Below are positions 1-64,000 of a stretch of DNA of 64,000 bases, in pieces. The DNA is from a virus (lineage: Duplodnaviria; Caudoviricetes), in the IMG/VR virus record IMGVR_UViG_3300020576_004755, positions 96,001 through 160,000 of that record; one strand, 5' to 3'. Below the pieces are notes generated by a model. The model did no database searches. It worked only from the letters and a program-made list of their open reading frames with translations, and was not told where the DNA came from. How positions within the stretch are numbered: position 1 is the stretch's first letter; the number at the start of each line of letters is the position of its first letter. Made by a program: the position numbers and the translations under genes.

Positions 1-519
1 TACGATATCAATCAGTCAACCAAGTATGGACTTAGGTTTGCTTATCTGAACAAGCTCATCAACAAAGACCTACAGAACGACTTCATTAAGCTTGTTGAGA
101 CAGAACACGCAGAGTCTCAAGAGCACCTTGATGCCCTTTATGCTGCCTATATGATCCAAGGCTACGAGGGTCAGATGGTTCGCATGAACAACAAGGGATA
201 CGAGAACAAGCGTTCAAAGCAACTTATCAAGCGAAAAGAGTTCAAGGACGAAGAGTTTGAGATCGTTGATATTTTTGAAGGTCTTGGAAATTGGGCAGGA
301 TATGCAAAGAGCTTGGTTTTCAAGCTCAATGACGGTACAGAGAGAACTTCGGATGCAGGCATTGCAGGAACGCAAGCTTTCACAAAGAGTCTTTTGGAAA
401 ACAAGGACAAGTACATTGGCACACTTGTTACCGTGAAGTACCAGAACTACACTCCAGAGGGAAAGCCAAGGTTTCCGATTGCAATCAAGTTCCTTGGAAC
501 AAAGAAGAGGGAACTGTGA
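1..519 (+). CDS. ATP-dependent DNA ligase, C-terminal part (5' truncated by window edge)
   Basis: Frame open from base 1; motifs GYEGQMVR, KRSKQLIKRK, and OB-domain end TVKYQNYTPEGKPRFP. Confidence 0.9.
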   Translation, partial: YDINQSTKYGLRFAYLNKLINKDLQNDFIKLVETEHAESQEHLDALYAAYMIQGYEGQMVRMNNKGYENKRSKQLIKRKEFKDEEFEIVDIFEGLGNWAGYAKSLVFKLNDGTERTSDAGIAGTQAFTKSLLENKDKYIGTLVTVKYQNYTPEGKPRFPIAIKFLGTKKREL

Positions 520-806
520 CGGATATAAAGCTTCCAGTAGATTACACAAAACTCAAACCTTATGAGAAAAAGACCATCAGGGAAGAGTATGTTAGAATTC
601 AAAATGGCTTATGTGCTTTTTGCAAGAATCCATTGAGCGGACCTGCTACAGAGAAAGTCATGGGTAAGACGATTAACAATAAGTTATTTCCGATTGGATT
701 TTTCAATGCGCCTATACACTTACATCATAATCATGATACAGGTATGACAATTGGAGCAATTCATAGTCGCTGTAACGCATATCTTTGGCAATATCACGGA
801 GAGTAA
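516..806 (+). CDS. Recombination endonuclease VII-like His-Me nuclease
   Basis: QNGLCAFC...LHHNHDTG...HSRCN matches the endo VII CxxC / HxHxxG / CN pattern. Confidence 0.7.
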   Translation: MTDIKLPVDYTKLKPYEKKTIREEYVRIQNGLCAFCKNPLSGPATEKVMGKTINNKLFPIGFFNAPIHLHHNHDTGMTIGAIHSRCNAYLWQYHGE

Positions 807-809
807 AAC

Positions 810-1058
810 ATGATAACAAACGCAACTCTAACAATTCAAAGTGGCAAACAAACATTTAAGATTCCTGTAACGTGGGAAGAAGATTTCTTTGTTGAAGGCG
901 AGCAATTGTATTGCGATCTTATGTTTAATGGAGTATATCCCGTTGATTTCGAAGATTTGGAGTTAAGCGTCATTCTGGATTCTGATAAAGAAGTTTCTTG
1001 TCAAGTTAGATGGGATGATATGGCAAGTATGGTATATCCTGCTAGAAAGAGGAAGTAG
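810..1058 (+). CDS. hypothetical protein
   Basis: ORF in operon, GGAG upstream. Confidence 0.6.
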   Translation: MITNATLTIQSGKQTFKIPVTWEEDFFVEGEQLYCDLMFNGVYPVDFEDLELSVILDSDKEVSCQVRWDDMASMVYPARKRK

Positions 1059-1063
1059 CATAA

Positions 1064-1333
1064 ATGCGTGACGAACCAAAATATCCAAAAGTAGGCGACT
1101 TGGTAGAATGCATAATGAATTCTCCATCCAAGGGAGAACAAGGCATTGTTACGGAAGTAAACTTATGTGCAACTAAATACGAAGATCTCAACATAGAGAA
1201 TCACGGTTTTATTGAAGTTGAAATCACAAAAACCGTGCCTGGATCTTATTCCAAGGTCGGAGACACAGAAGACTATGTGCTTCATAATTGGTCAAATGCG
1301 CTAAAGATTGTGAATCAAGACAACAATGAGTGA
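1064..1333 (+). CDS. hypothetical protein (SH3-like PKVGD start; similar to 45593-45859)
   Basis: PKVGD...QGIV..V...N.G.I...KVG pattern. Confidence 0.6.
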   Translation: MRDEPKYPKVGDLVECIMNSPSKGEQGIVTEVNLCATKYEDLNIENHGFIEVEITKTVPGSYSKVGDTEDYVLHNWSNALKIVNQDNNE

Positions 1334-1676
1334 CGGTACACAACATCATGTAGCAAAGCTTCTTGAGGGTGAAGATGTAATCTTTCGCCCTCGTGGCAAT
1401 TCTATGAAGCCAATCATTTTCGATAAGCAAGAAGTCACCATTACTCCTATATCAAAATTGTCGAATGGTGTAGAATCAATTGAAACGGGAGACGTGGTTC
1501 TTTGCAAGGTTAACGGAAAGCAGATGCTTCATTTGGTTACAGCAATCAAGGGAGTTCTGAGCAACAAAGAAGGCAAGAACACACTACAGTTTCAGATAAG
1601 CAATAACCATGGTCACGTAAATGGTTGGACTCCTGCCAAGAACATTTACGGAAAACTGATAAAAGTGAGCGATTGA
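1326..1676 (+). CDS. S24/S26 peptidase-like protein
   Basis: GNSMKP...GDVVLCKV...HLV. Confidence 0.6.
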   Translation: MSDGTQHHVAKLLEGEDVIFRPRGNSMKPIIFDKQEVTITPISKLSNGVESIETGDVVLCKVNGKQMLHLVTAIKGVLSNKEGKNTLQFQISNNHGHVNGWTPAKNIYGKLIKVSD

Positions 1677-1692
1677 TTAGGAAAAAGATATT

Positions 1693-2142
1693 ATGCCAAT
1701 CACATTCAAAGAACTAAAGCAAAAGCACGACGACAAGAACAAGATAGAGTTTCCTCAAGAGGTGCTTGCCTCGATTGACAAGAGGATTGAAGAATCGTTT
1801 GATGGAAACATTGCAAGAGCAACAATTACGTCAGTAGAAGCAGATGCTCTTTTCATTGGAGCCAATGTAGTTCAATTCAACAAAGAAAGATCGACAAAAG
1901 CACTTGAATTGTTGGAAGAAATGTACCGCAAAGCTGGATGGAAGCTTGATTTTCGTGCCACGACGGTCCCATACGCTTCGCACTTAGGCGAAGGTAGACA
2001 TTACACCTATATACTTTACTTCACAGGCATTCATGAGTCAAAACCACGTAGCGTTCCACCAGATTTCGTGGATCCAAGAGGAGGAATGGACGCTGTACAG
2101 AAAGACTCAGGACGTATAGATCCCGGATTCAAATGGAGATAA
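1693..2142 (+). CDS. hypothetical protein
   Basis: ORF in operon. Confidence 0.6.
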   Translation: MPITFKELKQKHDDKNKIEFPQEVLASIDKRIEESFDGNIARATITSVEADALFIGANVVQFNKERSTKALELLEEMYRKAGWKLDFRATTVPYASHLGEGRHYTYILYFTGIHESKPRSVPPDFVDPRGGMDAVQKDSGRIDPGFKWR

Positions 2143-2147
2143 ACAAA

Positions 2148-2885
2148 ATGTCACTAAACCCACAAGATAATCTAGTTGAACTCATTGGAGTTTATGGTGG
2201 AGACGAATCTCATGCATCATCTGCATGGACCTCTACAAGCAGAGATATGACACCTGAGAAGGTTACTCGTATTCCAAAGCTTCTCGGAATGCTTGCCAAG
2301 GATGGTCATCATACACCGTTTGAGAAATCAAGCATTCATTTCTTGGTCACAACCGACATTGCTTCCCATATTCACATAATCAAACACAGAATTGGTGTTG
2401 CGGTTAACGGTGAATCTGCCAGATACAAAGAGTTGAAAGACGACAAGTTCTTCATTCCAAACGATTGGGACGAAGAAGAGAGAACCAACTACGTCAAGTT
2501 CATGGAGAACGCTTACAACGAATACCATAATGCCTTAGAGCGCCTCCAAACCAAATACGTAAGCGACCAAGGTTTTGCTCTTTCGGATGCCAGGAAGAGA
2601 GCCAAGGAGTCAGCAAGACTGTATCTGCCATACGGCAATCAGATTCAAGCAGACGTTATGTTCAACTTCCGCAGCTTCTATCATTTCTTGAGCTTGAGAT
2701 ACTCGACTCATGCACAGAAAGAGATTCGAGATATTGCAAAAAAGATGCTTGAGCAGGTTGTTGCAACAAATCAGTTTCCAATCACGCTTCAAGCGTTCGG
2801 TCTAACCGATGCCAATGGAAATATTAGAGCACCGTTCACAGATCATTTCCACCTTCCTGCCTACGAGCCACAAGAGTCAAAATGA
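2148..2885 (+). CDS. thyX: FAD-dependent thymidylate synthase
   Basis: HHTPFEK, KHRIGVAVNGESARY (ThyX motif), KESARLYLP, NFRS..HFL.LR...HAQKEIR; GGAG upstream of ATG 2148. Confidence 0.93.
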   Translation: MSLNPQDNLVELIGVYGGDESHASSAWTSTSRDMTPEKVTRIPKLLGMLAKDGHHTPFEKSSIHFLVTTDIASHIHIIKHRIGVAVNGESARYKELKDDKFFIPNDWDEEERTNYVKFMENAYNEYHNALERLQTKYVSDQGFALSDARKRAKESARLYLPYGNQIQADVMFNFRSFYHFLSLRYSTHAQKEIRDIAKKMLEQVVATNQFPITLQAFGLTDANGNIRAPFTDHFHLPAYEPQESK

Positions 2886-3043
2886 ACCTATTTGGATTCT
2901 ACTTTGATAGAGACACAACATCTTTTGATGTTCCTATGTGGGTTTGTTCGTACGACATATACTTGCACATAGCTCCATCATTGTTTGCTCTTGCAAAAGA
3001 AGTAATCACCGAATACAAGAGCGACAGACACCTAGCAATGTAG
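2882..3043 (+). CDS. small hypothetical protein (53 aa)
   Basis: ATGA overlap with thyX stop; fills the gap; below ORF-track cutoff. Confidence 0.5.
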   Translation: MNLFGFYFDRDTTSFDVPMWVCSYDIYLHIAPSLFALAKEVITEYKSDRHLAM

Positions 3044-3055
3044 AAAAGAGCAGTT

Positions 3056-3520
3056 ATGATCGAAATCAAAGCACCAAACAAGCTAGCCAAGCTCAAAGAT
3101 TCAAAGACCGTCTTCATGGCAGGCTCTATTGATATGGGCAAGGCAATTGATTGGCAGAAGCAACTGAAAGAAGCTTTTGCTAAAGACAAGAGAGTCACCT
3201 TCTGGAATCCAAGAAGAGACGATTGGGATTCGTCTTGGAAACAAGACATTAGCTTTGCTCCATTTAACGAGCAAGTAACTTGGGAACTTAATGCCTTGGA
3301 GAAGGCAGATATCATTGTCTATTGCTTTGATCCAAAGGGTCAAGCACCAATTACTCTTTTGGAACTTGGTCTTCACGTAAAGAGTGGCAAGCCTATCATT
3401 GTTTGTTGTCCAGAAGGATTCTGGCGCAAGGGCAACGTTGACATTGTTTGTGAGAAATACGGGATTCCTATGGTGGACTCTCTAGAAGAAATGATTGAAC
3501 AACTAGGACAACTACTATGA
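3056..3520 (+). CDS. nucleoside 2-deoxyribosyltransferase-like protein
   Basis: VFMAGSI...DWQ...NPRR..W...QVTWEL..LE.AD...PITLLELG...GNV. Confidence 0.85.
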   Translation: MIEIKAPNKLAKLKDSKTVFMAGSIDMGKAIDWQKQLKEAFAKDKRVTFWNPRRDDWDSSWKQDISFAPFNEQVTWELNALEKADIIVYCFDPKGQAPITLLELGLHVKSGKPIIVCCPEGFWRKGNVDIVCEKYGIPMVDSLEEMIEQLGQLL

Positions 3521-3795
3521 GCACAGCCGAAATTATGCATTGTCGTCATTGTGAAAAATACATTGGCAAGAAGAACAACCTTGATGATTACTTCTTTTGG
3601 TGTGACAAGACTTGTCATGATGCCAACGAGAAAGAGATCCTTGATAGAAATCTTGCTACCATGGCAGCTCACGAAGCTCACTTCAAGAACAAGAAAGCTG
3701 CTGCCGCATGTAGCGGAAATGTTGACAAGGACAGTGGTGAAGCTTCTTCTTCAAAAGAGAAACAAAAGGCGCCAAGAAATACAAAAAAGAAGTAG
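3517..3795 (+). CDS. hypothetical protein, Cys-containing
   Basis: ATGA overlap; CxxC...CxxxC. Confidence 0.55.
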   Translation: MSTAEIMHCRHCEKYIGKKNNLDDYFFWCDKTCHDANEKEILDRNLATMAAHEAHFKNKKAAAACSGNVDKDSGEASSSKEKQKAPRNTKKK

Positions 3796-3836
3796 TCTTC
3801 TATAATATAGAAATTACACAAATAGAAAGATAGGAG

Positions 3837-5432
3837 ATGAAGACAATGACAACAACGACAGGCTCAGGTAGATTCAAACAAATTGGTGAAGAGATCGGTT
3901 CTCTTGTAGAAGAGAAGAACGCAGCATACGGCAATAGCTTTGGTAAGGTAGCAGAGTTCCTCAAGATTCTTTGGCCAGATGGTATTCCTGTTGAGGCATA
4001 CACGGATGCTCTTTGCACCGTTCGTATGTTTGACAAGCTCATGAGAATTGCCAACAAGAAGGATGCCTTTGGAGAAAGCCCATACAGAGACATTGCAGGC
4101 TACTCAATCCTTGGCGTTGAGAAGGATGAAAGAGAGACTGCTCCACAAAAAACAGAAGCAAAGACTACAGAAGAGTTTCGTGAGTTTATACGCGCTAAAA
4201 AGCAAAGTGATGCCGCGAGAGATCTAAAGATTTATTCAGACATTGATCTGGAGCAAACAATCAGAGATATAAAAGTAGAAGCTGCTCTCAATGCTTCAAA
4301 GGCATTCTTTTCAGAGAAGCAAGTAGAAGAGTTTGCCAAGCAAGTTCCAACGGAAGAACAACAAGAAGAAGAGCCTTATCCAATTCATTTGAATGATGGT
4401 CCAGTTCCGTACAAGGAAACAGAAATAGCAATAAAGCAAAGTCGTACCGTTAGAAAGTTTGACGAAGTTGCCGAAAAGCTACTCAATGAGTCGAAGTCTG
4501 GTCCATTCATTCCTGTAACAGTTTGGGTCCGTGGACAAGAAAGACTTGGAAGAATTGAAGAAATTCCTTACAACAATGTAAAAGTCAACAACATTAGAAG
4601 GGATCCAAGAACAGATATCCAATATCTCTATATCATGTATTCTAATGGCAAATTAACGTCTATTCAGACTGATGAGATCACAAGGATCACTCAGGGAGAA
4701 GAAACTCTGTATGATGCAAGACCATATCTTCTCATAAAGAAAGCTGTTAACTACGACGCTCTTAATGACATTCTGTCAAATCCAGACGAAGTTATGGTCT
4801 TGACAGCAACCATTCAAGAAGAGATGGATAAGCAAGGCGTTAAAGAGCCAGGAAGATTGAATCTAACCAATGAGTCAGAAAAGAAAGCAACCAATGTTCC
4901 TCTTCCAAACTCAATAGAAGAGAAGGCAGTTGCCATTCAGGATTGGCTTGAAGAGAATGTAAGCAATCCAACGGCAAATGAAATAACCGTTTGGCAGACA
5001 TTTACAAGCTCCCTATACAAAGCTAATGGATTGAAAGTCGATGTAGGAGACGTTGTTAGATTCCCAAAGAAGTTCCCAAATATTTCGTGGCAGATTCTAA
5101 AGATTGCTTGTGGTGTAGCGTTTATTCAAGACGTTGACGATCAAGGAAGAACACAAACCATTGATTTCTTTGAAAAAGGACTCTTTGCTCAGAAGCAGAT
5201 AAAGATCAAGTTTGGTTCCGAGGCAGAGAAGAAGACTTGGTATGAGATCACCAGCACCTCGAAAGCTACTCCAGATGAAGTTGTTGACAAGCTCATTGAA
5301 ATGATGAATCTTCAAACAGAAGGACTCGTTCAAGCAAAGGCAAAAGAACAGAACCACAACATTGTCGCGACTATGGAAGTTGATGACACGGATGATGCCA
5401 ACAACTCTTCTGTGTGTATGGACCATGAGTAA
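3837..5432 (+). CDS. N-terminal nucleotide-modification-associated (Nmad1/DUF1599-like) domain fused to a long unknown region
   Basis: KNAAYGNSF...RMFDKLMRI...ESPYRDIAGYSIL in the first ~100 aa; AGGAG RBS. Confidence 0.7.
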   Translation: MKTMTTTTGSGRFKQIGEEIGSLVEEKNAAYGNSFGKVAEFLKILWPDGIPVEAYTDALCTVRMFDKLMRIANKKDAFGESPYRDIAGYSILGVEKDERETAPQKTEAKTTEEFREFIRAKKQSDAARDLKIYSDIDLEQTIRDIKVEAALNASKAFFSEKQVEEFAKQVPTEEQQEEEPYPIHLNDGPVPYKETEIAIKQSRTVRKFDEVAEKLLNESKSGPFIPVTVWVRGQERLGRIEEIPYNNVKVNNIRRDPRTDIQYLYIMYSNGKLTSIQTDEITRITQGEETLYDARPYLLIKKAVNYDALNDILSNPDEVMVLTATIQEEMDKQGVKEPGRLNLTNESEKKATNVPLPNSIEEKAVAIQDWLEENVSNPTANEITVWQTFTSSLYKANGLKVDVGDVVRFPKKFPNISWQILKIACGVAFIQDVDDQGRTQTIDFFEKGLFAQKQIKIKFGSEAEKKTWYEITSTSKATPDEVVDKLIEMMNLQTEGLVQAKAKEQNHNIVATMEVDDTDDANNSSVCMDHE

Positions 5433-5640
5433 TAAAAAGTACAAATACAATCCAGATCGTCCAGAGCTTCCATTCTTTGAAGAACAGAGAGATTTGGCTT
5501 TCTTTCAAGAGCAACTGTTGCTTGCCTTGAAGATACCAGTACAATTCATCAGTTTTGATTTCACTGTTTCAAAAAACGGCTATCCAATGAAAAAAGATGA
5601 TAATGAAGAAAAAACAAACACAGACGAAAAGTCCACTTAG
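5425..5640 (+). CDS. hypothetical protein
   Basis: ATG overlaps the upstream gene end. Confidence 0.5.
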   Translation: MSNKKYKYNPDRPELPFFEEQRDLAFFQEQLLLALKIPVQFISFDFTVSKNGYPMKKDDNEEKTNTDEKST

Positions 5641-6439
5641 ATATCCTGGCGGCAAGTCAAAGCTTGTTAAAGAAATTGATCGATTGGCTCCTGCTGCTTA
5701 CAAAGAGTATCGGGAGCCTTTTCTTGGTGGAGCTTCCTATCTTCTTCACGTCTGTCAGACTCAACCAAGCACGGTCATCAAGAAGGCATCAGATAATTTC
5801 TATTTGCTTTACAATTTCTGGCAGCACGTCCAGTGCTGTCCAGACACCCTTGTTGACGAGATCAATAAGCAAAAGGTTATAGCAAAGACAGGGACCAAGC
5901 TCTACATCGAGTCAGCAAAGACTCTCAAGAAGGATGGCAATAAAGACTCATCATTGCTTGAGAGAGCAGCGGCTTACTTCATTCAGAACAGAATCACGTT
6001 CAGTGGACTTGGATTGAGTGGTGGATACTCTCAGGGTTCTTATGATGGAAGGTTCAAAGAGAACCATATCAACGCAATCAAAGACGTAGGCAAGACTTTG
6101 AAAAACTGTCAGATTCGTTCTGCCAGCTATGAAGACCTATTGTTTGAAGATGGTGAAGATGTTTTTATCTTCCTCGATCCTCCATACGATATAAAATCAG
6201 ACAACCTCTATGGGAACAGAGGTTCGATGCACAAAGGCTTTGACCATGTGAAGTTTGCAGAAGACTGTAAGAAGAGCAAAAAACACAAACTGCTCATTAC
6301 CTATAACGACAATGAGCAGATACGTGCGTTGTTTAAAGAAGAAGACGGCTTCAAGATAAACGAAGTGGAAGTCGGTTACTCAATGTCCAAGGGAAACAAC
6401 AAGAAGAAGATCGAGTTGTTTATCACAAAGGGATACTGA
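5597..6439 (+). CDS. DNA adenine methyltransferase (D12/Dam class)
   Basis: SPLRYPGGKS, EPFLGGAS, FLDPPY. Confidence 0.92.
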   Translation: MIMKKKQTQTKSPLRYPGGKSKLVKEIDRLAPAAYKEYREPFLGGASYLLHVCQTQPSTVIKKASDNFYLLYNFWQHVQCCPDTLVDEINKQKVIAKTGTKLYIESAKTLKKDGNKDSSLLERAAAYFIQNRITFSGLGLSGGYSQGSYDGRFKENHINAIKDVGKTLKNCQIRSASYEDLLFEDGEDVFIFLDPPYDIKSDNLYGNRGSMHKGFDHVKFAEDCKKSKKHKLLITYNDNEQIRALFKEEDGFKINEVEVGYSMSKGNNKKKIELFITKGY

Positions 6440-6442
6440 GTC

Positions 6443-6775
6443 TCACTCCCAAGCTGCATCAACTTCTTCTTGGGCTTGCAACAAAGCTTCATTGAACAAG
6501 TCTCTGATTGCTCTTGGATTGTTTTGTTCTGCTTGCTCAAGCCAATCTTGTTCGCTTAGTTTCAATTCGCTTTCAAGGTCTGCAATGAGTTCGCTTGCAT
6601 TCCAGTAAGACAGTGGAGTGCCATGATCATGACGATAAATCATGTGACTGATCATAATGTCCTTGATTGCTTCTCTTGGAGACTTGGTTGGTCTTGGACG
6701 AGGAGCAGACGTTGATTTTGGTGGCAAAAACTCTTTGATGATTTGCTTAATCTGTGATTTGGTGATTTTTCTCAT
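6443..6775 (-). CDS. hypothetical, probable late/virion protein with KITKSQIKQIIKE motif
   Basis: N-terminal motif shared with neighbours. Confidence 0.7.
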   Translation of the reverse strand: MRKITKSQIKQIIKEFLPPKSTSAPRPRPTKSPREAIKDIMISHMIYRHDHGTPLSYWNASELIADLESELKLSEQDWLEQAEQNNPRAIRDLFNEALLQAQEEVDAAWE

Positions 6776-6776
6776 A

Positions 6777-7334
6777 TCAGTATCCTGCGTTAAGTTTGAT
6801 CCAGCCTGGGTCTATTCCATACATCTTTGCTCTGCTAAAGATTACTCTGATATCACGTTCTGAACGAGCAGCTCTAGCTCTTTTGTAATCTTGAATGAGT
6901 TCTCTTGCAGCAGCTTCTTTTTGTTCTGGTGTCACTTCTTCATACAACTCTTCTTGATAGAGATGCATTTGATCTTTGAAGTCTTGAACGTCTACACCGT
7001 CAACGGTAAGAGAATTGCAGAAAGGATCGTCTCCGTAACCATTATCTTCATAGAACTTTTCGATGCAGAGTTGCTCAAGACCTTCTGTGGTCATGTTGTC
7101 AATCTCATGTTTTGGAAGTACAAAGTTGACAAATATGCGATCGGCTCTTGGTGAGTTTCCTCCCCAAACTTCTGCTTCAACTTCCGATACGTCTCCACCC
7201 ATGCCGGAGGCAGTCGCAGGAGATTCTTCCATTGAAGTGATTGGACTGCTAAGTGCAGTACCGTTGCTATCTTGCTCTTTGAGCTTCAAGGCTTCTCTTA
7301 ACAGAGTCTTGAGTTGTGATTGTGTGATTTTCAT
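6777..7334 (-). CDS. hypothetical, probable late/virion protein with KITQSQLKTLLRE motif
   Basis: N-terminal motif; acidic body. Confidence 0.7.
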   Translation of the reverse strand: MKITQSQLKTLLREALKLKEQDSNGTALSSPITSMEESPATASGMGGDVSEVEAEVWGGNSPRADRIFVNFVLPKHEIDNMTTEGLEQLCIEKFYEDNGYGDDPFCNSLTVDGVDVQDFKDQMHLYQEELYEEVTPEQKEAAARELIQDYKRARAARSERDIRVIFSRAKMYGIDPGWIKLNAGY

Positions 7335-7346
7335 ATTAAGCTTCTT

Positions 7347-7868
7347 TCATCCAATTGTGATATCAGTAATTAATTTATTGTACATACTCAAAAGAGTTCT
7401 TAAAGAAACATCTTTTATTTCTAAAACAGAATCTTCATAACCACCAACCGATAAACTCCACATATCTTTTTCTTGATCAAAAACAATCCATATGTCCCCC
7501 ATCCAGGGTCTAGGTAAAGCTTTGGTCCACGAAGTTCCACCATATTTTGCAAATTCAAACCCAAGCTTTTGCAGTATTTTAACTTCATCTGGTCTTCCCG
7601 TTCTAGGATGCATTTGTTCTCTTATCATTTGCTTGAGTTCTTCAGTTGTTAGCTTTTTCACTGTGTTTGGTTCCTTTTCTCTTGTCTTCTTTGACTGCTT
7701 GTCTATCGGTAAATCTTTTTCGATTCGCATATTGAGCAAGTTCTTATCGTTAACCGTTGGTTGGTTAAGCTCTTTGTCTCTTCCAATCTTCTTCACAACG
7801 GTTCTCTTGTTCTTGAACTTTCCAGTTAGAACAATGTCTCCCACATCAATATCCAAATCTATTGCCAT
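7347..7868 (-). CDS. hypothetical phage protein (VGD.VLTGKFKNK domain plus internal LTTEELKQMIREQ motif)
   Basis: ORF; ATATTTA motif upstream. Confidence 0.7.
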   Translation of the reverse strand: MAIDLDIDVGDIVLTGKFKNKRTVVKKIGRDKELNQPTVNDKNLLNMRIEKDLPIDKQSKKTREKEPNTVKKLTTEELKQMIREQMHPRTGRPDEVKILQKLGFEFAKYGGTSWTKALPRPWMGDIWIVFDQEKDMWSLSVGGYEDSVLEIKDVSLRTLLSMYNKLITDITIG

Positions 7869-7883
7869 ATAACTAATCTTTTC

Positions 7884-7890
7884 TAAATAT
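7884..7890 (-). promoter_or_regulatory. putative late promoter motif ATATTTA
   Basis: 15 nt upstream of ATG 7868; same motif recurs before other non-early genes. Confidence 0.4.
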
Positions 7891-7892
7891 TA

Positions 7893-8684
7893 CTAAATGA
7901 ACAACAAATCAGAATAGTCGGCAATAACTTTACGTTCTTTGTCAGAAGTTGTTGACTCAGACCAGAATATAGCAGCTTTTATGCCCTTGTCTCCGTTACC
8001 TTCAAACACTCTATCCAAGTCACCTTTAAGCTGAACTTCTTCGGTTCCTGGGGCTTGTGTATCATAAGTTGCAAGACTTGGAATCCAAACCTTATTGTAC
8101 TTGGTGTATTCTTTCATCGACCTGTCAACAAGTTCTTTTGTCTTTGAAGTGTCATAGAGCATTGGAGAACCAAAGTCACACTTCTTCAAACAAGTCCAGT
8201 CAATGTCTTTGGCAAGAGTTGGCAATGGGTAAGAGACAAAGCCAACAGAAAGAGATTGTTGCTGGCTATTGTTGTTTTTTGCAAGAGAAATGGTCTTATC
8301 TACAAGGGCATTAAGAGATTCCTTCTTGCCACGATAAGCCTTTTCTATATCAAGCATGACTCCCTTGCCTCGGACCATCTTGCAGTAGTCCACAGCAAGG
8401 ATGGCAGCAGCTTCGCTTTGCTGGACGCTAGCTGCCCTCTGGCTGCCAGGGAATGTCCAAACCCATACGTCGAACCCTGCCAAGACAAGATCGTCTCCAT
8501 AATCTTTTATATTTGATCTTGGAGACACATAGCCATCTTCGGCTTCAACCATTAAAGAAACCCAAGTAGCTTTTGCTGCCTTGAGTCTTGTGATTAAGAC
8601 TTGACCGTTCTTCACGGTATGAGGAGGAAGTCTTCTAAGATAGAAGCCAAAACCTTTTGTTGTTGTAGTATTTGTTGTTGTCAT
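7893..8684 (-). CDS. putative glycoside hydrolase (TIM-barrel, GH25-like/lysin-like)
   Basis: VWVWTF...GVMLDIEKAY...PMLY...AIFW pattern. Confidence 0.5.
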   Translation of the reverse strand: MTTTNTTTTKGFGFYLRRLPPHTVKNGQVLITRLKAAKATWVSLMVEAEDGYVSPRSNIKDYGDDLVLAGFDVWVWTFPGSQRAASVQQSEAAAILAVDYCKMVRGKGVMLDIEKAYRGKKESLNALVDKTISLAKNNNSQQQSLSVGFVSYPLPTLAKDIDWTCLKKCDFGSPMLYDTSKTKELVDRSMKEYTKYNKVWIPSLATYDTQAPGTEEVQLKGDLDRVFEGNGDKGIKAAIFWSESTTSDKERKVIADYSDLLFI

Positions 8685-8686
8685 TG

Positions 8687-9604
8687 TCACCAAGGATCTC
8701 CGCTTAGCTTGAGGGAAGAAGCAACCTTCTCGGATTCGTACTTGAAGCGCATCTTCATGATCTTCTTGTTATTGCCACCAATGATTCCAACAGAGTCAGC
8801 ACCAACCTTCATGACGGTAAGCTTTGGGCTGGATAGAGCTTGAAGCTTCTCGTTGTTAAGAGGGTCCATGACAGAGGCAGCGTAGGCTCCGTTCTTTCCG
8901 TTACCAGTTACCTTGATGTATCTTGGCTCGATTACGTCTGCGTCCATCCAATACTTGAGAATGTAAGCTCTCAAATCTTTTGGCTTCATTGTTGAAAGCT
9001 TCTCAAACATCTTGTCTCTCATGGAAGCAAGAATCTGTTGTCCAACCAAGACGGTCTGCTGTTGTACCTTTGGCTTGGAACGGATATAAGCTTTTCTCTC
9101 CTGCATAGGAATTGGAAGCTTCAACTTCTTGATGACAACAGCGGTTCTTGTCTTGAACAAAGAGTCGAGATCAATTCCAAGTGCCTTGGAAACGGTTCCT
9201 GCGCCTGGATTCTTGAATCCAATATCGCCAGAACTCTTTGTGGATTTGGCTGAAATACCGAGGAATTGTCCATCGGAGAACTGAAGTAAGATATCTGTTG
9301 GGTTCATTCTGCTATCTACAGGCTGACCATAGGCTGCTGAAAGAACACCGGGACGTGCTGTCCACCAAGCTTTGACAACCTTGCCAGCATATCCATTGGA
9401 AGCTGCCCAAGCTAGAACAGAGTTTGCCATTGCCTTTGCTCTGCCCTCTTGGTCCACATATTCGTTTGGAGCAAGTTGAGCTTTTCTTGCTACAAGTTGA
9501 GCCTTAGCTTCGGCACCATTTCCAAAAGAAGACCACTTACCTCCAACGAGATAGAAGCCTGTTAAGATTTCGTTAACGTCTGCACCAATTGTGTTAGCAC
9601 TCAT
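8687..9604 (-). CDS. putative PD-(D/E)xK restriction-endonuclease-like protein
   Basis: ADVNE near N-terminus; PTDILL.F.DG.FLGISAK. Confidence 0.5.
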   Translation of the reverse strand: MSANTIGADVNEILTGFYLVGGKWSSFGNGAEAKAQLVARKAQLAPNEYVDQEGRAKAMANSVLAWAASNGYAGKVVKAWWTARPGVLSAAYGQPVDSRMNPTDILLQFSDGQFLGISAKSTKSSGDIGFKNPGAGTVSKALGIDLDSLFKTRTAVVIKKLKLPIPMQERKAYIRSKPKVQQQTVLVGQQILASMRDKMFEKLSTMKPKDLRAYILKYWMDADVIEPRYIKVTGNGKNGAYAASVMDPLNNEKLQALSSPKLTVMKVGADSVGIIGGNNKKIMKMRFKYESEKVASSLKLSGDPW

Positions 9605-9906
9605 TGTTGTGGCTCCTCATTCTCTGTATTGCCTTCTGTTTCTACTGTGTCTTCAATGGTTCTTGCAATCTGTTCGATTGACATTTGTTCTGCATCGTCC
9701 GTTGGGTCTTGCTCATTATCAAAACTTGTAGGTTCTTGTTGTTGTTGTTGCTCTTCGTCGTTCCCAATATCTGATAACTGTGGAACCTTAAGTACAGTAG
9801 AAGAGGGAGTAGAAGTAGGGATATCTAGATCACCTAGTTGCTCCTTAAGGATTTCTCTTATTAGATGACGAATATCGACTGGTTTGCTTTTATTCATTTT
9901 ATTCAT
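9601..9906 (-). CDS. acidic hypothetical protein with IRHLIREILKEQ motif
   Basis: ORF; motif related to the 6443-7868 genes. Confidence 0.6.
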   Translation of the reverse strand: MNKMNKSKPVDIRHLIREILKEQLGDLDIPTSTPSSTVLKVPQLSDIGNDEEQQQQQEPTSFDNEQDPTDDAEQMSIEQIARTIEDTVETEGNTENEEPQQ

Positions 9907-9947
9907 TGGCTACCTATTCTATTAGAATACATTCACAGGAGTTAAAT

Positions 9948-10283
9948 ATGTCCGAAGAAACACAAGAACAAACAACAACCACACAAAGCGTAGCACGACT
10001 ATCAGATACGTCAATTGGAATGATCAGAGACTTGGTTCAACTTTCTCTGCTCCTTGGAGTCAACATTATCGATAACCTAAGAGCAATGAGATTCGATGTA
10101 GACCAAACAGGTGCTCTACTTCCAAGCGCAGCTTACGTGACTGCATACAATGAGATGCTTGTCAACCTTGAGAAGCAAGCGCAAGCTGTCCTAGATCAAG
10201 CACAAAAGCAAAGAGAAGAAGCTACTCTAGCAGTTGAAGAAGCAGTAGTAGTAACAGCATCATCTTCTGACGATAGTAACTGA
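9948..10283 (+). CDS. hypothetical phage protein
   Basis: AGGAG RBS before ATG 9948. Confidence 0.7.
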   Translation: MSEETQEQTTTTQSVARLSDTSIGMIRDLVQLSLLLGVNIIDNLRAMRFDVDQTGALLPSAAYVTAYNEMLVNLEKQAQAVLDQAQKQREEATLAVEEAVVVTASSSDDSN

Positions 10284-10295
10284 AAAAAAGAAAAC

Positions 10296-10757
10296 ATGAC
10301 CGTTAGCTCAACATTATACTCCAGCGAGAACATTGTTTGGGAGACTCCACAGAATCTTTTTGACAAGTTGGACAAGCGATTTAAGTTCACTCTTGACGTT
10401 TGTGCCGATGAATCTAACAAGAAGTGTGACAAGTTCTTCTCAGAAGAAGACAATGGCTTGTCTCAATCATGGAGCGGATCCTGTTGGATGAATCCACCTT
10501 ACGGCAAAACAATCAATCAATGGATGAAGAAGGCATATGAAGAGAGTCAAAGACCAGAGGTTGATTATGTTGTCTGTCTTGTTCCTAGCAGAACGGATAC
10601 AAAGTGGTTCAGTGACTATGCGATGAAAGCATCAGAAATCATCTTTGTTAAAGGTAGATTGAAGTTTGGCGGAAGCAAGAACTCAGCACCGTTCCCAAGT
10701 GCAATCATTGTTTTTGACAACAAAACAAAGCGCAATCCAACGTTAACAACGATGTGA
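10296..10757 (+). CDS. phage N6-adenine DNA methyltransferase
   Basis: WETP..LF, DVCA, WMNPPYG, LVPSRTDT.WF, GRLKFG, APFPS. Confidence 0.92.
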   Translation: MTVSSTLYSSENIVWETPQNLFDKLDKRFKFTLDVCADESNKKCDKFFSEEDNGLSQSWSGSCWMNPPYGKTINQWMKKAYEESQRPEVDYVVCLVPSRTDTKWFSDYAMKASEIIFVKGRLKFGGSKNSAPFPSAIIVFDNKTKRNPTLTTM

Positions 10758-10786
10758 GTTTACATTTCCAAAATATCTGATATAAT
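10758..10786 (+). promoter_or_regulatory. T4-early-like sigma70 promoter
   Basis: GTTTACA-N16-(TGa)TATAAT, 9 nt before ATG 10796. Confidence 0.8.
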
Positions 10787-10795
10787 CATCGGATT

Positions 10796-11467
10796 ATGGA
10801 AACCCCCGACAATAGCACAACAGTAAAGGCAGCAAGCAGGGTCAAGTATCCTCGCACGTTCCATTTACCGTGGTCTGAGGGTGCAACCGACGATGACAAG
10901 ATTCTCAAGTCGGTTAAGCACTTCTGCGATCTCGACGAGGTTGTGATCACCGAAAAGATGGACGGAGAGAATACCTCTATCTACAGGGATTTCTTTCATG
11001 CCCGTTCTTTGGATCTGGCAAAGCACCCTTCCAGGGACCATATCAACAAGCTTCGCTCGGAAAAGCTTTACGATCTTCCATTGAACATGCGTGTTTGTGG
11101 AGAGAATTGCTTCGCAAAGCATAGCATTGCCTACGATAGTCTTGAAGACTTGTTTCTTGTTTTCTCAATCTGGAAGGATGATACGACTTGTCTTTCCTGG
11201 GATGAGACGGTTGAGTGGTGCGAACTCCTCGATCTTAAGACCGTTCCCGTCCTGTATCGTGGCAAGTTTGATGAAGAGCTTATCAGGAACACCATTCTTG
11301 TTGAGCGTGAGTCGATGGAAGGCTATGTTATTCGTAACGCTGCTAGCTATCAGTACGAGAGCTTTGCCAAGAATGTTGCAAAGTACGTTCGAAAGAACCA
11401 CGTCCAAACAAACGAGCACTGGTTGAATCAGCCAATTGTTCCCAACAAAGTGAAAGATACTCTATGA
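10796..11467 (+). CDS. RNA ligase (ATP-dependent nucleotidyltransferase)
   Basis: KYPRTFHLPWS, TEKMDGEN, EGYVIR, AKYVR. Confidence 0.88.
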   Translation: METPDNSTTVKAASRVKYPRTFHLPWSEGATDDDKILKSVKHFCDLDEVVITEKMDGENTSIYRDFFHARSLDLAKHPSRDHINKLRSEKLYDLPLNMRVCGENCFAKHSIAYDSLEDLFLVFSIWKDDTTCLSWDETVEWCELLDLKTVPVLYRGKFDEELIRNTILVERESMEGYVIRNAASYQYESFAKNVAKYVRKNHVQTNEHWLNQPIVPNKVKDTL

Positions 11468-11730
11468 CATATGTAGCCACTAAGTATAACATCTGGAAAA
11501 CGTCATCCGGCTCTTGCCTTCTTCCTGATGGCATTGGTGAATCCAAGGAAAAGCTTTTGGAATGCGAAAAGGTTCTGCATTCTTTTGAGGCTTTCTCTTT
11601 CGGCGAAGCTTTGCAGAAGATGAACGATTATTTTGGATGGGGACCATATAGCTTTGTGTTGAACCCCGAAACAAATGAACCAGAGCCTTTTTACTTCGAA
11701 AAGACACTACAGGCAGAACCAAATGAGTAA
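11464..11730 (+). CDS. hypothetical protein
   Basis: ATGA overlap. Confidence 0.6.
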   Translation: MTYVATKYNIWKTSSGSCLLPDGIGESKEKLLECEKVLHSFEAFSFGEALQKMNDYFGWGPYSFVLNPETNEPEPFYFEKTLQAEPNE

Positions 11731-12034
11731 TGACAATAAGTTTCTTCCTGTTTTGGGCTATGACATTACCAATGGTCAGCCCGTCATTGTACCTTTTGAA
11801 GACATTCAGAATGGTAATTTGCTTTTGGCAGAATGCGATTATGAAATCGCACCAAATTTAGCCAAGTTACCAGAATCGTTGGCAAAGCTTTATACGATTC
11901 ACAACGTTAAGTCAGTAAGCCTCGGCTCTATTCAAGCAAAAGATGAATTAGAGCTTGTGTGGCTTCTGCTTGATCTAGGGATTGCAAAGGCAATCGAAAA
12001 CAAAGACTGGTCCGTGTTCAAACGCGGAGCATAG
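11723..12034 (+). CDS. hypothetical protein
   Basis: ATG overlaps the upstream gene end. Confidence 0.6.
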   Translation: MSNDNKFLPVLGYDITNGQPVIVPFEDIQNGNLLLAECDYEIAPNLAKLPESLAKLYTIHNVKSVSLGSIQAKDELELVWLLLDLGIAKAIENKDWSVFKRGA

Positions 12035-12078
12035 AATCGGTCTATTTTTCCGAACAAAATGAAATAAAAAGTGTAGTG

Positions 12079-12108
12079 GTTTACATTTTGGATATTCTCT
12101 GCTATTGT
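12079..12108 (+). promoter_or_regulatory. T4-early-like promoter (leaderless)
   Basis: GTTTACA-N17-(TGc)TATTGT, 6 nt before ATG 12115. Confidence 0.7.
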
Positions 12109-12114
12109 AAGAGA

Positions 12115-12786
12115 ATGACCAACGCTTCCGACAGTCATTACCACTTCAACAGTCAGGTTCAGCTTGGCAAGAAGCTTTCGGGAAGTTTCCCTGAGTCTCT
12201 TGTTAAGAATGAGCCTATGTTGTTTTCGTGTGATCTGAAAAGCTCTCTGGAGCTTGGTGGTCCTATCACCAAGGCATTCATTGATGCTCTTCCTGATGAC
12301 TGGAAGAATGCTTCCGATTTCATTCTGGACACTCGCGTCCATATGTTGATGGAAGGCTGGTTTCCTTGCATTCCTGGCTTCCACCACGACGACGTTCCTC
12401 GTGCTACGCCTACAAGCCAGCCGGATTACGATCATCCTGAGTATCTTTCGCAACACGCTTTGTGTCTTGTGAACGGAGATATTTGTCCTACGCAGTTTGC
12501 TATCGGTGAGTGTGATCTCCCAAAGGTTCCCGAGGGTGAAGTGATTTACGAGCATTGGCACAATGATGTTGTTCAATTGCTTGATAATGGAAAGCTTCAA
12601 AGCTTTAGCGCACCTACGAATCAGGTTGTCTTTTTCGATTGGCAGTCGATTCACCAGGGAACGCAAGCAGTAAGCGGTGGTTGGCGTTGGTTCGCGCGAG
12701 CATCGCGGAACACTAACCGTAAGCCTACCAACGAGCTTCGTCGTCAGGTTCAAGTTTATCTTTCGAATCCGATGGCTGGTTGGTAA
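12115..12786 (+). CDS. putative 2OG-Fe(II) dioxygenase-fold protein
   Basis: HHD (HxD)...IHQG...WRWFAR spacing typical of DSBH oxygenases; start placed at the ATG after the promoter. Confidence 0.55.
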   Translation: MTNASDSHYHFNSQVQLGKKLSGSFPESLVKNEPMLFSCDLKSSLELGGPITKAFIDALPDDWKNASDFILDTRVHMLMEGWFPCIPGFHHDDVPRATPTSQPDYDHPEYLSQHALCLVNGDICPTQFAIGECDLPKVPEGEVIYEHWHNDVVQLLDNGKLQSFSAPTNQVVFFDWQSIHQGTQAVSGGWRWFARASRNTNRKPTNELRRQVQVYLSNPMAGW

Positions 12787-12837
12787 CAGTAGTAGAATAA
12801 AAAAAGAAAAAGAAAAAGAAACAGGAGAAAAGAAACG

Positions 12838-13278
12838 ATGCGAGCAATTATCACAATCGGGATCAGTGCATCTGGTAAGTCAACCTGGGCACGAGAGTTT
12901 GTTGCAAACAACGACAACTGGACGATCGTTTGTCGAGACGATGAGCGTACCAAGCTTGCCGGTGGACAGCTTGATTGGAAGAAGTGGAATTGGAAGCGTG
13001 AGGGCGAGGTCACGAATGCCCATTGCGCTGCTCTGGATGCCGCTGCAAAGCAGGGATTGAATCTAATCGTAGCAGACACCAACCTCAACGCAAAGTTCCT
13101 TGGAGAGCTTGTTACGCGCCTTCACAGCCTTGGCTATGATGTTACGTACAGAATCTTTGAAGTGGACGAGGAAGAGGCAATCCGTCGAGATACCTCGCGG
13201 GGAAGTCTTGCCGTTGGTGCAGACGTGATCAAGAAGCAGCTTGCAGCTTTCGACAAGCTCAAGACGCAGACTTGGTGA
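12838..13278 (+). CDS. polynucleotide kinase-like P-loop protein (T4 PseT kinase domain / AAA_33)
   Basis: GISASGKSTWA, RDDER, DTNLN. Confidence 0.85.
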   Translation: MRAIITIGISASGKSTWAREFVANNDNWTIVCRDDERTKLAGGQLDWKKWNWKREGEVTNAHCAALDAAAKQGLNLIVADTNLNAKFLGELVTRLHSLGYDVTYRIFEVDEEEAIRRDTSRGSLAVGADVIKKQLAAFDKLKTQTW

Positions 13279-13287
13279 AAATCGGCT

Positions 13288-13896
13288 ATGAATATCATAG
13301 TATTTATTCTCGGAGTAGCTTGGTTTGGATTTCTTGGATATCTGATATTCAATGATTTCTTCTATAAACGAAGTAGATTTAAGGATACGTTCATTTGGTC
13401 CACCAAGGACTTGAAGAAGACTCCTGTTGCCGAATTTGAGATCGTTAGTAAGAGGGACGGGAAGATAGATTCTTGCCTGATTACATTCAAGAAAAAGTCT
13501 CTATTGCCTTTTTCCTCAAAAGAGCAAAGGGTTGTGTATTACTGCGAGAACCTAAGAGGATTTGGAGACTCTGGTAAGGTCTTCGATGCTGAGACAGGCG
13601 ACGACCTTTGGTTCAAGTACGATTCTGGTTTTGTTATGGCAGTAAGGGCAATGATCGACAATCAAGAGTCTCGGGCATATATCAAGAACAAGATTGACGA
13701 GCATTACTCAAAGGCAATTTCTCTCTACGAGTCCGAACTTGACAAGAAGTTCAAGGAACTTGAACAGCAGAAAGGTCGCGTTATTGGAATCAAGTCTCGG
13801 ATTGCAGAATCGTTTTCTCCAACAACTATGGAGCAAGAACTTGATTGCCTCAATGATGACGAATACAAAAAGAAATCAAAAGTAAGAAGGGGTTGA
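13288..13896 (+). CDS. membrane-anchored hypothetical protein
   Basis: N-terminal TM helix, C-terminal coiled coil; similar to next gene. Confidence 0.7.
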   Translation: MNIIVFILGVAWFGFLGYLIFNDFFYKRSRFKDTFIWSTKDLKKTPVAEFEIVSKRDGKIDSCLITFKKKSLLPFSSKEQRVVYYCENLRGFGDSGKVFDAETGDDLWFKYDSGFVMAVRAMIDNQESRAYIKNKIDEHYSKAISLYESELDKKFKELEQQKGRVIGIKSRIAESFSPTTMEQELDCLNDDEYKKKSKVRRG

Positions 13897-13903
13897 ATTT
13901 TTT

Positions 13904-14521
13904 ATGCTTGGAATTATTTTGGTTTTGGGGATGATTGTTGTCGGTTTGGTTGTCACGGCATTTTACTTTTCTTGGTCTGAGGAAAACTCTCGAACCAAAA
14001 TTGAGTTTGAAATGGGAATCGTTATCGAAAGGCACGGATCACAGGATAATGGTGAACCAAAGCTTTTTCAGCTTACAAAGTACGAGAAGTATGTAAAGAG
14101 CGGCAAGGTCAAGAACAAGCAGGACTATGTTGTGGAAGTCCCCAGTGATTATTGTGCGACGTGGGCTGAAAACTACAGTCATTGCAAGGTTTTCCATTCG
14201 TCTGGTCATGTTTACGATTTCGTGGACCGCGAACAAAAGCAAGTCGCCGCGTTCTTGAACAAGAGCAAGCTCGACAAGATTGTTGAAGCTGCTTACGACA
14301 AGCAGATTGGAAAGATTGAAGACGATCTTGACAACAGGATCAAGAGTCTTGAGCAGACAAGAAACAAGGCACACGCTTTGAAGGCAAGGATTGCAAAGCC
14401 AGAAAATGTTCAACATGTTGCCTTACGCTCGGACGACTCAGAGCTTGAAACAGAAGAAAAGCTTGAGTACGTCATGGTAAAACTAGAATCGCAGCGGAAA
14501 AACCCTAGAAATAGGGGATAA
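13904..14521 (+). CDS. membrane-anchored hypothetical protein
   Basis: N-terminal TM helix, C-terminal coiled coil. Confidence 0.7.
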   Translation: MLGIILVLGMIVVGLVVTAFYFSWSEENSRTKIEFEMGIVIERHGSQDNGEPKLFQLTKYEKYVKSGKVKNKQDYVVEVPSDYCATWAENYSHCKVFHSSGHVYDFVDREQKQVAAFLNKSKLDKIVEAAYDKQIGKIEDDLDNRIKSLEQTRNKAHALKARIAKPENVQHVALRSDDSELETEEKLEYVMVKLESQRKNPRNRG

Positions 14522-14539
14522 AATAATTTTCCATATTCA

Positions 14540-14568
14540 GTTTACATTTGGAAAATATTTGCTATAAT
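14540..14568 (+). promoter_or_regulatory. T4-early-like promoter (leaderless)
   Basis: GTTTACA-N16-(TGc)TATAAT, 7 nt before ATG 14576. Confidence 0.85.
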
Positions 14569-14575
14569 AGAGAGT

Positions 14576-14947
14576 ATGAACAGCGCCTCTACCAAGTTCT
14601 ACTTCAAGGTCCACGGACCCGGCTCGTCCAACATGAACATTGCGAACGAGCTTACTCGTTGCAATCTTAAGCGTACTTTCACGCTTAAAGAGGCACTGAA
14701 CAGCAATCTTTCGGCTTCGATTAAGAAGCGTCTTCACACTTTGCAGCACGGTTCGACGGTTCCGTATGCCCGTTGGGCTCGTGGTGCCTACTGCATTTCG
14801 ATCATTCTCAAGCCGACCGCTGGCAGCAAGAAGAATCTTGAAGCCAAGAAGATCAAGTCGGAAATCAAGACTCTTGACGAGAAGATCGGGGATCTTCTGG
14901 ATCAGAAGAGGATTCTTGAGCGCAAGCTAAATCGAATTGGCGGCTGA
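14576..14947 (+). CDS. hypothetical early protein
   Basis: ORF directly after promoter. Confidence 0.7.
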   Translation: MNSASTKFYFKVHGPGSSNMNIANELTRCNLKRTFTLKEALNSNLSASIKKRLHTLQHGSTVPYARWARGAYCISIILKPTAGSKKNLEAKKIKSEIKTLDEKIGDLLDQKRILERKLNRIGG

Positions 14948-14976
14948 GAATAAGAAAAAACAAAGGAAGAATAGTC

Positions 14977-15306
14977 ATGCGCAATCCTATCGTTGATCCC
15001 GGCAATCGTTTCGTTCCTGCCTCCGTTCAGGAGAGGACGATTAAGGCAATCGCTCGCCGCCATGCCGAGGTTGCCGAAGCTCGAAAGGATATCCGTCATA
15101 CGGAATCTTATGTCAAGATGCTTGTTGGCGATGCGAAGGATCTCCGAGAGGTCTTCTCGCTTTGCAAGCGTGGATTGTGGAAGGATGCCTCGCGAAAGGC
15201 TTCCTCGATGGATACTGCCGCTCGGGAGAACATTCCTGATGCACTTTACGACTTGATCGATAAGAATCAACGTGCCGGCAGGACCGGACGGGATTATTGT
15301 TGGTGA
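14977..15306 (+). CDS. hypothetical early protein
   Basis: ORF, GC-richer codons. Confidence 0.7.
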   Translation: MRNPIVDPGNRFVPASVQERTIKAIARRHAEVAEARKDIRHTESYVKMLVGDAKDLREVFSLCKRGLWKDASRKASSMDTAARENIPDALYDLIDKNQRAGRTGRDYCW

Positions 15307-15455
15307 TGAAAATCAAGATCCCAAAGGAAGTTCGCAAGGCAATTATTGAAGCTCTTGAAGCAGAGATCGATCCAGAGATGTATGGCTTCGGAGGTCCAGC
15401 TAGACGACGTGGAGATGCACTTACCTGGGTACTCAAGTACACACAAGAATCCTGA
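15306..15455 (+). CDS. small hypothetical protein (49 aa)
   Basis: TGATG overlap; MKIKIPKEVRK... Confidence 0.5.
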   Translation: MKIKIPKEVRKAIIEALEAEIDPEMYGFGGPARRRGDALTWVLKYTQES

Positions 15456-15500
15456 AAAGATAGCAATATGACAATCACAACTATTAGTCTATCTACCACC

Positions 15501-15776
15501 ATGACCATTCGACAGACATACATAACAAGATTTGAGGCATACGACCCTCATATTTCTGTTTTTGGTTCCGACGCATATTCATTTCTCTTGGCTGACAAAC
15601 CTGATCTGTTCCTTGTTGATTACCGAATGGTCAGTCCATACTTTGATAAACAATACGCAAGATTCCAAACAGCACCAGTAAACGACTGTAACTCCGATCT
15701 GGTCTACAAAGAAATAACAATGATTCTATTTGGCATAGAAGAAGAAGAAAAATACAATGACAACAACAACACATAA
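15501..15776 (+). CDS. MTIR-tag family orphan (only plus-strand member)
   Basis: ATG ACC ATT CGA = MTIRQTY. Confidence 0.6.
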   Translation: MTIRQTYITRFEAYDPHISVFGSDAYSFLLADKPDLFLVDYRMVSPYFDKQYARFQTAPVNDCNSDLVYKEITMILFGIEEEEKYNDNNNT

Positions 15777-16617
15777 GCCAATCACAATCGGTCATCTTAC
15801 CGATACACACTTCAACTTTCTAAGAGGGAAAGACGCTTGGTCGAACTTCTTCCTTCATTGCAAGTCTGTTGCAGATGATGCAGACGTTGACTTCTTTGTT
15901 CTCACCGGAGACATTTCGGAAGCTCCAATTCTATTGGACCAACTACAGATCCTTGAAGACTACATTTGCCGTCCTGTATACTTTGTTTGTGGCAACCATG
16001 ATTTCTATAACGGTTCCATCAAGACAACGAGAGAGAACGTATTTCTGAAATACTCGGCTAACCTAAAGAAGAAGCTTACGTATCTTACTGTCATGCCCGA
16101 AGATCAGAAGCAGTATGTTCCTGTAAGTGACACGGTTGCAATCCTTGGTCATGATGGTTGGTATGATGGAGTCTATGCAGACTGGCATAAGAGCAAGGTC
16201 AACATGAATGACTATCACATCATTTCGGAGTTTACTCCGCTCTATCACAACGAGTTGTTTGCTGCGATTCAGCAGTATTCAAAGGAAGCTTCCGACTTCG
16301 TGTTCAAGGCAGCAAACCAAGCAATCGACGATGGGTTCAAAAAGCTTGTCATAGCTACGCATGTTCCTCCATTTAGGGAGAATGCTGTGTATAACGGCAA
16401 GATATCCGATAATGACTGGATGCCTCATTTCTCTTCTGGCTTCATGGGCGAGGCTCTTCTTCGTCTTGCTGTAGAGAATCCACAGGTAGAGATCACAACC
16501 CTTTGCGGTCATTCTCACGGAGAGGCATTGCATAAAGCAAATCCAAACCTTACCTGCCTCACAGGCTATGCTCAATACGGAGTTCCAAGGGTAAGCAAGA
16601 TCATTCGGATTGAGTGA
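15757..16617 (+). CDS. calcineurin-like metallophosphoesterase
   Basis: DTH, TGD, GNHD, THVPP, GHSH motifs. Confidence 0.9.
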   Translation: MTTTTHKPITIGHLTDTHFNFLRGKDAWSNFFLHCKSVADDADVDFFVLTGDISEAPILLDQLQILEDYICRPVYFVCGNHDFYNGSIKTTRENVFLKYSANLKKKLTYLTVMPEDQKQYVPVSDTVAILGHDGWYDGVYADWHKSKVNMNDYHIISEFTPLYHNELFAAIQQYSKEASDFVFKAANQAIDDGFKKLVIATHVPPFRENAVYNGKISDNDWMPHFSSGFMGEALLRLAVENPQVEITTLCGHSHGEALHKANPNLTCLTGYAQYGVPRVSKIIRIE

Positions 16618-16654
16618 TTGAAACAAGGATAAATAAAACCAAATAGAAAAGCTT

Positions 16655-16693
16655 AAGGCAGGTTCTCTTCACGAGATACCTGCCTTTCTTTTT
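16655..16693 (+). terminator. intrinsic terminator
   Basis: AAGGCAGGT...ACCTGCCTT hairpin then T-tract, between convergent genes. Confidence 0.75.
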
Positions 16694-16737
16694 GTTCGCT
16701 TCTAGGGTGTTTTAGATATTGCTAAGCGATGCCAATA

Positions 16738-17091
16738 TCAGCTTACGTGCCAGTAGTAGCCAGCGGAGCCGGAAACCGAAACGTAGTTGCTTGCAGAGAA
16801 CGCACCAATGACTGCTGCGAATGCACCTGCTGGTGATACGAATGGGTTGGAAGCGGTAACTGTGAATGACGAATCGGAAAGAATCTTCACAGTTGAACCA
16901 ACTGTATCCGAAGCGATTGCTGGTAGAGCTACAACTGCCGATGACGCTGAAAGGACAAAGTTTGTCTCTCCGAGCGAAGCGGTGGTTGTACCTGCTGCAT
17001 ATGTGATTGTCTTGACTGCTGCGTTTGGTGTTCCTACAAGAACGTCGTAGCTGCCGATACGTGGGTCGTAAACTCTTTTAATTGATGCCAT
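16738..17091 (-). CDS. small Ala/Ser/Thr/Val-rich protein, probably virion-associated
   Basis: AGGAG RBS, ATACTTA motif upstream, beta-rich composition. Confidence 0.65.
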   Translation of the reverse strand: MASIKRVYDPRIGSYDVLVGTPNAAVKTITYAAGTTTASLGETNFVLSASSAVVALPAIASDTVGSTVKILSDSSFTVTASNPFVSPAGAFAAVIGAFSASNYVSVSGSAGYYWHVS

Positions 17092-17118
17092 GATGTTTTG
17101 AATCTCCTATTTCTTAGC

Positions 17119-17125
17119 TAAGTAT
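17119..17125 (-). promoter_or_regulatory. putative late promoter motif ATACTTA
   Basis: Upstream of 17091; second copy ATATTTA at 17212-17218. Confidence 0.4.
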
Positions 17126-17237
17126 GTAGGCTCTTGCTTTTTCTCTCAATGTACGTTTGTTGTTCTAGAACTTTGTATTTTGTTTTTTTGTATCTGAAAA
17201 ACCTACAGTCCTAAATATAGGAGATATTATCAATTTT

Positions 17238-17822
17238 CTACCACTTCTTGTGAAAACCGTCTTCAAACACTATGATGCATGGCTTTCCAAGCTTTTTAGC
17301 ATAGTTTAAGGTGAACTCTGTACCGGAGCTTTCTTCATCCCAAAAGGCAATAATGAAATCGGCATTCTCCACAATTTGCTTGTTTCTGAGAATGCCTGCT
17401 TTCTTTCCTTGTTGGTTCCAGTTGGGTAAAAAGATATCGCGGTTTATCTTGCGATCGATTGCCCATTGTTCTGCTGTCTTATCTACGCCTCTGCAACCGC
17501 CAGATACGAGAACAATGTTCCCGTCCCACTTGTCATTGGCAAAATCTAACCATTGTGAAATTAAGTCTAGACTCTTGAACTCTCTTGAGCCTACGACAGC
17601 AATCCTTCTTCTACTGCTGTTACTGCTATTTGTTGTAGAAGAAGAAGATGAAATTACCTTCTTCCTTCTTGTTGCTGCTGCCATTGGCTCTAGACTATCT
17701 GCTGTTATTGATGATGATGGGTTTGCCGTGAAGTCTTGCATACTGTCCAAATAGTACGCGCTGCTGGCTTTCTTCTCCGCTAAAGATTGTTTATTGTTAT
17801 GTTGATTATGATGGGTCGGCAT
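17238..17822 (-). CDS. SLOG superfamily (YspA/DUF2493-like) protein
   Basis: VVGSR, VSGGCRGVD, AGILRN, AFWD..S.GT; low-complexity N-terminus, start uncertain. Confidence 0.82.
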   Translation of the reverse strand: MPTHHNQHNNKQSLAEKKASSAYYLDSMQDFTANPSSSITADSLEPMAAATRRKKVISSSSSTTNSSNSSRRRIAVVGSREFKSLDLISQWLDFANDKWDGNIVLVSGGCRGVDKTAEQWAIDRKINRDIFLPNWNQQGKKAGILRNKQIVENADFIIAFWDEESSGTEFTLNYAKKLGKPCIIVFEDGFHKKW

Positions 17823-17834
17823 GGCTGATCTCTG

Positions 17835-18440
17835 TTAGACACTCCTCTTGCTTGTTGTTTTTTGCTGTTGCTGCTGTTTGTTGAACTTTGTGACAATCGA
17901 CACACCCTGTAGGTGATCGTATTCGTGCATAAAAACACGAGCGCGAAGTCCGGTTAGGGTTTCTTCGCGCTTTGTGAATGTTCGGGTTGTTTCGTCCAGT
18001 TGATACCATGAGGCTTGAATTGAGACTGGACGCTCAATAGCGAAAAGCTGTCTGGTGGTTTTACGCACGCTCAGACAGCCTTCTATTTGTGATTCTTTTG
18101 TTGTGGAGTTTGGATTGTATGTGTAGCTTGGATTGAAAAATGCTTCTGTCTCTGTTGTTTGCTGCCCGTCAGTTGGGAGGAGGTTGATGATAAAGAGTTG
18201 TCCGTTGAAGATTCCGAGTTGAGGTAGGGCTAAGCCGATGCCGTCTTTTTCTGCGCGAAGTGTGTTTGTCATCTTATCGACAAGACGGACCAAACTGCTG
18301 CACTCTTCTTCTGTCAAGAGTCTATCCACAAAACTATAGGGAATAGACTTCCTTCCATCAATCTTTGAGTGATCAAAGATCTTGGCTATAATAGAGTGCT
18401 TCTCTTCCGTTTTTGCTGCTGTCGTGAATGTGCTATTCAT
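17835..18440 (-). CDS. def: peptide deformylase
   Basis: GIGLALPQLG, EGCLS, HEYDH: all three PDF motifs. Confidence 0.92.
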   Translation of the reverse strand: MNSTFTTAAKTEEKHSIIAKIFDHSKIDGRKSIPYSFVDRLLTEEECSSLVRLVDKMTNTLRAEKDGIGLALPQLGIFNGQLFIINLLPTDGQQTTETEAFFNPSYTYNPNSTTKESQIEGCLSVRKTTRQLFAIERPVSIQASWYQLDETTRTFTKREETLTGLRARVFMHEYDHLQGVSIVTKFNKQQQQQKTTSKRSV

Positions 18441-18620
18441 AAAACTTCTTGTTGCTTGCATACACAAGCTATCTGTTCTTCTTTTTATGGCATCTGCACC
18501 TTTTGCTTATTCAGCTATTTACAGTGCCTTGTTGTGTTTTCTTTTTTGCAGGTAAAAAGAACTATACCTGTTCACTCTCTATAAGTATAGGAGAACAGGC
18601 AATTTCTTATCGGGAGACTG

Positions 18621-19010
18621 TCAAAAAGATTCTGCCATACGGTTCCAAATTCCTCGATCTTCTGGTCCAGCGGCGTCATGACGTAGATGAAAGCAAAGTT
18701 CAGTAGTCTGCTCATTCAAAAAAGGGAAAGAGGGAATTGAAACAATTTGCGTAGAAAAGTAGTCTCCTGCTCCAAAAGGCTCTTCACATACTCTCTTCAA
18801 ACGAAGCAAATTGTCAAGACGCTTAATCATTTGAGCTAGTTCCGTGTGTCCATAATTCCGACCGGGGTTAGCAATCTCTTGACATAGAGAAGAGATTCCC
18901 GCTACGTTTTGCATAAGAATCTCATGCAATTGAGGATCCGGCTTCTTTGTCACAAGAGTTACCTTGGTATGATCGACAAGGTTGTGACAGTGAGTAATGC
19001 GAATTGACAT
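18621..19010 (-). CDS. MTIR-tag family orphan
   Basis: starts MSIRITH. Confidence 0.7.
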   Translation of the reverse strand: MSIRITHCHNLVDHTKVTLVTKKPDPQLHEILMQNVAGISSLCQEIANPGRNYGHTELAQMIKRLDNLLRLKRVCEEPFGAGDYFSTQIVSIPSFPFLNEQTTELCFHLRHDAAGPEDRGIWNRMAESF

Positions 19011-19029
19011 TTTTCTCCCTTCTCTTTTT

Positions 19030-19410
19030 CTAGTCGCAAACCGTTAGCTTTAGGTTCCGTTCTACAATTTCCCTTCGATACCATTCCCAAAAGAATGGAC
19101 CAATGTTAGGAAACTCTGACATTGATACGTTATTGAAATTTCGAGACATGGTTTGAAATACATAGCCCTTCTTGTTTTTCTGGTATACGTATGGAGAAAC
19201 TGCAACCACAAAGCGTCCTGAGTTCCTTATGAAGAGTGTGGGAGGACTTCTAGGCACTCCTATTCCATTCCAAGAACCAAGGGAAATTACAGGAATTCCG
19301 TTGAAAGCATGTACCAAACAAAGAAGAGCAGTACCACCCTCATTCTTTGTCTTGTTTGTTAGATTTGCTCCCTTTGGAACTTTCCAGTCAACTGTTGAGC
19401 GAATGGTCAT
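19030..19410 (-). CDS. MTIR-tag family orphan
   Basis: starts MTIRSTV. Confidence 0.7.
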   Translation of the reverse strand: MTIRSTVDWKVPKGANLTNKTKNEGGTALLCLVHAFNGIPVISLGSWNGIGVPRSPPTLFIRNSGRFVVAVSPYVYQKNKKGYVFQTMSRNFNNVSMSEFPNIGPFFWEWYRREIVERNLKLTVCD

Positions 19411-19413
19411 TTC

Positions 19414-19737
19414 TCAATCCATCTTCCATATAGGCATTTGTTTGTCCTTATTCTTTTTCTCAGGATGGACTTGATTCCAAATCGAATTGATAAAACCAAC
19501 CTCTTTCCAGAAGACACTGGCAAGACTTGGATTTCTAATCATGTTATTGTACGTAAAGGTTTCACACTTGGAGAGAAGAGTTTTCCCTGTCAAATCCTTG
19601 TGTGTTGAATACAGAAGAACACGAATGTAGTATTTCGTGTATTCCCAAACGCTGCCATGATAGAAATCTCCGTTGCTAACGCGGAGCATCTTCAATTCCT
19701 TGGTGTATTTTACGTTTAGACTCTGGCGAATGGTCAT
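19414..19737 (-). CDS. MTIR-tag family orphan
   Basis: starts MTIRQSL. Confidence 0.7.
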   Translation of the reverse strand: MTIRQSLNVKYTKELKMLRVSNGDFYHGSVWEYTKYYIRVLLYSTHKDLTGKTLLSKCETFTYNNMIRNPSLASVFWKEVGFINSIWNQVHPEKKNKDKQMPIWKMD

Positions 19738-19742
19738 TATGA

Positions 19743-20045
19743 TTACTTGCCCAACAAGTCCGTGTACTCATCCCATACACAATTAGGAATTCGATCTATT
19801 GTAGCCAGATGACTAGAATCGGTAGAATGGATCAATTTACGGACGTCGTAAAGGACCAGTATTTCTTTTCCGTTGTCATCGGCGTCAGGTACATACCTGT
19901 GAAGGGTTGGATGTGCAGGCATCACTGTCTTCATTCGTGTTCGAAGATAGAAAATGTAAGTCTTGCGCTTCTTTTTGTAGAATGATTCATAAGTTGGGTC
20001 ATCCAACTGAAACAGGCTGTTCTTTGTATTTGTTCGAATCGCCAT
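19743..20045 (-). CDS. MTIR-tag family orphan
   Basis: internal ATG gives MAIRTNT. Confidence 0.65.
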   Translation of the reverse strand: MAIRTNTKNSLFQLDDPTYESFYKKKRKTYIFYLRTRMKTVMPAHPTLHRYVPDADDNGKEILVLYDVRKLIHSTDSSHLATIDRIPNCVWDEYTDLLGK

Positions 20046-20056
20046 CGACAGAAATC

Positions 20057-20323
20057 TCAACTCTGGATATAAAAGTTTTGAAGAGTTGCCATCAACTTGT
20101 CAAGTTCGCCTCTGGTTGAAGCAATACGCTTTTCTGATGACAACATGCCAATGACAACCTGATAAAATCCTTCATCATTATCTTCTTCAAAAAACGAAGT
20201 GACAAGATGAACAGAACCTACGTTGCCAGCAAAAACTGCTGGATCCAATCCATCTTGTACGTACGCATGAGTAAGCGTATTTGTCAAATTTGGATTTAAG
20301 GCATACTTTGCGCGGAGTGACAT
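20057..20323 (-). CDS. MTIR-tag family orphan (variant)
   Basis: starts MSLRAKY. Confidence 0.6.
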   Translation of the reverse strand: MSLRAKYALNPNLTNTLTHAYVQDGLDPAVFAGNVGSVHLVTSFFEEDNDEGFYQVVIGMLSSEKRIASTRGELDKLMATLQNFYIQS

Positions 20324-20331
20324 TTGTGTCC

Positions 20332-20829
20332 TTACTTCGAATAGCCAACTGCCTTCATGTTCTCAAGCGTATTCTTGAGGAAAATGAATGCCTTGTTGTA
20401 CTTCTGCATACGAACGAAATCCTTGTCTCGCAGTCCCTTGAGACGAGTGATATCGGAATTGTCTCGCAAGTCTTCCATCTTAACGCGAATGGCATCGGTG
20501 TTCGAAGAGATTCGACGAATGTAAATCTCGTAATCCTCATCCTTATCGTGAGTCATCAGAGCAAGAGCATCTGTGACACGCTTAGAGAATCCGTTCTCAC
20601 GAAGCTTCTCAATGGTCCAAGCACCTCCAGAATCCTCTACAACGTCGTGCATGATAGCAATCTGCATTAGTTCTTCATCGGTCGTACGAAGGCGCTGCAT
20701 GACTCGCATAGGGTGAAGGATATAAGCATTGCCACCTTGATCCTTCTGTGTCTCGTGGACAACGGAAGCAATCGCGATGGCAGTACCGAGGAGATTGGAA
20801 GTGTTGTTTGTGTTGATATTTGTGGTCAT
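20332..20829 (-). CDS. HD-domain hydrolase, RelA/SpoT-hydrolase (small alarmone hydrolase/Mesh1)-like
   Basis: H..Q.D.GG.AYI.HP..V, IMHDVVED, VKMEDLRDN. Confidence 0.85.
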   Translation of the reverse strand: MTTNINTNNTSNLLGTAIAIASVVHETQKDQGGNAYILHPMRVMQRLRTTDEELMQIAIMHDVVEDSGGAWTIEKLRENGFSKRVTDALALMTHDKDEDYEIYIRRISSNTDAIRVKMEDLRDNSDITRLKGLRDKDFVRMQKYNKAFIFLKNTLENMKAVGYSK

Positions 20830-20835
20830 GGTTCA

Positions 20836-20865
20836 AAGATACCAAACAATATCCAAAATGTAAAG
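20836..20865 (-). promoter_or_regulatory. early-type promoter (leaderless)
   Basis: TTTACA-N17-(TGg)TATCTT, 6 nt before ATG 20829. Confidence 0.65.
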
Positions 20866-20869
20866 TGGT

Positions 20870-21208
20870 TTACTGATTATTGTGCTGTACTACAGTAAGC
20901 CTGTAATATCTAGGCATAAACAGCCAAGCGTTCAAGTCATTGTTTTGGGTGCAACGATTGACGTTGTTGATCTTAACAATTGTTCCATTATGCTCGGTAC
21001 ACCACGCTGCTTGAATAGCGCGGTTGGCTTCATTCACATCAAGCCTTTCGGACTGCAACTGATTGTAGTAATCTCGTTGAGCACTCAATGTAAAAGTTGC
21101 AACTGAACCTGCAACGTTGAAGAAAAGGCTAATGAGCAACATTATCATTATTGACAATGGAAGCAATGATTCGTCTTGTGTCTTTTGCTGTGTCATCATA
21201 ATATTCAT
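20870..21208 (-). CDS. membrane protein
   Basis: N-terminal hydrophobic helix. Confidence 0.6.
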   Translation of the reverse strand: MNIMMTQQKTQDESLLPLSIMIMLLISLFFNVAGSVATFTLSAQRDYYNQLQSERLDVNEANRAIQAAWCTEHNGTIVKINNVNRCTQNNDLNAWLFMPRYYRLTVVQHNNQ

Positions 21209-21209
21209 T

Positions 21210-21689
21210 CTATCGTTTGATTTTGGAAATGTAAACCGTAGGGTCCATTAAGAGATTTGGCATTGGCTCTCCAATATTCCAAATAACGGTTTGTTCTGGA
21301 ATATCCGAATAAAGCTCCAAGTGCAGCATGGTCGTTGGATTCTTCCCTTTGTCTTTCTTCAAGACTTCGGCAATAGTACCAATGCAGTCATTAACAGAAA
21401 CCTTTGTGCCAATTGCAATGTCCGTGTCAATCTCGCCATAAACAAAGACAAGCTTGTTACTATTGCTGCTTTGTACCCAAACCGCTTGTGTGTCCTTCCA
21501 CCACGGAGTCGGAGGATTGCTCTTTGTTCCCGTGAACCATTCAACGTTGACAACCACCCCATCTTCAATCGGATACACTTTCGTACCATAAGGAAGGTAG
21601 ATATCAATGCCCGTATGAATATCATGCTTTCGTACAGCACCAAACCTTGCATGGCTTGGAATATTATCGTTCGATTGCTTGGAGTTCAT
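21210..21689 (-). CDS. M23 family metallopeptidase (peptidoglycan hydrolase-like)
   Basis: HTGID...G.VV...MLHLE. Confidence 0.8.
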   Translation of the reverse strand: MNSKQSNDNIPSHARFGAVRKHDIHTGIDIYLPYGTKVYPIEDGVVVNVEWFTGTKSNPPTPWWKDTQAVWVQSSNSNKLVFVYGEIDTDIAIGTKVSVNDCIGTIAEVLKKDKGKNPTTMLHLELYSDIPEQTVIWNIGEPMPNLLMDPTVYISKIKR

Positions 21690-22581
21690 TGATTGTCTCG
21701 GTTACAAAATCCATATCCACAGCAAGGCGCTTAAACCAGTTAAGAAAATAGGTTTCAAGCTCGTTGGACCTTGGATGCGTCCCCTTGTGTGCCTTAACAA
21801 AATCCTTATAGTTTTGAATCTTGTCGGCAACCAGCATTTGATTGACTTCGGGAATCGGAGACAGTGCCACGCTTGAGAATAGGTTCTCTTCGGTTACATC
21901 TTGGCGAAACGAGAGATAGGCATTTGCAATGTTTCGGTACTCCATCGCAAGCATAATGACCCTCTTGTTGTCAATCTGATCAACATACTTCATGCCATAC
22001 GTTGCAAGGTCCGAGTCTCCCTGAAAGATTGGATGAAGCATGTAAGCAGAAACGGTGTCACCGTCTGTTACCTTAAGCTTGTTGTGAAGAATATAGATTC
22101 CCTCATCAACGTGATTCATGTAAGGGATCTTAGAACGCTCTGCAATCCTAGAGCCATACACTTCCGAAATGATGTTGTAATGCTTCTCTGTGCTCTTGTT
22201 TGCAAGAGGATACGCACGGACAAAGCTGTATCGGTTCTTGGTGAACGTCCGCTCAAGATTGCAGTCAACGATTGTGACAAACGGAGTCTTGTTGGAGTTG
22301 TGCTTCAATCCATACATGTTTGAAACACGCTCAAACATTCCCTTGCCACGAGCACTCTCGTAGATATAGAGAGAAATGAAAAGGTCAAAGTAGTTTGGAT
22401 TGGACTTCTGTGCCTTACGGAAGTAAGTCTTTGCAGCGACAGGCTTTCCATCTACGACGACTTCAATGCACTCACGACACCAAATATACCCATCTGTCAA
22501 AATCTGCCTTGCACGATCCTGATAGTATGTTGTGACGTCTTGAAGATTATTTGCGTTCTTGTTGAGGCGAATGTAAGTCAT
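21664..22581 (-). CDS. hypothetical protein with HD-like C-terminal domain
   Basis: PYMNHVDEG, AYMLHP, MLVADKIQN; possible GNAT-like ARGKG in the N-terminal half. Confidence 0.6.
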   Translation of the reverse strand: MTYIRLNKNANNLQDVTTYYQDRARQILTDGYIWCRECIEVVVDGKPVAAKTYFRKAQKSNPNYFDLFISLYIYESARGKGMFERVSNMYGLKHNSNKTPFVTIVDCNLERTFTKNRYSFVRAYPLANKSTEKHYNIISEVYGSRIAERSKIPYMNHVDEGIYILHNKLKVTDGDTVSAYMLHPIFQGDSDLATYGMKYVDQIDNKRVIMLAMEYRNIANAYLSFRQDVTEENLFSSVALSPIPEVNQMLVADKIQNYKDFVKAHKGTHPRSNELETYFLNWFKRLAVDMDFVTETINELQAIER

Positions 22582-22594
22582 CTTGTTGCTTCTC

Positions 22595-23827
22595 TCAATG
22601 TCCACTGTGGGCATGAAGAACATTCATCTGTCCCGCATGATTCACTTCGATATCCCAAAGTGCGTTCGTGTTGAATCGATTGAAATCCGTACCAGTCTGC
22701 GGATTGTACTCCCAATGCGGCTTCTCGTCATCATTGAGATCCGTGAAGGTCACACTGTAATGACGCTCAATCTCAAGAGACTGTGGACCAATCTCATTTC
22801 GCTGTGCCACAAGATCCTGCGGATCACGAAGATTGTGGTCATTGAAACCGTGAAGCTCGGAAGTAGCAATCACCGTCCACTGATAGTAATCGTACGAACA
22901 CCACTGTTCCATCGTAGGACACTGTTCATAGCAAGTGTCATACTCAGTCCGCGAGCAAGAATCACACTCGGTATGCGACTGCGGAGTGCAAGTCTCAGAA
23001 CACTCGGAAAATCCATTTCCGCTGCTATGGCAAGACTCATGGCAGGATTCACCATCGCTCACGCTATGACAGTTGCACTCGTACGAGACACTGTGAGGAT
23101 TGCAGTTATACGGATTGCAATCGTGAGTGCCATGCTGGCGAGTCTCGCAAACATCGTTGAAATGCGAAGCAGGCTCATCATCCTGCCAACCCGTGTCATG
23201 GTGCGTGGAACGCTGCGAAAGGTTCGCACGATGGCTCCAGTACGTGTTCGTAACCGTAACCAGCTTGGAATGATACGAGAAAAGCCAGAAGAGAAGGAAG
23301 ACCAGAAGACCAAGACCAGCGACTACGGCACCAATCTTTGCGTAAAGAAGCTTCTCTTCATCGCTGAAAAAAGAATTGAGCTTATTGTTGCTGTTGTCAT
23401 CGGTAGAAGGAAGCCAACCAGTAGGCTCAATGACGCGAGCAGGAGCACTATTCTTTGGGGCAATAGCAGGACGAAGAATACGGTTCCAGTCATGCTGGAC
23501 CGGAGGATCGGCAAGAGTCTCCTGCTGCTTTTCTTTTGCAGCTTCAAGCGTCTTGGGACCACCGCAAACCGAACACTCACCATAAAGGTTACGAACATCG
23601 TTCTTGCAGAACTCGCAAGACCAATTCGAACCAGCCTTTGCAAGCTTCAAAAGCTCGGGATCCGTAACCGGAGCAGACGTAAGATTCTTTGAAGTGTCGT
23701 ACTCCTCACGCTTCTCTTTGTAAGATCCGCACTTCTTACACTTCATATCGCGACCACGATTCACTTCCTTGCAGGAATCGCAAGTCCAAGTATTCTCAAC
23801 GGTCCAACGACGCTTAACGTAGCTCAT
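22595..23827 (-). CDS. membrane protein with two RanBP2-like zinc fingers and a Cys-rich outer domain
   Basis: WTCDSCKEVN..CKKCG, WSCEFC..CSVCG, TM helix, >10 Cys in C-terminal region. Confidence 0.75.
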   Translation of the reverse strand: MSYVKRRWTVENTWTCDSCKEVNRGRDMKCKKCGSYKEKREEYDTSKNLTSAPVTDPELLKLAKAGSNWSCEFCKNDVRNLYGECSVCGGPKTLEAAKEKQQETLADPPVQHDWNRILRPAIAPKNSAPARVIEPTGWLPSTDDNSNNKLNSFFSDEEKLLYAKIGAVVAGLGLLVFLLFWLFSYHSKLVTVTNTYWSHRANLSQRSTHHDTGWQDDEPASHFNDVCETRQHGTHDCNPYNCNPHSVSYECNCHSVSDGESCHESCHSSGNGFSECSETCTPQSHTECDSCSRTEYDTCYEQCPTMEQWCSYDYYQWTVIATSELHGFNDHNLRDPQDLVAQRNEIGPQSLEIERHYSVTFTDLNDDEKPHWEYNPQTGTDFNRFNTNALWDIEVNHAGQMNVLHAHSGH

Positions 23828-24114
23828 GCGTGCTCCAAGTCTTTGTTTTTCTTGTTTTCGGTCCAGTTTTTCTTTTGTTCGATCGAATCTTTAATCAAGA
23901 GCTTTGCAGCTTCCTTAATCGAAGTGCAAACAACAACCCGATCCCACGAAATCGCTGTCAGCTTAACGCTCGCATTGTCATGATCAAGAGTTGCAACAAT
24001 TCGACCGTCAAAAGAGGAATACACTCGCTCAGAAACATTATCATTCACCATAGACGCAAAGGTCATTTGACCTTCAAGCTTTTCTATGGTCTTCTTGTTT
24101 ACAAGAGTGTTCAT
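23824..24114 (-). CDS. hypothetical early protein
   Basis: ATG 7 nt after the promoter -10. Confidence 0.65.
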   Translation of the reverse strand: MNTLVNKKTIEKLEGQMTFASMVNDNVSERVYSSFDGRIVATLDHDNASVKLTAISWDRVVVCTSIKEAAKLLIKDSIEQKKNWTENKKNKDLEHA

Positions 24115-24121
24115 ATGATCC

Positions 24122-24150
24122 ATTATAGCAAAAATATCCAAAATGTAAAC
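24122..24150 (-). promoter_or_regulatory. T4-early-like promoter (leaderless)
   Basis: GTTTACA-N16-(TGc)TATAAT. Confidence 0.85.
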
Positions 24151-24201
24151 TAACATTTGGATATTGTTTTTATGCTTGTTTTGCAGTCTATCGGTCAATC
24201 A

Positions 24202-24470
24202 TCAACGAATAGGCAGAACTACAGCAGTACCAGTCTCGGTGTCAAACTCAAGGGTGCAGCATTCGCCATATTGAACCCACTTCTTCAAAGCAGACTCAAC
24301 CTCTTGATACTCTTCATCAACCAATTGCTTGAATTCTTTCTTCGCAGACTTATCTTCAAAAGAACGTGATACAAATCCTCATGTCCATTCTCGCGGAGCT
24401 TCGCAACGGCATGATCCTTTATCGACTCGTAAAAGCCATCGGGATCCTTAATTGAAATTGTGATCTTCAT
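24202..24470 (-). pseudogene. frameshifted hypothetical gene (MKITISIKDPDG...KWVQYGECCTLEFDTETGT)
   Basis: 269-nt span; adding one T in the T-run at 24358-24361 joins two frames into an 89-aa ORF. Confidence 0.65.
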
Positions 24471-24491
24471 TTTCCTTTTCTCTCTTTTTGA

Positions 24492-24695
24492 TCAACGACG
24501 ACCAAAGTTATTTGCGCGAAGAAATATTGGAGTATCCTTGCTTACGCATCGGAAGACGCCAGCATCATCCTGAATCAAAACGCCATTCGGACAATCTGGT
24601 CGATTCACATACTGATATCCATTGAATGCCCAGGCACCTACAATTACTAGGAGGACAAAAACAAAAAATGCTTGAAAACTTCTATCGCTATGCAT
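24492..24695 (-). CDS. small membrane protein
   Basis: TM helix then C-x11-C. Confidence 0.55.
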   Translation of the reverse strand: MHSDRSFQAFFVFVLLVIVGAWAFNGYQYVNRPDCPNGVLIQDDAGVFRCVSKDTPIFLRANNFGRR

Positions 24696-24732
24696 ATTGA
24701 ATATTTCCTTTATATCTTTCTTTTTCTTGTTT

Positions 24733-25101
24733 TCAGCCCCAAGCGAAGCACTCGCCGTATTCCTGGCAGTATGCGAGGATGGCATCGAGACGGAAAAGGA
24801 AGCTAAGAGCCTGGTCGTCCTTCGGATCCAAGGTCGAAACGTTGGTTAGCTTGAGGATATTGCGACGAAGCTCGGCAATAAGATCCGGCGAAATCTTGCC
24901 AGTCGGCGCGGGATCGATGCCGATCAGGTTGAGAAGGTGGGATGCCGTGCTATTGCTCACACAAAGCTCCGGGGCATCGCAAATGCTAACCCATCCATCA
25001 CCCTTGCAGAAATAGCAATCGCTATCCGGGGTACACGTACACTGACGCTCCGAATAGGTGGGAGTGTGATTCGCGGAGGTGGAGTAGAAGGTCGTCGTCA
25101 T
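24733..25101 (-). CDS. hypothetical early protein with Cys cluster
   Basis: ATG 7 nt after the promoter -10; CxC..CxxCxG. Confidence 0.65.
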   Translation of the reverse strand: MTTTFYSTSANHTPTYSERQCTCTPDSDCYFCKGDGWVSICDAPELCVSNSTASHLLNLIGIDPAPTGKISPDLIAELRRNILKLTNVSTLDPKDDQALSFLFRLDAILAYCQEYGECFAWG

Positions 25102-25108
25102 AACATCT

Positions 25109-25137
25109 ATTATAGCAAAAATTTCCATAATGTAAAC
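25109..25137 (-). promoter_or_regulatory. T4-early-like promoter (leaderless)
   Basis: GTTTACA-N16-(TGc)TATAAT. Confidence 0.85.
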
Positions 25138-25172
25138 CAACATTATGGAAAAATTATTTTCTGCCTATATTT

Positions 25173-25508
25173 CTAGAGGATTTCTTCGATTCGCTTCATT
25201 GAGCCTGGATGATAGTCATGCTTTTGAGCAAACCAACCTTCTCGTCCTGCACCTTCATCAATAAGGATTTCAAAACAATCCGTATGCAAATAAACCGAAA
25301 TGGTTCGCTTATATGGTTGAGGTACGCTCTTAACGTAATAGGTTCCGTAATGCTTAAAACCACCAACATCAACAAGCTTGGTATGCATTTCTTTTACAAA
25401 AGCTTCTTTTTCTTCTTTTGTCATGGGAAGAAACGTACGTTTCGATGGCTTAGGTTTCATGTTACTGTGAGTCTCCATCGTCATTGCCACCATCATTTGC
25501 TGATGCAA
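25173..25508 (-). CDS. hypothetical protein
   Basis: ORF; start uncertain. Confidence 0.55.
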   Translation of the reverse strand: MHQQMMVAMTMETHSNMKPKPSKRTFLPMTKEEKEAFVKEMHTKLVDVGGFKHYGTYYVKSVPQPYKRTISVYLHTDCFEILIDEGAGREGWFAQKHDYHPGSMKRIEEIL

Positions 25509-25574
25509 TCATTAGCACAAAGATAATTCCCGAAAGGAATCCGCAAAGATAAGGAATCATGATTTTCTCTCTTT

Positions 25575-25874
25575 TCAATCCTCTGTTGACATTGGAGTTG
25601 TTGAGCACTCAACAACAAGCTCGAAATTTCCCTTTAACAAGAACTCTGCAAAATTTTCAAATGCCAGATCGCGGTTCTTAAATCGACATTCACACAAGGA
25701 ATGACGCCGACCACCCTCTACAGAATAGATTGAGTAGTACGTATGGGTTGTAATGTCATTTACTTCAACATTGCCTTGAAGCTTCTGTGGAAGCCGAAGC
25801 TGTGGAGTGTGAAAGTCAACCTCAAGATTTCGAGGTGCCTTGCGCATGTAGTTTGATGATCGAATGGTTGTCAT
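25575..25874 (-). CDS. MTIR-tag family orphan (variant)
   Basis: starts MTTIRSSNY. Confidence 0.6.
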   Translation of the reverse strand: MTTIRSSNYMRKAPRNLEVDFHTPQLRLPQKLQGNVEVNDITTHTYYSIYSVEGGRRHSLCECRFKNRDLAFENFAEFLLKGNFELVVECSTTPMSTED

Positions 25875-25886
25875 GGTAATAACTCT

Positions 25887-25916
25887 ATTCTAGTCGTTCG
25901 ACTCTGTTATGTAAAC
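25887..25916 (-). promoter_or_regulatory. early-type promoter
   Basis: GTTTACA-N17-TAGAAT. Confidence 0.65.
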
Positions 25917-25920
25917 AGAC

Positions 25921-26424
25921 TTATGCATTTTCCAAAATGGCTGTCTCTGCTGCCGCTGGATTCTTTGGTTCGACCTTACCTTCCCCATCGCAATCGGGGC
26001 AAGCGGTAGGTTCATAAAGAACGTTCATCGGATATTGAACTTCGACCTTGATATGACCAGATCCAGAACATCGATCGCAAAGTCGCATAGGACGCTTGCT
26101 ATGCAATGCTTCTGCTTGAAAAAAGCTCCTTGCACGTCGTTCAGCCTCGCGACGCTCGACTTCATTTGAGTAAATACGGTAAAGCTTATAGCTAAAATCG
26201 CCGCCAACAGATTTGCCGTCCTTGTCAAACCAGTCTTTTTGTGCCAGCGGAGAGTAACTGTAATACTGCTCAAGTGTATCGAAGTCTTCGTTCAAAACAT
26301 TCATTCTGACAACTGCGTTATCCCAAGATGATCGACGTCCTTTGATTAGCAGATCATCCGAAGAGAAGAACGTGAACTTCGGATAGATTCCAAAGAACTT
26401 TTTGATATGTCTAAATGGGCTCAT
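25921..26424 (-). CDS. hypothetical protein with DnaJ-type zinc finger
   Basis: CDRCSGSG...CPDCDGEG. Confidence 0.7.
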   Translation of the reverse strand: MSPFRHIKKFFGIYPKFTFFSSDDLLIKGRRSSWDNAVVRMNVLNEDFDTLEQYYSYSPLAQKDWFDKDGKSVGGDFSYKLYRIYSNEVERREAERRARSFFQAEALHSKRPMRLCDRCSGSGHIKVEVQYPMNVLYEPTACPDCDGEGKVEPKNPAAAETAILENA

Positions 26425-26445
26425 GGCTATTTCTTCTTTTTCTTC

Positions 26446-26826
26446 TCATCCCAAAGCGGCTGGAAAGTAGCCGTACCAGTCAAGCAGATAGTGAATAACG
26501 TATGCATTCACCCAAACTACAAAACAAAGAAGAAATGGATAGACAGATTGAGCGAGCTCGGAACCAACAAAAGGATACTTTTCATCAAGATATTCCTTTC
26601 CAAGTTCGATCGAATAGACCTTGCTAATGCCATCATAGTTCATTCCGAATCGGGATCCGACGATGGTAACGGCAAAAGCAATGCCAACAAGGATCTCGCG
26701 TGAGGGGAGTGCCCAAGGCAAATGGTAAAGATGCCAAACATCATTCAGTACATAGACACCGAAAATGACTGTCAGCGGATATAGGATAAAAATCTTGAAA
26801 ATGGTCCATAGAATGTTGTTGAGCAT
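26446..26826 (-). CDS. multi-pass membrane protein
   Basis: three hydrophobic segments. Confidence 0.65.
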   Translation of the reverse strand: MLNNILWTIFKIFILYPLTVIFGVYVLNDVWHLYHLPWALPSREILVGIAFAVTIVGSRFGMNYDGISKVYSIELGKEYLDEKYPFVGSELAQSVYPFLLCFVVWVNAYVIHYLLDWYGYFPAALG

Positions 26827-26856
26827 TTTTTCTGTTTCTTCTTTCTTTTCTGTTTT

Positions 26857-27054
26857 TTAGATATGAAATACGTGAGTCTTCAAACAAGTCTTGTTGTCAT
26901 TGAAAACAGACTTGTCAAACATTGCGAACGTTACAACTCGGCGACCAGAATCAAGCCTGAAATAGCAATGAACCAAACGACCGCGATACTTGGCTTGCCA
27001 AATAACGTAGTCGCTAGGACCAACTAAGGTTGAAACTGCCTTGAAGCGATTCAT
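26857..27054 (-). CDS. hypothetical protein
   Basis: ORF in operon. Confidence 0.5.
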   Translation of the reverse strand: MNRFKAVSTLVGPSDYVIWQAKYRGRLVHCYFRLDSGRRVVTFAMFDKSVFNDNKTCLKTHVFHI

Positions 27055-27064
27055 TGATATGAAC

Positions 27065-27223
27065 TTACCAGTTTGAATGGTTGAAAAAATAGATAGCTGC
27101 TTGACCAGCCGGTATCAAGCAAATGGCAGCCGTTGCCGGATCGTGCCAATAGAAATATCGAAAGATAGCTGCAACAGTCCACAAAACAGAAGTTACAGCC
27201 AAAATCGTTCGGTAATTACGCAT
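27065..27223 (-). CDS. small membrane protein
   Basis: two hydrophobic segments; overlaps upstream gene end. Confidence 0.5.
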   Translation of the reverse strand: MRNYRTILAVTSVLWTVAAIFRYFYWHDPATAAICLIPAGQAAIYFFNHSNW

Positions 27224-27497
27224 TGGCTTCGACTCCGTTGAAAAGATGCCAGGCAAGCTCATCGAGAGTCCAACCATGCGAAGCGGCAATGATTCGATTC
27301 TGCCGATCATTCTTGATCAGAACTCCACCAACTCCCGTGCCCACAAGGGCATCCACAACGTCATTGGCATCGGACTGATATCCGTGATATGCCACGTTGA
27401 CTGCCGCACAATCGGCAAGCTGTGCAGTCTCATACTGCTCACACGCATCGCGATTGAAAGCGTTTACGAACGGGAGCTTGCTCTTGAAGATAGACAT
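27216..27497 (-). CDS. hypothetical protein
   Basis: ORF after promoter. Confidence 0.6.
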   Translation of the reverse strand: MSIFKSKLPFVNAFNRDACEQYETAQLADCAAVNVAYHGYQSDANDVVDALVGTGVGGVLIKNDRQNRIIAASHGWTLDELAWHLFNGVEANA

Positions 27498-27536
27498 TGG
27501 TCTTGGCTCTCTCTCTTGTTTTCCGAGTCTTTATAT

Positions 27537-27566
27537 ACTCTAACAGAAAAGGAGGATAGAGTAAAC
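27537..27566 (-). promoter_or_regulatory. early-type promoter
   Basis: GTTTACt-N17-(TGt)TAGAGT. Confidence 0.55.
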
Positions 27567-27583
27567 CACAATATCCAAAAAAG

Positions 27584-27856
27584 TTATTCCCCTGTTTTAT
27601 CGGGGAATAACTCGTTTGAAATCTCTGTTAGCATTTCTGCGTAGTGAAGCAGGAGCTTTCGAAGGAAGAATGCGAAGAGCATGACAACGGAAGTCATTGC
27701 AATGCCGGACAAGATTAGAGAGTGTGTCTTTAGAAGCGCAAACTCCATCGTAAGCTCACCAAGGAAGATCAATAAGAAAAACATTGATCCCATGATCAAC
27801 AGATTGAAGAGAATCACCGGAATTGCGATGACAAGATAGAGGATGGTCTTAAGCAT
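27584..27856 (-). CDS. membrane protein
   Basis: two long hydrophobic helices. Confidence 0.6.
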   Translation of the reverse strand: MLKTILYLVIAIPVILFNLLIMGSMFFLLIFLGELTMEFALLKTHSLILSGIAMTSVVMLFAFFLRKLLLHYAEMLTEISNELFPDKTGE

Positions 27857-28082
27857 TGTTTCCGCTCTCCCCAATCAGAAGATCCTTCTCAAGAATCTCT
27901 GCTGCTCTGTATGCAAAGTAAACAATCTCTGCACCAAAGTCCTCGACAAGAATCTTGTCGCCAAGAACGTCCTTAATGGAATTGCCCCAACGAATACGAT
28001 GCCTGCAAACATCGATGCAGTTCTCGATCTTCGGGTTAGTCTCGTTGTGATTGATAAGGGGAAACATTGTCTCTGAACTCAA
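27849..28082 (-). CDS. hypothetical protein
   Basis: ORF in operon. Confidence 0.55.
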   Translation of the reverse strand: MSSETMFPLINHNETNPKIENCIDVCRHRIRWGNSIKDVLGDKILVEDFGAEIVYFAYRAAEILEKDLLIGESGNNA

Positions 28083-28091
28083 ATGAAAAAG

Positions 28092-28250
28092 TTATGGTGC
28101 GCCAAATACTAGCAAGTATAGATAGACGACACCAATGAAAAGGAAAAAGGTTGCGACGCTTGCAAGGAACTCAAGAACCTCAGTCTTGCGATCTCCCTTG
28201 TAACTTCGAAGCTCTGGCATCTTGTTGGTTTTCTTGCTGTTTTTGGTCAT
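28092..28250 (-). CDS. small membrane protein (52 aa)
   Basis: MTKNSKK...C-terminal TM; below ORF cutoff; tiles with neighbours. Confidence 0.5.
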   Translation of the reverse strand: MTKNSKKTNKMPELRSYKGDRKTEVLEFLASVATFFLFIGVVYLYLLVFGAP

Positions 28251-28252
28251 TT

Positions 28253-28411
28253 TTACGACTGCTGCCTTACGCGAAGCTCGCCACCAACAAGCCAGGGATG
28301 ACCCTCGATTGGACGCTTCTTGAAGAAGACAAGAGGATCCTTTTCATCTTGCTGTTTCATCAAACGAATTTGATTCTCTGCCCAAATATAGTCGGGATGC
28401 CTATCGCTCAT
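28253..28411 (-). CDS. small hypothetical protein (52 aa)
   Basis: MSDRHPDYIW...; tiles with neighbours. Confidence 0.5.
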   Translation of the reverse strand: MSDRHPDYIWAENQIRLMKQQDEKDPLVFFKKRPIEGHPWLVGGELRVRQQS

Positions 28412-28415
28412 AAAG

Positions 28416-28544
28416 TCAACCTACCATTACGAAATTGTGGATCTTATCACCAAGCTCATCAAACCCGAGGAACCAACAGATTCCTGCAATGGGATGACAC
28501 ACAAGGTTATGAAAGAGAAGTTGGAAGCTACGTCTATTAATCAT
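28416..28544 (-). CDS. small hypothetical protein (42 aa, HNLVCHP motif)
   Basis: ATGA overlap with upstream stop. Confidence 0.5.
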   Translation of the reverse strand: MINRRSFQLLFHNLVCHPIAGICWFLGFDELGDKIHNFVMVG

Positions 28545-28756
28545 CGTGGAATTGCCTTTTGTACCGCTGCCTTGAGCAAGGTCTTTCGAAGCTCTGCACG
28601 AATCGGAAACCCGTTTGCTTCTGCATTTTCAAACTGCTCAACGATTGCAAACAATGAAGTTGCAAGGGTTTCCACAAGTTCTTCATTTGAAGTTGTGTAA
28701 CGATCAAGAATGATCGTATCGATTAGCTTTTCGACGTTTTGCTCTAGGATGGTCAT
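28541..28756 (-). CDS. hypothetical early protein
   Basis: ORF after promoter. Confidence 0.6.
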   Translation of the reverse strand: MTILEQNVEKLIDTIILDRYTTSNEELVETLATSLFAIVEQFENAEANGFPIRAELRKTLLKAAVQKAIPR

Positions 28757-28765
28757 TGTTCGTGT

Positions 28766-28795
28766 AGCCTATCATGGAATATGGAAAATGTAAAC
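28766..28795 (-). promoter_or_regulatory. early-type promoter
   Basis: GTTTACA-N17-(TGa)TAGGCT. Confidence 0.65.
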
Positions 28796-28821
28796 CAAAG
28801 TTGAAGCGATTAGCGTAGCGG

Positions 28822-29199
28822 TTAGTGCGGAACCTCTTTAACTACTGGACAAAAGTGACTCTCTGAGTCTGCTAGCTCGTTTAGAAAGACTTTGACAAAG
28901 GCTCGGACAGGCATGGGAAGTGAGGTTGTTGTGACTGCTGGAGCAAAATGATAAGATACAGTGTTCTGAAAAGTCCAGTAATGGTTGATCCAACCTGAAC
29001 CCTCTTCTCCCTTATAGAGAAAGTTGCACGGTCCCGTGATTGCCTTGTCGGAGATTTCAATAAATCGTTTGGTTTTTGGATTTGTCATATTATTTCGAGA
29101 AATAGAACCAAGGAAGCCGATAAAAGATGCAGAGTTAATCTTGAAAAAGATTAATGGCATTGGTCCAAGAGTCTCTGTGTTTGTTCTACGGATTGTCAT
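28822..29199 (-). CDS. MTIR-tag family orphan
   Basis: starts MTIRRTN. Confidence 0.7.
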   Translation of the reverse strand: MTIRRTNTETLGPMPLIFFKINSASFIGFLGSISRNNMTNPKTKRFIEISDKAITGPCNFLYKGEEGSGWINHYWTFQNTVSYHFAPAVTTTSLPMPVRAFVKVFLNELADSESHFCPVVKEVPH

Positions 29200-29497
29200 C
29201 TTTTTCTTTCTTCAAAAGCTGTGCAATCAACCCATCCCACATTAGCCGAAACTTGATATAGTTTGGAGGAGACTCAATATACTTGTAAATCTTCTCGTTC
29301 ACAAAGAGTTCAATCAACCACTCTTGCTTCTCTGTGAACGGATCGGACTTTCCAAGATACCGCTTTATCTGGCTCTTAAACCAAAAGAGAAAGGTTTCCT
29401 TCTCGACGCAGTAAAGCTCAATTCCACGAATGAACCGACTGATCTCGTCTGAGAAGAAGATTTTCTCCTTTTTCTTCTTTTGGTATTTCGTTGCCAT
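29186..29497 (-). CDS. hypothetical protein
   Basis: MATKYQKKKK. Confidence 0.55.
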   Translation of the reverse strand: MATKYQKKKKEKIFFSDEISRFIRGIELYCVEKETFLFWFKSQIKRYLGKSDPFTEKQEWLIELFVNEKIYKYIESPPNYIKFRLMWDGLIAQLLKKEKDDNP

Positions 29498-29507
29498 GAT
29501 GTTGTTT

Positions 29508-29738
29508 TTAGTCGTGCGAGGTATAGGATCCGAGAGAAAAGCTGCAATACTCACGGGTCCACTCAAGCGTCTCAGGATCGTACTCTCCGTCAACATAGAC
29601 GGTGATCTGTGGGCTGGTGTAATATCCACCCGTAGAAATCTCTTCAAGGTGGATCTCTGCCTTGTACTTCTTAAGAAGCTCCTGTAGATCCTTTCGGAAC
29701 TCTGCTTCGACTTCCTGCTTGGTAATCATTATGGTCAT
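29508..29738 (-). CDS. hypothetical protein
   Basis: ORF in operon. Confidence 0.6.
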   Translation of the reverse strand: MTIMITKQEVEAEFRKDLQELLKKYKAEIHLEEISTGGYYTSPQITVYVDGEYDPETLEWTREYCSFSLGSYTSHD

Positions 29739-29751
29739 GGTTCAATCATCA

Positions 29752-30003
29752 TCAGTGTGCGTCAGGATAGATAAGGTAACAGTTGGTATCCAGTAAAAGT
29801 GCTTCTGCGTGAACTCGACGATTTCCACAAGAACATCGCGGTTCGCCTACAATCCAAGTCTCGCATTCGCAAATGTTGCTGTCAATCCTTACTTCTTCGT
29901 CTGATTCAGACCAAACCTCAAGCCAAAATGCAATTGCATCTTCTGCCGAATCGGCAATTACTTCTGCGGAAGAAATCGATTCGTTTCGAAAACTAGCTTT
30001 CAT
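29752..30003 (-). CDS. hypothetical protein (RCSCGNRR)
   Basis: ORF in operon. Confidence 0.6.
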   Translation of the reverse strand: MKASFRNESISSAEVIADSAEDAIAFWLEVWSESDEEVRIDSNICECETWIVGEPRCSCGNRRVHAEALLLDTNCYLIYPDAH

Positions 30004-30007
30004 TTTT

Positions 30008-30250
30008 CTACTTCTCCTTGTTTCTTAGAAGAGAGCCGCAAATCGCGTTTAGCTTCTGCAAATGCTCAATTTCTTGTAACAATGCATCTACATTGGTGAC
30101 GTTCGCGTCGTCTTTGAAATTTGCACACGCTTTCATCCAAGCAAGTGCAGCCTCATAATCATTTGGATTCTCATCCAAATTCTTGCGGGTGATTTTTACT
30201 TGATCAACCGCTGCACGGCATTGATCGATAATTGGTTTGGTGATTGTCAA
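30008..30250 (-). CDS. hypothetical protein
   Basis: ORF in operon. Confidence 0.55.
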   Translation of the reverse strand: MTITKPIIDQCRAAVDQVKITRKNLDENPNDYEAALAWMKACANFKDDANVTNVDALLQEIEHLQKLNAICGSLLRNKEK

Positions 30251-30539
30251 ATTCTATATCACGCAAGGTAGAGTCAACAGATTTAATTGTGTCATAGACT
30301 TGCCGACGAATAGTCTTTGGAAGGTATGGGACTTCGTGATAGGTTAGTTCTTTAAATCTTCCAAGGCATGACAGGCTGGCTGTTGAATAATCTGCTGGAA
30401 GTTGAAAGCTGCACTGTCGAACATAACCAAGGTAATACCAATCGCCATAAGAATCAAAATCATGTATAAAGATGGCTACGTAGATGTTGTCCACAGTCTC
30501 TTGAACATAATCATGACGGTGTAGTGCTCTTATGGTCAT
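30204..30539 (-). CDS. MTIR-tag family orphan
   Basis: starts MTIRALH. Confidence 0.7.
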   Translation of the reverse strand: MTIRALHRHDYVQETVDNIYVAIFIHDFDSYGDWYYLGYVRQCSFQLPADYSTASLSCLGRFKELTYHEVPYLPKTIRRQVYDTIKSVDSTLRDIEFDNHQTNYRSMPCSG

Positions 30540-30757
30540 TACAATTCACCCCTCCAAATCTTCTTGATTGCATTATATTGCATTGGCAATGCTCTCATTG
30601 GACCAACCATGTAATTCATGGTGAAGTTCATCATGTAATATTTAGGTAGGGGATGACGAGAGGATTCATGGACAGGGATAACATCTTCTTTGTCCTGAAG
30701 AAGAGTATAGATTTCAAAGCCTTCAACAACATGCGAATATGTTTTTCTGATTGTCAT
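30539..30757 (-). CDS. MTIR-tag family orphan
   Basis: starts MTIRKTY, ATGA overlap. Confidence 0.7.
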   Translation of the reverse strand: MTIRKTYSHVVEGFEIYTLLQDKEDVIPVHESSRHPLPKYYMMNFTMNYMVGPMRALPMQYNAIKKIWRGEL

Positions 30758-31002
30758 TTCCAATCTCCCAAATCTTTCACCAAGATCAACTTATGTTCAT
30801 TGCGAATCTCTTCGCAAAACTTATGGGCACTTTTCCTAATTGCTGTTGTGAAAACTGTGCCTTGCCATGGATAACAGATTTGATAAGTGTAAGCATAGCA
30901 GGCAAGACCAAAAGGTACATTCTTGTCGTTGTCAGCTACCAACAAATAGTTCAAGCTACCAAAATGAGGATATGGTTTCTCTGGTCTTCTTCGAATTGTC
31001 AT
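30754..31002 (-). CDS. MTIR-tag family orphan
   Basis: starts MTIRRRP. Confidence 0.7.
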   Translation of the reverse strand: MTIRRRPEKPYPHFGSLNYLLVADNDKNVPFGLACYAYTYQICYPWQGTVFTTAIRKSAHKFCEEIRNEHKLILVKDLGDWK

Positions 31003-31310
31003 ACGTACAATGGTCCATTTCCTTCTTTTTGCTCAAGATAGCCATATTCAAGGCAAAGGGTTTGAAGCCAAAGAAACTCTTTTGAGGACGCTAGTGGTTT
31101 AATTCCTGCGTCTGAATATAGAAACTTTTCAGAAAAGCAATTTTCACCAGCGATGATTCTTCTAGCCCATGCGTTGAACCATATAAGCTTTCTAAGATCC
31201 TCGCCGAGATATGTGATAATCACAGCAGGATACCAATCCGTAGAAGCACGAAGAGGATTTGTTCTGATCTGATACTCGAAAGTATTCTTATGTGAGATTC
31301 TAATAGCCAA
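30999..31310 (-). CDS. MTIR-tag family orphan (TTG start)
   Basis: TTG GCT ATT AGA = (M)AIRISH. Confidence 0.6.
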   Translation of the reverse strand: MAIRISHKNTFEYQIRTNPLRASTDWYPAVIITYLGEDLRKLIWFNAWARRIIAGENCFSEKFLYSDAGIKPLASSKEFLWLQTLCLEYGYLEQKEGNGPLYV

Positions 31311-31554
31311 AGCTACAACCACTTTCCTGCATCATGCGTTGAAACTCCATATGGTGTTTAACGTTACCATTATAGAACATAAACGTCCAGTCTGATTTCC
31401 TGACTTTGCCGTCTGTGCCTATAAATGTTCGGTTTTGAAGTATGTATCCATGCCGGTCCAGTCTATTATTACGCTTTTTGTTGCCCCATGTGAGCATGAT
31501 GAAACAATCCGTCTTTTTCAAGAGCTTTGTACTGTGTCTTGCTCGGATTGTCAT
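31300..31554 (-). CDS. MTIR-tag family orphan
   Basis: starts MTIRARH. Confidence 0.7.
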   Translation of the reverse strand: MTIRARHSTKLLKKTDCFIMLTWGNKKRNNRLDRHGYILQNRTFIGTDGKVRKSDWTFMFYNGNVKHHMEFQRMMQESGCSFGY

Positions 31555-31557
31555 TAC

Positions 31558-31833
31558 TCAGAATCCTCTGATTGTTGTAGACCTACGTTCTGCTGCTGGC
31601 ATCTGTGCTAGGATTCCCCACGCATAAGAAAGAACCAATGGATGAGACTTTCTTGTTGCCTTGGTGGCAAGGTAGATTTTGCCTTGCGATTCTTGTGTCA
31701 CAACATCAAGAGTCATGAAATGATAATGTGGTCTAAGGTTCAAATGAAAGGCACGGAACAGATTCTTACTTTTTCTGTTCTGCATGAGCTTCAATGTCTT
31801 CTTGTCGAAGTTGAGTGTTTGTCTGATTGTCAT
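31558..31833 (-). CDS. MTIR-tag family orphan
   Basis: starts MTIRQTL. Confidence 0.7.
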   Translation of the reverse strand: MTIRQTLNFDKKTLKLMQNRKSKNLFRAFHLNLRPHYHFMTLDVVTQESQGKIYLATKATRKSHPLVLSYAWGILAQMPAAERRSTTIRGF

Positions 31834-31836
31834 TTT

Positions 31837-32040
31837 TTATAGGAGTCCTCTTGAAACAAGTTCAGCAATCTGCACGTAACGGATGTAAAGACGGGTATGA
31901 GCTACAGCACGACCAGAGAATGTCATTGGTATCTCTTTCTGGCAGCATGATAGACTGTAAAGCATAGTGTCAGGGGAAATCATCAAGTAAACAGTCTGTT
32001 TTCTTTTGAGCTTATCTGTGTGGGTTGTTCTAATGGTCAT
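31837..32040 (-). CDS. MTIR-tag family orphan
   Basis: internal ATG gives MTIRTTH. Confidence 0.65.
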   Translation of the reverse strand: MTIRTTHTDKLKRKQTVYLMISPDTMLYSLSCCQKEIPMTFSGRAVAHTRLYIRYVQIAELVSRGLL

Positions 32041-32042
32041 TT

Positions 32043-32297
32043 TTATAGCAGTCCATCGAAAGCTTTGTGCCAGTTTGGAATATCGGTTTGATATAGAAAG
32101 AGTCTTTTGAGAAATCCAGAGTAAGAGTTTACCTGAGAAAGAGTTGCTAGTTTGAATCCAACAGGAGTACGAGGACGCGACCATGCTGTTGGTGACACAG
32201 TGCTCTTGTGAAGAGTTACAATCTTGGCTCTTATGTTCTCAACTCCATGAGTCTTTAGTGAAAGAATATTTGTTGTGCAGGTTGATCTGATTGTCAT
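32043..32297 (-). CDS. MTIR-tag family orphan
   Basis: MTIRSTC, ATGA overlap. Confidence 0.65.
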   Translation of the reverse strand: MTIRSTCTTNILSLKTHGVENIRAKIVTLHKSTVSPTAWSRPRTPVGFKLATLSQVNSYSGFLKRLFLYQTDIPNWHKAFDGLL

Positions 32298-32548
32298 GGC
32301 ATTGGTAGTCCAAAGTGAGTTCTCCATTGCAAGGATTCTTCGTAACTTACGTTGCAACCCCAGGTAAACAGGGGTCGAGTGGGTCGAGGGTGATTACTTA
32401 GCCTTCTAGCAGAATAAGAATAAATCATCCCCGTCCAGTGCCGTTTCGGATCGTCGTTTAACGATACAATCTTCGCAAGATACCTACCATTGTAGCAGTC
32501 TGTTGGCAGGTTTGTAAACTTTGTTACGTGTATTGTCCTGATCGTCAT
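32294..32548 (-). CDS. MTIR-tag family orphan
   Basis: starts MTIRTIH. Confidence 0.7.
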   Translation of the reverse strand: MTIRTIHVTKFTNLPTDCYNGRYLAKIVSLNDDPKRHWTGMIYSYSARRLSNHPRPTRPLFTWGCNVSYEESLQWRTHFGLPMP

Positions 32549-32555
32549 TTGTTTA

Positions 32556-32789
32556 TTAGAAGCTTCCTTGAAGCATTATATCCGAAATCAACCGAAAATG
32601 TGTGCCATTCATTGTAAAGAACAAATTGCGCAGACCCTCTCCATCAATACGAACCATGCAGCCTGCCCCAATGGTATATATGTTGCTTAGGTGTACAGTG
32701 TCATCTTGGAAAATCCCATGACCAGCCCAAAAGTTGCAAGCAAACGCATTGCTACAATCGTCGTATTTGAATTTTGTTCTAATTGCCAT
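32556..32789 (-). CDS. MTIR-tag family orphan
   Basis: starts MAIRTKF. Confidence 0.7.
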   Translation of the reverse strand: MAIRTKFKYDDCSNAFACNFWAGHGIFQDDTVHLSNIYTIGAGCMVRIDGEGLRNLFFTMNGTHFRLISDIMLQGSF

Positions 32790-33039
32790 AATACTCGCAC
32801 CACAATTGAATATATCTGTTTAGCATTTTCTCTGGAGCAAAGATTGGGGCATCACGAAAATAGTAGTGGTCTTGCTTGTATCCACTGGACACTTGCATTT
32901 CGTACGTAACTACGGTGCCAGATTCTCTCTCGTGAGTCCAGTTAACTGGACTTGTTTGTCTTGTTTGTGCATAGAAAGACCGCTTCCAAAAAACTTCCCA
33001 TTTTGGCAATGCGTATATGTATGTTGTTCTAACGGTCAT
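32779..33039 (-). CDS. MTIR-tag family orphan
   Basis: starts MTVRTTY. Confidence 0.7.
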   Translation of the reverse strand: MTVRTTYIYALPKWEVFWKRSFYAQTRQTSPVNWTHERESGTVVTYEMQVSSGYKQDHYYFRDAPIFAPEKMLNRYIQLWCEYYGN

Positions 33040-33242
33040 ATAAACTCTGCATAGTATATGCGTACCAAGTATGACGCCGCGACGAACGCCTCATCAGAGA
33101 AAAACCAATTTTTTCTACTTTTTACCAAAGGGTATTCAAGAATAAGCCCAGAATGCCTCCGATGAATACGACGAGCAAAAGTGGTAGTTGCTGTACTCTT
33201 GGAAGAAGGTAGTTCTGCTCTGTATGTTGTTCTAATCGTCAT
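33036..33242 (-). CDS. MTIR-tag family orphan
   Basis: starts MTIRTTY. Confidence 0.7.
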   Translation of the reverse strand: MTIRTTYRAELPSSKSTATTTFARRIHRRHSGLILEYPLVKSRKNWFFSDEAFVAASYLVRIYYAEFI

Positions 33243-33243
33243 T

Positions 33244-33507
33244 TTAGTCCATTATCTCCCCTCGCTCAATAGCCCAAACAAGTCTTGTGCATGGATCTCT
33301 TGGACCAAGCGGAGTTCGATTCAATGCGATTCGAACCTCGTCCTTCCCAGGTCGAAACCAGAAATCTCTATACATGAAAAATCCCGATGGTGTAGGAGAA
33401 TATAACCCAGGAGGAAAAGAAGGCGGAAGAGGTCTGGCATTTTCTTTAAACAGACCAACAACAATGACCATGTTGTTTTTTGACTTGTATGTCTTTCGGA
33501 TTGTCAT
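33244..33507 (-). CDS. MTIR-tag family orphan
   Basis: starts MTIRKTY. Confidence 0.7.
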   Translation of the reverse strand: MTIRKTYKSKNNMVIVVGLFKENARPLPPSFPPGLYSPTPSGFFMYRDFWFRPGKDEVRIALNRTPLGPRDPCTRLVWAIERGEIMD

Positions 33508-33950
33508 GGCATGATGTATTCACTGGTAAGAGCATCAATGTTTTCAAAATCGTAGTGATTTGCAAGGTCTTCCCATGCCATCTTTGTTTGAAGTCTCATT
33601 GTGAGATGAAATGATTTGGGTTTGACAAGACCTAGCTTTGCCAAAATATACTCTACGTCCTGCTTAAAACTACGATAGTGATTCTCGGCAAGAAAATGAG
33701 CTAGACTTTCATGTAGTCCATGTGGCATAGACTTGTGAGTTACCTGCCAACTTTCTACATTCGCAAAAATGGGCTCAGACTGTTTTAGATTTCTACCATA
33801 ACGAATTGCAGGACGACATATCACAATCTTTGGCATCGTGTTAACGTAGAAATGTTTCCCGTCCCCTGTCCGACCAGCATAAAGTGGTACTTTCCTTGTA
33901 CGAGTCAAGGTTGTTGGAAGTTCTGTTTGATATGTTCTTCTAATGGTCAT
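33504..33950 (-). CDS. MTIR-tag family orphan (paralog of 55619-56041)
   Basis: MTIRRTY; VNTMPK and KPKSF shared. Confidence 0.7.
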   Translation of the reverse strand: MTIRRTYQTELPTTLTRTRKVPLYAGRTGDGKHFYVNTMPKIVICRPAIRYGRNLKQSEPIFANVESWQVTHKSMPHGLHESLAHFLAENHYRSFKQDVEYILAKLGLVKPKSFHLTMRLQTKMAWEDLANHYDFENIDALTSEYIMP

Positions 33951-34213
33951 GGAAGTGTTTTGTTTCTCATAACAGAGACGAGGCATTCCATAACATCAGC
34001 AATCAAGAGAATTGATATTTGATGCTTAGTCATCGTCGATTCAGCTCCAAATAGACTGGACAGATTTGTTCCAATATCGGTGACTAGATCTATAAGATAA
34101 CACTCACCGTCAGGATGATATTGACCTTTTCTGTCAGCAAACGTGCCAATCCAAGCACTCGACGGAGTGCTTGTATCCCAATCGTCAGTCCTGTGTGTTC
34201 TTCTAATGGTCAT
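33947..34213 (-). CDS. MTIR-tag family orphan
   Basis: internal ATG gives MTIRRTH. Confidence 0.65.
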   Translation of the reverse strand: MTIRRTHRTDDWDTSTPSSAWIGTFADRKGQYHPDGECYLIDLVTDIGTNLSSLFGAESTMTKHQISILLIADVMECLVSVMRNKTLP

Positions 34214-34223
34214 AGTGTTTTTA

Positions 34224-34469
34224 TCAGAACACTCCAGTCTCTTCAATTTGCTTGAACAACTTCCCATATGTTGTGGGAAGTCCAGTTCTACCTTGACACA
34301 TAGGAACTTTGTTATATCCGCTGTTAATATGCCTATATTTAGGATGAAAATACCAGTTACTTTTCCATACGAGTATCGGTTCGTTGTAGCGCCAGGAATA
34401 TTCGTCTATAAACGCTACAGAAACAGCACTTGAATTGTTACTGGATTTTATTGTATGTCTAATTGTCAT
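34224..34469 (-). CDS. MTIR-tag family orphan
   Basis: starts MTIRHTI. Confidence 0.7.
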   Translation of the reverse strand: MTIRHTIKSSNNSSAVSVAFIDEYSWRYNEPILVWKSNWYFHPKYRHINSGYNKVPMCQGRTGLPTTYGKLFKQIEETGVF

Positions 34470-34707
34470 GTGACTTGACCAGTTCTTTGAACTCTGTCAT
34501 TGCACAAGCACTCACAAAGTATTTATCTGCGCGGACGAAACGTTCCTCACGAATAGAAAGTTTGTGAATGCAGTTGAGAACGAGTTTGTTGCACAGAGAC
34601 TTTACCTCTATGTTGTGATAGACATAGGTGTCAAAACGATATACTTTGCCTAGCTTTTCCGCAAAGCTTATCAAGCCATTCTGCACGTTTGTTGTTCTAA
34701 TTGTCAT
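34459..34707 (-). CDS. MTIR-tag family orphan
   Basis: starts MTIRTTN. Confidence 0.7.
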   Translation of the reverse strand: MTIRTTNVQNGLISFAEKLGKVYRFDTYVYHNIEVKSLCNKLVLNCIHKLSIREERFVRADKYFVSACAMTEFKELVKSHDN

Positions 34708-35348
34708 TGTACCAATAGTCCATTCTTCTTCAAGAAGTCATAGAACTTACCAAACCGCTGCGCATCAAGCTTGTTGATCTTTTGCACTTGATTTAGCTTG
34801 GTTTGGTAAGCATCCCAATCAATGTCGTCCTTGGTCCAGTTAAGCTCAGAACCCTTATTCATATCCTTTCTAAAATCACCAATGACCACGGTTGAGTAGA
34901 ACCCTCCGGTGCCCTTCATCTTGTTATAGATTTGATTTAGCAATTGGTTGAAGAGCTTGTCTGCAAGTACCTCGTTCGGAGTATCGTTATTGCGAGTTGC
35001 TCCAACGACTGTATTCTCTGCCGAAGTGTAATCTGTCATCTGTTGACGACACTTCAAATCAATCTCTGCCTTCTTGTGCCATTCGTTTTCATTGATCTGG
35101 AAAGATAGCTCTCCGGTCCTGAACGGCTTGTAGAAGTTAAGAATAACCTCAAGACCTGCCCAATCAAGATAAGGCAAGTCTTCTGTCTTGGTCGTGAAGA
35201 ACGTATCGTGCCATACTTGATCGCACTCAAGCATTACGTGCTTAAGGCGAAGCAGAACACGACTGTTCACAAAATCATTCATTCCATCGTACTGAATGAA
35301 CGCTGATGCTGATGATGCCTGCTGTTGCTTCTGTTGCTGCTTGCTCAT
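34704..35348 (-). CDS. hypothetical protein
   Basis: MSKQQQKQQQ..., ATGA overlap. Confidence 0.7.
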   Translation of the reverse strand: MSKQQQKQQQASSASAFIQYDGMNDFVNSRVLLRLKHVMLECDQVWHDTFFTTKTEDLPYLDWAGLEVILNFYKPFRTGELSFQINENEWHKKAEIDLKCRQQMTDYTSAENTVVGATRNNDTPNEVLADKLFNQLLNQIYNKMKGTGGFYSTVVIGDFRKDMNKGSELNWTKDDIDWDAYQTKLNQVQKINKLDAQRFGKFYDFLKKNGLLVQ

Positions 35349-35677
35349 CCTGCAATCTTCTTCCACGAGTTCATAAACGAAACAATATTCATCGCACCAG
35401 CGGGATTGCTGGAATGAACCTGATAAGCTGGACACTTTGGAAACTCGTCTTGCTCATAGAACCACTCCTCAAGCTGACGAAGAAAAACCATGGTTGTGTC
35501 GTCACCACCGAGATCATGGTCGAAGCTGAAAAACTCAGGAAGACCATAGAACTTGACGTAGTGAATCGCATCTGCACTGTTTCTGCAAATGACCCATTGT
35601 CCAGGCACGTCCCTCTTTGGAAGATGCTTAACGTCGTCAAGACCGCGAAGGTCGTCGAGAAAAAGGAAATATGCCAT
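35345..35677 (-). CDS. cyclic-phosphate-processing receiver-like domain protein
   Basis: LFLDDLR...SFDHDLG...VHSSNPAG; GGAGG RBS. Confidence 0.8.
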   Translation of the reverse strand: MAYFLFLDDLRGLDDVKHLPKRDVPGQWVICRNSADAIHYVKFYGLPEFFSFDHDLGGDDTTMVFLRQLEEWFYEQDEFPKCPAYQVHSSNPAGAMNIVSFMNSWKKIAG

Positions 35678-35741
35678 GACGGAGGTTTACTTTCCCTTAC
35701 ATCATGGCATATCTATTTTGTTTTGTAAACTCGAATACGTA

Positions 35742-36467
35742 TTATTTCTTCGAAGTCTTTTTAGGCTTTTTTGGTGTCGATACCAATTCTGGTTCTGGTT
35801 GCTTGTTCACAACGCGCTTTGGAAGCTCTGTTGGCATAACGAACTCAACGTTCATGTTAACGCTGATGTTGAACTTTGGTGTTCCAATCACGTTGGCAAC
35901 ATTGTGCTTAACGCACTCATTCGCGTCCAAGAACCAGTCTGCATGACGACGTGAGGTAATCTCTTTGCCAAAGTATTCCTTGGTATGACCGCAATTGGCT
36001 GCCATGATCTCAAGAATCTTGTCGTTCAAGCGATCTGCTTCCTTGGCAGATGCCTTGATCTCTTCATTCTTACCAAAGGCAACGGACGATACTTCATGAA
36101 TCATAACGGTTGCGTTTGGACCAACGAAGCGATAGCCCTCGTGTCCACAAGTGAAGAGTGCTGCTCCGCATGACATTGCCTTGCCTTCAACAATCGTAGC
36201 AACCTTCAAAGAGGGATCGATTGAGTTGATAGCGTCAATGCAAGCCATGAGAGAATAGACTTCTCCACCGTATGAGTCGATGATGATTGGAAGAACCTTC
36301 TGCTGCGATTCAAGGGCATGATTCTCTGATTGAATCAAGTCTTGACGGAACTTCATGCAGTTGTCTTCTGAGAACTCGCCTGTGAAGCGAACGTAAATTG
36401 GAAACTTTGAGTGCTTCTCTGGTTCGATTAGTGTAATTCTTGGATCTACATTAACGATATACTTCAT
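35742..36467 (-). CDS. clpP: ClpP-family protease
   Basis: IDSYGGEV, GKAMSCGA (catalytic Ser), MIHE (His), DWFLDA.E. Confidence 0.9.
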   Translation of the reverse strand: MKYIVNVDPRITLIEPEKHSKFPIYVRFTGEFSEDNCMKFRQDLIQSENHALESQQKVLPIIIDSYGGEVYSLMACIDAINSIDPSLKVATIVEGKAMSCGAALFTCGHEGYRFVGPNATVMIHEVSSVAFGKNEEIKASAKEADRLNDKILEIMAANCGHTKEYFGKEITSRRHADWFLDANECVKHNVANVIGTPKFNISVNMNVEFVMPTELPKRVVNKQPEPELVSTPKKPKKTSKK

Positions 36468-36539
36468 ATGATAATCTCGTTTCTTTAAGTCTTGTTGTTT
36501 TTTGTTTTTTGATGTTAGCAAGTGCAACAACAAGAATAG

Positions 36540-36568
36540 AATCTAACATTGAGACTCATATGTGTAAA
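36540..36568 (-). promoter_or_regulatory. early-type promoter upstream of clpP
   Basis: TTTACA-N17-(TGt)TAGATT. Confidence 0.55.
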
Positions 36569-36592
36569 TGACTATGAATAATGTGGCAAAGT

Positions 36593-36898
36593 TCACTTAA
36601 ACTTTGTTATCGTATCGCACATTTGTTCGTAGTCCTTTTGCATATCTTTGTCAAAGGCATTGAATGTCTTTGGATAGAGATAGTGAAGGAAATACCTGTA
36701 GGTTTCATCTGCCATGGTAACAGAGTACAGCGACGGATTGATCATTGTGTTTTCCGATAACACACGAACAGCAAATGGAAGAGTAATCACAAGTCCATCA
36801 ATCCTCAAAATGATAAAGCTTCCAACATGACTAGAGCGTCCTAGTCCTTGGAAAAGCAAAATCTTCTTTCTTGTCTTGCTGTTATATCTTATTGCCAT
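36593..36898 (-). CDS. MTIR-tag family orphan
   Basis: starts MAIRYNS. Confidence 0.7.
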   Translation of the reverse strand: MAIRYNSKTRKKILLFQGLGRSSHVGSFIILRIDGLVITLPFAVRVLSENTMINPSLYSVTMADETYRYFLHYLYPKTFNAFDKDMQKDYEQMCDTITKFK

Positions 36899-37217
36899 AG
36901 TGTTGAAGTGTGTAAAGGTTCTTTAGCTCTTTGTGAATCTGCTTCATTTCAAGGTTCTTTAACACTTTGAAGTGACTTGCGTGGTTTATGTATTTTAGTT
37001 CAAGAAGAGGATCCTTGAAGACTGCGTATCTCTTATCCATCAAGACTTGACGACCTTTTACTTTCCAGTAAGGAAACATATGGTTAATCATATCGCCAAC
37101 AGAGATTTCCTCGCCATTGATGTAAAGCTCGTAATACATATCCCTTGATTTGACGTTGTAGGACGAAACAAGATGAAATACGTTCACCTTCGTTACCGTG
37201 ATCCTTCGGATTGTCAT
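36882..37217 (-). CDS. MTIR-tag family orphan
   Basis: starts MTIRRIT. Confidence 0.7.
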   Translation of the reverse strand: MTIRRITVTKVNVFHLVSSYNVKSRDMYYELYINGEEISVGDMINHMFPYWKVKGRQVLMDKRYAVFKDPLLELKYINHASHFKVLKNLEMKQIHKELKNLYTLQHYGNKI

Positions 37218-37585
37218 AATCCAAAGTCCAGTAGACGACGGATGATAACATAGTCAGGAATAAGGTTAAAGATGCATTCTCTAGAAAGAGGATGCATTGA
37301 ATTCTCAACGTTGTCTACAGACTCTTCGGAGGCAGCATGGATTCCTGTTTTAAGCTGCTCGTAGTAAGGAGCCAAGTTAGACATAGAGTTCTTCACAAGA
37401 TTCTTGTCGAAAAGAATGAAGAACGCTTCGTTGTGCTGCTCTCCGTTTACCTTTTCTTGGAACCAAGTTACTTCCATTCCATAGAACTTTAGGTCTTGTT
37501 CTACGATGAATAAGTGAACGCAGCAGTCTTGAGACTGATCTCTGTCATCTAGGTTTACGTTGCGACAAATAGAACGGATGGTCAT
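37214..37585 (-). CDS. MTIR-tag family orphan
   Basis: MTIRSIC. Confidence 0.7.
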   Translation of the reverse strand: MTIRSICRNVNLDDRDQSQDCCVHLFIVEQDLKFYGMEVTWFQEKVNGEQHNEAFFILFDKNLVKNSMSNLAPYYEQLKTGIHAASEESVDNVENSMHPLSRECIFNLIPDYVIIRRLLDFGL

Positions 37586-37636
37586 ACCAATAGATATGAC
37601 CATCCATTATGATTATTCTAGAACTGTCTTTTCTAC

Positions 37637-38095
37637 TCAGGCTTCTTCGTCTTCCTCGGGGCGTTCGGGAACGAATGGATCGCAGTAGCTTGCGTAGGAC
37701 ATACCAGCTTCAATATGCTCTTCAAAGAATGGAAGATTTGAAAGACTTGATTGATGAACGCAGAACTTCAACTCCTCGTCATAGGGCAATGAATGACGGA
37801 ACGTGATTGTTTTCAAGTCCTTGAAGTCACGGAATCCATTTGACTGAGACTCGTTGAAAGGCTTGCCATAGAGCGAATACCAATACTCGTACTCAATCTC
37901 TCCCTCTTCAAAGGTAATATCTCGTACCTTGGTGGTTGGATCGCCTGGATCTGTTTCATACTCAGAGACAGAGAAGAGACTGAAATAGCGAATATGTAGA
38001 GCAATGTCATCTTCAAAGAGATTGCCGTAACGACGCTCTTTGTTCATATCGACGCAGCGATCTACGGGAAGCATGGAAGTTTTTCGAATGGTCAT
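37637..38095 (-). CDS. MTIR-tag family orphan
   Basis: starts MTIRKTS; acidic. Confidence 0.7.
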   Translation of the reverse strand: MTIRKTSMLPVDRCVDMNKERRYGNLFEDDIALHIRYFSLFSVSEYETDPGDPTTKVRDITFEEGEIEYEYWYSLYGKPFNESQSNGFRDFKDLKTITFRHSLPYDEELKFCVHQSSLSNLPFFEEHIEAGMSYASYCDPFVPERPEEDEEA

Positions 38096-38201
38096 TTTTG
38101 ATTGGGATTCCTGTGAAAAAAGAAATAGGTGTTTTTAAAACAGCACAGCTAACAGTAACGAGGATACCAGCCGAAGGATTAAGAGTAAATGCATTTCGAT
38201 A

Positions 38202-38717
38202 TTATTGCTCTGTTGGCAATGGAATATCGTAGCTTGCTCGGAAGTAGCCACCTTTTTTGGCATCAGGCAAATAGAAGTTAATGCTCTTAACTCCAAAATA
38301 GGCTTGAAGAACATCGTGCATGATGTAGAAGATTGCCGAAGGTTGAACGGTTATGCCTTGCTTCACAACCTTTTTGTTATCCACCGTTACGAAAGGAAAG
38401 TGAAGGACAGGAAGGATTGGCATGTAGCTCTGACCATAGAGAGAACTCTTTGATTCAAGATGGTTCTCAAAAGGAATCTCAAAGCTTGTTACGTGCTCGC
38501 TAAGTGTCTTTGTGTAGCTTGCCCAAATAAGCTTAACAGAGACTCTACGAACGTAGAGTCTTGTGTTTGTTGGTACGCCAATAGCAGAGCGAATCATGCC
38601 GTTGGTTCCGTTGTTGTATGGAATTGGATAATAGCCAGCATCCAACATATCTCCTGTATAGGAGGCATGAAAGAAGTGAGTGGTTACAGAACCGAAACTT
38701 CCCGAACGAATTGTCAT
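38202..38717 (-). CDS. MTIR-tag family orphan
   Basis: starts MTIRSGS. Confidence 0.7.
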   Translation of the reverse strand: MTIRSGSFGSVTTHFFHASYTGDMLDAGYYPIPYNNGTNGMIRSAIGVPTNTRLYVRRVSVKLIWASYTKTLSEHVTSFEIPFENHLESKSSLYGQSYMPILPVLHFPFVTVDNKKVVKQGITVQPSAIFYIMHDVLQAYFGVKSINFYLPDAKKGGYFRASYDIPLPTEQ

Positions 38718-38732
38718 AACAATAACTAGCAG

Positions 38733-39446
38733 TCAGTTTTCGTTCTTGATGCTTTCAATAAGATACGCCTTGAGAGTATCCAAGTCACCGGAATCAAGAA
38801 ACCTTTGAAGCTTGTCTTCGTCAACGTACTGATTTGCAGTTGCAAGATCTCTCCAACCTCTATCAGCACGTCCACTGTTGAACCGAAGACCTACGTTTGA
38901 AAGGTCAAAGTTCTTTGGATCGTTGTCCTTTGAATAAGCATAGATAAGACCGGAATAGATAGAAATTCCAACAAACTCAGGTGCTTTGTATTCAATCTTC
39001 ACTTCACCGGAAGCAATCTTCTCCATAACGAACGCAGGGATTTTGAAGAATAGCTCAGGATCATCTTCGTCTTGTTGAACTACAGGCTGTCCAAGAATTG
39101 CAGACTGCACAGGAGCAGAGTTCACAGAAGGCGCAGGAAGCACCACAGAAGCGTTTGGAAACTTGGCAAGGTATCTTGCGTGTGCATTCTTCATTGCCTG
39201 CCTAGAATGCCACTCTGAGATGCAGGAATAGGTATCCACAATGCTATCGTCGTCTGGTCGATTGACTCGGATGACAAGCGAGATGATTGTGTTATCATCG
39301 CCACGAGCAGTAGTCTTCTCGTTGTACTTCTCCATACGAACAAGTTGGAACTCGATTTCTGGTCCGTTCCTTCCGGTATCCATAACAAGACGGCTCAAAT
39401 ATGAGCTATCTGCGGATACTTTCTTGTAGTGAGTTTGAATGGTCAT
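38733..39446 (-). CDS. MTIR-tag family orphan (variant)
   Basis: starts MTIQTHY. Confidence 0.7.
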   Translation of the reverse strand: MTIQTHYKKVSADSSYLSRLVMDTGRNGPEIEFQLVRMEKYNEKTTARGDDNTIISLVIRVNRPDDDSIVDTYSCISEWHSRQAMKNAHARYLAKFPNASVVLPAPSVNSAPVQSAILGQPVVQQDEDDPELFFKIPAFVMEKIASGEVKIEYKAPEFVGISIYSGLIYAYSKDNDPKNFDLSNVGLRFNSGRADRGWRDLATANQYVDEDKLQRFLDSGDLDTLKAYLIESIKNEN

Positions 39447-39871
39447 AGTTTTTTACCGACGTACCAGTTTGGGTTTATCTTGCCTGACTCTACCACAAGT
39501 TCCTGCCAATGTCTACCAACAGACTCAATTACTGCACGAATGATATGAACAAAGAAGTCAAACTGCACAGGATATGCCTGTCTCATATAAACATCTTCGA
39601 ATCCCATTGCCGATGCATGAACGTGTGCTTCAAGTCCTGCCTTGAATCTTTTGATCTCTTGTGGGGTAATACAATGATCTCCAACCCAAGTGTGGAATAT
39701 GTCTATTTGCTTTGAATGAAGCCCTTGAACCCAAAGACCATATTTCATCCAATCAAATACGAAAACAAGTGTCTCACCCGTTAGATGGGAATGTCCGAAG
39801 TCCGTTCTATGCTTTGAACGATGGTGCCAGAGATATTCTTTTTCGGTGAGATAGCTTGTTCTTATGGTCAT
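39443..39871 (-). CDS. MTIR-tag family orphan
   Basis: starts MTIRTSY. Confidence 0.7.
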   Translation of the reverse strand: MTIRTSYLTEKEYLWHHRSKHRTDFGHSHLTGETLVFVFDWMKYGLWVQGLHSKQIDIFHTWVGDHCITPQEIKRFKAGLEAHVHASAMGFEDVYMRQAYPVQFDFFVHIIRAVIESVGRHWQELVVESGKINPNWYVGKKL

Positions 39872-39886
39872 ACCATAAGATAGTCT

Positions 39887-40471
39887 TTATTTGGCATAAT
39901 TCTCTAGTTCAAAAATGTCATTTCTGATGAAATTCTGATAAGTGTCGTTCTGTTTTTTGAATTGCTCGGCAAGCATAGCGTACTTCTTTGATCCCTTTCT
40001 TACGCCTCTGAATACCTCTTTTGATGAGTACATGTATGGTGAAACGATGATTGGATTCTCTGGATCTACTTGCCTTGAACTATAAGTCCAATTTACAAAA
40101 ATAGTGAAGCGCATCGAAGACTTTGAAAGATAGATTGGAGTATGAGTGATAGGTACATATTCACCAATCGCAATCTTATATAGCATATCCTTTGAAATTG
40201 CTACCTTCTTTTTCTTCACAGAGCCCTTGTTGACTCGGTTGAGATAGACTCCTGCGCTGCTGCCAGGGTTCATTTGCCAAAACACAGTATTTTCCTTGTT
40301 GACGATCGGATGGACCATACTTACCCAACCACCTGATCTCGCTTTGATGAACTCTTGAACGAAGGATGAATTTTTTAACCCAATCCCACCTTTCCAGTAA
40401 GCATGGAAATTCATGTGCAGATGGAAATTGTTCCTTGCAATTTCATTTGAATGTGAAAGTCGGATAGTCAT
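39887..40471 (-). CDS. MTIR-tag family orphan
   Basis: starts MTIRLSH. Confidence 0.7.
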   Translation of the reverse strand: MTIRLSHSNEIARNNFHLHMNFHAYWKGGIGLKNSSFVQEFIKARSGGWVSMVHPIVNKENTVFWQMNPGSSAGVYLNRVNKGSVKKKKVAISKDMLYKIAIGEYVPITHTPIYLSKSSMRFTIFVNWTYSSRQVDPENPIIVSPYMYSSKEVFRGVRKGSKKYAMLAEQFKKQNDTYQNFIRNDIFELENYAK

Positions 40472-40664
40472 CTCTTAGTCTTTCTATGTGTTTCTTCCAT
40501 GAAGTCTTGGTCTTTATGTGTAAGGTTGGAACGGCTGTAATTTCACCTTTCCACAGAATCCACGAATCAAAGAATTCTCTATACCAATTGCCATATCTAA
40601 CATGCATAGTTACGGTGGCAAGTTCACAGTAATCAAAGAACGAGCTTGTTCGTCGAATGGTCAT
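40443..40664 (-). CDS. MTIR-tag family orphan
   Basis: starts MTIRRTS. Confidence 0.7.
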   Translation of the reverse strand: MTIRRTSSFFDYCELATVTMHVRYGNWYREFFDSWILWKGEITAVPTLHIKTKTSWKKHIERLRDDYPTFTFK

Positions 40665-40665
40665 T

Positions 40666-41073
40666 TTATAGAGCTACTCTGTTGTCCGTGATGGATAGAT
40701 CGGGATAAGGTCTTGTTCGATACTCTCTGAGTACCCTTGTAATCTCTGCAAAAAATGGTGCGTTTGTCTCGTTTATGTAACCTATTGACAAGTCTTCTCT
40801 AACATGTAGGAACATACGTTCGTTTCTAATGTTTCTATCTGGATAGCTTGATGTATTAGAATCTCTTTCAATAATTCTGAAACTTTGACAGGCTAGAACA
40901 TGCGTATCCGTGTAAGTATTGTTTATTTCAAACGCCGCAAGAAAGAATCGATGATAGCCTATCTCTTCAAGCCAAGAGAAACCCCAGGAGTTTTTACGTG
41001 GCAAATGCTCAGTTTCCGCATACGTGTAGACCGAGCTTATGTCATGAGGCTTGTATTTTGTTCTGATTGTCAT
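40666..41073 (-). CDS. MTIR-tag family orphan
   Basis: starts MTIRTKY. Confidence 0.7.
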   Translation of the reverse strand: MTIRTKYKPHDISSVYTYAETEHLPRKNSWGFSWLEEIGYHRFFLAAFEINNTYTDTHVLACQSFRIIERDSNTSSYPDRNIRNERMFLHVREDLSIGYINETNAPFFAEITRVLREYRTRPYPDLSITDNRVAL

Positions 41074-41588
41074 ACGACTTTACTGAAATCCCCGTTTTGA
41101 AGAAGCTCCTCGGACCATGCTATCTCTTTTTCCATGAGTATCTTTGTTTCTGGTTCAAGGAACTTTCTCCACTCTTCCATTCCTCTTTTCAGATAAGAGC
41201 TTCTAACAGACTCGTAGAGTTCTCTGGAATGAATGAGATACATTTGATCTACTTCTATCCACTCAAGCAGCTCCATTATTTTGGCATCTGCTTCTTGCGA
41301 ATATCCGAACAAGAGAAAGTTTGGATCATGACAATTGCATTCTTCCAAGCATAGGTCTTTCAACAACTGCTCTCTTTTGTCATATGGAATCGTCTTGTAA
41401 GACAAGGTTCTAACTTTAGAATCCCATTGTTTTGCACCATAATTGACAACGCAAATATATGGCAGATGAAAGTGATACCTTCCATTATCTGTGATATCGG
41501 GAGGATGAATCACACTATTATCGTGGTATTTGAAGTCGTCGATTCTCAAGGCTGGCTTGAGATTTGCATATTGTTGTCGGATTGCCAT
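41070..41588 (-). CDS. MTIR-tag family orphan
   Basis: starts MAIRQQY. Confidence 0.7.
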   Translation of the reverse strand: MAIRQQYANLKPALRIDDFKYHDNSVIHPPDITDNGRYHFHLPYICVVNYGAKQWDSKVRTLSYKTIPYDKREQLLKDLCLEECNCHDPNFLLFGYSQEADAKIMELLEWIEVDQMYLIHSRELYESVRSSYLKRGMEEWRKFLEPETKILMEKEIAWSEELLQNGDFSKVV

Positions 41589-41606
41589 TTTGAAAAACGA
41601 TTTTCA

Positions 41607-42074
41607 TCAATAAATGTTGAACATGGGCTTGATGAATCTCTTGTAGATCAGATCAAGCTCTTCTTTGTTTGTTGCCGTTGTAGCAATAACCCAAGCGGCA
41701 TAGTCTTCGCTCCAGTCAGCAACGAAGCCAACTGTTCCAAATCCCCATTGGTATTCTTTTGGAGCCTCTTGAAGCTCTAAGGAAAATTTGTTGTGGAGCA
41801 TACCCGAGATAGCATTGTATTCAAGATATATGGGTCTTGCATACGATGGAGTCTTGATTGTAAGCAATGGTTTCCATGGCATGATCATCTTTTGAAGAGT
41901 AATGAATTTGCCTGGATTAAGGTACAAACTGTTTGAGTGAGCACCAAATGCATTTGTGTAGAAGCCTGCATTGAAATGGGTCTTCTCCAAATTGGGCGAT
42001 GCCATGTAGATAAAGGCAGGCTTGTTTTTGTTGTAAGGCTTTGCTTCAAACTTTGCTGTCAATCGAATTGTCAT
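41607..42074 (-). CDS. MTIR-tag family orphan
   Basis: MTIRLTA, ATGA overlap. Confidence 0.7.
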   Translation of the reverse strand: MTIRLTAKFEAKPYNKNKPAFIYMASPNLEKTHFNAGFYTNAFGAHSNSLYLNPGKFITLQKMIMPWKPLLTIKTPSYARPIYLEYNAISGMLHNKFSLELQEAPKEYQWGFGTVGFVADWSEDYAAWVIATTATNKEELDLIYKRFIKPMFNIY

Positions 42075-42481
42075 AGCCATTTCACATTTCTTTGCATGAC
42101 GTTTACTGCTTGATCGTAGATACGAGTCTCTGTTGTGACCATGGTGATATCATGATCGCGGATTATGCCTTGTTCAACAAAGATATCCTTGACGAGAGTC
42201 TGGATCCTTATGCCAATGTCATCTGGATATCTGTCAAACTTCCAGTAGTGAGTTTTTGGAGCTACAATCGAACCATGAGCGATTTCTATGATGTAACTTC
42301 TCACATTATCAACGGTCTTGTATTGAACAGAAGAGAACTTGGTTTGAACAAACTTCGGCTCAAGCATCATACAAGAATCGAAGTATTTCACACCACTTCT
42401 CATGGTATCAGAGAATGTTGCTCTGAACGCTTGATTGTAGCTGTGAATGCTATATACGTCGCTGTTTGCTCTAATAGCCAT
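42071..42481 (-). CDS. MTIR-tag family orphan
   Basis: starts MAIRANS. Confidence 0.7.
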   Translation of the reverse strand: MAIRANSDVYSIHSYNQAFRATFSDTMRSGVKYFDSCMMLEPKFVQTKFSSVQYKTVDNVRSYIIEIAHGSIVAPKTHYWKFDRYPDDIGIRIQTLVKDIFVEQGIIRDHDITMVTTETRIYDQAVNVMQRNVKWL

Positions 42482-42893
42482 AGGAAGGTATTACTCTTGA
42501 ATAATGAGAGTATTGCTGAGCAATCGGGTTGATGAAGGCTGTAACTGCTCTATGATAAGGACCGCCTTTGTCATAGTGACCAGACGGATTCCGAAACTTG
42601 TTAATCACATCAAAAGACAATCCATCGTTTGATGGCTCGATGATAAATGCATACGAGGGTCGAGTGTTATATTGGAAGCCAGCACTTTTTGTCAGAAGGT
42701 ACTGAGTGGTCTTTGCCTTTCTTTTGCGTCCGTCTCCGAAGACTCCATAGGAAAAATGGATCTTGGTTGTGATATGAGTTCTTACCGAAGCATCTATCGT
42801 ATCGGTGTAAGAACTTATATGTACGTCAACACGAAAAGCCCTGATGGAGTCTTTTCTTATTTGAGGCAATCTATCTTGTCTGCGTATTGTCAT
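42471..42893 (-). CDS. MTIR-tag family orphan
   Basis: starts MTIRRQD. Confidence 0.7.
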   Translation of the reverse strand: MTIRRQDRLPQIRKDSIRAFRVDVHISSYTDTIDASVRTHITTKIHFSYGVFGDGRKRKAKTTQYLLTKSAGFQYNTRPSYAFIIEPSNDGLSFDVINKFRNPSGHYDKGGPYHRAVTAFINPIAQQYSHYSRVIPSYGY

Positions 42894-42902
42894 AATAGCT
42901 TA

Positions 42903-42932
42903 ATGTTATACCAGTCTGGTGAAGCAATAAAC
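42903..42932 (-). promoter_or_regulatory. GTTTATT-class promoter
   Basis: GTTTATT-N17-TAACAT, 9 nt before ATG 42893. Confidence 0.55.
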
Positions 42933-42943
42933 CATTAACAACA

Positions 42944-43795
42944 TTACTTGTTGCTATGCCTGAAAGCATAATCACGGTCTAGCATATCACCAATTTCACG
43001 CTTCATTGCTGTTATTGCCTTGTAAACGTCATATGGCATATCTGGATTTTGATTATATGACTTTTGAATTGACTTTTTCTCCGGTGAGAACAAGGAGTTG
43101 CCATCGAAGTTGCATTCATATACTTTCCATCCACAGAAGAATTCTGAATCAACGTTCTTTGATAGTCTAACTTCATCTTCTTCTGTGATTACGTCAGGAA
43201 TTAGAAGACCTAACCTTGCATCTTCTATTCTCTTGCTGAGACTGAACTTGTCAGAGACGTTTTCGATGTATAGGCTGAGTTCACTTTTTGTTGTTGATGA
43301 TGATGCAGATGTTTTGGCACTAGGATTGATAGCTTGAAACAGAGTGAACTCTAGCAAACCTTCTCTCACTCTGATCAAGTTATCCCACGAATCATAGATG
43401 AATGTATTCATAACAGGAATATATGGAGCCCAGACATATCCAGAAGTTAACATGTTGCTGGTACCTGTGCCTGTGTATTGCAACGACGTTGTGGCACTAC
43501 TTGCTGTTATCGAAAGTGGGGTGTTTGCGTTGATAGTGATTGATGCTGTGCCTGTTCTAGTTGCTGGAAGGGTGATTGTGTTCGTAGTGACGCTACTTGT
43601 AGTGACGCTATTTGGATTTACCGTTGACCACCAAGGATTAGACGCAGACATATTTGTTGGCATCGGTGTTGTTACAACGCTTTGTACTTTTCCAATGTTG
43701 TCAACTCGTTTATCTATTACAACATGCCAAAAAGCTCTCTGACCGTTTAACAGTCCTCCATGAAGTCCTTTTGCTATAGATTTCCTTATTCCCAT
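42944..43795 (-). CDS. MTIR-tag family protein with Thr/Ser-rich linker and a capsid-like GYVWAPYIP peptide
   Basis: starts MGIRKSI; GGAGG RBS. Confidence 0.7.
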   Translation of the reverse strand: MGIRKSIAKGLHGGLLNGQRAFWHVVIDKRVDNIGKVQSVVTTPMPTNMSASNPWWSTVNPNSVTTSSVTTNTITLPATRTGTASITINANTPLSITASSATTSLQYTGTGTSNMLTSGYVWAPYIPVMNTFIYDSWDNLIRVREGLLEFTLFQAINPSAKTSASSSTTKSELSLYIENVSDKFSLSKRIEDARLGLLIPDVITEEDEVRLSKNVDSEFFCGWKVYECNFDGNSLFSPEKKSIQKSYNQNPDMPYDVYKAITAMKREIGDMLDRDYAFRHSNK

Positions 43796-43824
43796 AATGA
43801 CGACACCCTCCCCTTGCTCTTTTT

Positions 43825-44211
43825 TCAGTTATTGTGAGTATCAGTGTACGGGAATGCCTTTAGCTCGTATTGAATGGAATTGCTAAATGGAGAACTTGTC
43901 TCTGTGCGACATACAACAATGTAGTGTTCGCTGCCGTCTACTTGTTCATTTACTGTACGAACTTCTGAATAAGACTCAATGGAAGCGGAACGTGATCCGG
44001 TCTGAGACTTGCAGAAGTTTGTAATTCTCTGTTCTTTATGAACTGCATCGCGAGCCATTTGATTATTGCATGAGCTGATTCCAGAAACAGCAAATCCAAT
44101 CAAAATACCTATGAGTGCAATCGGAGTCTCGACAATAAGAAACTCTAGTAGTTCTAGTGTTGCGCTGTATATTTTCTTCAATAGTTCTAGCATGGTTTTT
44201 GTTTTCTTCAT
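43825..44211 (-). CDS. membrane protein
   Basis: hydrophobic helix followed by Cys-containing region. Confidence 0.6.
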   Translation of the reverse strand: MKKTKTMLELLKKIYSATLELLEFLIVETPIALIGILIGFAVSGISSCNNQMARDAVHKEQRITNFCKSQTGSRSASIESYSEVRTVNEQVDGSEHYIVVCRTETSSPFSNSIQYELKAFPYTDTHNN

Positions 44212-44213
44212 TC

Positions 44214-44696
44214 TCAATTATTGTTGTTGCTATTATTGTTAGTTGAGGTGATTGTGCAGTTTTCGTTTATGAACTCGATGACGTTGTGGCTTCGGTCAAT
44301 GATGTAGAAGTAATTGCCACGACGCTCGCTGTAGCCAACATAATACGCTTGATAGCGTCGAACTGACTCTGGACTGCTCATGCATACAGTGTCGTGTCCT
44401 TCGCTGTCAAAGTTCATTTGAACCATACGGTGATCGCATGATACGGTGATTACATGATTTATTTCTCTGTTATGCTGCCAGGTGTCTTCAACGTTTTTTG
44501 CTTCGTAGCGAATAATTCCAACTACGATCAAAAGAATTGCCAAAAAAGTGCCGAAGATAATGAAAAAGGCAAGCCAGCCAGCTTTTAGCTCATATTCTGT
44601 TCCTGTTGAATACCGATATGAATCATAGAAAATGTTTGTTAGCTTTTTCTTGAATGCTTTGTACTTATCGTTGAGTTTGTCTTTGAATGTTGTCAT
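44214..44696 (-). CDS. membrane protein
   Basis: single TM helix. Confidence 0.65.
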   Translation of the reverse strand: MTTFKDKLNDKYKAFKKKLTNIFYDSYRYSTGTEYELKAGWLAFFIIFGTFLAILLIVVGIIRYEAKNVEDTWQHNREINHVITVSCDHRMVQMNFDSEGHDTVCMSSPESVRRYQAYYVGYSERRGNYFYIIDRSHNVIEFINENCTITSTNNNSNNNN

Positions 44697-44703
44697 TTTT
44701 TGG

Positions 44704-44928
44704 TTATTCTTTGTGATAGATTATTGATATCTTGGATTGAAACTCTGGAAGGGTGTTTGTTGGTTTGCAGGACTCGTTGACATTCAGCTCCAACTTGATA
44801 TTCTCACGAACACAGATAGCATCAAGTGCTCTCAATGCTTCAATGTCAAGCTTTCTTTCTTCTGTCAGAAGAAATCTGTTGAATTCCTGTTCTGTTGGAG
44901 AAGAAAGAAGCATATGTTTACTTGCCAT
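44704..44928 (-). CDS. hypothetical protein
   Basis: ORF in operon. Confidence 0.55.
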   Translation of the reverse strand: MASKHMLLSSPTEQEFNRFLLTEERKLDIEALRALDAICVRENIKLELNVNESCKPTNTLPEFQSKISIIYHKE

Positions 44929-45403
44929 TGTTCTTTTCTTTCTCTAGCTGTTGCCTAATTGCAAATAATTGCTTGGTTAGTGGTCCTTCGTTGTTTGTTG
45001 GATCAAACTTCTCAATGCTTCGCTTTCCAAAGCGTTTGTCAAGCATTAGAAATGCTTTGGTGATATCTCGCCTATCCATTTGCAAAATATCTGCTGGTTT
45101 GTTATTTATCCAATGCATCATGCCAACCAAAGCAGAATGAGTATTGTAAATGCCATTGTCCCAAGCTTTAGCATTTCTCTCTTCTTTCGAAAGAGTTGGT
45201 TCTAGCAATCTAAGCTCATAGACGTATCTATCGAACTTGTTAGAGTTTGCTTTGAAGATGGTCTTGCCATCAAAATGAATACGAAACTCTGATTCAGAAG
45301 AATCATGAGACTTTCTATACTTGGTTAAATGAACCGTGACTATGCCTTTGACAGATTCGGCAAAGTTTGACTCAACAAGCTTTTTTGTTTTGCTCCAAGT
45401 CAT
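44918..45403 (-). CDS. conserved hypothetical protein (SF0329-like)
   Basis: WSK.K...YRKSHD...LDKRFGKR pattern, recalled from memory. Confidence 0.55.
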   Translation of the reverse strand: MTWSKTKKLVESNFAESVKGIVTVHLTKYRKSHDSSESEFRIHFDGKTIFKANSNKFDRYVYELRLLEPTLSKEERNAKAWDNGIYNTHSALVGMMHWINNKPADILQMDRRDITKAFLMLDKRFGKRSIEKFDPTNNEGPLTKQLFAIRQQLEKEKNNGK

Positions 45404-45609
45404 AGCGACTCCAATTTCTCTATTTCTTCATCTGTTAAATCAATGTAAAATGTTACCGTTGTTTCGGTTCCACCGAACTCATCGCCAATGGCTCTACCAA
45501 TCGTTTTCAGAAGCCTCTTACATTCTTTTCTTGCTCTCTCAATAGAAGAGCCATTCATGTTTGAGACGCCTTTGAATGTGATTCCATCTGGATTAGCGAA
45601 GTATTCCAT
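45400..45609 (-). CDS. hypothetical protein
   Basis: ORF in operon. Confidence 0.55.
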   Translation of the reverse strand: MEYFANPDGITFKGVSNMNGSSIERARKECKRLLKTIGRAIGDEFGGTETTVTFYIDLTDEEIEKLESL

Positions 45610-45859
45610 TATCAACCTCAAATATTTGGAAGCAGTCAACTAAAGGAAAATAGACAACTTGTCCGACTGAGCAATGATCTAAGTTGCCAACATTTGCTAG
45701 AGTGATTGTTAGTACTCCGTTGTTTGTTTCTCGTAGAATCCCTGGATGTTGACTCCAAAAGTCCACAGCAACTACAGTGCCTTGAATGTCACCATAATGA
45801 CTATAAGTCGAGGCATCTTTCTTGGCTTTCAGTTTGTCGCCTACTTTTGGAATGTTCAT
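45593..45859 (-). CDS. hypothetical protein (similar to 1064-1333)
   Basis: PKVGD...QGTV..V...N.G.L...SVG. Confidence 0.6.
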   Translation of the reverse strand: MNIPKVGDKLKAKKDASTYSHYGDIQGTVVAVDFWSQHPGILRETNNGVLTITLANVGNLDHCSVGQVVYFPLVDCFQIFEVDNGILR

Positions 45860-45863
45860 TTGA

Positions 45864-46067
45864 TCAGCCTCTTGTGATCTTAAAGATGTTTCCTGACGCA
45901 TCGACATTTAGATTGATTCTGTCAGGACGATAGTCCATTGTGCAAATAATGTGTTGACCTTCAACAAAGGTTACTCGACACATGACACCGTGCTCTTTGC
46001 AATAAGCTCTGGCATCTGCTTCTGTCATTCCAATGAGTTCTTGTGGATCGAATTTGTCAATGTTCAT
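45864..46067 (-). CDS. serine protease inhibitor-like (I78 / potato inhibitor I fold)
   Basis: LIGM...A...RV...CTMDYRPDRINL.V...I...G. Confidence 0.75.
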   Translation of the reverse strand: MNIDKFDPQELIGMTEADARAYCKEHGVMCRVTFVEGQHIICTMDYRPDRINLNVDASGNIFKITRG

Positions 46068-46243
46068 TTTCTGATTGTCTTTCTTTTTGTTGGTCTAGGA
46101 GCACCGCAACAGTTGCAAGTATCGTCTTTTGCAGAAAAGCCTTTGTCGTATGCTTTACAGTATTCACAGGTTCTCTCACGATTGATTTCTTCAATTGCGC
46201 GGAGAGTTGGTTCGATAATATCACGTTGTACGTTGATTGCCAT
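46064..46243 (-). CDS. small zinc-ribbon protein (59 aa)
   Basis: CEYC...CNCCGAP; ATGA overlap. Confidence 0.55.
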   Translation of the reverse strand: MAINVQRDIIEPTLRAIEEINRERTCEYCKAYDKGFSAKDDTCNCCGAPRPTKRKTIRK

Positions 46244-46252
46244 TTGTCTTTC

Positions 46253-46579
46253 TCACTTTAGTTGATGCATTGGTTCAAGTGGACCACATGGAAGTCCATT
46301 GGAAATGAATGTGTCTCTGATAAAGTTTGCTACATCTATGGCAGTAACTCCAGCAGGCAAGTCCTCGTAGAATGAAAGCTCTTCCACTGTTAACCCTGCT
46401 GCGTTGTCGTCACCACCAGAGTCCAAACACACTCTAAACTTATTTTCCGCTTCTCTAACGGTTTGATGAAGGACCATATTAATATCCTTGTTACATTGGT
46501 CAGGAAATACTTCAAATGGATAGCAATCGATGACATTTGTGTGTTCATTAACCTGTTGGACGCTTACTTTATGTTTCAT
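46253..46579 (-). CDS. hypothetical protein
   Basis: ORF after promoter. Confidence 0.65.
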   Translation of the reverse strand: MKHKVSVQQVNEHTNVIDCYPFEVFPDQCNKDINMVLHQTVREAENKFRVCLDSGGDDNAAGLTVEELSFYEDLPAGVTAIDVANFIRDTFISNGLPCGPLEPMHQLK

Positions 46580-46610
46580 GGCTCTCTTTCAATGTTCTGT
46601 TAGTTCTATA

Positions 46611-46640
46611 ACTCTAGCATCCGAGACAAGCCGAATAAAC
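46611..46640 (-). promoter_or_regulatory. GTTTATT-class promoter
   Basis: GTTTATT-N17-(TGc)TAGAGT. Confidence 0.6.
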
Positions 46641-46656
46641 CATAAACCGGATTTCA

Positions 46657-46914
46657 TCAACGACGACCGCTCATTTTATCAAGCTGCTTGTAATGGAAAT
46701 CGCTCATGTAAAAACGATGATATGGATTGAAACCAACAACGCATGATTCATAGTTCAGAATCAATCTATCGTGCCGGTGCTTAGAGATCCAACAGAAGTT
46801 AACAACATGCTTCTTCAACTCCGCATTATCTATCATCAAGAATCCATTAAGGTTCTTGGTGTCAAGAATCTGTGTATGCTCGGGGCATAGTTCTGGTTGT
46901 CTTCGAATGGTCAT
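46657..46914 (-). CDS. MTIR-tag family orphan
   Basis: MTIRRQP. Confidence 0.7.
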   Translation of the reverse strand: MTIRRQPELCPEHTQILDTKNLNGFLMIDNAELKKHVVNFCWISKHRHDRLILNYESCVVGFNPYHRFYMSDFHYKQLDKMSGRR

Positions 46915-46916
46915 AA

Positions 46917-47171
46917 TCAAAAAACAAGTCCTCTTGATATGCTACTGTGGCTGAAAAGATATTCCTGAAAGACCCTGGTGACATAAATGTTAGCAAATGT
47001 GTCAGCTCCAATGCCATTAATTCTTGAATACCATGATCTTGGTTCATTGTACATTCGATACAATTTAATCCAGTCACAGACCATGACAACGTAGACGTTG
47101 GTTTTGTTCTTTGTCCAGTCATAGTCCAGATAGCGATCGACGGTGTAGCTAAAGGTTTTTCGTATTGCCAT
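46917..47171 (-). CDS. MTIR-tag family orphan
   Basis: starts MAIRKTF. Confidence 0.7.
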   Translation of the reverse strand: MAIRKTFSYTVDRYLDYDWTKNKTNVYVVMVCDWIKLYRMYNEPRSWYSRINGIGADTFANIYVTRVFQEYLFSHSSISRGLVF

Positions 47172-47186
47172 TGTTGTTGCTCTGCC

Positions 47187-47684
47187 CTATTCCCAAACTT
47201 TGTCTCTGGTAGAAAGAAACTCATGGTGCTCTTCAATAAAGTCATCAAAGAAATTCAAGAGCCTTGGACCAAGATGCTTCTTATGATGCCTGCCAATTCT
47301 ACTTCCTGTTATCATTTCAAGTCGAATCGTTGAATCATTAAGCTGCATTGTCCAGTCCTCAATTTGTTCATCGGTAAGTTCATCCAATGGACTGTCAGAA
47401 CCTCCTCGGATAAAAGACTTCGTGACTCTCTTGTAAGAGTCTTTGTGTGCAGAGTATTGGTACTCAATTGTCCCAATGGAATAATTCATTGTTGTTGTCT
47501 TCACATCAACAAAGAGATCTATGGGATTCATGGCATATCCATGATGGATTGAAGCGTCAAGTTCGTAATAGTAGTAAGGCACAAAGTTAGGATCTGCCTT
47601 GGCTAACGCAGTTTCTTCTTCCAAAGATCTTGGAAGCCTGCTTAGCTTCTTGATATCGAGGTATTTGTTGACTCTGATTGTCAC
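47187..47684 (-). CDS. MTIR-tag family orphan (GTG start)
   Basis: GTG ACA ATC AGA, GTGA overlap with upstream stop. Confidence 0.7.
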   Translation of the reverse strand: MTIRVNKYLDIKKLSRLPRSLEEETALAKADPNFVPYYYYELDASIHHGYAMNPIDLFVDVKTTTMNYSIGTIEYQYSAHKDSYKRVTKSFIRGGSDSPLDELTDEQIEDWTMQLNDSTIRLEMITGSRIGRHHKKHLGPRLLNFFDDFIEEHHEFLSTRDKVWE

Positions 47685-47986
47685 GGTGATCGTTTCTTGA
47701 TTGGAATGTTGTACTGCTCGCACAATGGGTACAAAACAGGCGAAATCAAGAAGAAGAACAATTCAGGAGAGATTCGTATGTCTGAGAATTCCGTCAAATT
47801 ATACTTTCTTGAACATGGATTGCCCATTGTACCATCAGAAACAATGTGTGCTGTTGTTGACACGGTTTCTTTGGTATACATTCGACTGGTATGGATATAT
47901 GAGTGATACCCGAACGTTAGACGAGGTTTGTTCTTCATCGTTCTTGCGACACGACGATTGGATAGAAATGTGGTTCGAATGGTCAT
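47681..47986 (-). CDS. MTIR-tag family orphan (tandem paralog of 47997-48311)
   Basis: MTIRTTF; GYHS and LCEQYNI shared. Confidence 0.7.
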   Translation of the reverse strand: MTIRTTFLSNRRVARTMKNKPRLTFGYHSYIHTSRMYTKETVSTTAHIVSDGTMGNPCSRKYNLTEFSDIRISPELFFFLISPVLYPLCEQYNIPIKKRSP

Positions 47987-47996
47987 GAAGCTTTTC

Positions 47997-48311
47997 TCAG
48001 TAGTCTAACCTGATGTTGTATTGCTCACAGAGCTTTTGAAGCTCTGGCTTCAAGAAACTGTTAAACATAACGTGTCCAACTCGATATTGGAATAGTTCAT
48101 TGTCAATAGATCTTGTCAACTGCTTATTGGTTCTTTTTATCGGAATAATATAGCAAGTTTTGCTAGAGTGGTTGTTCTTGGTGTGAAGTTCTTCCTGCAA
48201 GAGAGAGTGATATCCATACGTGATAGCAAAAAATCCATTCTTAGACCAGTGCTCATTGTACAAAAGTCTTGCTGTTCTTCTTGAAGAGACAAATGTGGTT
48301 CTAATTGGCAC
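47997..48311 (-). CDS. MTIR-tag family orphan (GTG start)
   Basis: GTG CCA ATT AGA = (M)PIRTTF. Confidence 0.7.
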   Translation of the reverse strand: MPIRTTFVSSRRTARLLYNEHWSKNGFFAITYGYHSLLQEELHTKNNHSSKTCYIIPIKRTNKQLTRSIDNELFQYRVGHVMFNSFLKPELQKLCEQYNIRLDY

Positions 48312-48735
48312 GCTTTTTATTATCCCTGTTGTAGTCATCAATGAACTGCTTTGTTTGCCGTTTAAGGAATTTTGAGTCTACAAAAGTGTCATAATGGATC
48401 AGACTGGCTAAGTTTATCTTGCGTCGATATCCGCTGTAGTATAGAAAATAAGAATCTGTATATTGAATAGGCATTCTTGACGTTGGTGCCCATTCAAGAT
48501 CGTTAACCATGACATGAGCAATTCTATCAGACAGCCATGAATCAAACAGATCTCTCTGTTTTCGATTGAGGAACTTGTCGTATTCGGTGTTCTTGAACCA
48601 TAGCTTTTTCAAGAATGGAAACACGTAGGCATACGAGAACCAGAATGCATAGTAATGAACGAACGATCTGGTTCCAAGACCGATCTTGTTCATGTTGATT
48701 AAGCTTTGCGCTGTATTGTTTGATCGAATGGTCAT
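48301..48735 (-). CDS. MTIR-tag family orphan
   Basis: MTIRSNN. Confidence 0.7.
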   Translation of the reverse strand: MTIRSNNTAQSLINMNKIGLGTRSFVHYYAFWFSYAYVFPFLKKLWFKNTEYDKFLNRKQRDLFDSWLSDRIAHVMVNDLEWAPTSRMPIQYTDSYFLYYSGYRRKINLASLIHYDTFVDSKFLKRQTKQFIDDYNRDNKKRAN

Positions 48736-48745
48736 ATGATTGTAC

Positions 48746-49156
48746 TCATACTGGCATATTCTGTGTATCAATGTCAACTTCTTCCATCATTTTCATAACG
48801 GCATCAACAGCAAATCTTCTCTTGTGCTTGTTTGCATAGATGAGCAAGAGTGCTTCTGTTGTTTCTCTGTAGTCGGCAGCAAAGCTATAAGATGGTCCAT
48901 GGTTATTGATACCCTTTGTCCAAAGGTCTTCCATGAAGAAACGCCGAGGATCATCTGTTGCTTCCATTATGAATCCTGTTACCACGTCAATATAGGCATT
49001 TGGAGGCATACGTCGCATTACACGAAACTCATGACCAACTCTTTTGGTCGGGATATTCCAACGAAATAATGCGCGAGCACGAAACGTAGTGCTGCCATAC
49101 AAGAAGACGTTATGACGAGCGTCGGATATCTTGTACTTGAAAGTCGTTCTCATCAT
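48746..49156 (-). CDS. MTIR-tag family orphan (divergent)
   Basis: starts MMRTTFK. Confidence 0.65.
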   Translation of the reverse strand: MMRTTFKYKISDARHNVFLYGSTTFRARALFRWNIPTKRVGHEFRVMRRMPPNAYIDVVTGFIMEATDDPRRFFMEDLWTKGINNHGPSYSFAADYRETTEALLLIYANKHKRRFAVDAVMKMMEEVDIDTQNMPV

Positions 49157-49581
49157 AATGGCTTGATTCTTGGATTGCCATTCTCGTCAACAAGACTTTC
49201 TTTCGACAGAGCATGTTCTAGATTGTAATCATAGAGAACCTTGGCAATTTGGACCAAAGCAGTTGCCGAAGTTGACTTGAGCATTGTTGCAGGGGCGTGG
49301 GTTCTCGACATAACGTAACTGTATTCTGACGTCTTCGATGACCAGTTAGCTCCTACAACTCCTGCAATTGTCATGCTATGCTGACCGCCTCCAATAAGCT
49401 TTACATCTTCAAGACTCAGAAGCATATCGGCATGAACAAATGCCAGAGCATTAATGTGTGCCAGTTCTTTCTTACCAGGGAAAACGGGAACCTCTTTAAA
49501 CTTGGCATTCATCGCATCAATGATATTTTCCGGTCCCATGAAACGACTTATTATTACTTTGATTGTATGACGCATTGGCAT
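49153..49581 (-). CDS. MTIR-tag family orphan (variant)
   Basis: starts MPMRHTI. Confidence 0.65.
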   Translation of the reverse strand: MPMRHTIKVIISRFMGPENIIDAMNAKFKEVPVFPGKKELAHINALAFVHADMLLSLEDVKLIGGGQHSMTIAGVVGANWSSKTSEYSYVMSRTHAPATMLKSTSATALVQIAKVLYDYNLEHALSKESLVDENGNPRIKPL

Positions 49582-49589
49582 AAAAAATA

Positions 49590-50060
49590 TTACTCTTCTT
49601 CTTCTGTTTCTGGATATATGGTACCGTAGGTTAAAACATTATCAATGGTTCTCTTGTACCTCTTGCCGAGAATATCATTCTTTAGATTGCAGAACATAGG
49701 AACGAACACTTCTCGTGACCAGACTCTTGAGGACCACAAACAACCCTTTGCACTTGGCTCCAAGAGAACCTCTGAACGATGAATTCTGAGTTCGTTGTTT
49801 TTGTGGTTTATCTTGTTCCAGTCCGTGAACGTTACATGCACCAAGGGAACGTTTATCTTGTGAGCGTACTTGTATTGGTTGGGGTTATCAGGAGAATAGG
49901 GTTTGCTGCCACGACGTTCGCTTCTAAGGCGCTTCAACTCCTCAGACGACCGCTTGTACTGTCCAAAGGTTACAGAGCCTTCTAGGGGATATAGATAAGA
50001 CCCTTTCTTTGTTGATGATGATGATGACGGCTTCTCATGGAGTAGAATGCGAATGGTCAT
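49590..50060 (-). CDS. MTIR-tag family orphan
   Basis: MTIRILL, ATGA overlap. Confidence 0.7.
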   Translation of the reverse strand: MTIRILLHEKPSSSSSTKKGSYLYPLEGSVTFGQYKRSSEELKRLRSERRGSKPYSPDNPNQYKYAHKINVPLVHVTFTDWNKINHKNNELRIHRSEVLLEPSAKGCLWSSRVWSREVFVPMFCNLKNDILGKRYKRTIDNVLTYGTIYPETEEEE

Positions 50061-50404
50061 TTTCCAAAGATATCCTTTTTCTTTCGCTCTTGAAAGTTTG
50101 AAAGAATGGAGCAGATCTCTTTGTGCATGACAATTTCGTTGCTGCACATTCCAAATCCGTTTGATTGGCTAGTAACAGTCATTTCAAAGAACTCTTTGTT
50201 TTTGCCATCTCTTCCCGTTATTGATATTGACAAGGGCATTGAGATACGTGCAACGCCCAGGAGCGAATATGTGTTATCGTTCTCAGATTCATATGACCAA
50301 AAAACAACATGCCTTACTGAATAAGGATCGGGAGTATGCAGATCCCATGAAGGGAGCTTAACAGTCTTCATCAAGGGTTTTTCTATGGTTGTTCTGATTG
50401 GCAT
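50057..50404 (-). CDS. MTIR-tag family orphan
   Basis: MPIRTTI. Confidence 0.7.
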   Translation of the reverse strand: MPIRTTIEKPLMKTVKLPSWDLHTPDPYSVRHVVFWSYESENDNTYSLLGVARISMPLSISITGRDGKNKEFFEMTVTSQSNGFGMCSNEIVMHKEICSILSNFQERKKKDIFGK

Positions 50405-50405
50405 G

Positions 50406-50699
50406 TTATCGCTTTGGATTGAACAATCCGACGAAAGGATAGTCTGTGTTTGGATAGAAAATATGTTGGTTTCTGCTGGCAACAGACTTCTTGAACGAAT
50501 CAACCTGATTGCGCTGACGCTCTCGCATATTATGATATGCTGCAAGCTTACTATAGCCGATCGAAAATCTCACGGAATTGAAGTCGTCCCAATAGAACCT
50601 TTTCTCTCTCCCTGCTTGTTGGCGAAGAGTTAGTGAACAAAGGAATATGTTCACAATAGAAGAGTGTAATTTGGTTATGCTTTCTGTTCTGATTGTCAT
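50406..50699 (-). CDS. MTIR-tag family orphan
   Basis: MTIRTES. Confidence 0.7.
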   Translation of the reverse strand: MTIRTESITKLHSSIVNIFLCSLTLRQQAGREKRFYWDDFNSVRFSIGYSKLAAYHNMRERQRNQVDSFKKSVASRNQHIFYPNTDYPFVGLFNPKR

Positions 50700-50755
50700 A
50701 GACCTACATCCTACCATTTCAATGGATCCAAATAAAGATATTGATCTATTATTCG

Positions 50756-51331
50756 CTATACAATCTCATTTCTCATCCTACGAAGTATTTTGTCCATTCT
50801 TTGATGCATATCGATTCTACGAGCAAACTCTTCTTGGGACTTTGCTATGTCAATTAGCTCTTCTGTTTCTCTGGCAGAAAGAACAAACCTGCTTTTGATT
50901 ACTATGGTTCTTGTATCAGGGTCAACAGTTATAGCGTTTCTGCTTCTGGTCTTTAGTTTTTGCCCACCCAACTTCCTTATCTTTTTGGCAGTCATGTAAG
51001 TTGTTGCAATCCCTGTACGAGATACTATCGTTTTTGCCAATATATTGCCTGTGTGTCCAAAAGTGTAGTAAGTCTTGTGGAAATCAAGACTTTGGATTGG
51101 ATCGGATAGATAGTCCAAAACGTTCGAAACAACAGATGCGCCAGGCTTCATACAATCAAACATTGCCTTCCAGCGCAAGACCATTGTTGTTGCTTCCTTT
51201 TTTTTGCCAACCCTTGTGTTGATATAGAGACTCTTCGTCATGTTGAAATTTCCCCATGGACGATTGAAATATCTCATATGCTTCAAGCCAAGATACATCT
51301 TGCCTGTCTTGTGAGTTGTTCGAATTGTCAT
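50756..51331 (-). CDS. MTIR-tag family orphan
   Basis: MTIRTTH, ATGA overlap. Confidence 0.7.
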   Translation of the reverse strand: MTIRTTHKTGKMYLGLKHMRYFNRPWGNFNMTKSLYINTRVGKKKEATTMVLRWKAMFDCMKPGASVVSNVLDYLSDPIQSLDFHKTYYTFGHTGNILAKTIVSRTGIATTYMTAKKIRKLGGQKLKTRSRNAITVDPDTRTIVIKSRFVLSARETEELIDIAKSQEEFARRIDMHQRMDKILRRMRNEIV

Positions 51332-51642
51332 GGCAATCTTCCTTCTCTCTCTATTGTGTTGATGAAACTCAAAAGAGTTACATTTCTGTTTTTGAATGAA
51401 TGCGAGTGAAAGTAAATGGAAGCCAAGTTGTCTTGGTACAGCATTCCAATGTGATACCAATACTTCCCTGATTTATAGGGTCTTAGCATTGCTTGTTTGT
51501 TGGTGGTGAAGTCCCAACTTGTTGGAGATCCAAACATGGCAAGCGTTACGTGAACATAAGGGTTTGAAAGACTCTTGGAGATTCTCTTGCGTTCAGCAGA
51601 AGGAGACTTGAATGGCTTGTATTGTCCTGTACGTATTGTCAT
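51328..51642 (-). CDS. MTIR-tag family orphan
   Basis: starts MTIRTGQ. Confidence 0.7.
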   Translation of the reverse strand: MTIRTGQYKPFKSPSAERKRISKSLSNPYVHVTLAMFGSPTSWDFTTNKQAMLRPYKSGKYWYHIGMLYQDNLASIYFHSHSFKNRNVTLLSFINTIEREGRLP

Positions 51643-51914
51643 AGCTGTTGCTCAGCGATATTGTCCACAGGTTTCATTCCAAGGATTGCACGAGCTTCGT
51701 TTCTATGTGCTGTACTCTTCCAAGGGCTTAGATCAAGAGCACCGTAGTTTTGATCAACGTGTATGACTCTGAGAACAGAACTAACATACATATTGCCATC
51801 ATAAATACGGAGAAACCTAGACGATTCGTCTGCGTCGATAATGCAAATGCATAGATTGTCAAAATCCCATGGCATGTATCCTCCCGGTGAGTTTATCTGT
51901 CTTCTGATTGCCAT
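51639..51914 (-). CDS. MTIR-tag family orphan
   Basis: starts MAIRRQI. Confidence 0.7.
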   Translation of the reverse strand: MAIRRQINSPGGYMPWDFDNLCICIIDADESSRFLRIYDGNMYVSSVLRVIHVDQNYGALDLSPWKSTAHRNEARAILGMKPVDNIAEQQL

Positions 51915-51934
51915 TGTTTGTTGTTTTCTTTTTT

Positions 51935-52429
51935 CTACTTTTTATGTGCGCTGCGCGGAACGACAATCTGATTGTAATAGTCGTACGTTATGGAAAATGG
52001 AATTTGGCAGCAGTTCTCTTTCAAGAAATCGAGTACATATTTGAACAACCTTGAATCCGAGTCAATTCTGTCAATGCCAATCAAGCTATACAGTAGTGCA
52101 TCATCTGACTGATGAAAACAATAAGCTGCCTCTATAAACGAGCCATATCGACTAAGACACCTTAGATGAGTTCTATATCTTAGAGAATGAGAATTGGGTT
52201 CTGATACCATAAAATGCACAAAGTTACCAGAAGCGTGCTGATACTTTGCTAAGTCTTGCTTCTCCAGCTTTGTTAGCTCTGGAGTGAACCACATTGCTGT
52301 CCTCCACAGATATTTGACTTTGCTAATGAAGGCATGAATCGGCGAGTTCACCTTGCTCTTAGGAATGCCAAGGTTGTCAATCACAATCAGATGATTGTTG
52401 TCTTTATGGTTTGATACTCGTATTGTCAT
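51935..52429 (-). CDS. MTIR-tag family orphan
   Basis: starts MTIRVSN. Confidence 0.7.
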   Translation of the reverse strand: MTIRVSNHKDNNHLIVIDNLGIPKSKVNSPIHAFISKVKYLWRTAMWFTPELTKLEKQDLAKYQHASGNFVHFMVSEPNSHSLRYRTHLRCLSRYGSFIEAAYCFHQSDDALLYSLIGIDRIDSDSRLFKYVLDFLKENCCQIPFSITYDYYNQIVVPRSAHKK

Positions 52430-52695
52430 TTGTCCAAATCCCTTCTTGCTTGTTTCAAGATTGGATCAATAACTCTGAGCTTACAATCTAGACCAAAGAA
52501 ATCAACAGGAACTCTAGACATTCTGAATTTTAGACCATAGGCGTGTCTGATGTTCGTTGTTACTTCGTAATGTATTGAAAAGTTATCGTTTATAGGACCG
52601 ATGCGCAATCGTCTTATGACATAAGACAGACTCTCCGTACGAAACAATCTTACAGACTGCTCTGTGTTGATCCAGTCATTATGACGGATGGTCAT
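52426..52695 (-). CDS. MTIR-tag family orphan
   Basis: starts MTIRHND. Confidence 0.7.
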   Translation of the reverse strand: MTIRHNDWINTEQSVRLFRTESLSYVIRRLRIGPINDNFSIHYEVTTNIRHAYGLKFRMSRVPVDFFGLDCKLRVIDPILKQARRDLDK

Positions 52696-53096
52696 AGCTT
52701 CTCACCACACTCCATCTTTCTCCACAGCTTGATTGCATGTTGATTGGCAATGGAAATGTTGTATTCGGTTACAGTCTCTTGCGAGAGCATCCAAGACTTG
52801 TTGACGCGATCATACGAACCAAGTTGAAGTCTGTAGATAACCCAAGCCGGATCTGTGTTATAGCTCATCCACGCATGAGGAATGTTTGTAGGATTGGGAC
52901 TAACATTATAGTTGTGAACCTGTGGAGGAGGAGAATGACGAGTTTTATTCTCACGACAACAGACAATCTTCAACTTGTTCATTTCTTGCATCATGGTGTT
53001 CATCGAGGAGCCCCATTTTGTTGGAGATGCTGCCTTTGAGAACTTCATGTACGAAAAGGGATATTGAATAGCAGGGATTCTTTGTCTAATGGTCAT
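52692..53096 (-). CDS. MTIR-tag family orphan
   Basis: MTIRQRI, ATGA overlap. Confidence 0.7.
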   Translation of the reverse strand: MTIRQRIPAIQYPFSYMKFSKAASPTKWGSSMNTMMQEMNKLKIVCCRENKTRHSPPPQVHNYNVSPNPTNIPHAWMSYNTDPAWVIYRLQLGSYDRVNKSWMLSQETVTEYNISIANQHAIKLWRKMECGEKL

Positions 53097-53407
53097 AGTT
53101 CCCACCATCTTGGTCGTTCTCCAAGCCCATATACAATATAGCTAACGTGCTCCTCGATGTAATATGGCACAGAATGTGCGTAAGCCGCAGTCATGAATCT
53201 TGGAAGCACAGCGGGATCATTTTTTGTGGACGAAAACTTGTTGAGGATTGCCTCACGATAGGAAATGAATGTGTTCTTTATTGGCAGCTTGGTAAGTGCA
53301 TCTATTAGCCATGGCTGTGACGATTCCAAAAAGACTGCCATACGCATCTTTGATGCGTTGTATATTCTTTGTTGCTGTTGCTGTTGCTGTTGTCTTCGAA
53401 TGGTCAT
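53093..53407 (-). CDS. MTIR-tag family orphan with polyQ
   Basis: MTIRR followed by Q9. Confidence 0.7.
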   Translation of the reverse strand: MTIRRQQQQQQQQRIYNASKMRMAVFLESSQPWLIDALTKLPIKNTFISYREAILNKFSSTKNDPAVLPRFMTAAYAHSVPYYIEEHVSYIVYGLGERPRWWEL

Positions 53408-53423
53408 AGGGTTTGTAACTCCC

Positions 53424-53453
53424 ATTGTATAGAGAAAGATTCAAACAATAAAC
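53424..53453 (-). promoter_or_regulatory. GTTTATT-class promoter
   Basis: GTTTATT-N17-TACAAT. Confidence 0.65.
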
Positions 53454-53464
53454 ATAACCAAACA

Positions 53465-53830
53465 TTATGCTTGTGGTACGTCCATCATCATTCTCGTATA
53501 TTCGTGCGCGAATTCATCGAAGATTCGTTGAAGCCTCTTGTTGTCCTTGTGAAATCCTTTCAATGAGAGATCGAAAGAGATAACCGAAAGAAAATGAGAA
53601 ACGAACTCTTTCGATCCTGAATAGGAGCCAGCAATTCTTGTTGCACTTTTTTTTGTTTTGCTTCCCGAAACGTTGACAAAAACATTGCCAATAACAATAA
53701 GCTTGTTTGTTCTAAGCCAATCAATCTGAGTGCCCACCGAGCAATGGATCGCGTTAAGATAGCCATGATAGGGGAAATAGGTATAGCTATCAAGAGAGGC
53801 ATTCTTTTTTATGCTTGAACGTATTGTCAT
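53465..53830 (-). CDS. MTIR-tag family orphan
   Basis: MTIRSSI. Confidence 0.7.
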   Translation of the reverse strand: MTIRSSIKKNASLDSYTYFPYHGYLNAIHCSVGTQIDWLRTNKLIVIGNVFVNVSGSKTKKSATRIAGSYSGSKEFVSHFLSVISFDLSLKGFHKDNKRLQRIFDEFAHEYTRMMMDVPQA

Positions 53831-53840
53831 AATGACTTTT

Positions 53841-54221
53841 TCACCAATGAATCGTTCCCGTTTCAATGATCTTGTCGAAGTCTGTTCGATATTCATGAAT
53901 AGAACCCATTCTGAGACAGAGAACAGAAAGAATCTTTTGTGCGCTCTTAACCCTAGCTTTTCTAAAATGCCAAGATTGAATATCAAGATAGAGCATTCTG
54001 TGTCTCATTTCGGTATGTGTTGTGCCTGTGAATATGTTGGTGTAAATCTCTTGTGTGTAGACTGTCATGATCTTGACAAAGCTTTTGCATTTGAATTGTG
54101 ATCGGGTCTTATCAGAAATAGGAGCATACATAGACTTTCTCCAAGACTCATAAGTTTCCTTCAAGATCTTGTCGGTAAGCTCCATCTTCTTCTTTGATAT
54201 AAGCTGTACTCGGATTGTCAT
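53841..54221 (-). CDS. MTIR-tag family orphan
   Basis: MTIRVQL, ATGA overlap. Confidence 0.7.
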   Translation of the reverse strand: MTIRVQLISKKKMELTDKILKETYESWRKSMYAPISDKTRSQFKCKSFVKIMTVYTQEIYTNIFTGTTHTEMRHRMLYLDIQSWHFRKARVKSAQKILSVLCLRMGSIHEYRTDFDKIIETGTIHW

Positions 54222-54487
54222 TCGCGTATTCCTCTTTCGAAGTCTTTCCACAAAAAAGAGACTTTATCATTTGAGTCTACCGACTTCTTCCGCGAGAAGA
54301 AGTATTCGGAGCTTTTGTTGTAAGGAAACCATGTGATTAAATCTATTGTGACCAAATGATCAGGAAGACCAATATGAGAACTACGCAGCGTGACAATCTT
54401 GGGAGATCCAATTGGGTTATATGGATTGCCATGTACATGCTTTGTTACTTGGTCCAAGTCAGAAACGTAACTTGCTCTGATTGTCAT
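54218..54487 (-). CDS. MTIR-tag family orphan
   Basis: starts MTIRASY. Confidence 0.7.
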   Translation of the reverse strand: MTIRASYVSDLDQVTKHVHGNPYNPIGSPKIVTLRSSHIGLPDHLVTIDLITWFPYNKSSEYFFSRKKSVDSNDKVSFLWKDFERGIRE

Positions 54488-54738
54488 AACTCACCTTTGC
54501 TTATCCGATGCCATATTTCTATTTCTCTTAACAAAGCAATAGTATTTGCTAGGCAAGGACCGAAAGAAAGATTGGAAACGGCATTCTTATGACGTGGAAC
54601 GTCCACGGCATCAAACATGACATATGCACTTGTTGTGTTTCTTGATTCATAATAGATAACGATTACAAATCTTGTTGTACGATCCCATCGCATACGCTCA
54701 TAATCAAATGGCGTTAGATGCCTGACTCTAATACTCAT
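54484..54738 (-). CDS. MTIR-tag family orphan
   Basis: MSIRVRH, 11-nt overlap. Confidence 0.7.
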   Translation of the reverse strand: MSIRVRHLTPFDYERMRWDRTTRFVIVIYYESRNTTSAYVMFDAVDVPRHKNAVSNLSFGPCLANTIALLREIEIWHRISKGEL

Positions 54739-55282
54739 CGATAAGTTCTCCTTCTCGTATTCTACGAATATCTGGACAACTCGTGTTTTGTATACGTCTT
54801 TCTTTTGGTACCACGACATTATTGTAGCGATCAGGACGATGATAGAATGTATAGGCAAAAAGTGGTGGACGGCTTCTGTGATCCTCCAATTCTATTTCAT
54901 TTGGTGAATGACAAAAACACATTTCAAAACCATATTCTTTCACGATACCAAGAAAGAGTTCATGAACTGCCAACGTTACTTTTCTGGTAAGTTCGACAGA
55001 GTTTTGAACCAGTTTGTAGTGAACAACTATATTGTTTCGCAGAGAATTTGCGTCTGTCTTGGCATAATGCAAAATTGCATCTTCGCCATACTTTTCCTTT
55101 TTTACAGATCTAAGGCTAGGAGAGTTGTAAAACGCAAGTTCATAAGGATATGTGTCTGTATAATGAGCGGAAGCGTGAAGGGCATAATGATACGCCTGAC
55201 CAGCATAAAATCCAAACTCTAAATGAACATAGGCTGGCGCTGTTATGTCTTTGACATAAGATTTTGAAGCTCTAATGGTCAT
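54728..55282 (-). CDS. MTIR-tag family orphan
   Basis: starts MTIRASK. Confidence 0.7.
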   Translation of the reverse strand: MTIRASKSYVKDITAPAYVHLEFGFYAGQAYHYALHASAHYTDTYPYELAFYNSPSLRSVKKEKYGEDAILHYAKTDANSLRNNIVVHYKLVQNSVELTRKVTLAVHELFLGIVKEYGFEMCFCHSPNEIELEDHRSRPPLFAYTFYHRPDRYNNVVVPKERRIQNTSCPDIRRIREGELIDEY

Positions 55283-55610
55283 CTAGGTGTCTCCAAGACT
55301 TGTTGTAAATCTCTTCATAATGGTAATGATGAAACTTCTTTGGAAGCGGTGGAGTTGGAATGTTGTAGCCCTTGGGGAAATAGTTTCTCATGCGAAGATG
55401 AATAGCATCTTGCCAGGGATAATCCTTAGAATCTTCATGCCACTCTCTTGTGAACTTAATACCAATCAAAAAGAATGCTGCTGTTTCGTATAGTCCCTTG
55501 ATTGGACCCCAATGAGCCATTGCTTGCCAGTAATGACAATGACAGACTCGTGTCACAATATCAAGGCTGTTGCCATCAAGGCTGTATAGGAGTTGGGTTC
55601 GAATGGTCAT
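55272..55610 (-). CDS. MTIR-tag family orphan
   Basis: starts MTIRTQL. Confidence 0.7.
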   Translation of the reverse strand: MTIRTQLLYSLDGNSLDIVTRVCHCHYWQAMAHWGPIKGLYETAAFFLIGIKFTREWHEDSKDYPWQDAIHLRMRNYFPKGYNIPTPPLPKKFHHYHYEEIYNKSWRHLDDH

Positions 55611-55618
55611 GAAAGGGT

Positions 55619-56041
55619 TCAGCTTCCCATTAGGTCTATCAGCTTCATTGCTGACTGATCGTACAAGACTTCAACGTTACGTCTGTTGAGTTCCTCCAAC
55701 AATCCTGTTGTTTGATGCGGAGACTCCAGCAACGAATCCAATATATGCATTTCTGCTTTCTTAGAGAACTCAAAGGATTTTGGTTTCATTAGCCTAAGAC
55801 CAACCAACATGTACTCCACGAATTCTCTCAAGGTCTTAATCTTTTCTAAAGAAGAGAACGTATATCTCACATGATATACGTCAGCATACACAAGACCCAT
55901 TAACTCAACAGCGTGAGGCGTATAGACAACAAGCTTAGGCATTGTGTTGACACGCAAGCCTTCTGTAGTCCTCGTAGGATGAGGCTTGCTTCTCTGTGTA
56001 TAGACAGGAAGATCTGATTTGAATGTTGTTCTAATTGCCAT
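55619..56041 (-). CDS. MTIR-tag family orphan (paralog of 33504-33950)
   Basis: starts MAIRTTFKS. Confidence 0.7.
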   Translation of the reverse strand: MAIRTTFKSDLPVYTQRSKPHPTRTTEGLRVNTMPKLVVYTPHAVELMGLVYADVYHVRYTFSSLEKIKTLREFVEYMLVGLRLMKPKSFEFSKKAEMHILDSLLESPHQTTGLLEELNRRNVEVLYDQSAMKLIDLMGS

Positions 56042-56333
56042 ACTGGTAGTATTCCGTTCTCAACTTACGAAATTGGCTTCTTTGTGCATCAGATATCCGA
56101 TTATCATCTACACCCCGACGCCAAAAGAAAATACGTTCAGATGGATTTGGGGCTTCTGGTCTATCGTATACGCAGATACCATATCGATAGTCTAAAACCC
56201 ACGAAGAGGGGTTCCATATTATAAAAGGCATTCCAAGACGAGGAGGATAGGGACGACATTCAACAATAAGAGACTTAGCCTTTTTTATTGTCTCTGTTGG
56301 AATCTCGGATTTGAATGTTGTTCTAATGGTCAT
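56031..56333 (-). CDS. MTIR-tag family orphan
   Basis: starts MTIRTTFKS. Confidence 0.7.
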   Translation of the reverse strand: MTIRTTFKSEIPTETIKKAKSLIVECRPYPPRLGMPFIIWNPSSWVLDYRYGICVYDRPEAPNPSERIFFWRRGVDDNRISDAQRSQFRKLRTEYYQYGN

Positions 56334-56604
56334 TTGCTTCTATCTGTATCCATCTGTCTGTGAAAATGCGTCCACCTGAATGAACAGAAGCATCTGGTTC
56401 ATAGTCTGGTGAGTTCCAAGAAGGTGCGTACTGCCAACTAGGATAAAACTTGAACGTCGTCTTGTAGACCCAAGGAAATTCAATTGGGATGGTCCATGTA
56501 TACGCAAACCATCTGTTTTTTCCAGCAGGCTTGCTATATTTGTCCAGAAGCGCAACAAGTCTCATCTTTGAGTTGTCAGACTTGAATGATGGTCTAATTG
56601 CCAT
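56323..56604 (-). CDS. MTIR-tag family orphan
   Basis: starts MAIRPSFKS. Confidence 0.7.
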   Translation of the reverse strand: MAIRPSFKSDNSKMRLVALLDKYSKPAGKNRWFAYTWTIPIEFPWVYKTTFKFYPSWQYAPSWNSPDYEPDASVHSGGRIFTDRWIQIEANDH

Positions 56605-56860
56605 ACTTACCTGCCTCTACCTCATGCCATTTCTTTATTTTTTCTTCATCTATTTCGATCCGTTGAGCAAGTCTTTTCTTGTGGCTAAAGTAGAACCTTT
56701 CGTCGAAGACTTCTGGATATCCCTTGAACAGTAAGTCTTGATGCATAAAGCGTTCGTCAGAAATCATGGAACCGCCAATCGTCGCTCGGTAGAGAAATGC
56801 TTCTTTTGTTACAATACGAACTCTGTTGTTTGGACTCTTGAATGTAATTCGAATGGACAT
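56594..56860 (-). CDS. MTIR-tag family orphan
   Basis: MSIRITFKS. Confidence 0.7.
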   Translation of the reverse strand: MSIRITFKSPNNRVRIVTKEAFLYRATIGGSMISDERFMHQDLLFKGYPEVFDERFYFSHKKRLAQRIEIDEEKIKKWHEVEAGKYGN

Positions 56861-56864
56861 ACTC

Positions 56865-57122
56865 TTACTTCCTTCTGCCATTCTCTATGTCATGCCAGAT
56901 ATCTTCAAAAGCACGATAGTCTTCACTAGCACAATTTGCATAGAATGATCCAGCTTTTCTAAAGAACCATCCAGTCTTCATTGGATAGTCGCTATTCATA
57001 TACAAGAAATTATAGTGAATTGCATCTGGTTTATTTGGATTCATTGCCAGAGTGCGAAACTTCACTTGTGAAAGAATACGAACTCGCGTTTCTGTGTGCT
57101 TATATGAAGTTCGAATTGTCAT
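56865..57122 (-). CDS. MTIR-tag family orphan
   Basis: starts MTIRTSYK. Confidence 0.7.
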   Translation of the reverse strand: MTIRTSYKHTETRVRILSQVKFRTLAMNPNKPDAIHYNFLYMNSDYPMKTGWFFRKAGSFYANCASEDYRAFEDIWHDIENGRRK

Positions 57123-57127
57123 GTGCT

Positions 57128-57469
57128 TTATTTTTCGTTTTTTCTGTCTCTCAGCAAGGGATATCCAATCTTCCGACAGATTTCGTAGTAGACAGGCAAT
57201 ATCTCTATCATGGCTTTTTCCGGTACGTTGTCAAACATGGCACTAAACGTTTCGATTGGATACCATTCAATCTTCGACAAGCCATTGTCATTTATCCACT
57301 GTGATATCCGTGAGCTGCATGTAAACAGAGTGCAAAATCTTCGTGTTTTATGAACAGAAAGATGAAACACTTTGCTCTGAACATCATAGAACGCAAACTG
57401 GTTGATCTGCTTTAGAGCTACTTGAAGTCTTGGAAGCTGCTCTTCCGAATATTGGCTTCTAATGGTCAT
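57128..57469 (-). CDS. MTIR-tag family orphan
   Basis: starts MTIRSQY. Confidence 0.7.
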   Translation of the reverse strand: MTIRSQYSEEQLPRLQVALKQINQFAFYDVQSKVFHLSVHKTRRFCTLFTCSSRISQWINDNGLSKIEWYPIETFSAMFDNVPEKAMIEILPVYYEICRKIGYPLLRDRKNEK

Positions 57470-57851
57470 TGTATTCTCGCAAGATTTCTTCTATGAATTG
57501 ATGAGCCTTGCGAGTCGAGTCGTTTTTTGGATCTTTCTTCCAAGGGATTGTTACATACTGCTTGGTCCAAACGTTGAACTTGCTTATATCATCCCAATTG
57601 CGAGATTTACCATTAACTTGATAGTAGACCGTAACTTTTCCTTCTTGGAATTTTGAAACAGGAAACTCTAAAGGATGCTCACAGTTTGGTATAACCACCC
57701 CTAAAGTAAAGTAATAGGACGTTCGTTCGCTACTTCTCATGCTCAGTAGACTACTACAGGCTCTTTGAGTAAAGATATAAACCCTCGTCTTCTTTTGTTT
57801 CCAAAAGAGATTAGAAAGGGGTTTTGATAATGTTGTGGCTCTGATGGTCAT
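57459..57851 (-). CDS. MTIR-tag family orphan
   Basis: starts MTIRATT. Confidence 0.7.
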   Translation of the reverse strand: MTIRATTLSKPLSNLFWKQKKTRVYIFTQRACSSLLSMRSSERTSYYFTLGVVIPNCEHPLEFPVSKFQEGKVTVYYQVNGKSRNWDDISKFNVWTKQYVTIPWKKDPKNDSTRKAHQFIEEILREYNDH

Positions 57852-58180
57852 CGCACTAAAATTGCAACCTTCCTGTGATTCTTATGGAACCATCCCTGCT
57901 TGTTTGGCGGAAAAGACTTTGCATATGAATAGGAGATGTTGTTAATCTCTCTGGCAAGATGGGATTGGCAAGTGTCTCCAAGCCAACAAAAACTTGGCTT
58001 CATTTCATGAAATCTCATATAAATGCTAACGTTGTCGCTACGAAGAAGATTGGTCATTATCAGAACTCCTGGATTATGCTCTGGTTCACGGAACATGGCA
58101 ACATAGATCCATTCGTAATCTCCTGCTACTCCTACCCTGTGATATCTCGCTTTTATCTCTATTGTGGCTCGTATGGTCAT
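57848..58180 (-). CDS. MTIR-tag family orphan
   Basis: starts MTIRATI. Confidence 0.7.
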   Translation of the reverse strand: MTIRATIEIKARYHRVGVAGDYEWIYVAMFREPEHNPGVLIMTNLLRSDNVSIYMRFHEMKPSFCWLGDTCQSHLAREINNISYSYAKSFPPNKQGWFHKNHRKVAILVR

Positions 58181-58518
58181 GAAATTAAAGAGCCTTCCAT
58201 GATAGAAGCAAGTGCTCTGAACTGCCCTGGTCCATACAAGGTATATATGTCAGACATATGCGTACCTTGCATGTAGGCATTCCAGGGACATTCGTAATCT
58301 CCTACATCTCTTGTAAGTTGGTTGATTATGGCAGGATTTCTTGCTGCCGGTGTAGTTGCCAAAGTACCATTGATGATCTTCAAGGCTGCGTCAGAGAAGA
58401 AATAAGCATGAAAGACGTACAGCACAGGATTGACAAAAGCAAAGGAAGGAGAAGAAGAAGAAGAAGAAGGCAGATGACTTCTTGAATACTTTCTTGTTAG
58501 TGAAGCTCGAATGGTCAT
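58177..58518 (-). CDS. MTIR-tag family orphan
   Basis: starts MTIRASL; polyS. Confidence 0.7.
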   Translation of the reverse strand: MTIRASLTRKYSRSHLPSSSSSSPSFAFVNPVLYVFHAYFFSDAALKIINGTLATTPAARNPAIINQLTRDVGDYECPWNAYMQGTHMSDIYTLYGPGQFRALASIMEGSLIS

Positions 58519-58838
58519 AGGTGTCTTTTTCTCATCGTGTTGCTTTCTTTGTCATTTCTTGGATAGGGAATGTCATACACAATGTTGTCGTAGATTTCTC
58601 TAAGCCGACAACTTGGATTATGAACAAGAAATCTGTAAGAAAAAGTGCCGTCATCATCATCATCATCATCATCTACCTCGTCAATAATGCGAAGCAAATA
58701 ACCTTTTGCGTTGCTATGAGAAACGATCTTGAACTTGTAGGTATTACGATATCCAGAGCTCTCGATCAAGGAGGCAGGAAGCTCTATCGATCCATAGCAA
58801 GAGTTTACGTTTCTTAGGTCTGTTGTTCGAATGGTCAT
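58515..58838 (-). CDS. MTIR-tag family orphan
   Basis: MTIRTTD; polyD. Confidence 0.7.
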   Translation of the reverse strand: MTIRTTDLRNVNSCYGSIELPASLIESSGYRNTYKFKIVSHSNAKGYLLRIIDEVDDDDDDDDGTFSYRFLVHNPSCRLREIYDNIVYDIPYPRNDKESNTMRKRHL

Positions 58839-58846
58839 AAAATAGT

Positions 58847-59383
58847 CTAACTTCCCTTCTCTCTTTCTCCTCTTCCGATTGAATCCCATATGTCTCGTTC
58901 TTCTGACATGTTCTGATTGCTGCGTTTGAAGTTCACAGAGAACAGAGTTTTGTTATTTGTTGTTCCGTTATCGGAAGAAATGCTTGTGGTACGAGAGATT
59001 GTTGCCGTGATTCTTCCTACTTCATAACTGCCAACACCGAACGGACTGTTAAAATCTTTCTCAATAGCTCTGTAATAATTCAAGTCCTCAAGGGTGTAAG
59101 TGCGGACCTTTCCATCAACAGCTTCTTCATAAGCTATTTTGTCAAGAATTCGATCAATGTTTGACTGGATCCTATCTGTCCAGTAAGCATGGGAGTCTGG
59201 ATCTGGATACTTCTTTACATGAGTGAACGTATTGAGGAGCAATAGTCCCGATCCATCTATCATTGCTTCTCTTTTTATTCCTTTTCTTTTGCAAATGACA
59301 TCTCCAAATAAAAGAGAAGAAGAAGAAAGACTTCTTGCAATGATCTCGATGTTGATTGTTGGTATGGAGATACGGATGGTCAT
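58847..59383 (-). CDS. MTIR-tag family orphan
   Basis: starts MTIRISI. Confidence 0.7.
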   Translation of the reverse strand: MTIRISIPTINIEIIARSLSSSSLLFGDVICKRKGIKREAMIDGSGLLLLNTFTHVKKYPDPDSHAYWTDRIQSNIDRILDKIAYEEAVDGKVRTYTLEDLNYYRAIEKDFNSPFGVGSYEVGRITATISRTTSISSDNGTTNNKTLFSVNFKRSNQNMSEERDIWDSIGRGEREKGS

Positions 59384-59817
59384 TGTTTCTGTTCTTCCTC
59401 TTTGTCAAACAGAAGATGAAACTGTTCAGAAGAAGTGGTCTGACAGATTGACGATGAATCAAAGCCTTTGTCAACGCTCAGGAACTTCAATACAGGCTTG
59501 TATCCTGAATAGAATGCGCCATCGCGACACAATACAAGTTGCCTTGTTGTATAGGTTCCCATTCCGGTAGGAGAACGTTCAATGGCATCAATGACACGTT
59601 GGTTTTGCATGATAGATTTTTCGTAAAACAGTCTGTCTTTTTTATGCTTTGCTGTGTACATAAGCCTGTTTAGATTGTCATTCTGTTGTTTCAAGTTCTT
59701 TGCCATTGCAGCTTGGTCAAAGTTCATTACATGCTTGGTAACGATCTTGATCCCTTTGTCTCTAAGGAAGAGGAGGGAGGAGAATGATAGATCTTTTTGT
59801 TGTCTACGGATGGTCAT
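59380..59817 (-). CDS. MTIR-tag family orphan
   Basis: starts MTIRRQQ. Confidence 0.7.
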   Translation of the reverse strand: MTIRRQQKDLSFSSLLFLRDKGIKIVTKHVMNFDQAAMAKNLKQQNDNLNRLMYTAKHKKDRLFYEKSIMQNQRVIDAIERSPTGMGTYTTRQLVLCRDGAFYSGYKPVLKFLSVDKGFDSSSICQTTSSEQFHLLFDKEEEQKQ

Positions 59818-59837
59818 ATAGAATGGAATATAACCCC

Positions 59838-59867
59838 ATTATAGGTTATTGTGCGCCGACAATAAAC
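59838..59867 (-). promoter_or_regulatory. GTTTATT-class promoter
   Basis: GTTTATT-N17-TATAAT. Confidence 0.7.
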
Positions 59868-59941
59868 AAAAGAAGGGATTTTCTCAAATGTGCTCTTGAA
59901 AGCAAGAGCAATTGCCGCTAAAAATAGGAAGATTGTTGTTA

Positions 59942-60343
59942 TTATCTATTGCCGACACTAAAACTGCCAAGAGGAAGATCTAGCAGATGAGGACAGTGAT
60001 CTAAGATAGCTTGCCTGGTAATGGCATGAAGCTTTCTATTGATCTCGTCACATTCATCATTCCATTTTTTGTTAAAAGTGGCATATACATGCTCTTGAGA
60101 AGAAGAACAGTTAAGCCGAAAGAGAGTTCCTTTAACGGTATCCATGGAATACTCTGATGAGCTATTAGAGGAAGAAGAAGAACTAGCATCATGAGAATGG
60201 AAGTTCAGTCTAACGTATGTATAAGGAAACCCAAAGGCTCTTGAATGGTTGGCTTGGATAGCTTGTTTGTATTGCCAGAGAAAGCTATCCGATAGCTTTA
60301 CTGTTTCTAATAAGACTGTTGTTCTTGTTCTTCTGATTGTCAT
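59942..60343 (-). CDS. MTIR-tag family orphan (first gene of the tract)
   Basis: starts MTIRRTR. Confidence 0.7.
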   Translation of the reverse strand: MTIRRTRTTVLLETVKLSDSFLWQYKQAIQANHSRAFGFPYTYVRLNFHSHDASSSSSSNSSSEYSMDTVKGTLFRLNCSSSQEHVYATFNKKWNDECDEINRKLHAITRQAILDHCPHLLDLPLGSFSVGNR

Positions 60344-60377
60344 AAGTTCCTGACAGTAGTCTTTAGTCGTATAGATA

Positions 60378-60450
60378 CCAATAAGCTACGTCCCAATAAG
60401 CTTACAGTAAAAGCTTAAATAAGCTTACAGTAAAGCTACCAATAAGCTTA
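60378..60450. repeat. short direct repeats (CC)AATAAGCT x4, two extended as AATAAGCTTACAGTAAA
   Basis: read directly from sequence. Confidence 0.8.
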
Positions 60451-60474
60451 GCCCCTCAACAAAGCAAAGTAAAC
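60445..60474 (-). promoter_or_regulatory. early-type promoter heading the MTIR tract
   Basis: GTTTACt-N17-TAAGCT. Confidence 0.5.
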
Positions 60475-60625
60475 ATAATCGAATGGATTCTTATTCCATT
60501 GTGAGATTATTCAAAGTGTTCAGAGTAAGTGCCACCAATGATAGGGGTAGGGTGGCTATAGGTGGGTACCCCTACCGTATTAGTGAGGGGTTTACACATG
60601 CAGAAAGTGGTGCTAAGGGCTTAAA

Positions 60626-60700
60626 GGAATTTTTTGGGAAATTTGGAGGTCAATTTGGAAATTTTTTTCCTGGAAAATTTTTTTCTGGGAAATTTTTTCC
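60626..60700. repeat. degenerate GGAAATTTTTT tandem repeats
   Basis: about six GG(G)AA(A)TTT(n) units. Confidence 0.75.
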
Positions 60701-60707
60701 ATACTTA
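60701..60707 (+). promoter_or_regulatory. putative late promoter motif ATACTTA
   Basis: 8 nt before ATG 60716. Confidence 0.4.
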
Positions 60708-60715
60708 TAGGGAAT

Positions 60716-61951
60716 ATGTCAACCAACAACAATAACAGTAATAGCAACAATAGAACCTTTGGTGTGGAATTCGAACTGTTCTTTACGAACAAGGGATGGG
60801 TACAGTTTGTATATGACAACAGGGATGTTATAGGACCAGAGGTTATGAGAACAAGAGTTCCTAGAGAAGATAGAGATATCTTTATGAAAGCTATGAATTC
60901 TGGTAATGCGAAGAAGTTTGAAAACGAAGTCAACATGTTTATGTCTGACAACTATGATGTGATTGAACTTGTGCTCTATAAGAAACTGGGCTTTCCTAAG
61001 TCCTGGGAGACTACCAGTGACCAGTCGATCAACGGTGGACAGAGTGAGGCATTCTCTATAGAGATTGTCACTCCACCGCTCTCAGAGGCTTCTGGAGGGT
61101 TTCAAGAGATTGTTAGGTTCTGTCGGGCATTCAAACCCTATGCTTCGGTTAACAAGTCTACAGGCTTGCATGTTCATGTTGATGCCAGGGAGTTTGTTAA
61201 AAAGAGCGAACAAAAGAATCTATCTCATAGACTCTTGGTTGCTCTTATGAGCTATAAGAGCGTTGAGCCTTTGTTTGATCAACTTGTTGCTGCCAGCAGA
61301 AGAGGAAACAAGAACAAGAAAATGGCACAGGCTACTCCAAAGGAAGAAGAACTCTATGGTGCTTACAAGGCTGCCATAAAGAGAGATAGCAAAGACCTAG
61401 AGAGTTACATTTCTACCTTTCAGGGCGATAGATATAACAAACTCAATCTTTGGAGTCTTGAGAAGCACGGAACCCTTGAGTTTCGACAAATGCATGGAAC
61501 CCTTAACGAGAAGCTCATCATTGGTTGGACCAAGCTTGCTCTTAACTTCATTGAACAAGTCCTTAAGACCGATGCAGAGCTTAGATCATACTTTATTGAG
61601 CAACAGAAGCTCATAAAGAACCAATACGGTCAAGTTAAGAAAGACCTTGAGACTCAATATCCGAAAATGAAGGATATTGACATAGACCTCATCATAGACG
61701 AGTTGATCCATAGCAATGATGATTTTTGGTTATCGCGCGTTGTTCAAAATCCAAAAGACTTACAAAATGCAAAGAAGATTATTTTTGCACTTAAGAACAA
61801 CTCTGTTGATTCGAGGGCAGCGATCGATTATCTAAAACAAGTGATTGCAAAGAACCAAAAGAACCTTGTTCCAACAAGAACCTATAACCAAGCCAAGCAG
61901 GCATATCAAGCAAACCCATTGGCAGAAGAACAAGAACAGCAAGAACAATGA
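60716..61951 (+). CDS. putative amidoligase (COOH-NH2 ligase, Amidoligase_2 family)
   Basis: TFGVEFE, D.SI, EIVTPPL, STGLHVHV, RYNKLN, GTLEFR..HGT. Confidence 0.85.
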   Translation: MSTNNNNSNSNNRTFGVEFELFFTNKGWVQFVYDNRDVIGPEVMRTRVPREDRDIFMKAMNSGNAKKFENEVNMFMSDNYDVIELVLYKKLGFPKSWETTSDQSINGGQSEAFSIEIVTPPLSEASGGFQEIVRFCRAFKPYASVNKSTGLHVHVDAREFVKKSEQKNLSHRLLVALMSYKSVEPLFDQLVAASRRGNKNKKMAQATPKEEELYGAYKAAIKRDSKDLESYISTFQGDRYNKLNLWSLEKHGTLEFRQMHGTLNEKLIIGWTKLALNFIEQVLKTDAELRSYFIEQQKLIKNQYGQVKKDLETQYPKMKDIDIDLIIDELIHSNDDFWLSRVVQNPKDLQNAKKIIFALKNNSVDSRAAIDYLKQVIAKNQKNLVPTRTYNQAKQAYQANPLAEEQEQQEQ

Positions 61952-63606
61952 ATAGTAGTATTATCAACAATAACAGAACCTTTGGTCTTGAGTTTGAGCT
62001 TGGATATCCAAGCGAGGCTAACTACATTTCCCTTATTCTCGACAACATCAATGCTCTTGAGAGATTCAGAGACTATGAGTATGATGACGATGAAGAACTT
62101 AATGCAGAAGACCCATCAAGAGAAGCTAGAGTAAAGAAGGAATATAACCTTGTTATCTCTAGAAAACATCCAAAGACGGACTACTACACGGACATTGTTT
62201 ATTTCCTGTTCAACTTCTTGCAGAAATACTATTATTTCAGAGATTTTGCAGACCCAGAGCATCCAGACACTTATGAACTTATGCGAGTCATCCTTGACTC
62301 TAGAGGTTTTAAAGGATGGGACGTTCACCTTGATTCGTCTATCAAGAAGCTAAAGCTATCCATGGAGATTGTTACTCCTCCTCTTATGTTCAGTCCAGAC
62401 TCTATTGGGCAAGTGACTAGGTTCTGCAACTGGATGCAGAAGTATGCCATGGTCAATGATACCACGGGTCTTCATTGTCACGTAGACGCAAGGGAGTTCA
62501 AAGAAGTTCCTGCTAAGTTCACAGAAAGACTTGTCTTGGCTTTGTTTCATTACAAGAGCCTTGAACCTGTTTTTGATAATCTTGTGATGGCACAAAGAAG
62601 AGGGAATGAAGCGTACTTTGCTCAAAGCGGTCCAGAGATTGAAAGATTGCTTAGCATCTACAAGAATGCCATTGTGGATAAGAATGCATACGCAGACGAG
62701 CTTATCACAATGTTCCAAGATGAAAGGTACTTCAAGCTCAACCTTCATTCCCTAGAGAAACATGGTACCTTGGAGTTCCGTCAGATGCACGGAACATTAA
62801 ATCCAATCCTCGTTAAGAACTGGGTAACTATCTGCGTTAGCTTCGTTAACATGATTCTATCCACAGAACACCTGTTCTTGGATCTATTCTCAAAGCTCAA
62901 CAAGGAGCTGGCAGCAAACCAACAATCCAGCAGCACTCTCCCTAGAGAACGAATCGATCATATGATTGAAAGCGGAGAGCAATTCTACACCGTTGGAATA
63001 CCTTCTGTTATAGCGGTAGCGATAAGAAATGCATTTTATCCTTCTTCTCCTTCTGGGGGAGATACTGTTGAAAGCAAGAATGCTTCGTTTGTATATAACA
63101 AGATAGCAACAGCAAAACCGCCGCAGCTTGGACTCTCGTACGTTGGATTCATTGAAGACAAACAGCTATATCGCTGGTATCTAGATCTAACCAAGATCAA
63201 ATCATGGATGGACCAAGTTAGCGGACAGGCTCTTCCTGATACTGTGTTTCAAGCTCTGCTTCAAAGGGTAAAAAATGGCATTCGTAGATACTATAATGAT
63301 CCTGAGAACATTTATGTCGAGGCTGCTGATGACCTAGAGACACCTAAGCTTGTTGCAATCTCTATGACTGAAAATATATTGAATAATCGATTTGGAAGGT
63401 TTGAAACAATCGACCGTCTATCCAACAGAAGAGCAAAAGACAACCAAACCATTAACCGAGTTGGCCAAGACTTCAAACAAACCCAATATGACCTTGCAAA
63501 GAATACACCTGGCATAAACAAGTCTAGAGCAATTGCGCAGGCAAGAAGACAAACCGAAAGAAGACCTCTTGCAGAAGATTATCTGGATGAGATAGAACTT
63601 TTTTGA
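61948..63606 (+). CDS. putative amidoligase (Amidoligase_2 family) with C-terminal extension; tandem paralog
   Basis: TFGLEFE, DSSI, EIVTPPL, TTGLHCHV, RYFKLN, GTLEFRQMHGT. Confidence 0.85.
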   Translation: MNSSIINNNRTFGLEFELGYPSEANYISLILDNINALERFRDYEYDDDEELNAEDPSREARVKKEYNLVISRKHPKTDYYTDIVYFLFNFLQKYYYFRDFADPEHPDTYELMRVILDSRGFKGWDVHLDSSIKKLKLSMEIVTPPLMFSPDSIGQVTRFCNWMQKYAMVNDTTGLHCHVDAREFKEVPAKFTERLVLALFHYKSLEPVFDNLVMAQRRGNEAYFAQSGPEIERLLSIYKNAIVDKNAYADELITMFQDERYFKLNLHSLEKHGTLEFRQMHGTLNPILVKNWVTICVSFVNMILSTEHLFLDLFSKLNKELAANQQSSSTLPRERIDHMIESGEQFYTVGIPSVIAVAIRNAFYPSSPSGGDTVESKNASFVYNKIATAKPPQLGLSYVGFIEDKQLYRWYLDLTKIKSWMDQVSGQALPDTVFQALLQRVKNGIRRYYNDPENIYVEAADDLETPKLVAISMTENILNNRFGRFETIDRLSNRRAKDNQTINRVGQDFKQTQYDLAKNTPGINKSRAIAQARRQTERRPLAEDYLDEIELF

Positions 63607-63654
63607 TCTTTTGTTGTATACTTATCCTTGGCAACACCATCGAAAAGAGTATAT

Positions 63655-64000
63655 ATGCTTGTAACTGACATTCAAAACAGAATTAATTCTGGTGAAAACT
63701 TATTTCATTACACTATATTTGATGTAAATCATATTAGTCCACATAAAAATGGCATTATATATAAAGTAAAATTTACTATAGATGACAAACAGCAATTAGT
63801 TGAATTTGTCGAATCTAGTGGCAAAAGATTTTTGAAAATCAATTTTGCAGATGGAAGCTTTAAGCATTTATCTGTAATTGGCTATGTATGTGGTCTTACT
63901 GCTGACAACAGGGATGCAGTTTGTGGTATTACTAATATTTTTGCAAAAAATTACAACGGAAATGAAAATTCCGGTGGAGTGTATAAATTAGTAAATCCAA
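63655..64000 (+). CDS. hypothetical protein, 3' truncated; AT-rich
   Basis: open frame from ATG 63655 to the window end; ATACTTA at 63618. Confidence 0.5.
   Translation, partial: MLVTDIQNRINSGENLFHYTIFDVNHISPHKNGIIYKVKFTIDDKQQLVEFVESSGKRFLKINFADGSFKHLSVIGYVCGLTADNRDAVCGITNIFAKNYNGNENSGGVYKLVNP

Follow-up and report, generated by a model that had tools for sequence, protein, structure and literature searches.

The peptide deformylase (PDF) and the ClpP-fold protease encoded by an uncultured river phage are probably ordinary accessory genes found across its clade. A library of tagged orphans specific to this lineage would have expanded around them, and neither enzyme would then form a pathway with the tag. 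The library consists of ~75 unrelated small genes that begin with a Met-Thr-Ile-Arg-type (MTIR) tag, 71 of them starting with ATG and three with GTG or TTG; together they make up ~40% of the open reading frames (ORFs) of the 183-kb phage record. A dedicated tag-processing pathway is unsupported because relatives of the phage have both enzymes and no tag. The window analyzed here is a stretch of 64,000 nt (positions 96,001 to 160,000 of the record), and its main features are listed in Table 1. Elsewhere, the record encodes a gp23-type capsid protein, a portal protein and a gp21-type prohead protease (genome 30436-30879). CheckV estimates that the record is 48% complete, and a 252-kb contig from another assembly carries one of the proteins of this phage.

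Table 1. Features of the tagged tract and of the two enzyme genes (window coordinates)
Feature	Coordinates	Strand	Details
PDF gene (def), 208 aa	17835..18461	-	ATG at 18461 likely start; ORF 17835-18467 also opens at TTG 18467
Terminator-like hairpin followed by U-run	18555..18600	-	RNA fold -19.5 kcal/mol, z -2.4 versus shuffles; inside the spacer between tagged gene and def
Tagged array A	18621..20323	-	Five genes: MSIR, MTIR, MTIR, MAIR, MSLR
Untagged island	20332..28756	-	HD domain, M23 peptidase, 319-aa PHROG 21276 protein, 410-aa zinc-ribbon protein, DnaJ-type zinc-finger protein, orphans
Tagged arrays B	28822..34707	-	Tagged gene 28822-29199, a few untagged or degenerate-tag ORFs between 29199 and 30204, then an unbroken 17-gene tagged run 30204-34707 (31310, TTG start)
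Two untagged genes 3' of clpP	34704..35677	-	214-aa ORF with no family match; cREC_REC domain protein 35345-35677
ClpP-fold serine protease gene (clpP), 241 aa	35742..36467	-	ATG at 36467; N-terminus MKYIVNVDP
Promoter-like site (TTTACA, 17 nt, TAGATT, with TG)	36540..36568	-	Consensus match only; in the 125-nt spacer upstream of clpP
Tagged array C	36593..43795	-	14 tagged genes plus degenerate MTIQ gene 38733-39446
Tagged array D	45593..60343	-	35 ATG-start tagged genes, two GTG-start (47684, 48311), degenerate MMRTT gene at 49156

Overlap with the stop codon of the upstream gene is seen for about half of the tagged genes, and one tag lies on the plus strand, outside the tract. The library is very unusual in that its members are unrelated in sequence, have no known homologues and share four N-terminal residues. 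A phmmer comparison of 71 tagged proteins, all against all, found only one pair at E<1; the bodies of these proteins have no Pfam, PHROG or PADLOC matches and no credible match in 1.06 Mb of DNA from relatives of the phage, and a profile search of 1.84 billion representative proteins returned the queries themselves and nothing else. By these sequence searches the tagged proteins are orphans. One Atlas model of a tagged protein is of low confidence (pLDDT 0.36). Contigs from run X9 skip the single cassette at 31829-32035, in arrays B; the run X9 contigs each lack exactly one cassette and break at the tags, with 12 letters common to both sides of one break. The DNA of the tag marks the sites at which strains gain or lose whole cassettes.

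The def gene is next after the last tagged gene (18621-19010) and on the same strand, as the preliminary description of this DNA had reported; the two are separated by a spacer of 153-159 nt and are not joined. The PDF itself has no MTIR tag. It matches PF01327 above the curated Pfam threshold (E 3.7e-25, 88.8 bits versus a cut-off of 22.8) as well as PHROG 2890, and its translation contains GIGLALPQ, EGCLS and HEYDH, corresponding to the catalytic and metal-binding motifs GxGxAAxQ, EGCLS and HExxH. It falls below the NCBIfam cut-offs of TIGR00079 (71.8 bits versus 103.95) and NF001159 (86.8 versus 125), and judged by these scores it is a divergent member of the family. Its closest cultured relative is the PDF of cyanophage S-SSM7, with 34% identity over two thirds of the protein.

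The ORF at 35742-36467 is the sole ClpP match in the record and, in agreement with the earlier placement of clpP inside the tract, lies between two tagged arrays. Immediately upstream is the tagged gene 36593-36898; downstream are the cREC_REC gene, the 214-aa ORF and a tagged array, in that order. Like the PDF, ClpP carries no tag. Its match to PF00574 is above the curated Pfam threshold (E 5.7e-25, 88.7 bits versus a cut-off of 20.2), it scores under the NCBIfam equivalog cut-offs of TIGR00493 (71.7 bits versus 308.6) and NF001368 (79.1 versus 249), and alignment to solved ClpPs identifies the Ser of AMSCG, the His of MIHEV and the Asp of HADWF as the triad. Each of the two enzyme genes is preceded by its own spacer of >120 nt, which contains the terminator-like hairpin in the case of def and the promoter-like site in the case of clpP; the number of promoter-like sites in the region is not above that of a shuffled control. 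A role for this ClpP as the head maturation protease was considered and rejected because the head module already has a gp21-type prohead protease, a Peptidase_S77 situated between the portal and capsid genes; the match of ClpP to NF045542 reaches 59.9 bits against a cut-off of 120. The protein resembles the accessory ClpPs of large phages, among them the uncultured huge phages LR756511 and LR756508 and Microcystis phage Mel-JY01, which are likewise free-standing, with an intact triad and a location outside the head module. Unlike those enzymes, with which no tag is associated, it lies between tagged arrays; it is also divergent (79 versus 249 bits, NCBIfam).

The preliminary description allowed that the linkage of def and clpP to the tag could be chance, and the layout of the record bears this out. 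The minus-strand arm that holds all of these genes (16738-60343) covers 24% of the record and includes ~40 untagged genes, such that the co-location of the two enzymes with the tags is not beyond chance. Among 24 relatives whose capsid protein is 50-71% identical (genes were read in eight), six have PDF and seven have ClpP. None of the 24 has the tag; MTIR-pattern counts of 0-5 per record equal those of a reversed control, in contrast to this genome, where MTIR occurs 54 times and MAIR nine times. The co-occurrence of the tag with def and clpP, which the preliminary description had proposed as a test, thus gave no support to the link: in relatives, the enzymes are distributed independently of the tag. 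Neither the entire 189-kb sequence of one relative nor the PDF or ClpP neighborhoods of six others show enrichment of any N-terminal 3-mer or 4-mer, and no independent tag-bearing lineage was found. The ClpP orthologues of the seven relatives are 39-58% identical and the PDF orthologues 27-35%, which is consistent with descent within the clade. In two relatives (G012 and G013), def and clpP share a strand at distances of 45 and 36 kb, respectively, and tags are absent. In a third (L008), ClpP, the M23 peptidase and the 319-aa gene all fall within 3 kb, the homologues of the latter two being directly beside ClpP, and no common gene start is visible around ClpP; here, ClpP is parted from the M23 and 319-aa genes by 13 kb that includes the 17-gene tagged array. 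The relatives show that the enzymes need no tag; use of the enzymes by the tag is still compatible with these data.

The second residue of the tag is harder to reconcile with two ordinary accessory genes. Position 2 is T in 54, A in nine, S in five, P in two and G in one of the 71 ATG-start tagged ORFs. Because these ORFs had been picked by pattern, the count was redone with position 2 left free: T, A, S, P or G occupies it in each M-x-I-R start of the tract strand, also in the three that use GTG or TTG (47684, 48311 and 31310), and Asn, Lys, Ile and Arg variants do not occur at this position. All 71 ATG-start and all three GTG/TTG-start tags fit the Met-excision substrate rule of a small uncharged residue at this position, confirming the earlier observation that nearly every member does; the MMRTT start at 49156 is a degenerate tag. 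Of 164 genes outside the tract, 90 (55%) have G, A, S, P, T or C as the second residue (Fisher p 4.6e-15), and Thr is found there in 76% of tags versus 18% of other genes. The preliminary description had also suggested that Thr is favored through ATGA overlaps. This does not explain the preference: the ATGA overlap is used by 22 tags, and of the 40 that lack any overlap, 28 keep Thr. Tag codons vary, with Ser encoded by TCN and AGT, Gly by GGA, and Arg by CGN and AGR. Mixed codons for the same residue class make the small-residue rule look like selection on the peptide, and removal of Met exposing Thr-Ile-Arg is therefore a fair prediction; a mature N-terminus of Thr/Ala/Ser-Ile-Arg is reasonable to expect. 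The Met-excision bias is strong and has had no other explanation so far, which counts against the accessory-gene reading. Of the processing and recognition pathway proposed in the preliminary description, the permissive second residue and the apparent selection on the peptide are supported, and the link of PDF and ClpP to the tag is not.

One alternative explanation for the position-2 pattern lies at the nucleotide level. The start could be a joint for translational coupling and recombination, approximately ATG RCM ATH MGA. Such a joint would provide each of the two alternative frames with a stop codon and leave the RNA free of structure, the small residues being a by-product of C at the fifth base. 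Several data are consistent with it: ATGA is used at 22 junctions and the TAG of bases 9-11 at nine; Thr codons are ACC or ACA in 51 of 54 cases, with one ACT versus 11 expected (p 1e-6); Arg is CGA 24 times versus six expected (p 9e-11); the RNA is least structured 10-20 nt past the start; and the breaks in the run X9 contigs, one of them with the 12-letter repeat, fall at tags. Other features are difficult to accommodate. Both codon families are used for Arg (CGN and AGR) and for Ser (TCN and AGT), Gly GGA lacks the fifth-base C yet keeps a small residue, Ile codons track genome usage (p 0.39), tags occur with GTG and TTG starts and once on the plus strand outside the tract, and Thr persists in the non-overlapping tags. 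A purely nucleotide origin of the pattern is therefore unlikely. Still less probable is that the tag acts like the capsid-targeting sequence of T4 internal proteins, which comprises some ten N-terminal residues and ends at a prohead-protease site, [LI]-x-E. The tag would load proteins into the prohead and be cut off by the head protease. The parallel is that one short N-terminal peptide is common to unrelated small proteins in a T4-like phage, which here has both a T4-like capsid protein and a gp21-type protease. In contrast to T4, the tag has just four residues and no cleavage motif after it: [LI]-x-E is not enriched (10 of 71 proteins in residues 5-30 versus seven of 71 in residues 35-60) and has no preferred position. 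Moreover, 75 cargo proteins is far above any known case, and we regard this function as very improbable.

Two further models would give the enzymes a role with the tag. N-terminal ClpX degrons of the lambda O/Dps class have Thr, a hydrophobic, a basic and a hydrophobic residue near the free N-terminus. Examples are TNTAKI of lambda O and STAKL of Dps (PMC8138137, Table 1, citing Flynn 2003). If MTIR were such a degron, host ClpX would deliver the tagged proteins to the ClpP of both host and phage, and ~75 early proteins would be removed at a fixed time. The likeness is in the extreme N-terminal position, the predicted exposure after Met removal (position 2 is always permissive) and the Thr-hydrophobic-basic core; the ClpP triad also appears intact by alignment, and orphan proteins, with the one low-confidence model, might suit short-lived proteins. 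However, the likeness is limited to three residues. Known signals of this class are loose motifs on single proteins, unlike a near-invariant tag on ~75 unrelated proteins, and the preference for Ile over Val or Leu and for Arg over Lys is far tighter than in known ClpX N-motifs. Position 5, hydrophobic in known degrons, is mostly polar here (Ile or Val in only seven of 71, or 16 of 71 counting Ala). Relatives keep ClpP and PDF with no tag, and the preliminary description's proposal of a phage or host Clp adaptor or ATPase as reader found no support on the phage side, as neither ClpS nor an AAA_2-type ClpX/ClpA ATPase has a match in the 183-kb record, which is possibly incomplete. The sole AAA protein in the record is a classic-clade ATPase of 475 aa, encoded 2 kb ahead of the window; it has no Clp features and is not adjacent to ClpP in relatives. 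We thus consider a degron of this class improbable. It is equally doubtful that the tag is an N-terminal timer in a wider sense, in which exposed Thr-Ile-Arg would be a ClpX-type degron or a handle for a phage reader. In that case, ~75 early orphans would be produced in one burst and later removed as a group, and PDF and ClpP would add capacity to the two steps. If true, the degron reading would describe an N-terminal address system that is phage-wide and serves timed proteolysis, the first of its kind.

The second model leaves ClpP uninvolved and supposes that the phage PDF is tuned to fMet-Thr-Ile-Arg, keeping pace with a burst of ~75 identical N-termini before Met excision. Frank et al. (2013) showed that S-SSM7 PDF favors fMet-Thr-type tetrapeptides from D1 over ribosomal-protein N-termini (PMC3660681). 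That enzyme is 10-15 times faster than host PDF on fMTSI, fMTTA and fMLIS, which it prefers over fMAKK-type substrates (PMC3660681); this preference counts against the accessory-gene reading, given that S-SSM7 PDF is the nearest cultured homologue. The large share of tagged genes among the ORFs also favors tuning. Both PDFs are phage-encoded with three catalytic motifs, as are those of huge phages. Unlike S-SSM7 PDF, with its photosystem D1 substrate, the PDF here would have the phage's own tagged proteins as candidate substrates, and it is only 34% identical and below the NCBIfam cut-off. Six tagless relatives also have PDF, and the terminator-like hairpin parts def from the array, such that tuning to the tag seems a long shot.

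Returning to the accessory-gene reading, PDF and ClpP would have been inherited within a clade of phages with T4-like capsids, and would share a leftward accessory arm with the MTIR genes because the tagged library grew around a conserved backbone. PDF would raise the general capacity for co-translational deformylation in the infected cell; PDFs of huge phages (PMC7162821) and of S-SSM7 (PMC3660681) have been read as general support for nascent-protein processing in infection. ClpP would provide an extra proteolytic chamber requiring a host unfoldase. Deformylation and the identity of residue 2 are tied to protein fate, and small uncharged residues permit Met removal (PMC4745127, PMC3154147); these rules are general to all proteins, and the tag is seen only to comply with them. 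Because the position-2 rule acts on the peptide, all tagged proteins should be deformylated and lose Met. Deformylation may be by host PDF, phage PDF or both, with Met lost to host MetAP. No MetAP was found in the possibly incomplete 183-kb record; a phage MetAP or ClpX could lie outside the known 183 kb. For a library this unusual, any clue to the reader of the tag would be valuable, and with the most obvious candidates removed as dedicated tag partners, the search for that reader is narrowed.

The tag, an N-terminal Met-Thr-Ile-Arg (MTIR) or a variant of it, opens 71 ATG-start ORFs of at least 60 codons on the minus strand. Its second residue is Thr in 54 of these, Ala in nine, Ser in five, Pro in two and Gly in one, and its third is Ile in 67, Met in two, Val in one and Leu in one, followed by Arg. 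GTG or TTG is the start codon of three further tagged genes, and another MTIR gene is found on the plus strand, beyond the tract of tagged arrays. The tag thus moves together with its gene, and requires neither ATG nor the tract. The preliminary description held that position 2 is nearly always permissive for Met excision, and this proved true of every ATG-start tag: the residue is Gly, Ala, Ser, Pro, Thr or Cys in 71/71 tags, compared with 90/164 ORFs outside the tract (Fisher p 4.6e-15), and when position 2 is left free, the residue there is small at all M-x-I-R starts of the tract strand. It was also cautioned that ATGA overlaps favour Thr at this position. An ATGA overlap is used by 22 tags, and TAG at bases 9-11 by nine. 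Since 28 of the 40 tags that lack an overlap still have Thr, such overlaps do not explain its presence.

Within the tag, Ser is encoded by TCN and AGT, Gly by GGA, and Arg by CGA, CGT, CGC, AGA and AGG; Asn, Lys, Ile and Arg, which are single-step neighbours, never occur at position 2. This codon variety, together with the missing neighbours, points to selection on the peptide. An alternative model, in which the start region is purely a nucleotide-level joint, accounts for the presence of stop codons in each of the other two frames, as well as for strain data from X9, a freshwater-sediment metagenome from another study with contigs 80-95% identical to the window. These contigs skip exactly one tagged gene, or cassette, at one site, with 12 letters common to both sides of the break, and a single cassette at another; at a third cassette, 10 different letters take the place of 284 bases. 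Gain and loss of cassettes seem to use the tag DNA as a point of microhomology. As a complete explanation, however, the nucleotide joint is contradicted by the codon variation within the tag. Thr codons ACT and ACG are nearly absent, Arg CGA is over-used fourfold (chi-square), and RNA structure is lowest 10-20 nt past the start of tagged genes. Set beside the peptide-level variants, this codon skew and low RNA structure show that the start region is shaped at both the peptide and the nucleotide levels.

Methionine aminopeptidase is accepted to require a small uncharged residue at position 2 (PMC3154147), which makes Thr-Ile-Arg a fair prediction for the mature N-terminus. The preliminary description went further, proposing that peptide deformylase (PDF, gene def) and ClpP may form an N-terminal processing and recognition pathway with the tag, with a free [T/A/S]-I-R read by a phage or host Clp adaptor or ATPase. 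Its reading as a ClpX-type degron was treated as a lead, and we consider it improbable. Two points speak in favour of the proposal. The PDF of cyanophage S-SSM7, the nearest cultured relative of the PDF here, acts more quickly on fMTSI, fMTTA and fMLIS than on the N-termini of ribosomal proteins (PMC3660681), so phage PDFs can have N-terminal preferences. T-I-R also has a core of Thr, hydrophobic and basic residues in common with the ClpX degrons known from the N-termini of lambda O (TNTAKI...) and Dps (STAKL...) (PMC8138137), but the match spans three residues and the next tag position is mostly polar. Capsid targeting as in T4 is an unlikely role for the tag, because it has four residues and the [LI]-x-E protease site is not enriched downstream of it.

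Methionine aminopeptidase, ClpS and an AAA_2-type Clp ATPase were all absent from the record. Because the record may be incomplete (completeness ~48%, CheckV), this is weak negative evidence. Its sole AAA+ protein, a 475-aa classic-clade ATPase encoded 2 kb before the window, has the Walker A motif GKPGTGKT and a long N-terminal domain without a known family; it shows neither Clp features nor linkage to ClpP in relatives. A pair of neighbouring Amidoligase_2 genes, of 411 and 552 aa, is divergent from the first tagged gene. Amidoligases are proposed modifiers of peptides or proteins, and the pair are candidates for acting on the tag.

The PDF and the ClpP-fold protease match their Pfam families at 3.7e-25 and 5.7e-25, respectively. 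All three catalytic motifs are present in the former, and the Ser, His and Asp of the latter align with those of solved ClpPs. They are divergent members of known families: their scores clear the Pfam cut-offs but fall short of the NCBIfam equivalog thresholds. The enzymes noted earlier are thus real by Pfam match and catalytic residues, and their placement stands: def is the next gene past the last tagged gene, and clpP has a tagged array on either side. Both proteins themselves lack the tag. Since the minus-strand arm makes up a quarter of the record and holds ~40 untagged genes (including those for SLOG, HD-domain, M23 peptidase, DnaJ-type zinc-finger, cREC_REC and SF0329 proteins), the location of def and clpP within it is unremarkable. 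A spacer of 153-159 nt with a terminator-like hairpin precedes def, and one of 125 nt with a promoter-like site precedes clpP; both genes are set apart from the tightly packed arrays. Sigma-70-like promoters in the region show no excess over a shuffled control.

Several neighbouring features were also observed. A cREC_REC (cyclic-phosphate processing receiver) gene directly after ClpP, together with RNA ligase and Metallophos genes, suggests an RNA-repair set. Two paralogous ORFs starting MLVYI(L/M)(D/E)IFA each have a near-consensus site (TTTACA, 16 nt, TATAAT), and there is one 12-bp palindrome, at 25122-25151; these look like repeated early promoter/operator units. Glutamine runs occur in one tagged gene, close to the PDF C-terminus (QQQQQ) and at the start of a 214-aa gene beside ClpP (MSKQQQKQQQ).

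Positions of the tagged genes, their neighbours and the variable sites (window coordinates unless marked genome)
Feature	Position	Strand	Remark
Minus-strand arm	16738-60343	minus	
Tagged ATG-start ORFs	19010-60343	minus	
Tagged genes with GTG or TTG start	47684, 48311, 31310	minus	
MTIR gene beyond tract	15501-15776	plus	
def	17835-18461	minus	
QQQQQ in PDF	17835-17900		
clpP	35742-36467	minus	
cREC_REC gene	35345-35677	minus	
Start of 214-aa gene	35300-35348		
RNA ligase gene	10796-11467		
Metallophos gene	15757-16617		
MLVYI paralogues	23824-24156, 24733-25143	minus	
Palindrome	25122-25151		
Tagged gene with glutamine run	53096-53407		MTIRRQQQQQQQQR
Amidoligase_2 pair	60716-63606	plus	
Cassette skipped in X9	19400-19726		12 letters common
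Cassette skipped in X9	31829-32035		
Swapped bases in X9	20048-20331		
X9 joint skipping ClpP	31420-36494		
475-aa AAA+ ATPase gene	genome 93257-94684		
tRNA clusters	genome 474-4242, 165045-181755		outside window

Beyond the first four residues, the 71 tagged proteins contain a single related pair at E<1 (phmmer; the same pair with BLASTP). Pfam, PHROGs and PADLOC gave no match for any tagged protein, a profile of the related pair retrieved its two queries only from 1.84 billion representative proteins, and a word-based search for homologues of one tagged protein gave nothing but the query. The ESM Atlas gave no feature match and structural matches all with TM <0.4; the Atlas model of one tagged protein has a pLDDT of 0.36. 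The tagged proteins look young or poorly structured. Net positive charge is seen in 58 of the 71 (window 18621-60343); His, Trp, Tyr and Cys are high and Ala, Gly and Gln low, and G at the first codon position is less marked than in the large genes of the phage. When all tags were compared by tblastn with 1.06 Mb of relatives' DNA, the sole match, to the mid-part of an unrelated 290-aa protein, was judged spurious.

The record totals 182,849 bases from a single virus, with the window as its bases 96001-160000. Its products include a DnaB-type helicase, a portal protein and a gp23-type major capsid protein; the gene for a gp21-type prohead protease (Peptidase_S77) sits between those for portal and capsid. 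Among cultured phages, the closest capsid proteins are those of Flavobacterium phage immuto, at 47% identity, and Microcystis phage Mel-JY01, at 41%; megablast of window 17000-37000 against cultured phages gave zero matches. The window sequence occurs in river, wastewater and freshwater-sediment metagenomes, and no RNA run is among the listed public sequencing runs that hold it. One tagged protein is also found on a 252-kb contig. The 24 tRNA genes include three tRNA-Thr (GGU, UGU, CGU), tRNA-Ile (GAU) and two tRNA-Met, but tRNA-Arg is absent; in one of the calls the anticodon has two bases. Their clustering at both contig ends suggests that the genome is circularly permuted.

In wider searches, PDF-related loci in IMG/VR yielded nothing confirmed. 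The pattern MTIRTT[YF]K had three matches in IMG/VR, none opening an ORF of at least 50 aa, and 54 in JGI metagenomes, mostly on high-GC contigs, with at most two scattered per locus and no tagged array. Across the JGI metagenomes and the records of 24 relatives, the tag library was found only in this phage and close strains. Both def and clpP are likewise covered by the X9 strains, whose closeness to this phage keeps them from serving as an independent test. One X9 joint that skips ClpP has a depth of 4 and unknown flanks, and was left out of the evidence.

Co-occurrence was examined in the relatives, a test that the preliminary description had suggested; they were fetched via the capsid protein (50-71% identity), and all 24 records were searched in full. 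In this phage the MTIR DNA pattern is seen 54 times, and in the relatives 0-5 times per record, no more often than a reversed control. PDF is present in 6/24 relatives and ClpP in 7/24. N-terminal 3- and 4-mers showed no enrichment in one whole 189-kb relative or in the PDF or ClpP neighbourhoods of six others, and no gene start is shared around ClpP in the relative L008. In two relatives, def and clpP lie on the same strand, 36 and 45 kb apart, with no tags between. The enzymes thus occur without the tag, and the sole comparative test available does not support the PDF/ClpP pathway. Met excision exposing Thr-Ile-Arg stays plausible and fits selection on the peptide.

Orthologue identities of 39-58% for ClpP and 27-35% for PDF are consistent with inheritance of both enzymes within the clade. 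In L008 (ClpP 58% identical), homologues of the M23 peptidase and of a 319-aa gene are no more than 3 kb from ClpP; in this phage, 13 kb, including a 17-gene tagged array, part ClpP from these genes. The simplest reading is that a tagged library specific to this lineage has expanded into an accessory backbone that is conserved.

Follow-up and report, generated by a model that had tools for sequence, protein, structure and literature searches.

Hyperplastic regions of small early orphan genes are known from T4-like and other large phages: they are long one-strand arrays of packed, coupled ORFs, without database matches and differing between close relatives. The repeated elements of such regions in T4-type phages are intergenic regulatory cassettes, and the genes have no common peptide. 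Short terminal peptides that send unrelated cargo to one shell are used in encapsulin cargo loading and bacterial microcompartment encapsulation; such peptides are longer than the tag described here, are in most cases C-terminal or helical, and address only a handful of cargo proteins. No encapsulin- or microcompartment-type shell gene was seen here. [quoted passage not shown] The CTS brings all T4 internal head proteins into the core, and T4-type prohead proteases remove it by cutting after Glu (PMC5694885). Short N-terminal sequences are also recognized by ClpX as N-motif-1 degrons, such as T-I-K in GapA (PMC9775585, Table 2) and the lambda-O tag, engaged in the ClpX channel (PMC12723719).

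The locus analysed here belongs to an uncultured T4-like phage, represented by a 183-kb IMG/VR contig (completeness by CheckV about 48%), from which a stretch of 64,000 nucleotides (the window) was taken; counts referred to as genome-wide cover this single, approximately 48% complete contig. Like the hyperplastic regions, it consists of long packed arrays of coupled ORFs on one strand, but its genes carry a common peptide. ORFs starting with ATG, at least 60 aa long and beginning M-[T/A/S/P/G]-[I/M/V/L]-R were counted as tagged, and 72 were found between positions 15501 and 60343, of which all but one (71) lie on the minus strand. Three further tagged ORFs had GTG or TTG starts: 47997-48311 (V-PIR), 47187-47684 (V-TIR) and 30999-31310 (L-AIR). 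The sequence-only reading had proposed about 75 tagged small genes; the number was reproduced, and the enrichment was stronger than claimed, with 75 of about 111 minus-strand ORFs tagged between 16.7 and 60.4 kb, versus 2 of 188 ORFs matching the loose tag in the rest of the contig (0.5 expected; binomial P ~4e-148). Strict MTIR starts were absent from these 188 ORFs.

The four runs proposed earlier (18.6-20.3, 28.8-34.7, 36.6-43.8 and 46.7-60.3 kb) corresponded to the ORF calls, all on the minus strand. The largest (46657-60343) was a dense series of about 40 ORFs (84-191 aa) with M-[T/A/S/P]-I-R starts, among them two of the GTG-started genes (47187-47684 and 47997-48311). The second (36593-43795) contained about 17 genes of 73-283 aa, and the third (30204-34707) 20 genes of 67-148 aa, including the TTG-started one. 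An isolated tagged gene (28822-29199; MTIRRTNTET, 125 aa) had a tagged orthologue, 66% identical, in the L069 phage. The last run (18621-20323) was formed by five genes (MSIR, MTIR, MTIR, MAIR and MSLR), and the single plus-strand copy, also noted previously, was the ORF at 15501-15776 (MTIRQTYITRFE, 91 aa). Two genes apparently carried variant or decayed tags (48746-49156, MMRTTFKYK, in the largest run; 38733-39446, MTIQ, in the second), and 45593-45907 (MSMR) was a doubtful member of the set.

The bodies of the tagged proteins were compared after removal of the first 9-10 residues. Only two pairs were clearly related (47997/47681, E 2e-8; 33504/55619, E 2e-6), plus one borderline pair, and no single family emerged, as the sequence-only reading had held. 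None of the 72 proteins matched Pfam, PHROGs or NCBIfam. The tagged proteins were small (median 107 aa) and mostly basic (pI >8 in 73%), and only 2 of 75 were membrane-like; an AF2 model of one of them (pLDDT 50) was too poor to judge the structure of the leader. The recognisable enzymes (ThyX, D12 methyltransferase, RNA ligase, DNA ligase, ClpP, HD, M23, peptide deformylase and amidoligases) all lacked the tag, as had been stated.

The extended consensus was M-T-I-R-[T/R/A/S]-[T/S]-[Y/H/F/I]-[K]-[T/S], fading by residue 9-10, and it contained the x-[T/S]-[F/Y/H]-K extension described earlier. Residue 2 was T, A, S, P or G throughout the tagged genes of the window, and the Arg was invariant, replaced only rarely by Lys. 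The tag was encoded by 35 distinct 12-mers; Thr and Arg codons were chosen independently (ACC/ACA crossed with CGA/AGA: 11/11/9/9), Ile codons followed body usage, and Thr-ACC and Arg-CGA were somewhat enriched. Variation at synonymous positions, with both CGN and AGR codons used for Arg, spoke against a DNA-level repeat, an integron-like cassette site or a regulatory box. This codon freedom indicates that the peptide is the selected thing, which upholds the earlier proposal of a peptide-level constraint; the GTG- and TTG-started genes keep P/T/A-I-R, and M-I-R variants also occur.

An expression signal was considered, in which codons 1-4, or the nascent M-T-I-R peptide, would aid (re)initiation or early elongation in coupled operons, or license translation on phage-modified ribosomes. 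The upstream stop lay inside the tag at 38 of about 75 junctions (an ATGA overlap of -4 occurred 26 times and an overlap of -11 nt 12 times), the region after the tag was A-rich, and the enrichment of Thr-ACC and Arg-CGA over body usage points the same way. However, synonymous codons mix freely, the ATGA overlap is lost wherever residue 2 is A, S, P or G, no stop arises from the Arg codons of CGN type (41 of 72), and highly expressed structural genes lack the tag. Tagged and untagged genes did not differ in Shine-Dalgarno sequences (35% vs. 22%) or start folding (-4.5 vs. -4.8 kcal/mol). An expression signal is thus improbable, and the translation licence listed in the sequence-only reading gained no support; of the other roles listed there, a timed degron and capsid loading remained live.

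The same tagged arrays were found in three further metagenomic phage lineages (L069/L075, L071 and L073/L014; ClpP 67-76% identical, GC 33-39%, same synteny around ClpP), with up to 36 tagged genes per 30 kb and dozens overall, and in L013, a 92%-identical variant. In 22 of 41 and 20 of 37 genes, the start chosen by independent gene callers coincided with the tag. The tag was kept in the relatives' orthologues of 36593-36898, 36882-37217, 37214-37585, 37637-38095 and 38202-38717. It is therefore a trait of a phage clade, and this clade-wide conservation makes the question of its role directly testable. Among cultured phages the nearest relative was Microcystis phage Mel-JY01, with a portal 42% identical; its whole genome contained no tag. 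Queries of IMG/VR with the ClpP, amidoligase, deformylase and 243-aa protein families retrieved no closer relatives, and the extended-tag DNA pattern had no match there. A spaced pattern of three tags, run against IMG/VR and 185,579 prokaryote genomes with low sensitivity (4 of 53 window starts caught), returned only tandem repeats and chance matches. Word-based protein searches with two tagged proteins returned one 92% relative and the query itself.

Tagged genes turned over much faster than their untagged neighbours. In 13 orthologue pairs, identity was 82% for residues 2-4, 31% for residues 5-9, 36% for residues 10-20 and 50% for the rest; residues 5-20 (about 33%) were the least conserved part, and at the sequence level this profile is that expected of a terminal tag carried by a loose leader. 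A functionless tag, either the relic of tandem duplication of one ancestral gene or a microhomology for cassette shuffling, would be compatible with a consensus that reaches residue 9 and decays gradually, with the few adjacent paralogue pairs, and with one L013 gene whose body is far more diverged than its flanks, the change beginning directly after the tag. But a neutral relic would not hold 82% identity while the next 16 residues drop to about 33%, nor survive on non-homologous bodies in lineages with GC of 33-42%, and 35 different 12-mers are too variable for a recombination site; this explanation appears very improbable.

The tag is probably a functional peptide label read by some common factor. 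It looks like a shared address read by one machine, possibly a protease or the capsid; the earlier proposal of an address or docking peptide on a hypervariable library fits a short, clade-conserved label on fast-turnover orphans and would be the most economical reading of these sequences. M-I-R genes were orthologous to M-T-I-R genes in the relatives, which places I-R at a fixed distance from the free N-terminus; in its mature form the N-terminus probably reads x-I-R. Much of every large phage genome consists of small orphan genes, which can hardly be studied as a group; with a common label, minimal and transferable, the whole set could be purified, tracked or destabilised together.

Among possible readers, a Clp-type AAA+ protease was thought the most likely, because the tag resembles N-motif-1 degrons and because the phage has its own ClpP in the middle of the array. 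This ClpP-family serine protease (35742-36533, minus strand; PF00574, E 6e-25; likely true start ATG at 36467) appears catalytically intact: in an alignment to PDB ClpP, its Ser, His and Asp fall on the catalytic-triad positions, and in each of the four tag-bearing lineages a ClpP with these residues lay within the array. The contig encodes a T4-type prohead protease (PF03420) as a separate gene, which indicates that ClpP is not the head protease. The gene following the last tagged gene downstream encodes a peptide deformylase (17835-18467, minus strand; PF01327, E 4e-25), which also flanks the array, together with a SLOG/YspA gene, in L071. The synteny of ClpP (4 of 4 lineages) and the adjacent deformylase with the arrays supports a degron.

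In such a degron, M-[T/S/A]-I-R would act as a post-translational N-terminal tag: deformylation and Met excision would expose NH2-(T/S/A)-I-R, and in M-I-R variants, where Ile would block excision, NH2-M-I-R. The tag would form the tip of a leader that is poorly conserved, positively charged and probably flexible, and that is carried by about 75 accessory proteins, which are small, basic, soluble and fast-evolving; one common receptor would read the tag at the free N-terminus, and degradation by Clp would make the whole library short-lived and clear it on schedule. In that case the phage would time the lifespan of all its accessory proteins by means of a protease that it encodes itself. The known N-motif-1 degrons (GapA T-I-K-V, Dps S-T-A-K-L and lambda-O T-N-T-A-K-I) resemble the tag in its predicted Met-excised T/S/A start, followed by a hydrophobic and then a basic residue, and T-I-R differs from the T-I-K of GapA only by K/R; lambda-O is itself a phage protein with such a degron, and here a ClpP gene lies in the array.

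The likeness to N-motif-1 (small/polar, hydrophobic or Thr, basic, hydrophobic) nevertheless covers three residues only: a hydrophobic residue (I, L, V) follows the basic one in known cases, whereas position 5 here is mostly T, R, A or S and hydrophobic in only about 20 of 75 proteins. Known N-motif-1 degrons lie at variable distances from the N-terminus of single proteins, in contrast to a genome-wide label. An exhaustive HMMER search with ClpP gave many homologues at 40-54% identity, and both contexts examined lacked tags; ClpP homologues (44-58% identity) occur in phages without any tag, so ClpP does not depend on it. No unfoldase, ClpS or MetAP gene was found on this contig of about half a genome, and we know of no precedent for a phage marking 75 of its own proteins for destruction. 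By analogy, a ClpX N-motif-1-like degron served by the embedded ClpP is a tentative proposal, and still the favoured one.

Loading into the capsid is the main alternative, though a somewhat doubtful one, drawn from the T4 analogy. The x-I-R leader would dock the proteins to a T4-type prohead scaffolding core, and an arsenal of small basic proteins, about ten times the size of the T4 internal set, would enter the head along with the DNA and reach the next host by injection. The contig does carry T4-type head genes (gp20 portal, gp21 (S77) protease and gp23 capsid; PF07230, PF03420 and PF07068). As with the CTS of IPI, IPII, IPIII and Alt, a short N-terminal sequence is the sole common part of diverse small basic proteins (75 genes with two paralogue pairs; median 107 aa, 73% with pI >8, 2 of 75 membrane-like), whose fast turnover recalls arms-race proteins. 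The earlier claim that no phage so organised has been described must thus be restricted: the T4 internal proteins follow the same principle, though with only few genes. Their CTS has about 10 residues and is cut off by gp21 after Glu; the tag has 3-4 residues at the extreme N-terminus of 75 genes, with no cleavage motif and no sequence similarity, and the M-I-R equivalence suggests dependence on N-terminal distance. The motif [LIVM]xE in residues 5-25 was rarer in tagged (12%) than in other proteins (29%), and 43% of tagged proteins had no Glu in these residues. Moreover, 75 cargo species would be unprecedented, the arrays have genes of nucleotide metabolism and repair as neighbours and run on the opposite strand to the structural module, and Mel-JY01 has a related head yet no tag. 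Under loading as under a degron, a tag of 3-4 residues that works from the free N-terminus would serve as a useful tool and add a new example of a bacterial N-terminal code.

Another machine specific for N-termini is rather unlikely as the reader: a modifying enzyme (the flanking amidoligases, an acetyl- or methyltransferase), a localisation or export factor, a 243-aa adaptor, or a two-step N-degron, a possibility in which loss of residues 1 and 2 by trimming would uncover Arg, which in bacteria is a secondary destabilising residue. The fixed distance of I-R from the mature N-terminus and the invariant Arg (rarely Lys) would suit such a machine. Two Amidoligase_2 genes (60716-63606, plus strand; PF12224, E 4e-17 and 4e-15) abut the array head and are divergent from it, but this link is positional only, in this phage. 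The untagged 243-aa protein (34704-35435, minus strand) accompanies the tag and adjoins ClpP in 4 of 4 tag-bearing lineages, shows 86% identity to its L069 counterpart and was not observed next to ClpP in phages without the tag. However, it has no recognisable fold: its model was a helical bundle (pLDDT 64) without a PDB match and with ESM Atlas neighbours below a useful score, and neither an enzyme nor a receptor could be linked to the tag. A receiver-like-domain gene of the cREC_REC type (35345-35677, minus strand; PF20274, E 2e-18) lies between ClpP and the 243-aa gene, with orthologues in L014/L073 and L069.

Another tentative reading is that NH2-x-I-R is a three-residue code used as a genome-wide address in a clade of large T4-like phages, routing at least 75 rapidly renewing orphans to one dedicated receptor that is of neither the ClpX type nor the T4 scaffold-core type. 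Such routing would amount to a new system of protein sorting or protein fate in a bacterial virus, in which the 243-aa protein or the amidoligases could take part. Nothing relevant was found in the literature on MTIR, shared N-termini of early proteins or phage ClpP.

Scans of the array for sigma-70 promoters and terminators gave chance-level matches only, and TATAAATA, considered as a promoter, was not used as such here. The phage tRNAs (three for Thr, two for Met, none for Arg) did not mirror the tag. The region under the tag label amounts to roughly a quarter of the 183-kb contig.

Among the ORFs of 60 aa or more that start with ATG, 72 began with M[TASPG][IVLM]R (71 minus-strand ORFs and a single plus-strand ORF at window 15501), and three additional tagged ORFs had a GTG or TTG start followed by P/T/A-I-R. 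The source of the window (bases 96001-160000) was a single linear IMG/VR viral contig (182,849 bp; about 48% complete by CheckV), and tagged genes made up 75 of approximately 111 minus-strand ORFs at 16.7-60.4 kb of the window vs. 2 of 188 ORFs outside the array, both loose matches (about 0.5 expected; binomial P ~4e-148), confirming the roughly 75 small tagged genes of the sequence-only reading. The genes were packed as in coupled operons, with the stop of the upstream gene inside the tag at 38 junctions (ATGA overlap in 26, 11-nt overlap in 12). One tagged protein (window 53093-53407) carried MTIRR followed by eight consecutive Gln. A lone 125-aa ORF starting MSIRATTSFQ (genome 7499-7876, plus strand, outside the window), near a tRNA cluster and distant from the arrays, could belong to the set as an outlier.

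The first 12 bases of the tagged genes varied at synonymous positions: 35 distinct 12-mers coded for the tag, the Thr ACC/ACA x Arg CGA/AGA combinations were found 11/11/9/9 times, Ile codons matched usage in the gene bodies, and T/P/A-I-R was retained behind non-ATG starts. The constraint acts on the tag peptide, as had been proposed, and not on a DNA repeat. Thr-ACC and Arg-CGA were modestly enriched in the tag, so that a secondary nucleotide preference exists, but it cannot account for the tag pattern. Action of the tag at the level of expression is quite improbable, since Shine-Dalgarno use and start-region folding were the same in tagged and untagged genes.

The bodies had been described as unrelated apart from a few pairs, and this held: with the first 9-10 residues trimmed, BLASTP and phmmer revealed two clearly related pairs and a third that was borderline, and none of 72 tagged proteins matched Pfam, PHROGs or NCBIfam. 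As a class they were short (median 107 aa), mostly basic (pI above 8 in 73%), aromatic-rich and almost never membrane-like. The differences between the window and L013, a 92%-identical metagenomic variant (13 codons with synonymous and 17 with non-synonymous changes, plus an indel of two codons that keeps the frame), together with orthologues in more distant phages (26-66% identity), demonstrate that the tagged ORFs are real genes.

The tag characterises a clade of phages. With ClpP as the guide gene, three further tag-bearing lineages were recovered: L014/L073 (GC 34%; ClpP identity to that of the window 67-68% by BLASTP/global alignment and 72% over the tblastn segment), L069/L075 (GC 39%; ClpP 76%; contig of 127 kb) and L071 (GC 33%; ClpP 72%, the identical sequence also being present on contigs of up to 282 kb). 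Related phages, where the sequence-only reading had suggested looking, thus share the tag, and arrays of M-[T/S/A/G]-I-R genes surrounded ClpP in all three. For 22 of 41 and 20 of 37 genes of the relatives, the gene calls of the source pipelines began at the tag, and tagged genes reached 36 of 63 and 24 of 37 when near-start and M-I-R forms were included. Gene order was kept (tags, ClpP, (cREC), 243-aa gene, tags, metallophosphatase, SLOG, peptide deformylase), with an untagged island (SF0329 family and neighbours) at the equivalent position. No tag was found in the phages examined with more distant ClpP (44-58%), nor in Microcystis phage Mel-JY01, the closest cultured phage by portal (42% identity).

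The untagged 243-aa protein (window 34704-35435, minus strand) accompanied the tag in every lineage seen and was 86% identical to that of the L069 phage (alignment A6), ClpP being less conserved (76%). Its model, a predicted helical bundle whose N-terminus is disordered and rich in Gln, gave no fold match. Downstream of this gene in the GC-34% relative (L073:2584-6264), a tandem series of about 16 small paralogous genes that start with MKNPRVDSSGNK.W or MKKQLSNLEVDMYG, with no MTIR genes, formed a second kind of small-gene array, with related bodies. At L013:294-875 the source gene caller placed the start of an orthologue at an internal Met, giving 163 aa, whereas the conserved MTIR start yields 193 aa; automatic annotation may therefore mask tags in public protein sets.

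Across 13 tagged orthologue pairs, identity was 82% at residues 2-4, 31% at 5-9, 36% at 10-20 and 50% beyond: a conserved tip is followed by the most variable part of the protein. Tagged genes also turned over fast, 6 of 36 in the L069 phage having a homologue in the contig of the window (median 41% identity) vs. 14 of 27 untagged neighbours (median 65%). One tagged gene (L013:932-1204 vs. window 50406-50699) was 39% identical at the protein level amid 85-92% identical flanks, the divergence beginning directly after the 12-nt tag, a sign of rapid local divergence or of exchange with a distant relative.

Several genes had M-I-R starts, two of them orthologous to M-T-I-R genes. Methionine aminopeptidase permits excision when T, S, A, G or P follows Met, and Ile should block it; the mature N-terminus would therefore be x-I-R in both forms. 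These sequences point to recognition of the tag at a free N-terminus, and a receptor of an altogether new kind is conceivable, if doubtful.

Terminal peptides common to unrelated proteins are already known in principle (the T4 capsid targeting sequence (CTS), degrons, cargo-loading peptides). The scale (tagged arrays cover roughly one quarter of the contig), the shortness of the tag, its strict N-terminal register, its clade-wide conservation on a rapidly renewing gene set and the lack of a match to any described motif or family are new, and a literature search found no description of such a tag system. Two readings stand out, a degron and capsid loading; less likely are recognition by another N-terminus reader, which is unlikely, the expression role, and a functionless relic, which is very improbable.

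The tag may tentatively be considered a degron. In each of the four lineages the array contained a gene for ClpP with a catalytic triad intact by sequence (in the window at 35742-36533, minus strand). This ClpP is distinct from the head protease, as a T4-type prohead protease was also encoded; the peptide deformylase gene came next after the last tagged gene, and T-I-R is near the ClpX N-motif-1 degrons (GapA TIKV, Dps STAKL, AtpD ATGKI, lambda-O TNTAKI; PMC9775585), a class whose lambda-O member is bound within the ClpX channel (PMC12723719). However, residue 5 of the tagged proteins was seldom hydrophobic, ClpP was also present in phages without tags, and the approximately 48%-complete contig yielded neither an unfoldase nor an adaptor. 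Loading of the tagged proteins into the capsid, a somewhat less probable reading, would suit the T4-like head (T4-type portal, S77 prohead protease and gp23 capsid protein genes) and has a parallel in the T-even internal proteins, diverse proteins with the CTS alone in common (PMC3012670, PMC5694885), but no Glu-type cleavage site followed the tag, which is far shorter than the CTS, and 75 cargo species would be without precedent.

A promoter-like element, GTTTACAT-N13-TGCTATAAT (strong -35, extended -10), was present in at least 11 nearly identical copies in the contig (window 10758 and 14540, plus strand; 21236, 24150 and 25137, minus strand; genome 8065, 8846 and 91609, plus strand; 59522, 61840 and 63038, minus strand), with two additional copies that were more divergent, one at window 25916. 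None of the copies in the contig preceded a tagged gene, and the arrays had only weak GTTTATTG-N17-TAtAAt sites (window 42932, 53453 and 59867), so that tagged genes may form a different temporal class. The 372 nt that separate the first tagged gene from the divergent amidoligase genes (window 60344-60715) contained an A/T-rich palindrome (TTTCC...GGAAA) and 3-4 copies of AAGCTTATTGG / CTTTTACTGTAAGCTTATTGG; operators or promoters of the array may be clustered here. The T4 late-promoter box TATAAATA had 2 copies in the whole contig vs. about 16 expected, so late transcription must rely on another signal.

Shine-Dalgarno use was low across the whole contig, which encoded 23 tRNAs, a pair of tail-sheath paralogues (each about 1000 aa; genome 46449-52551) and a ribonucleotide reductase large subunit interrupted by an HNH-bearing intein (genome 87715-91605).
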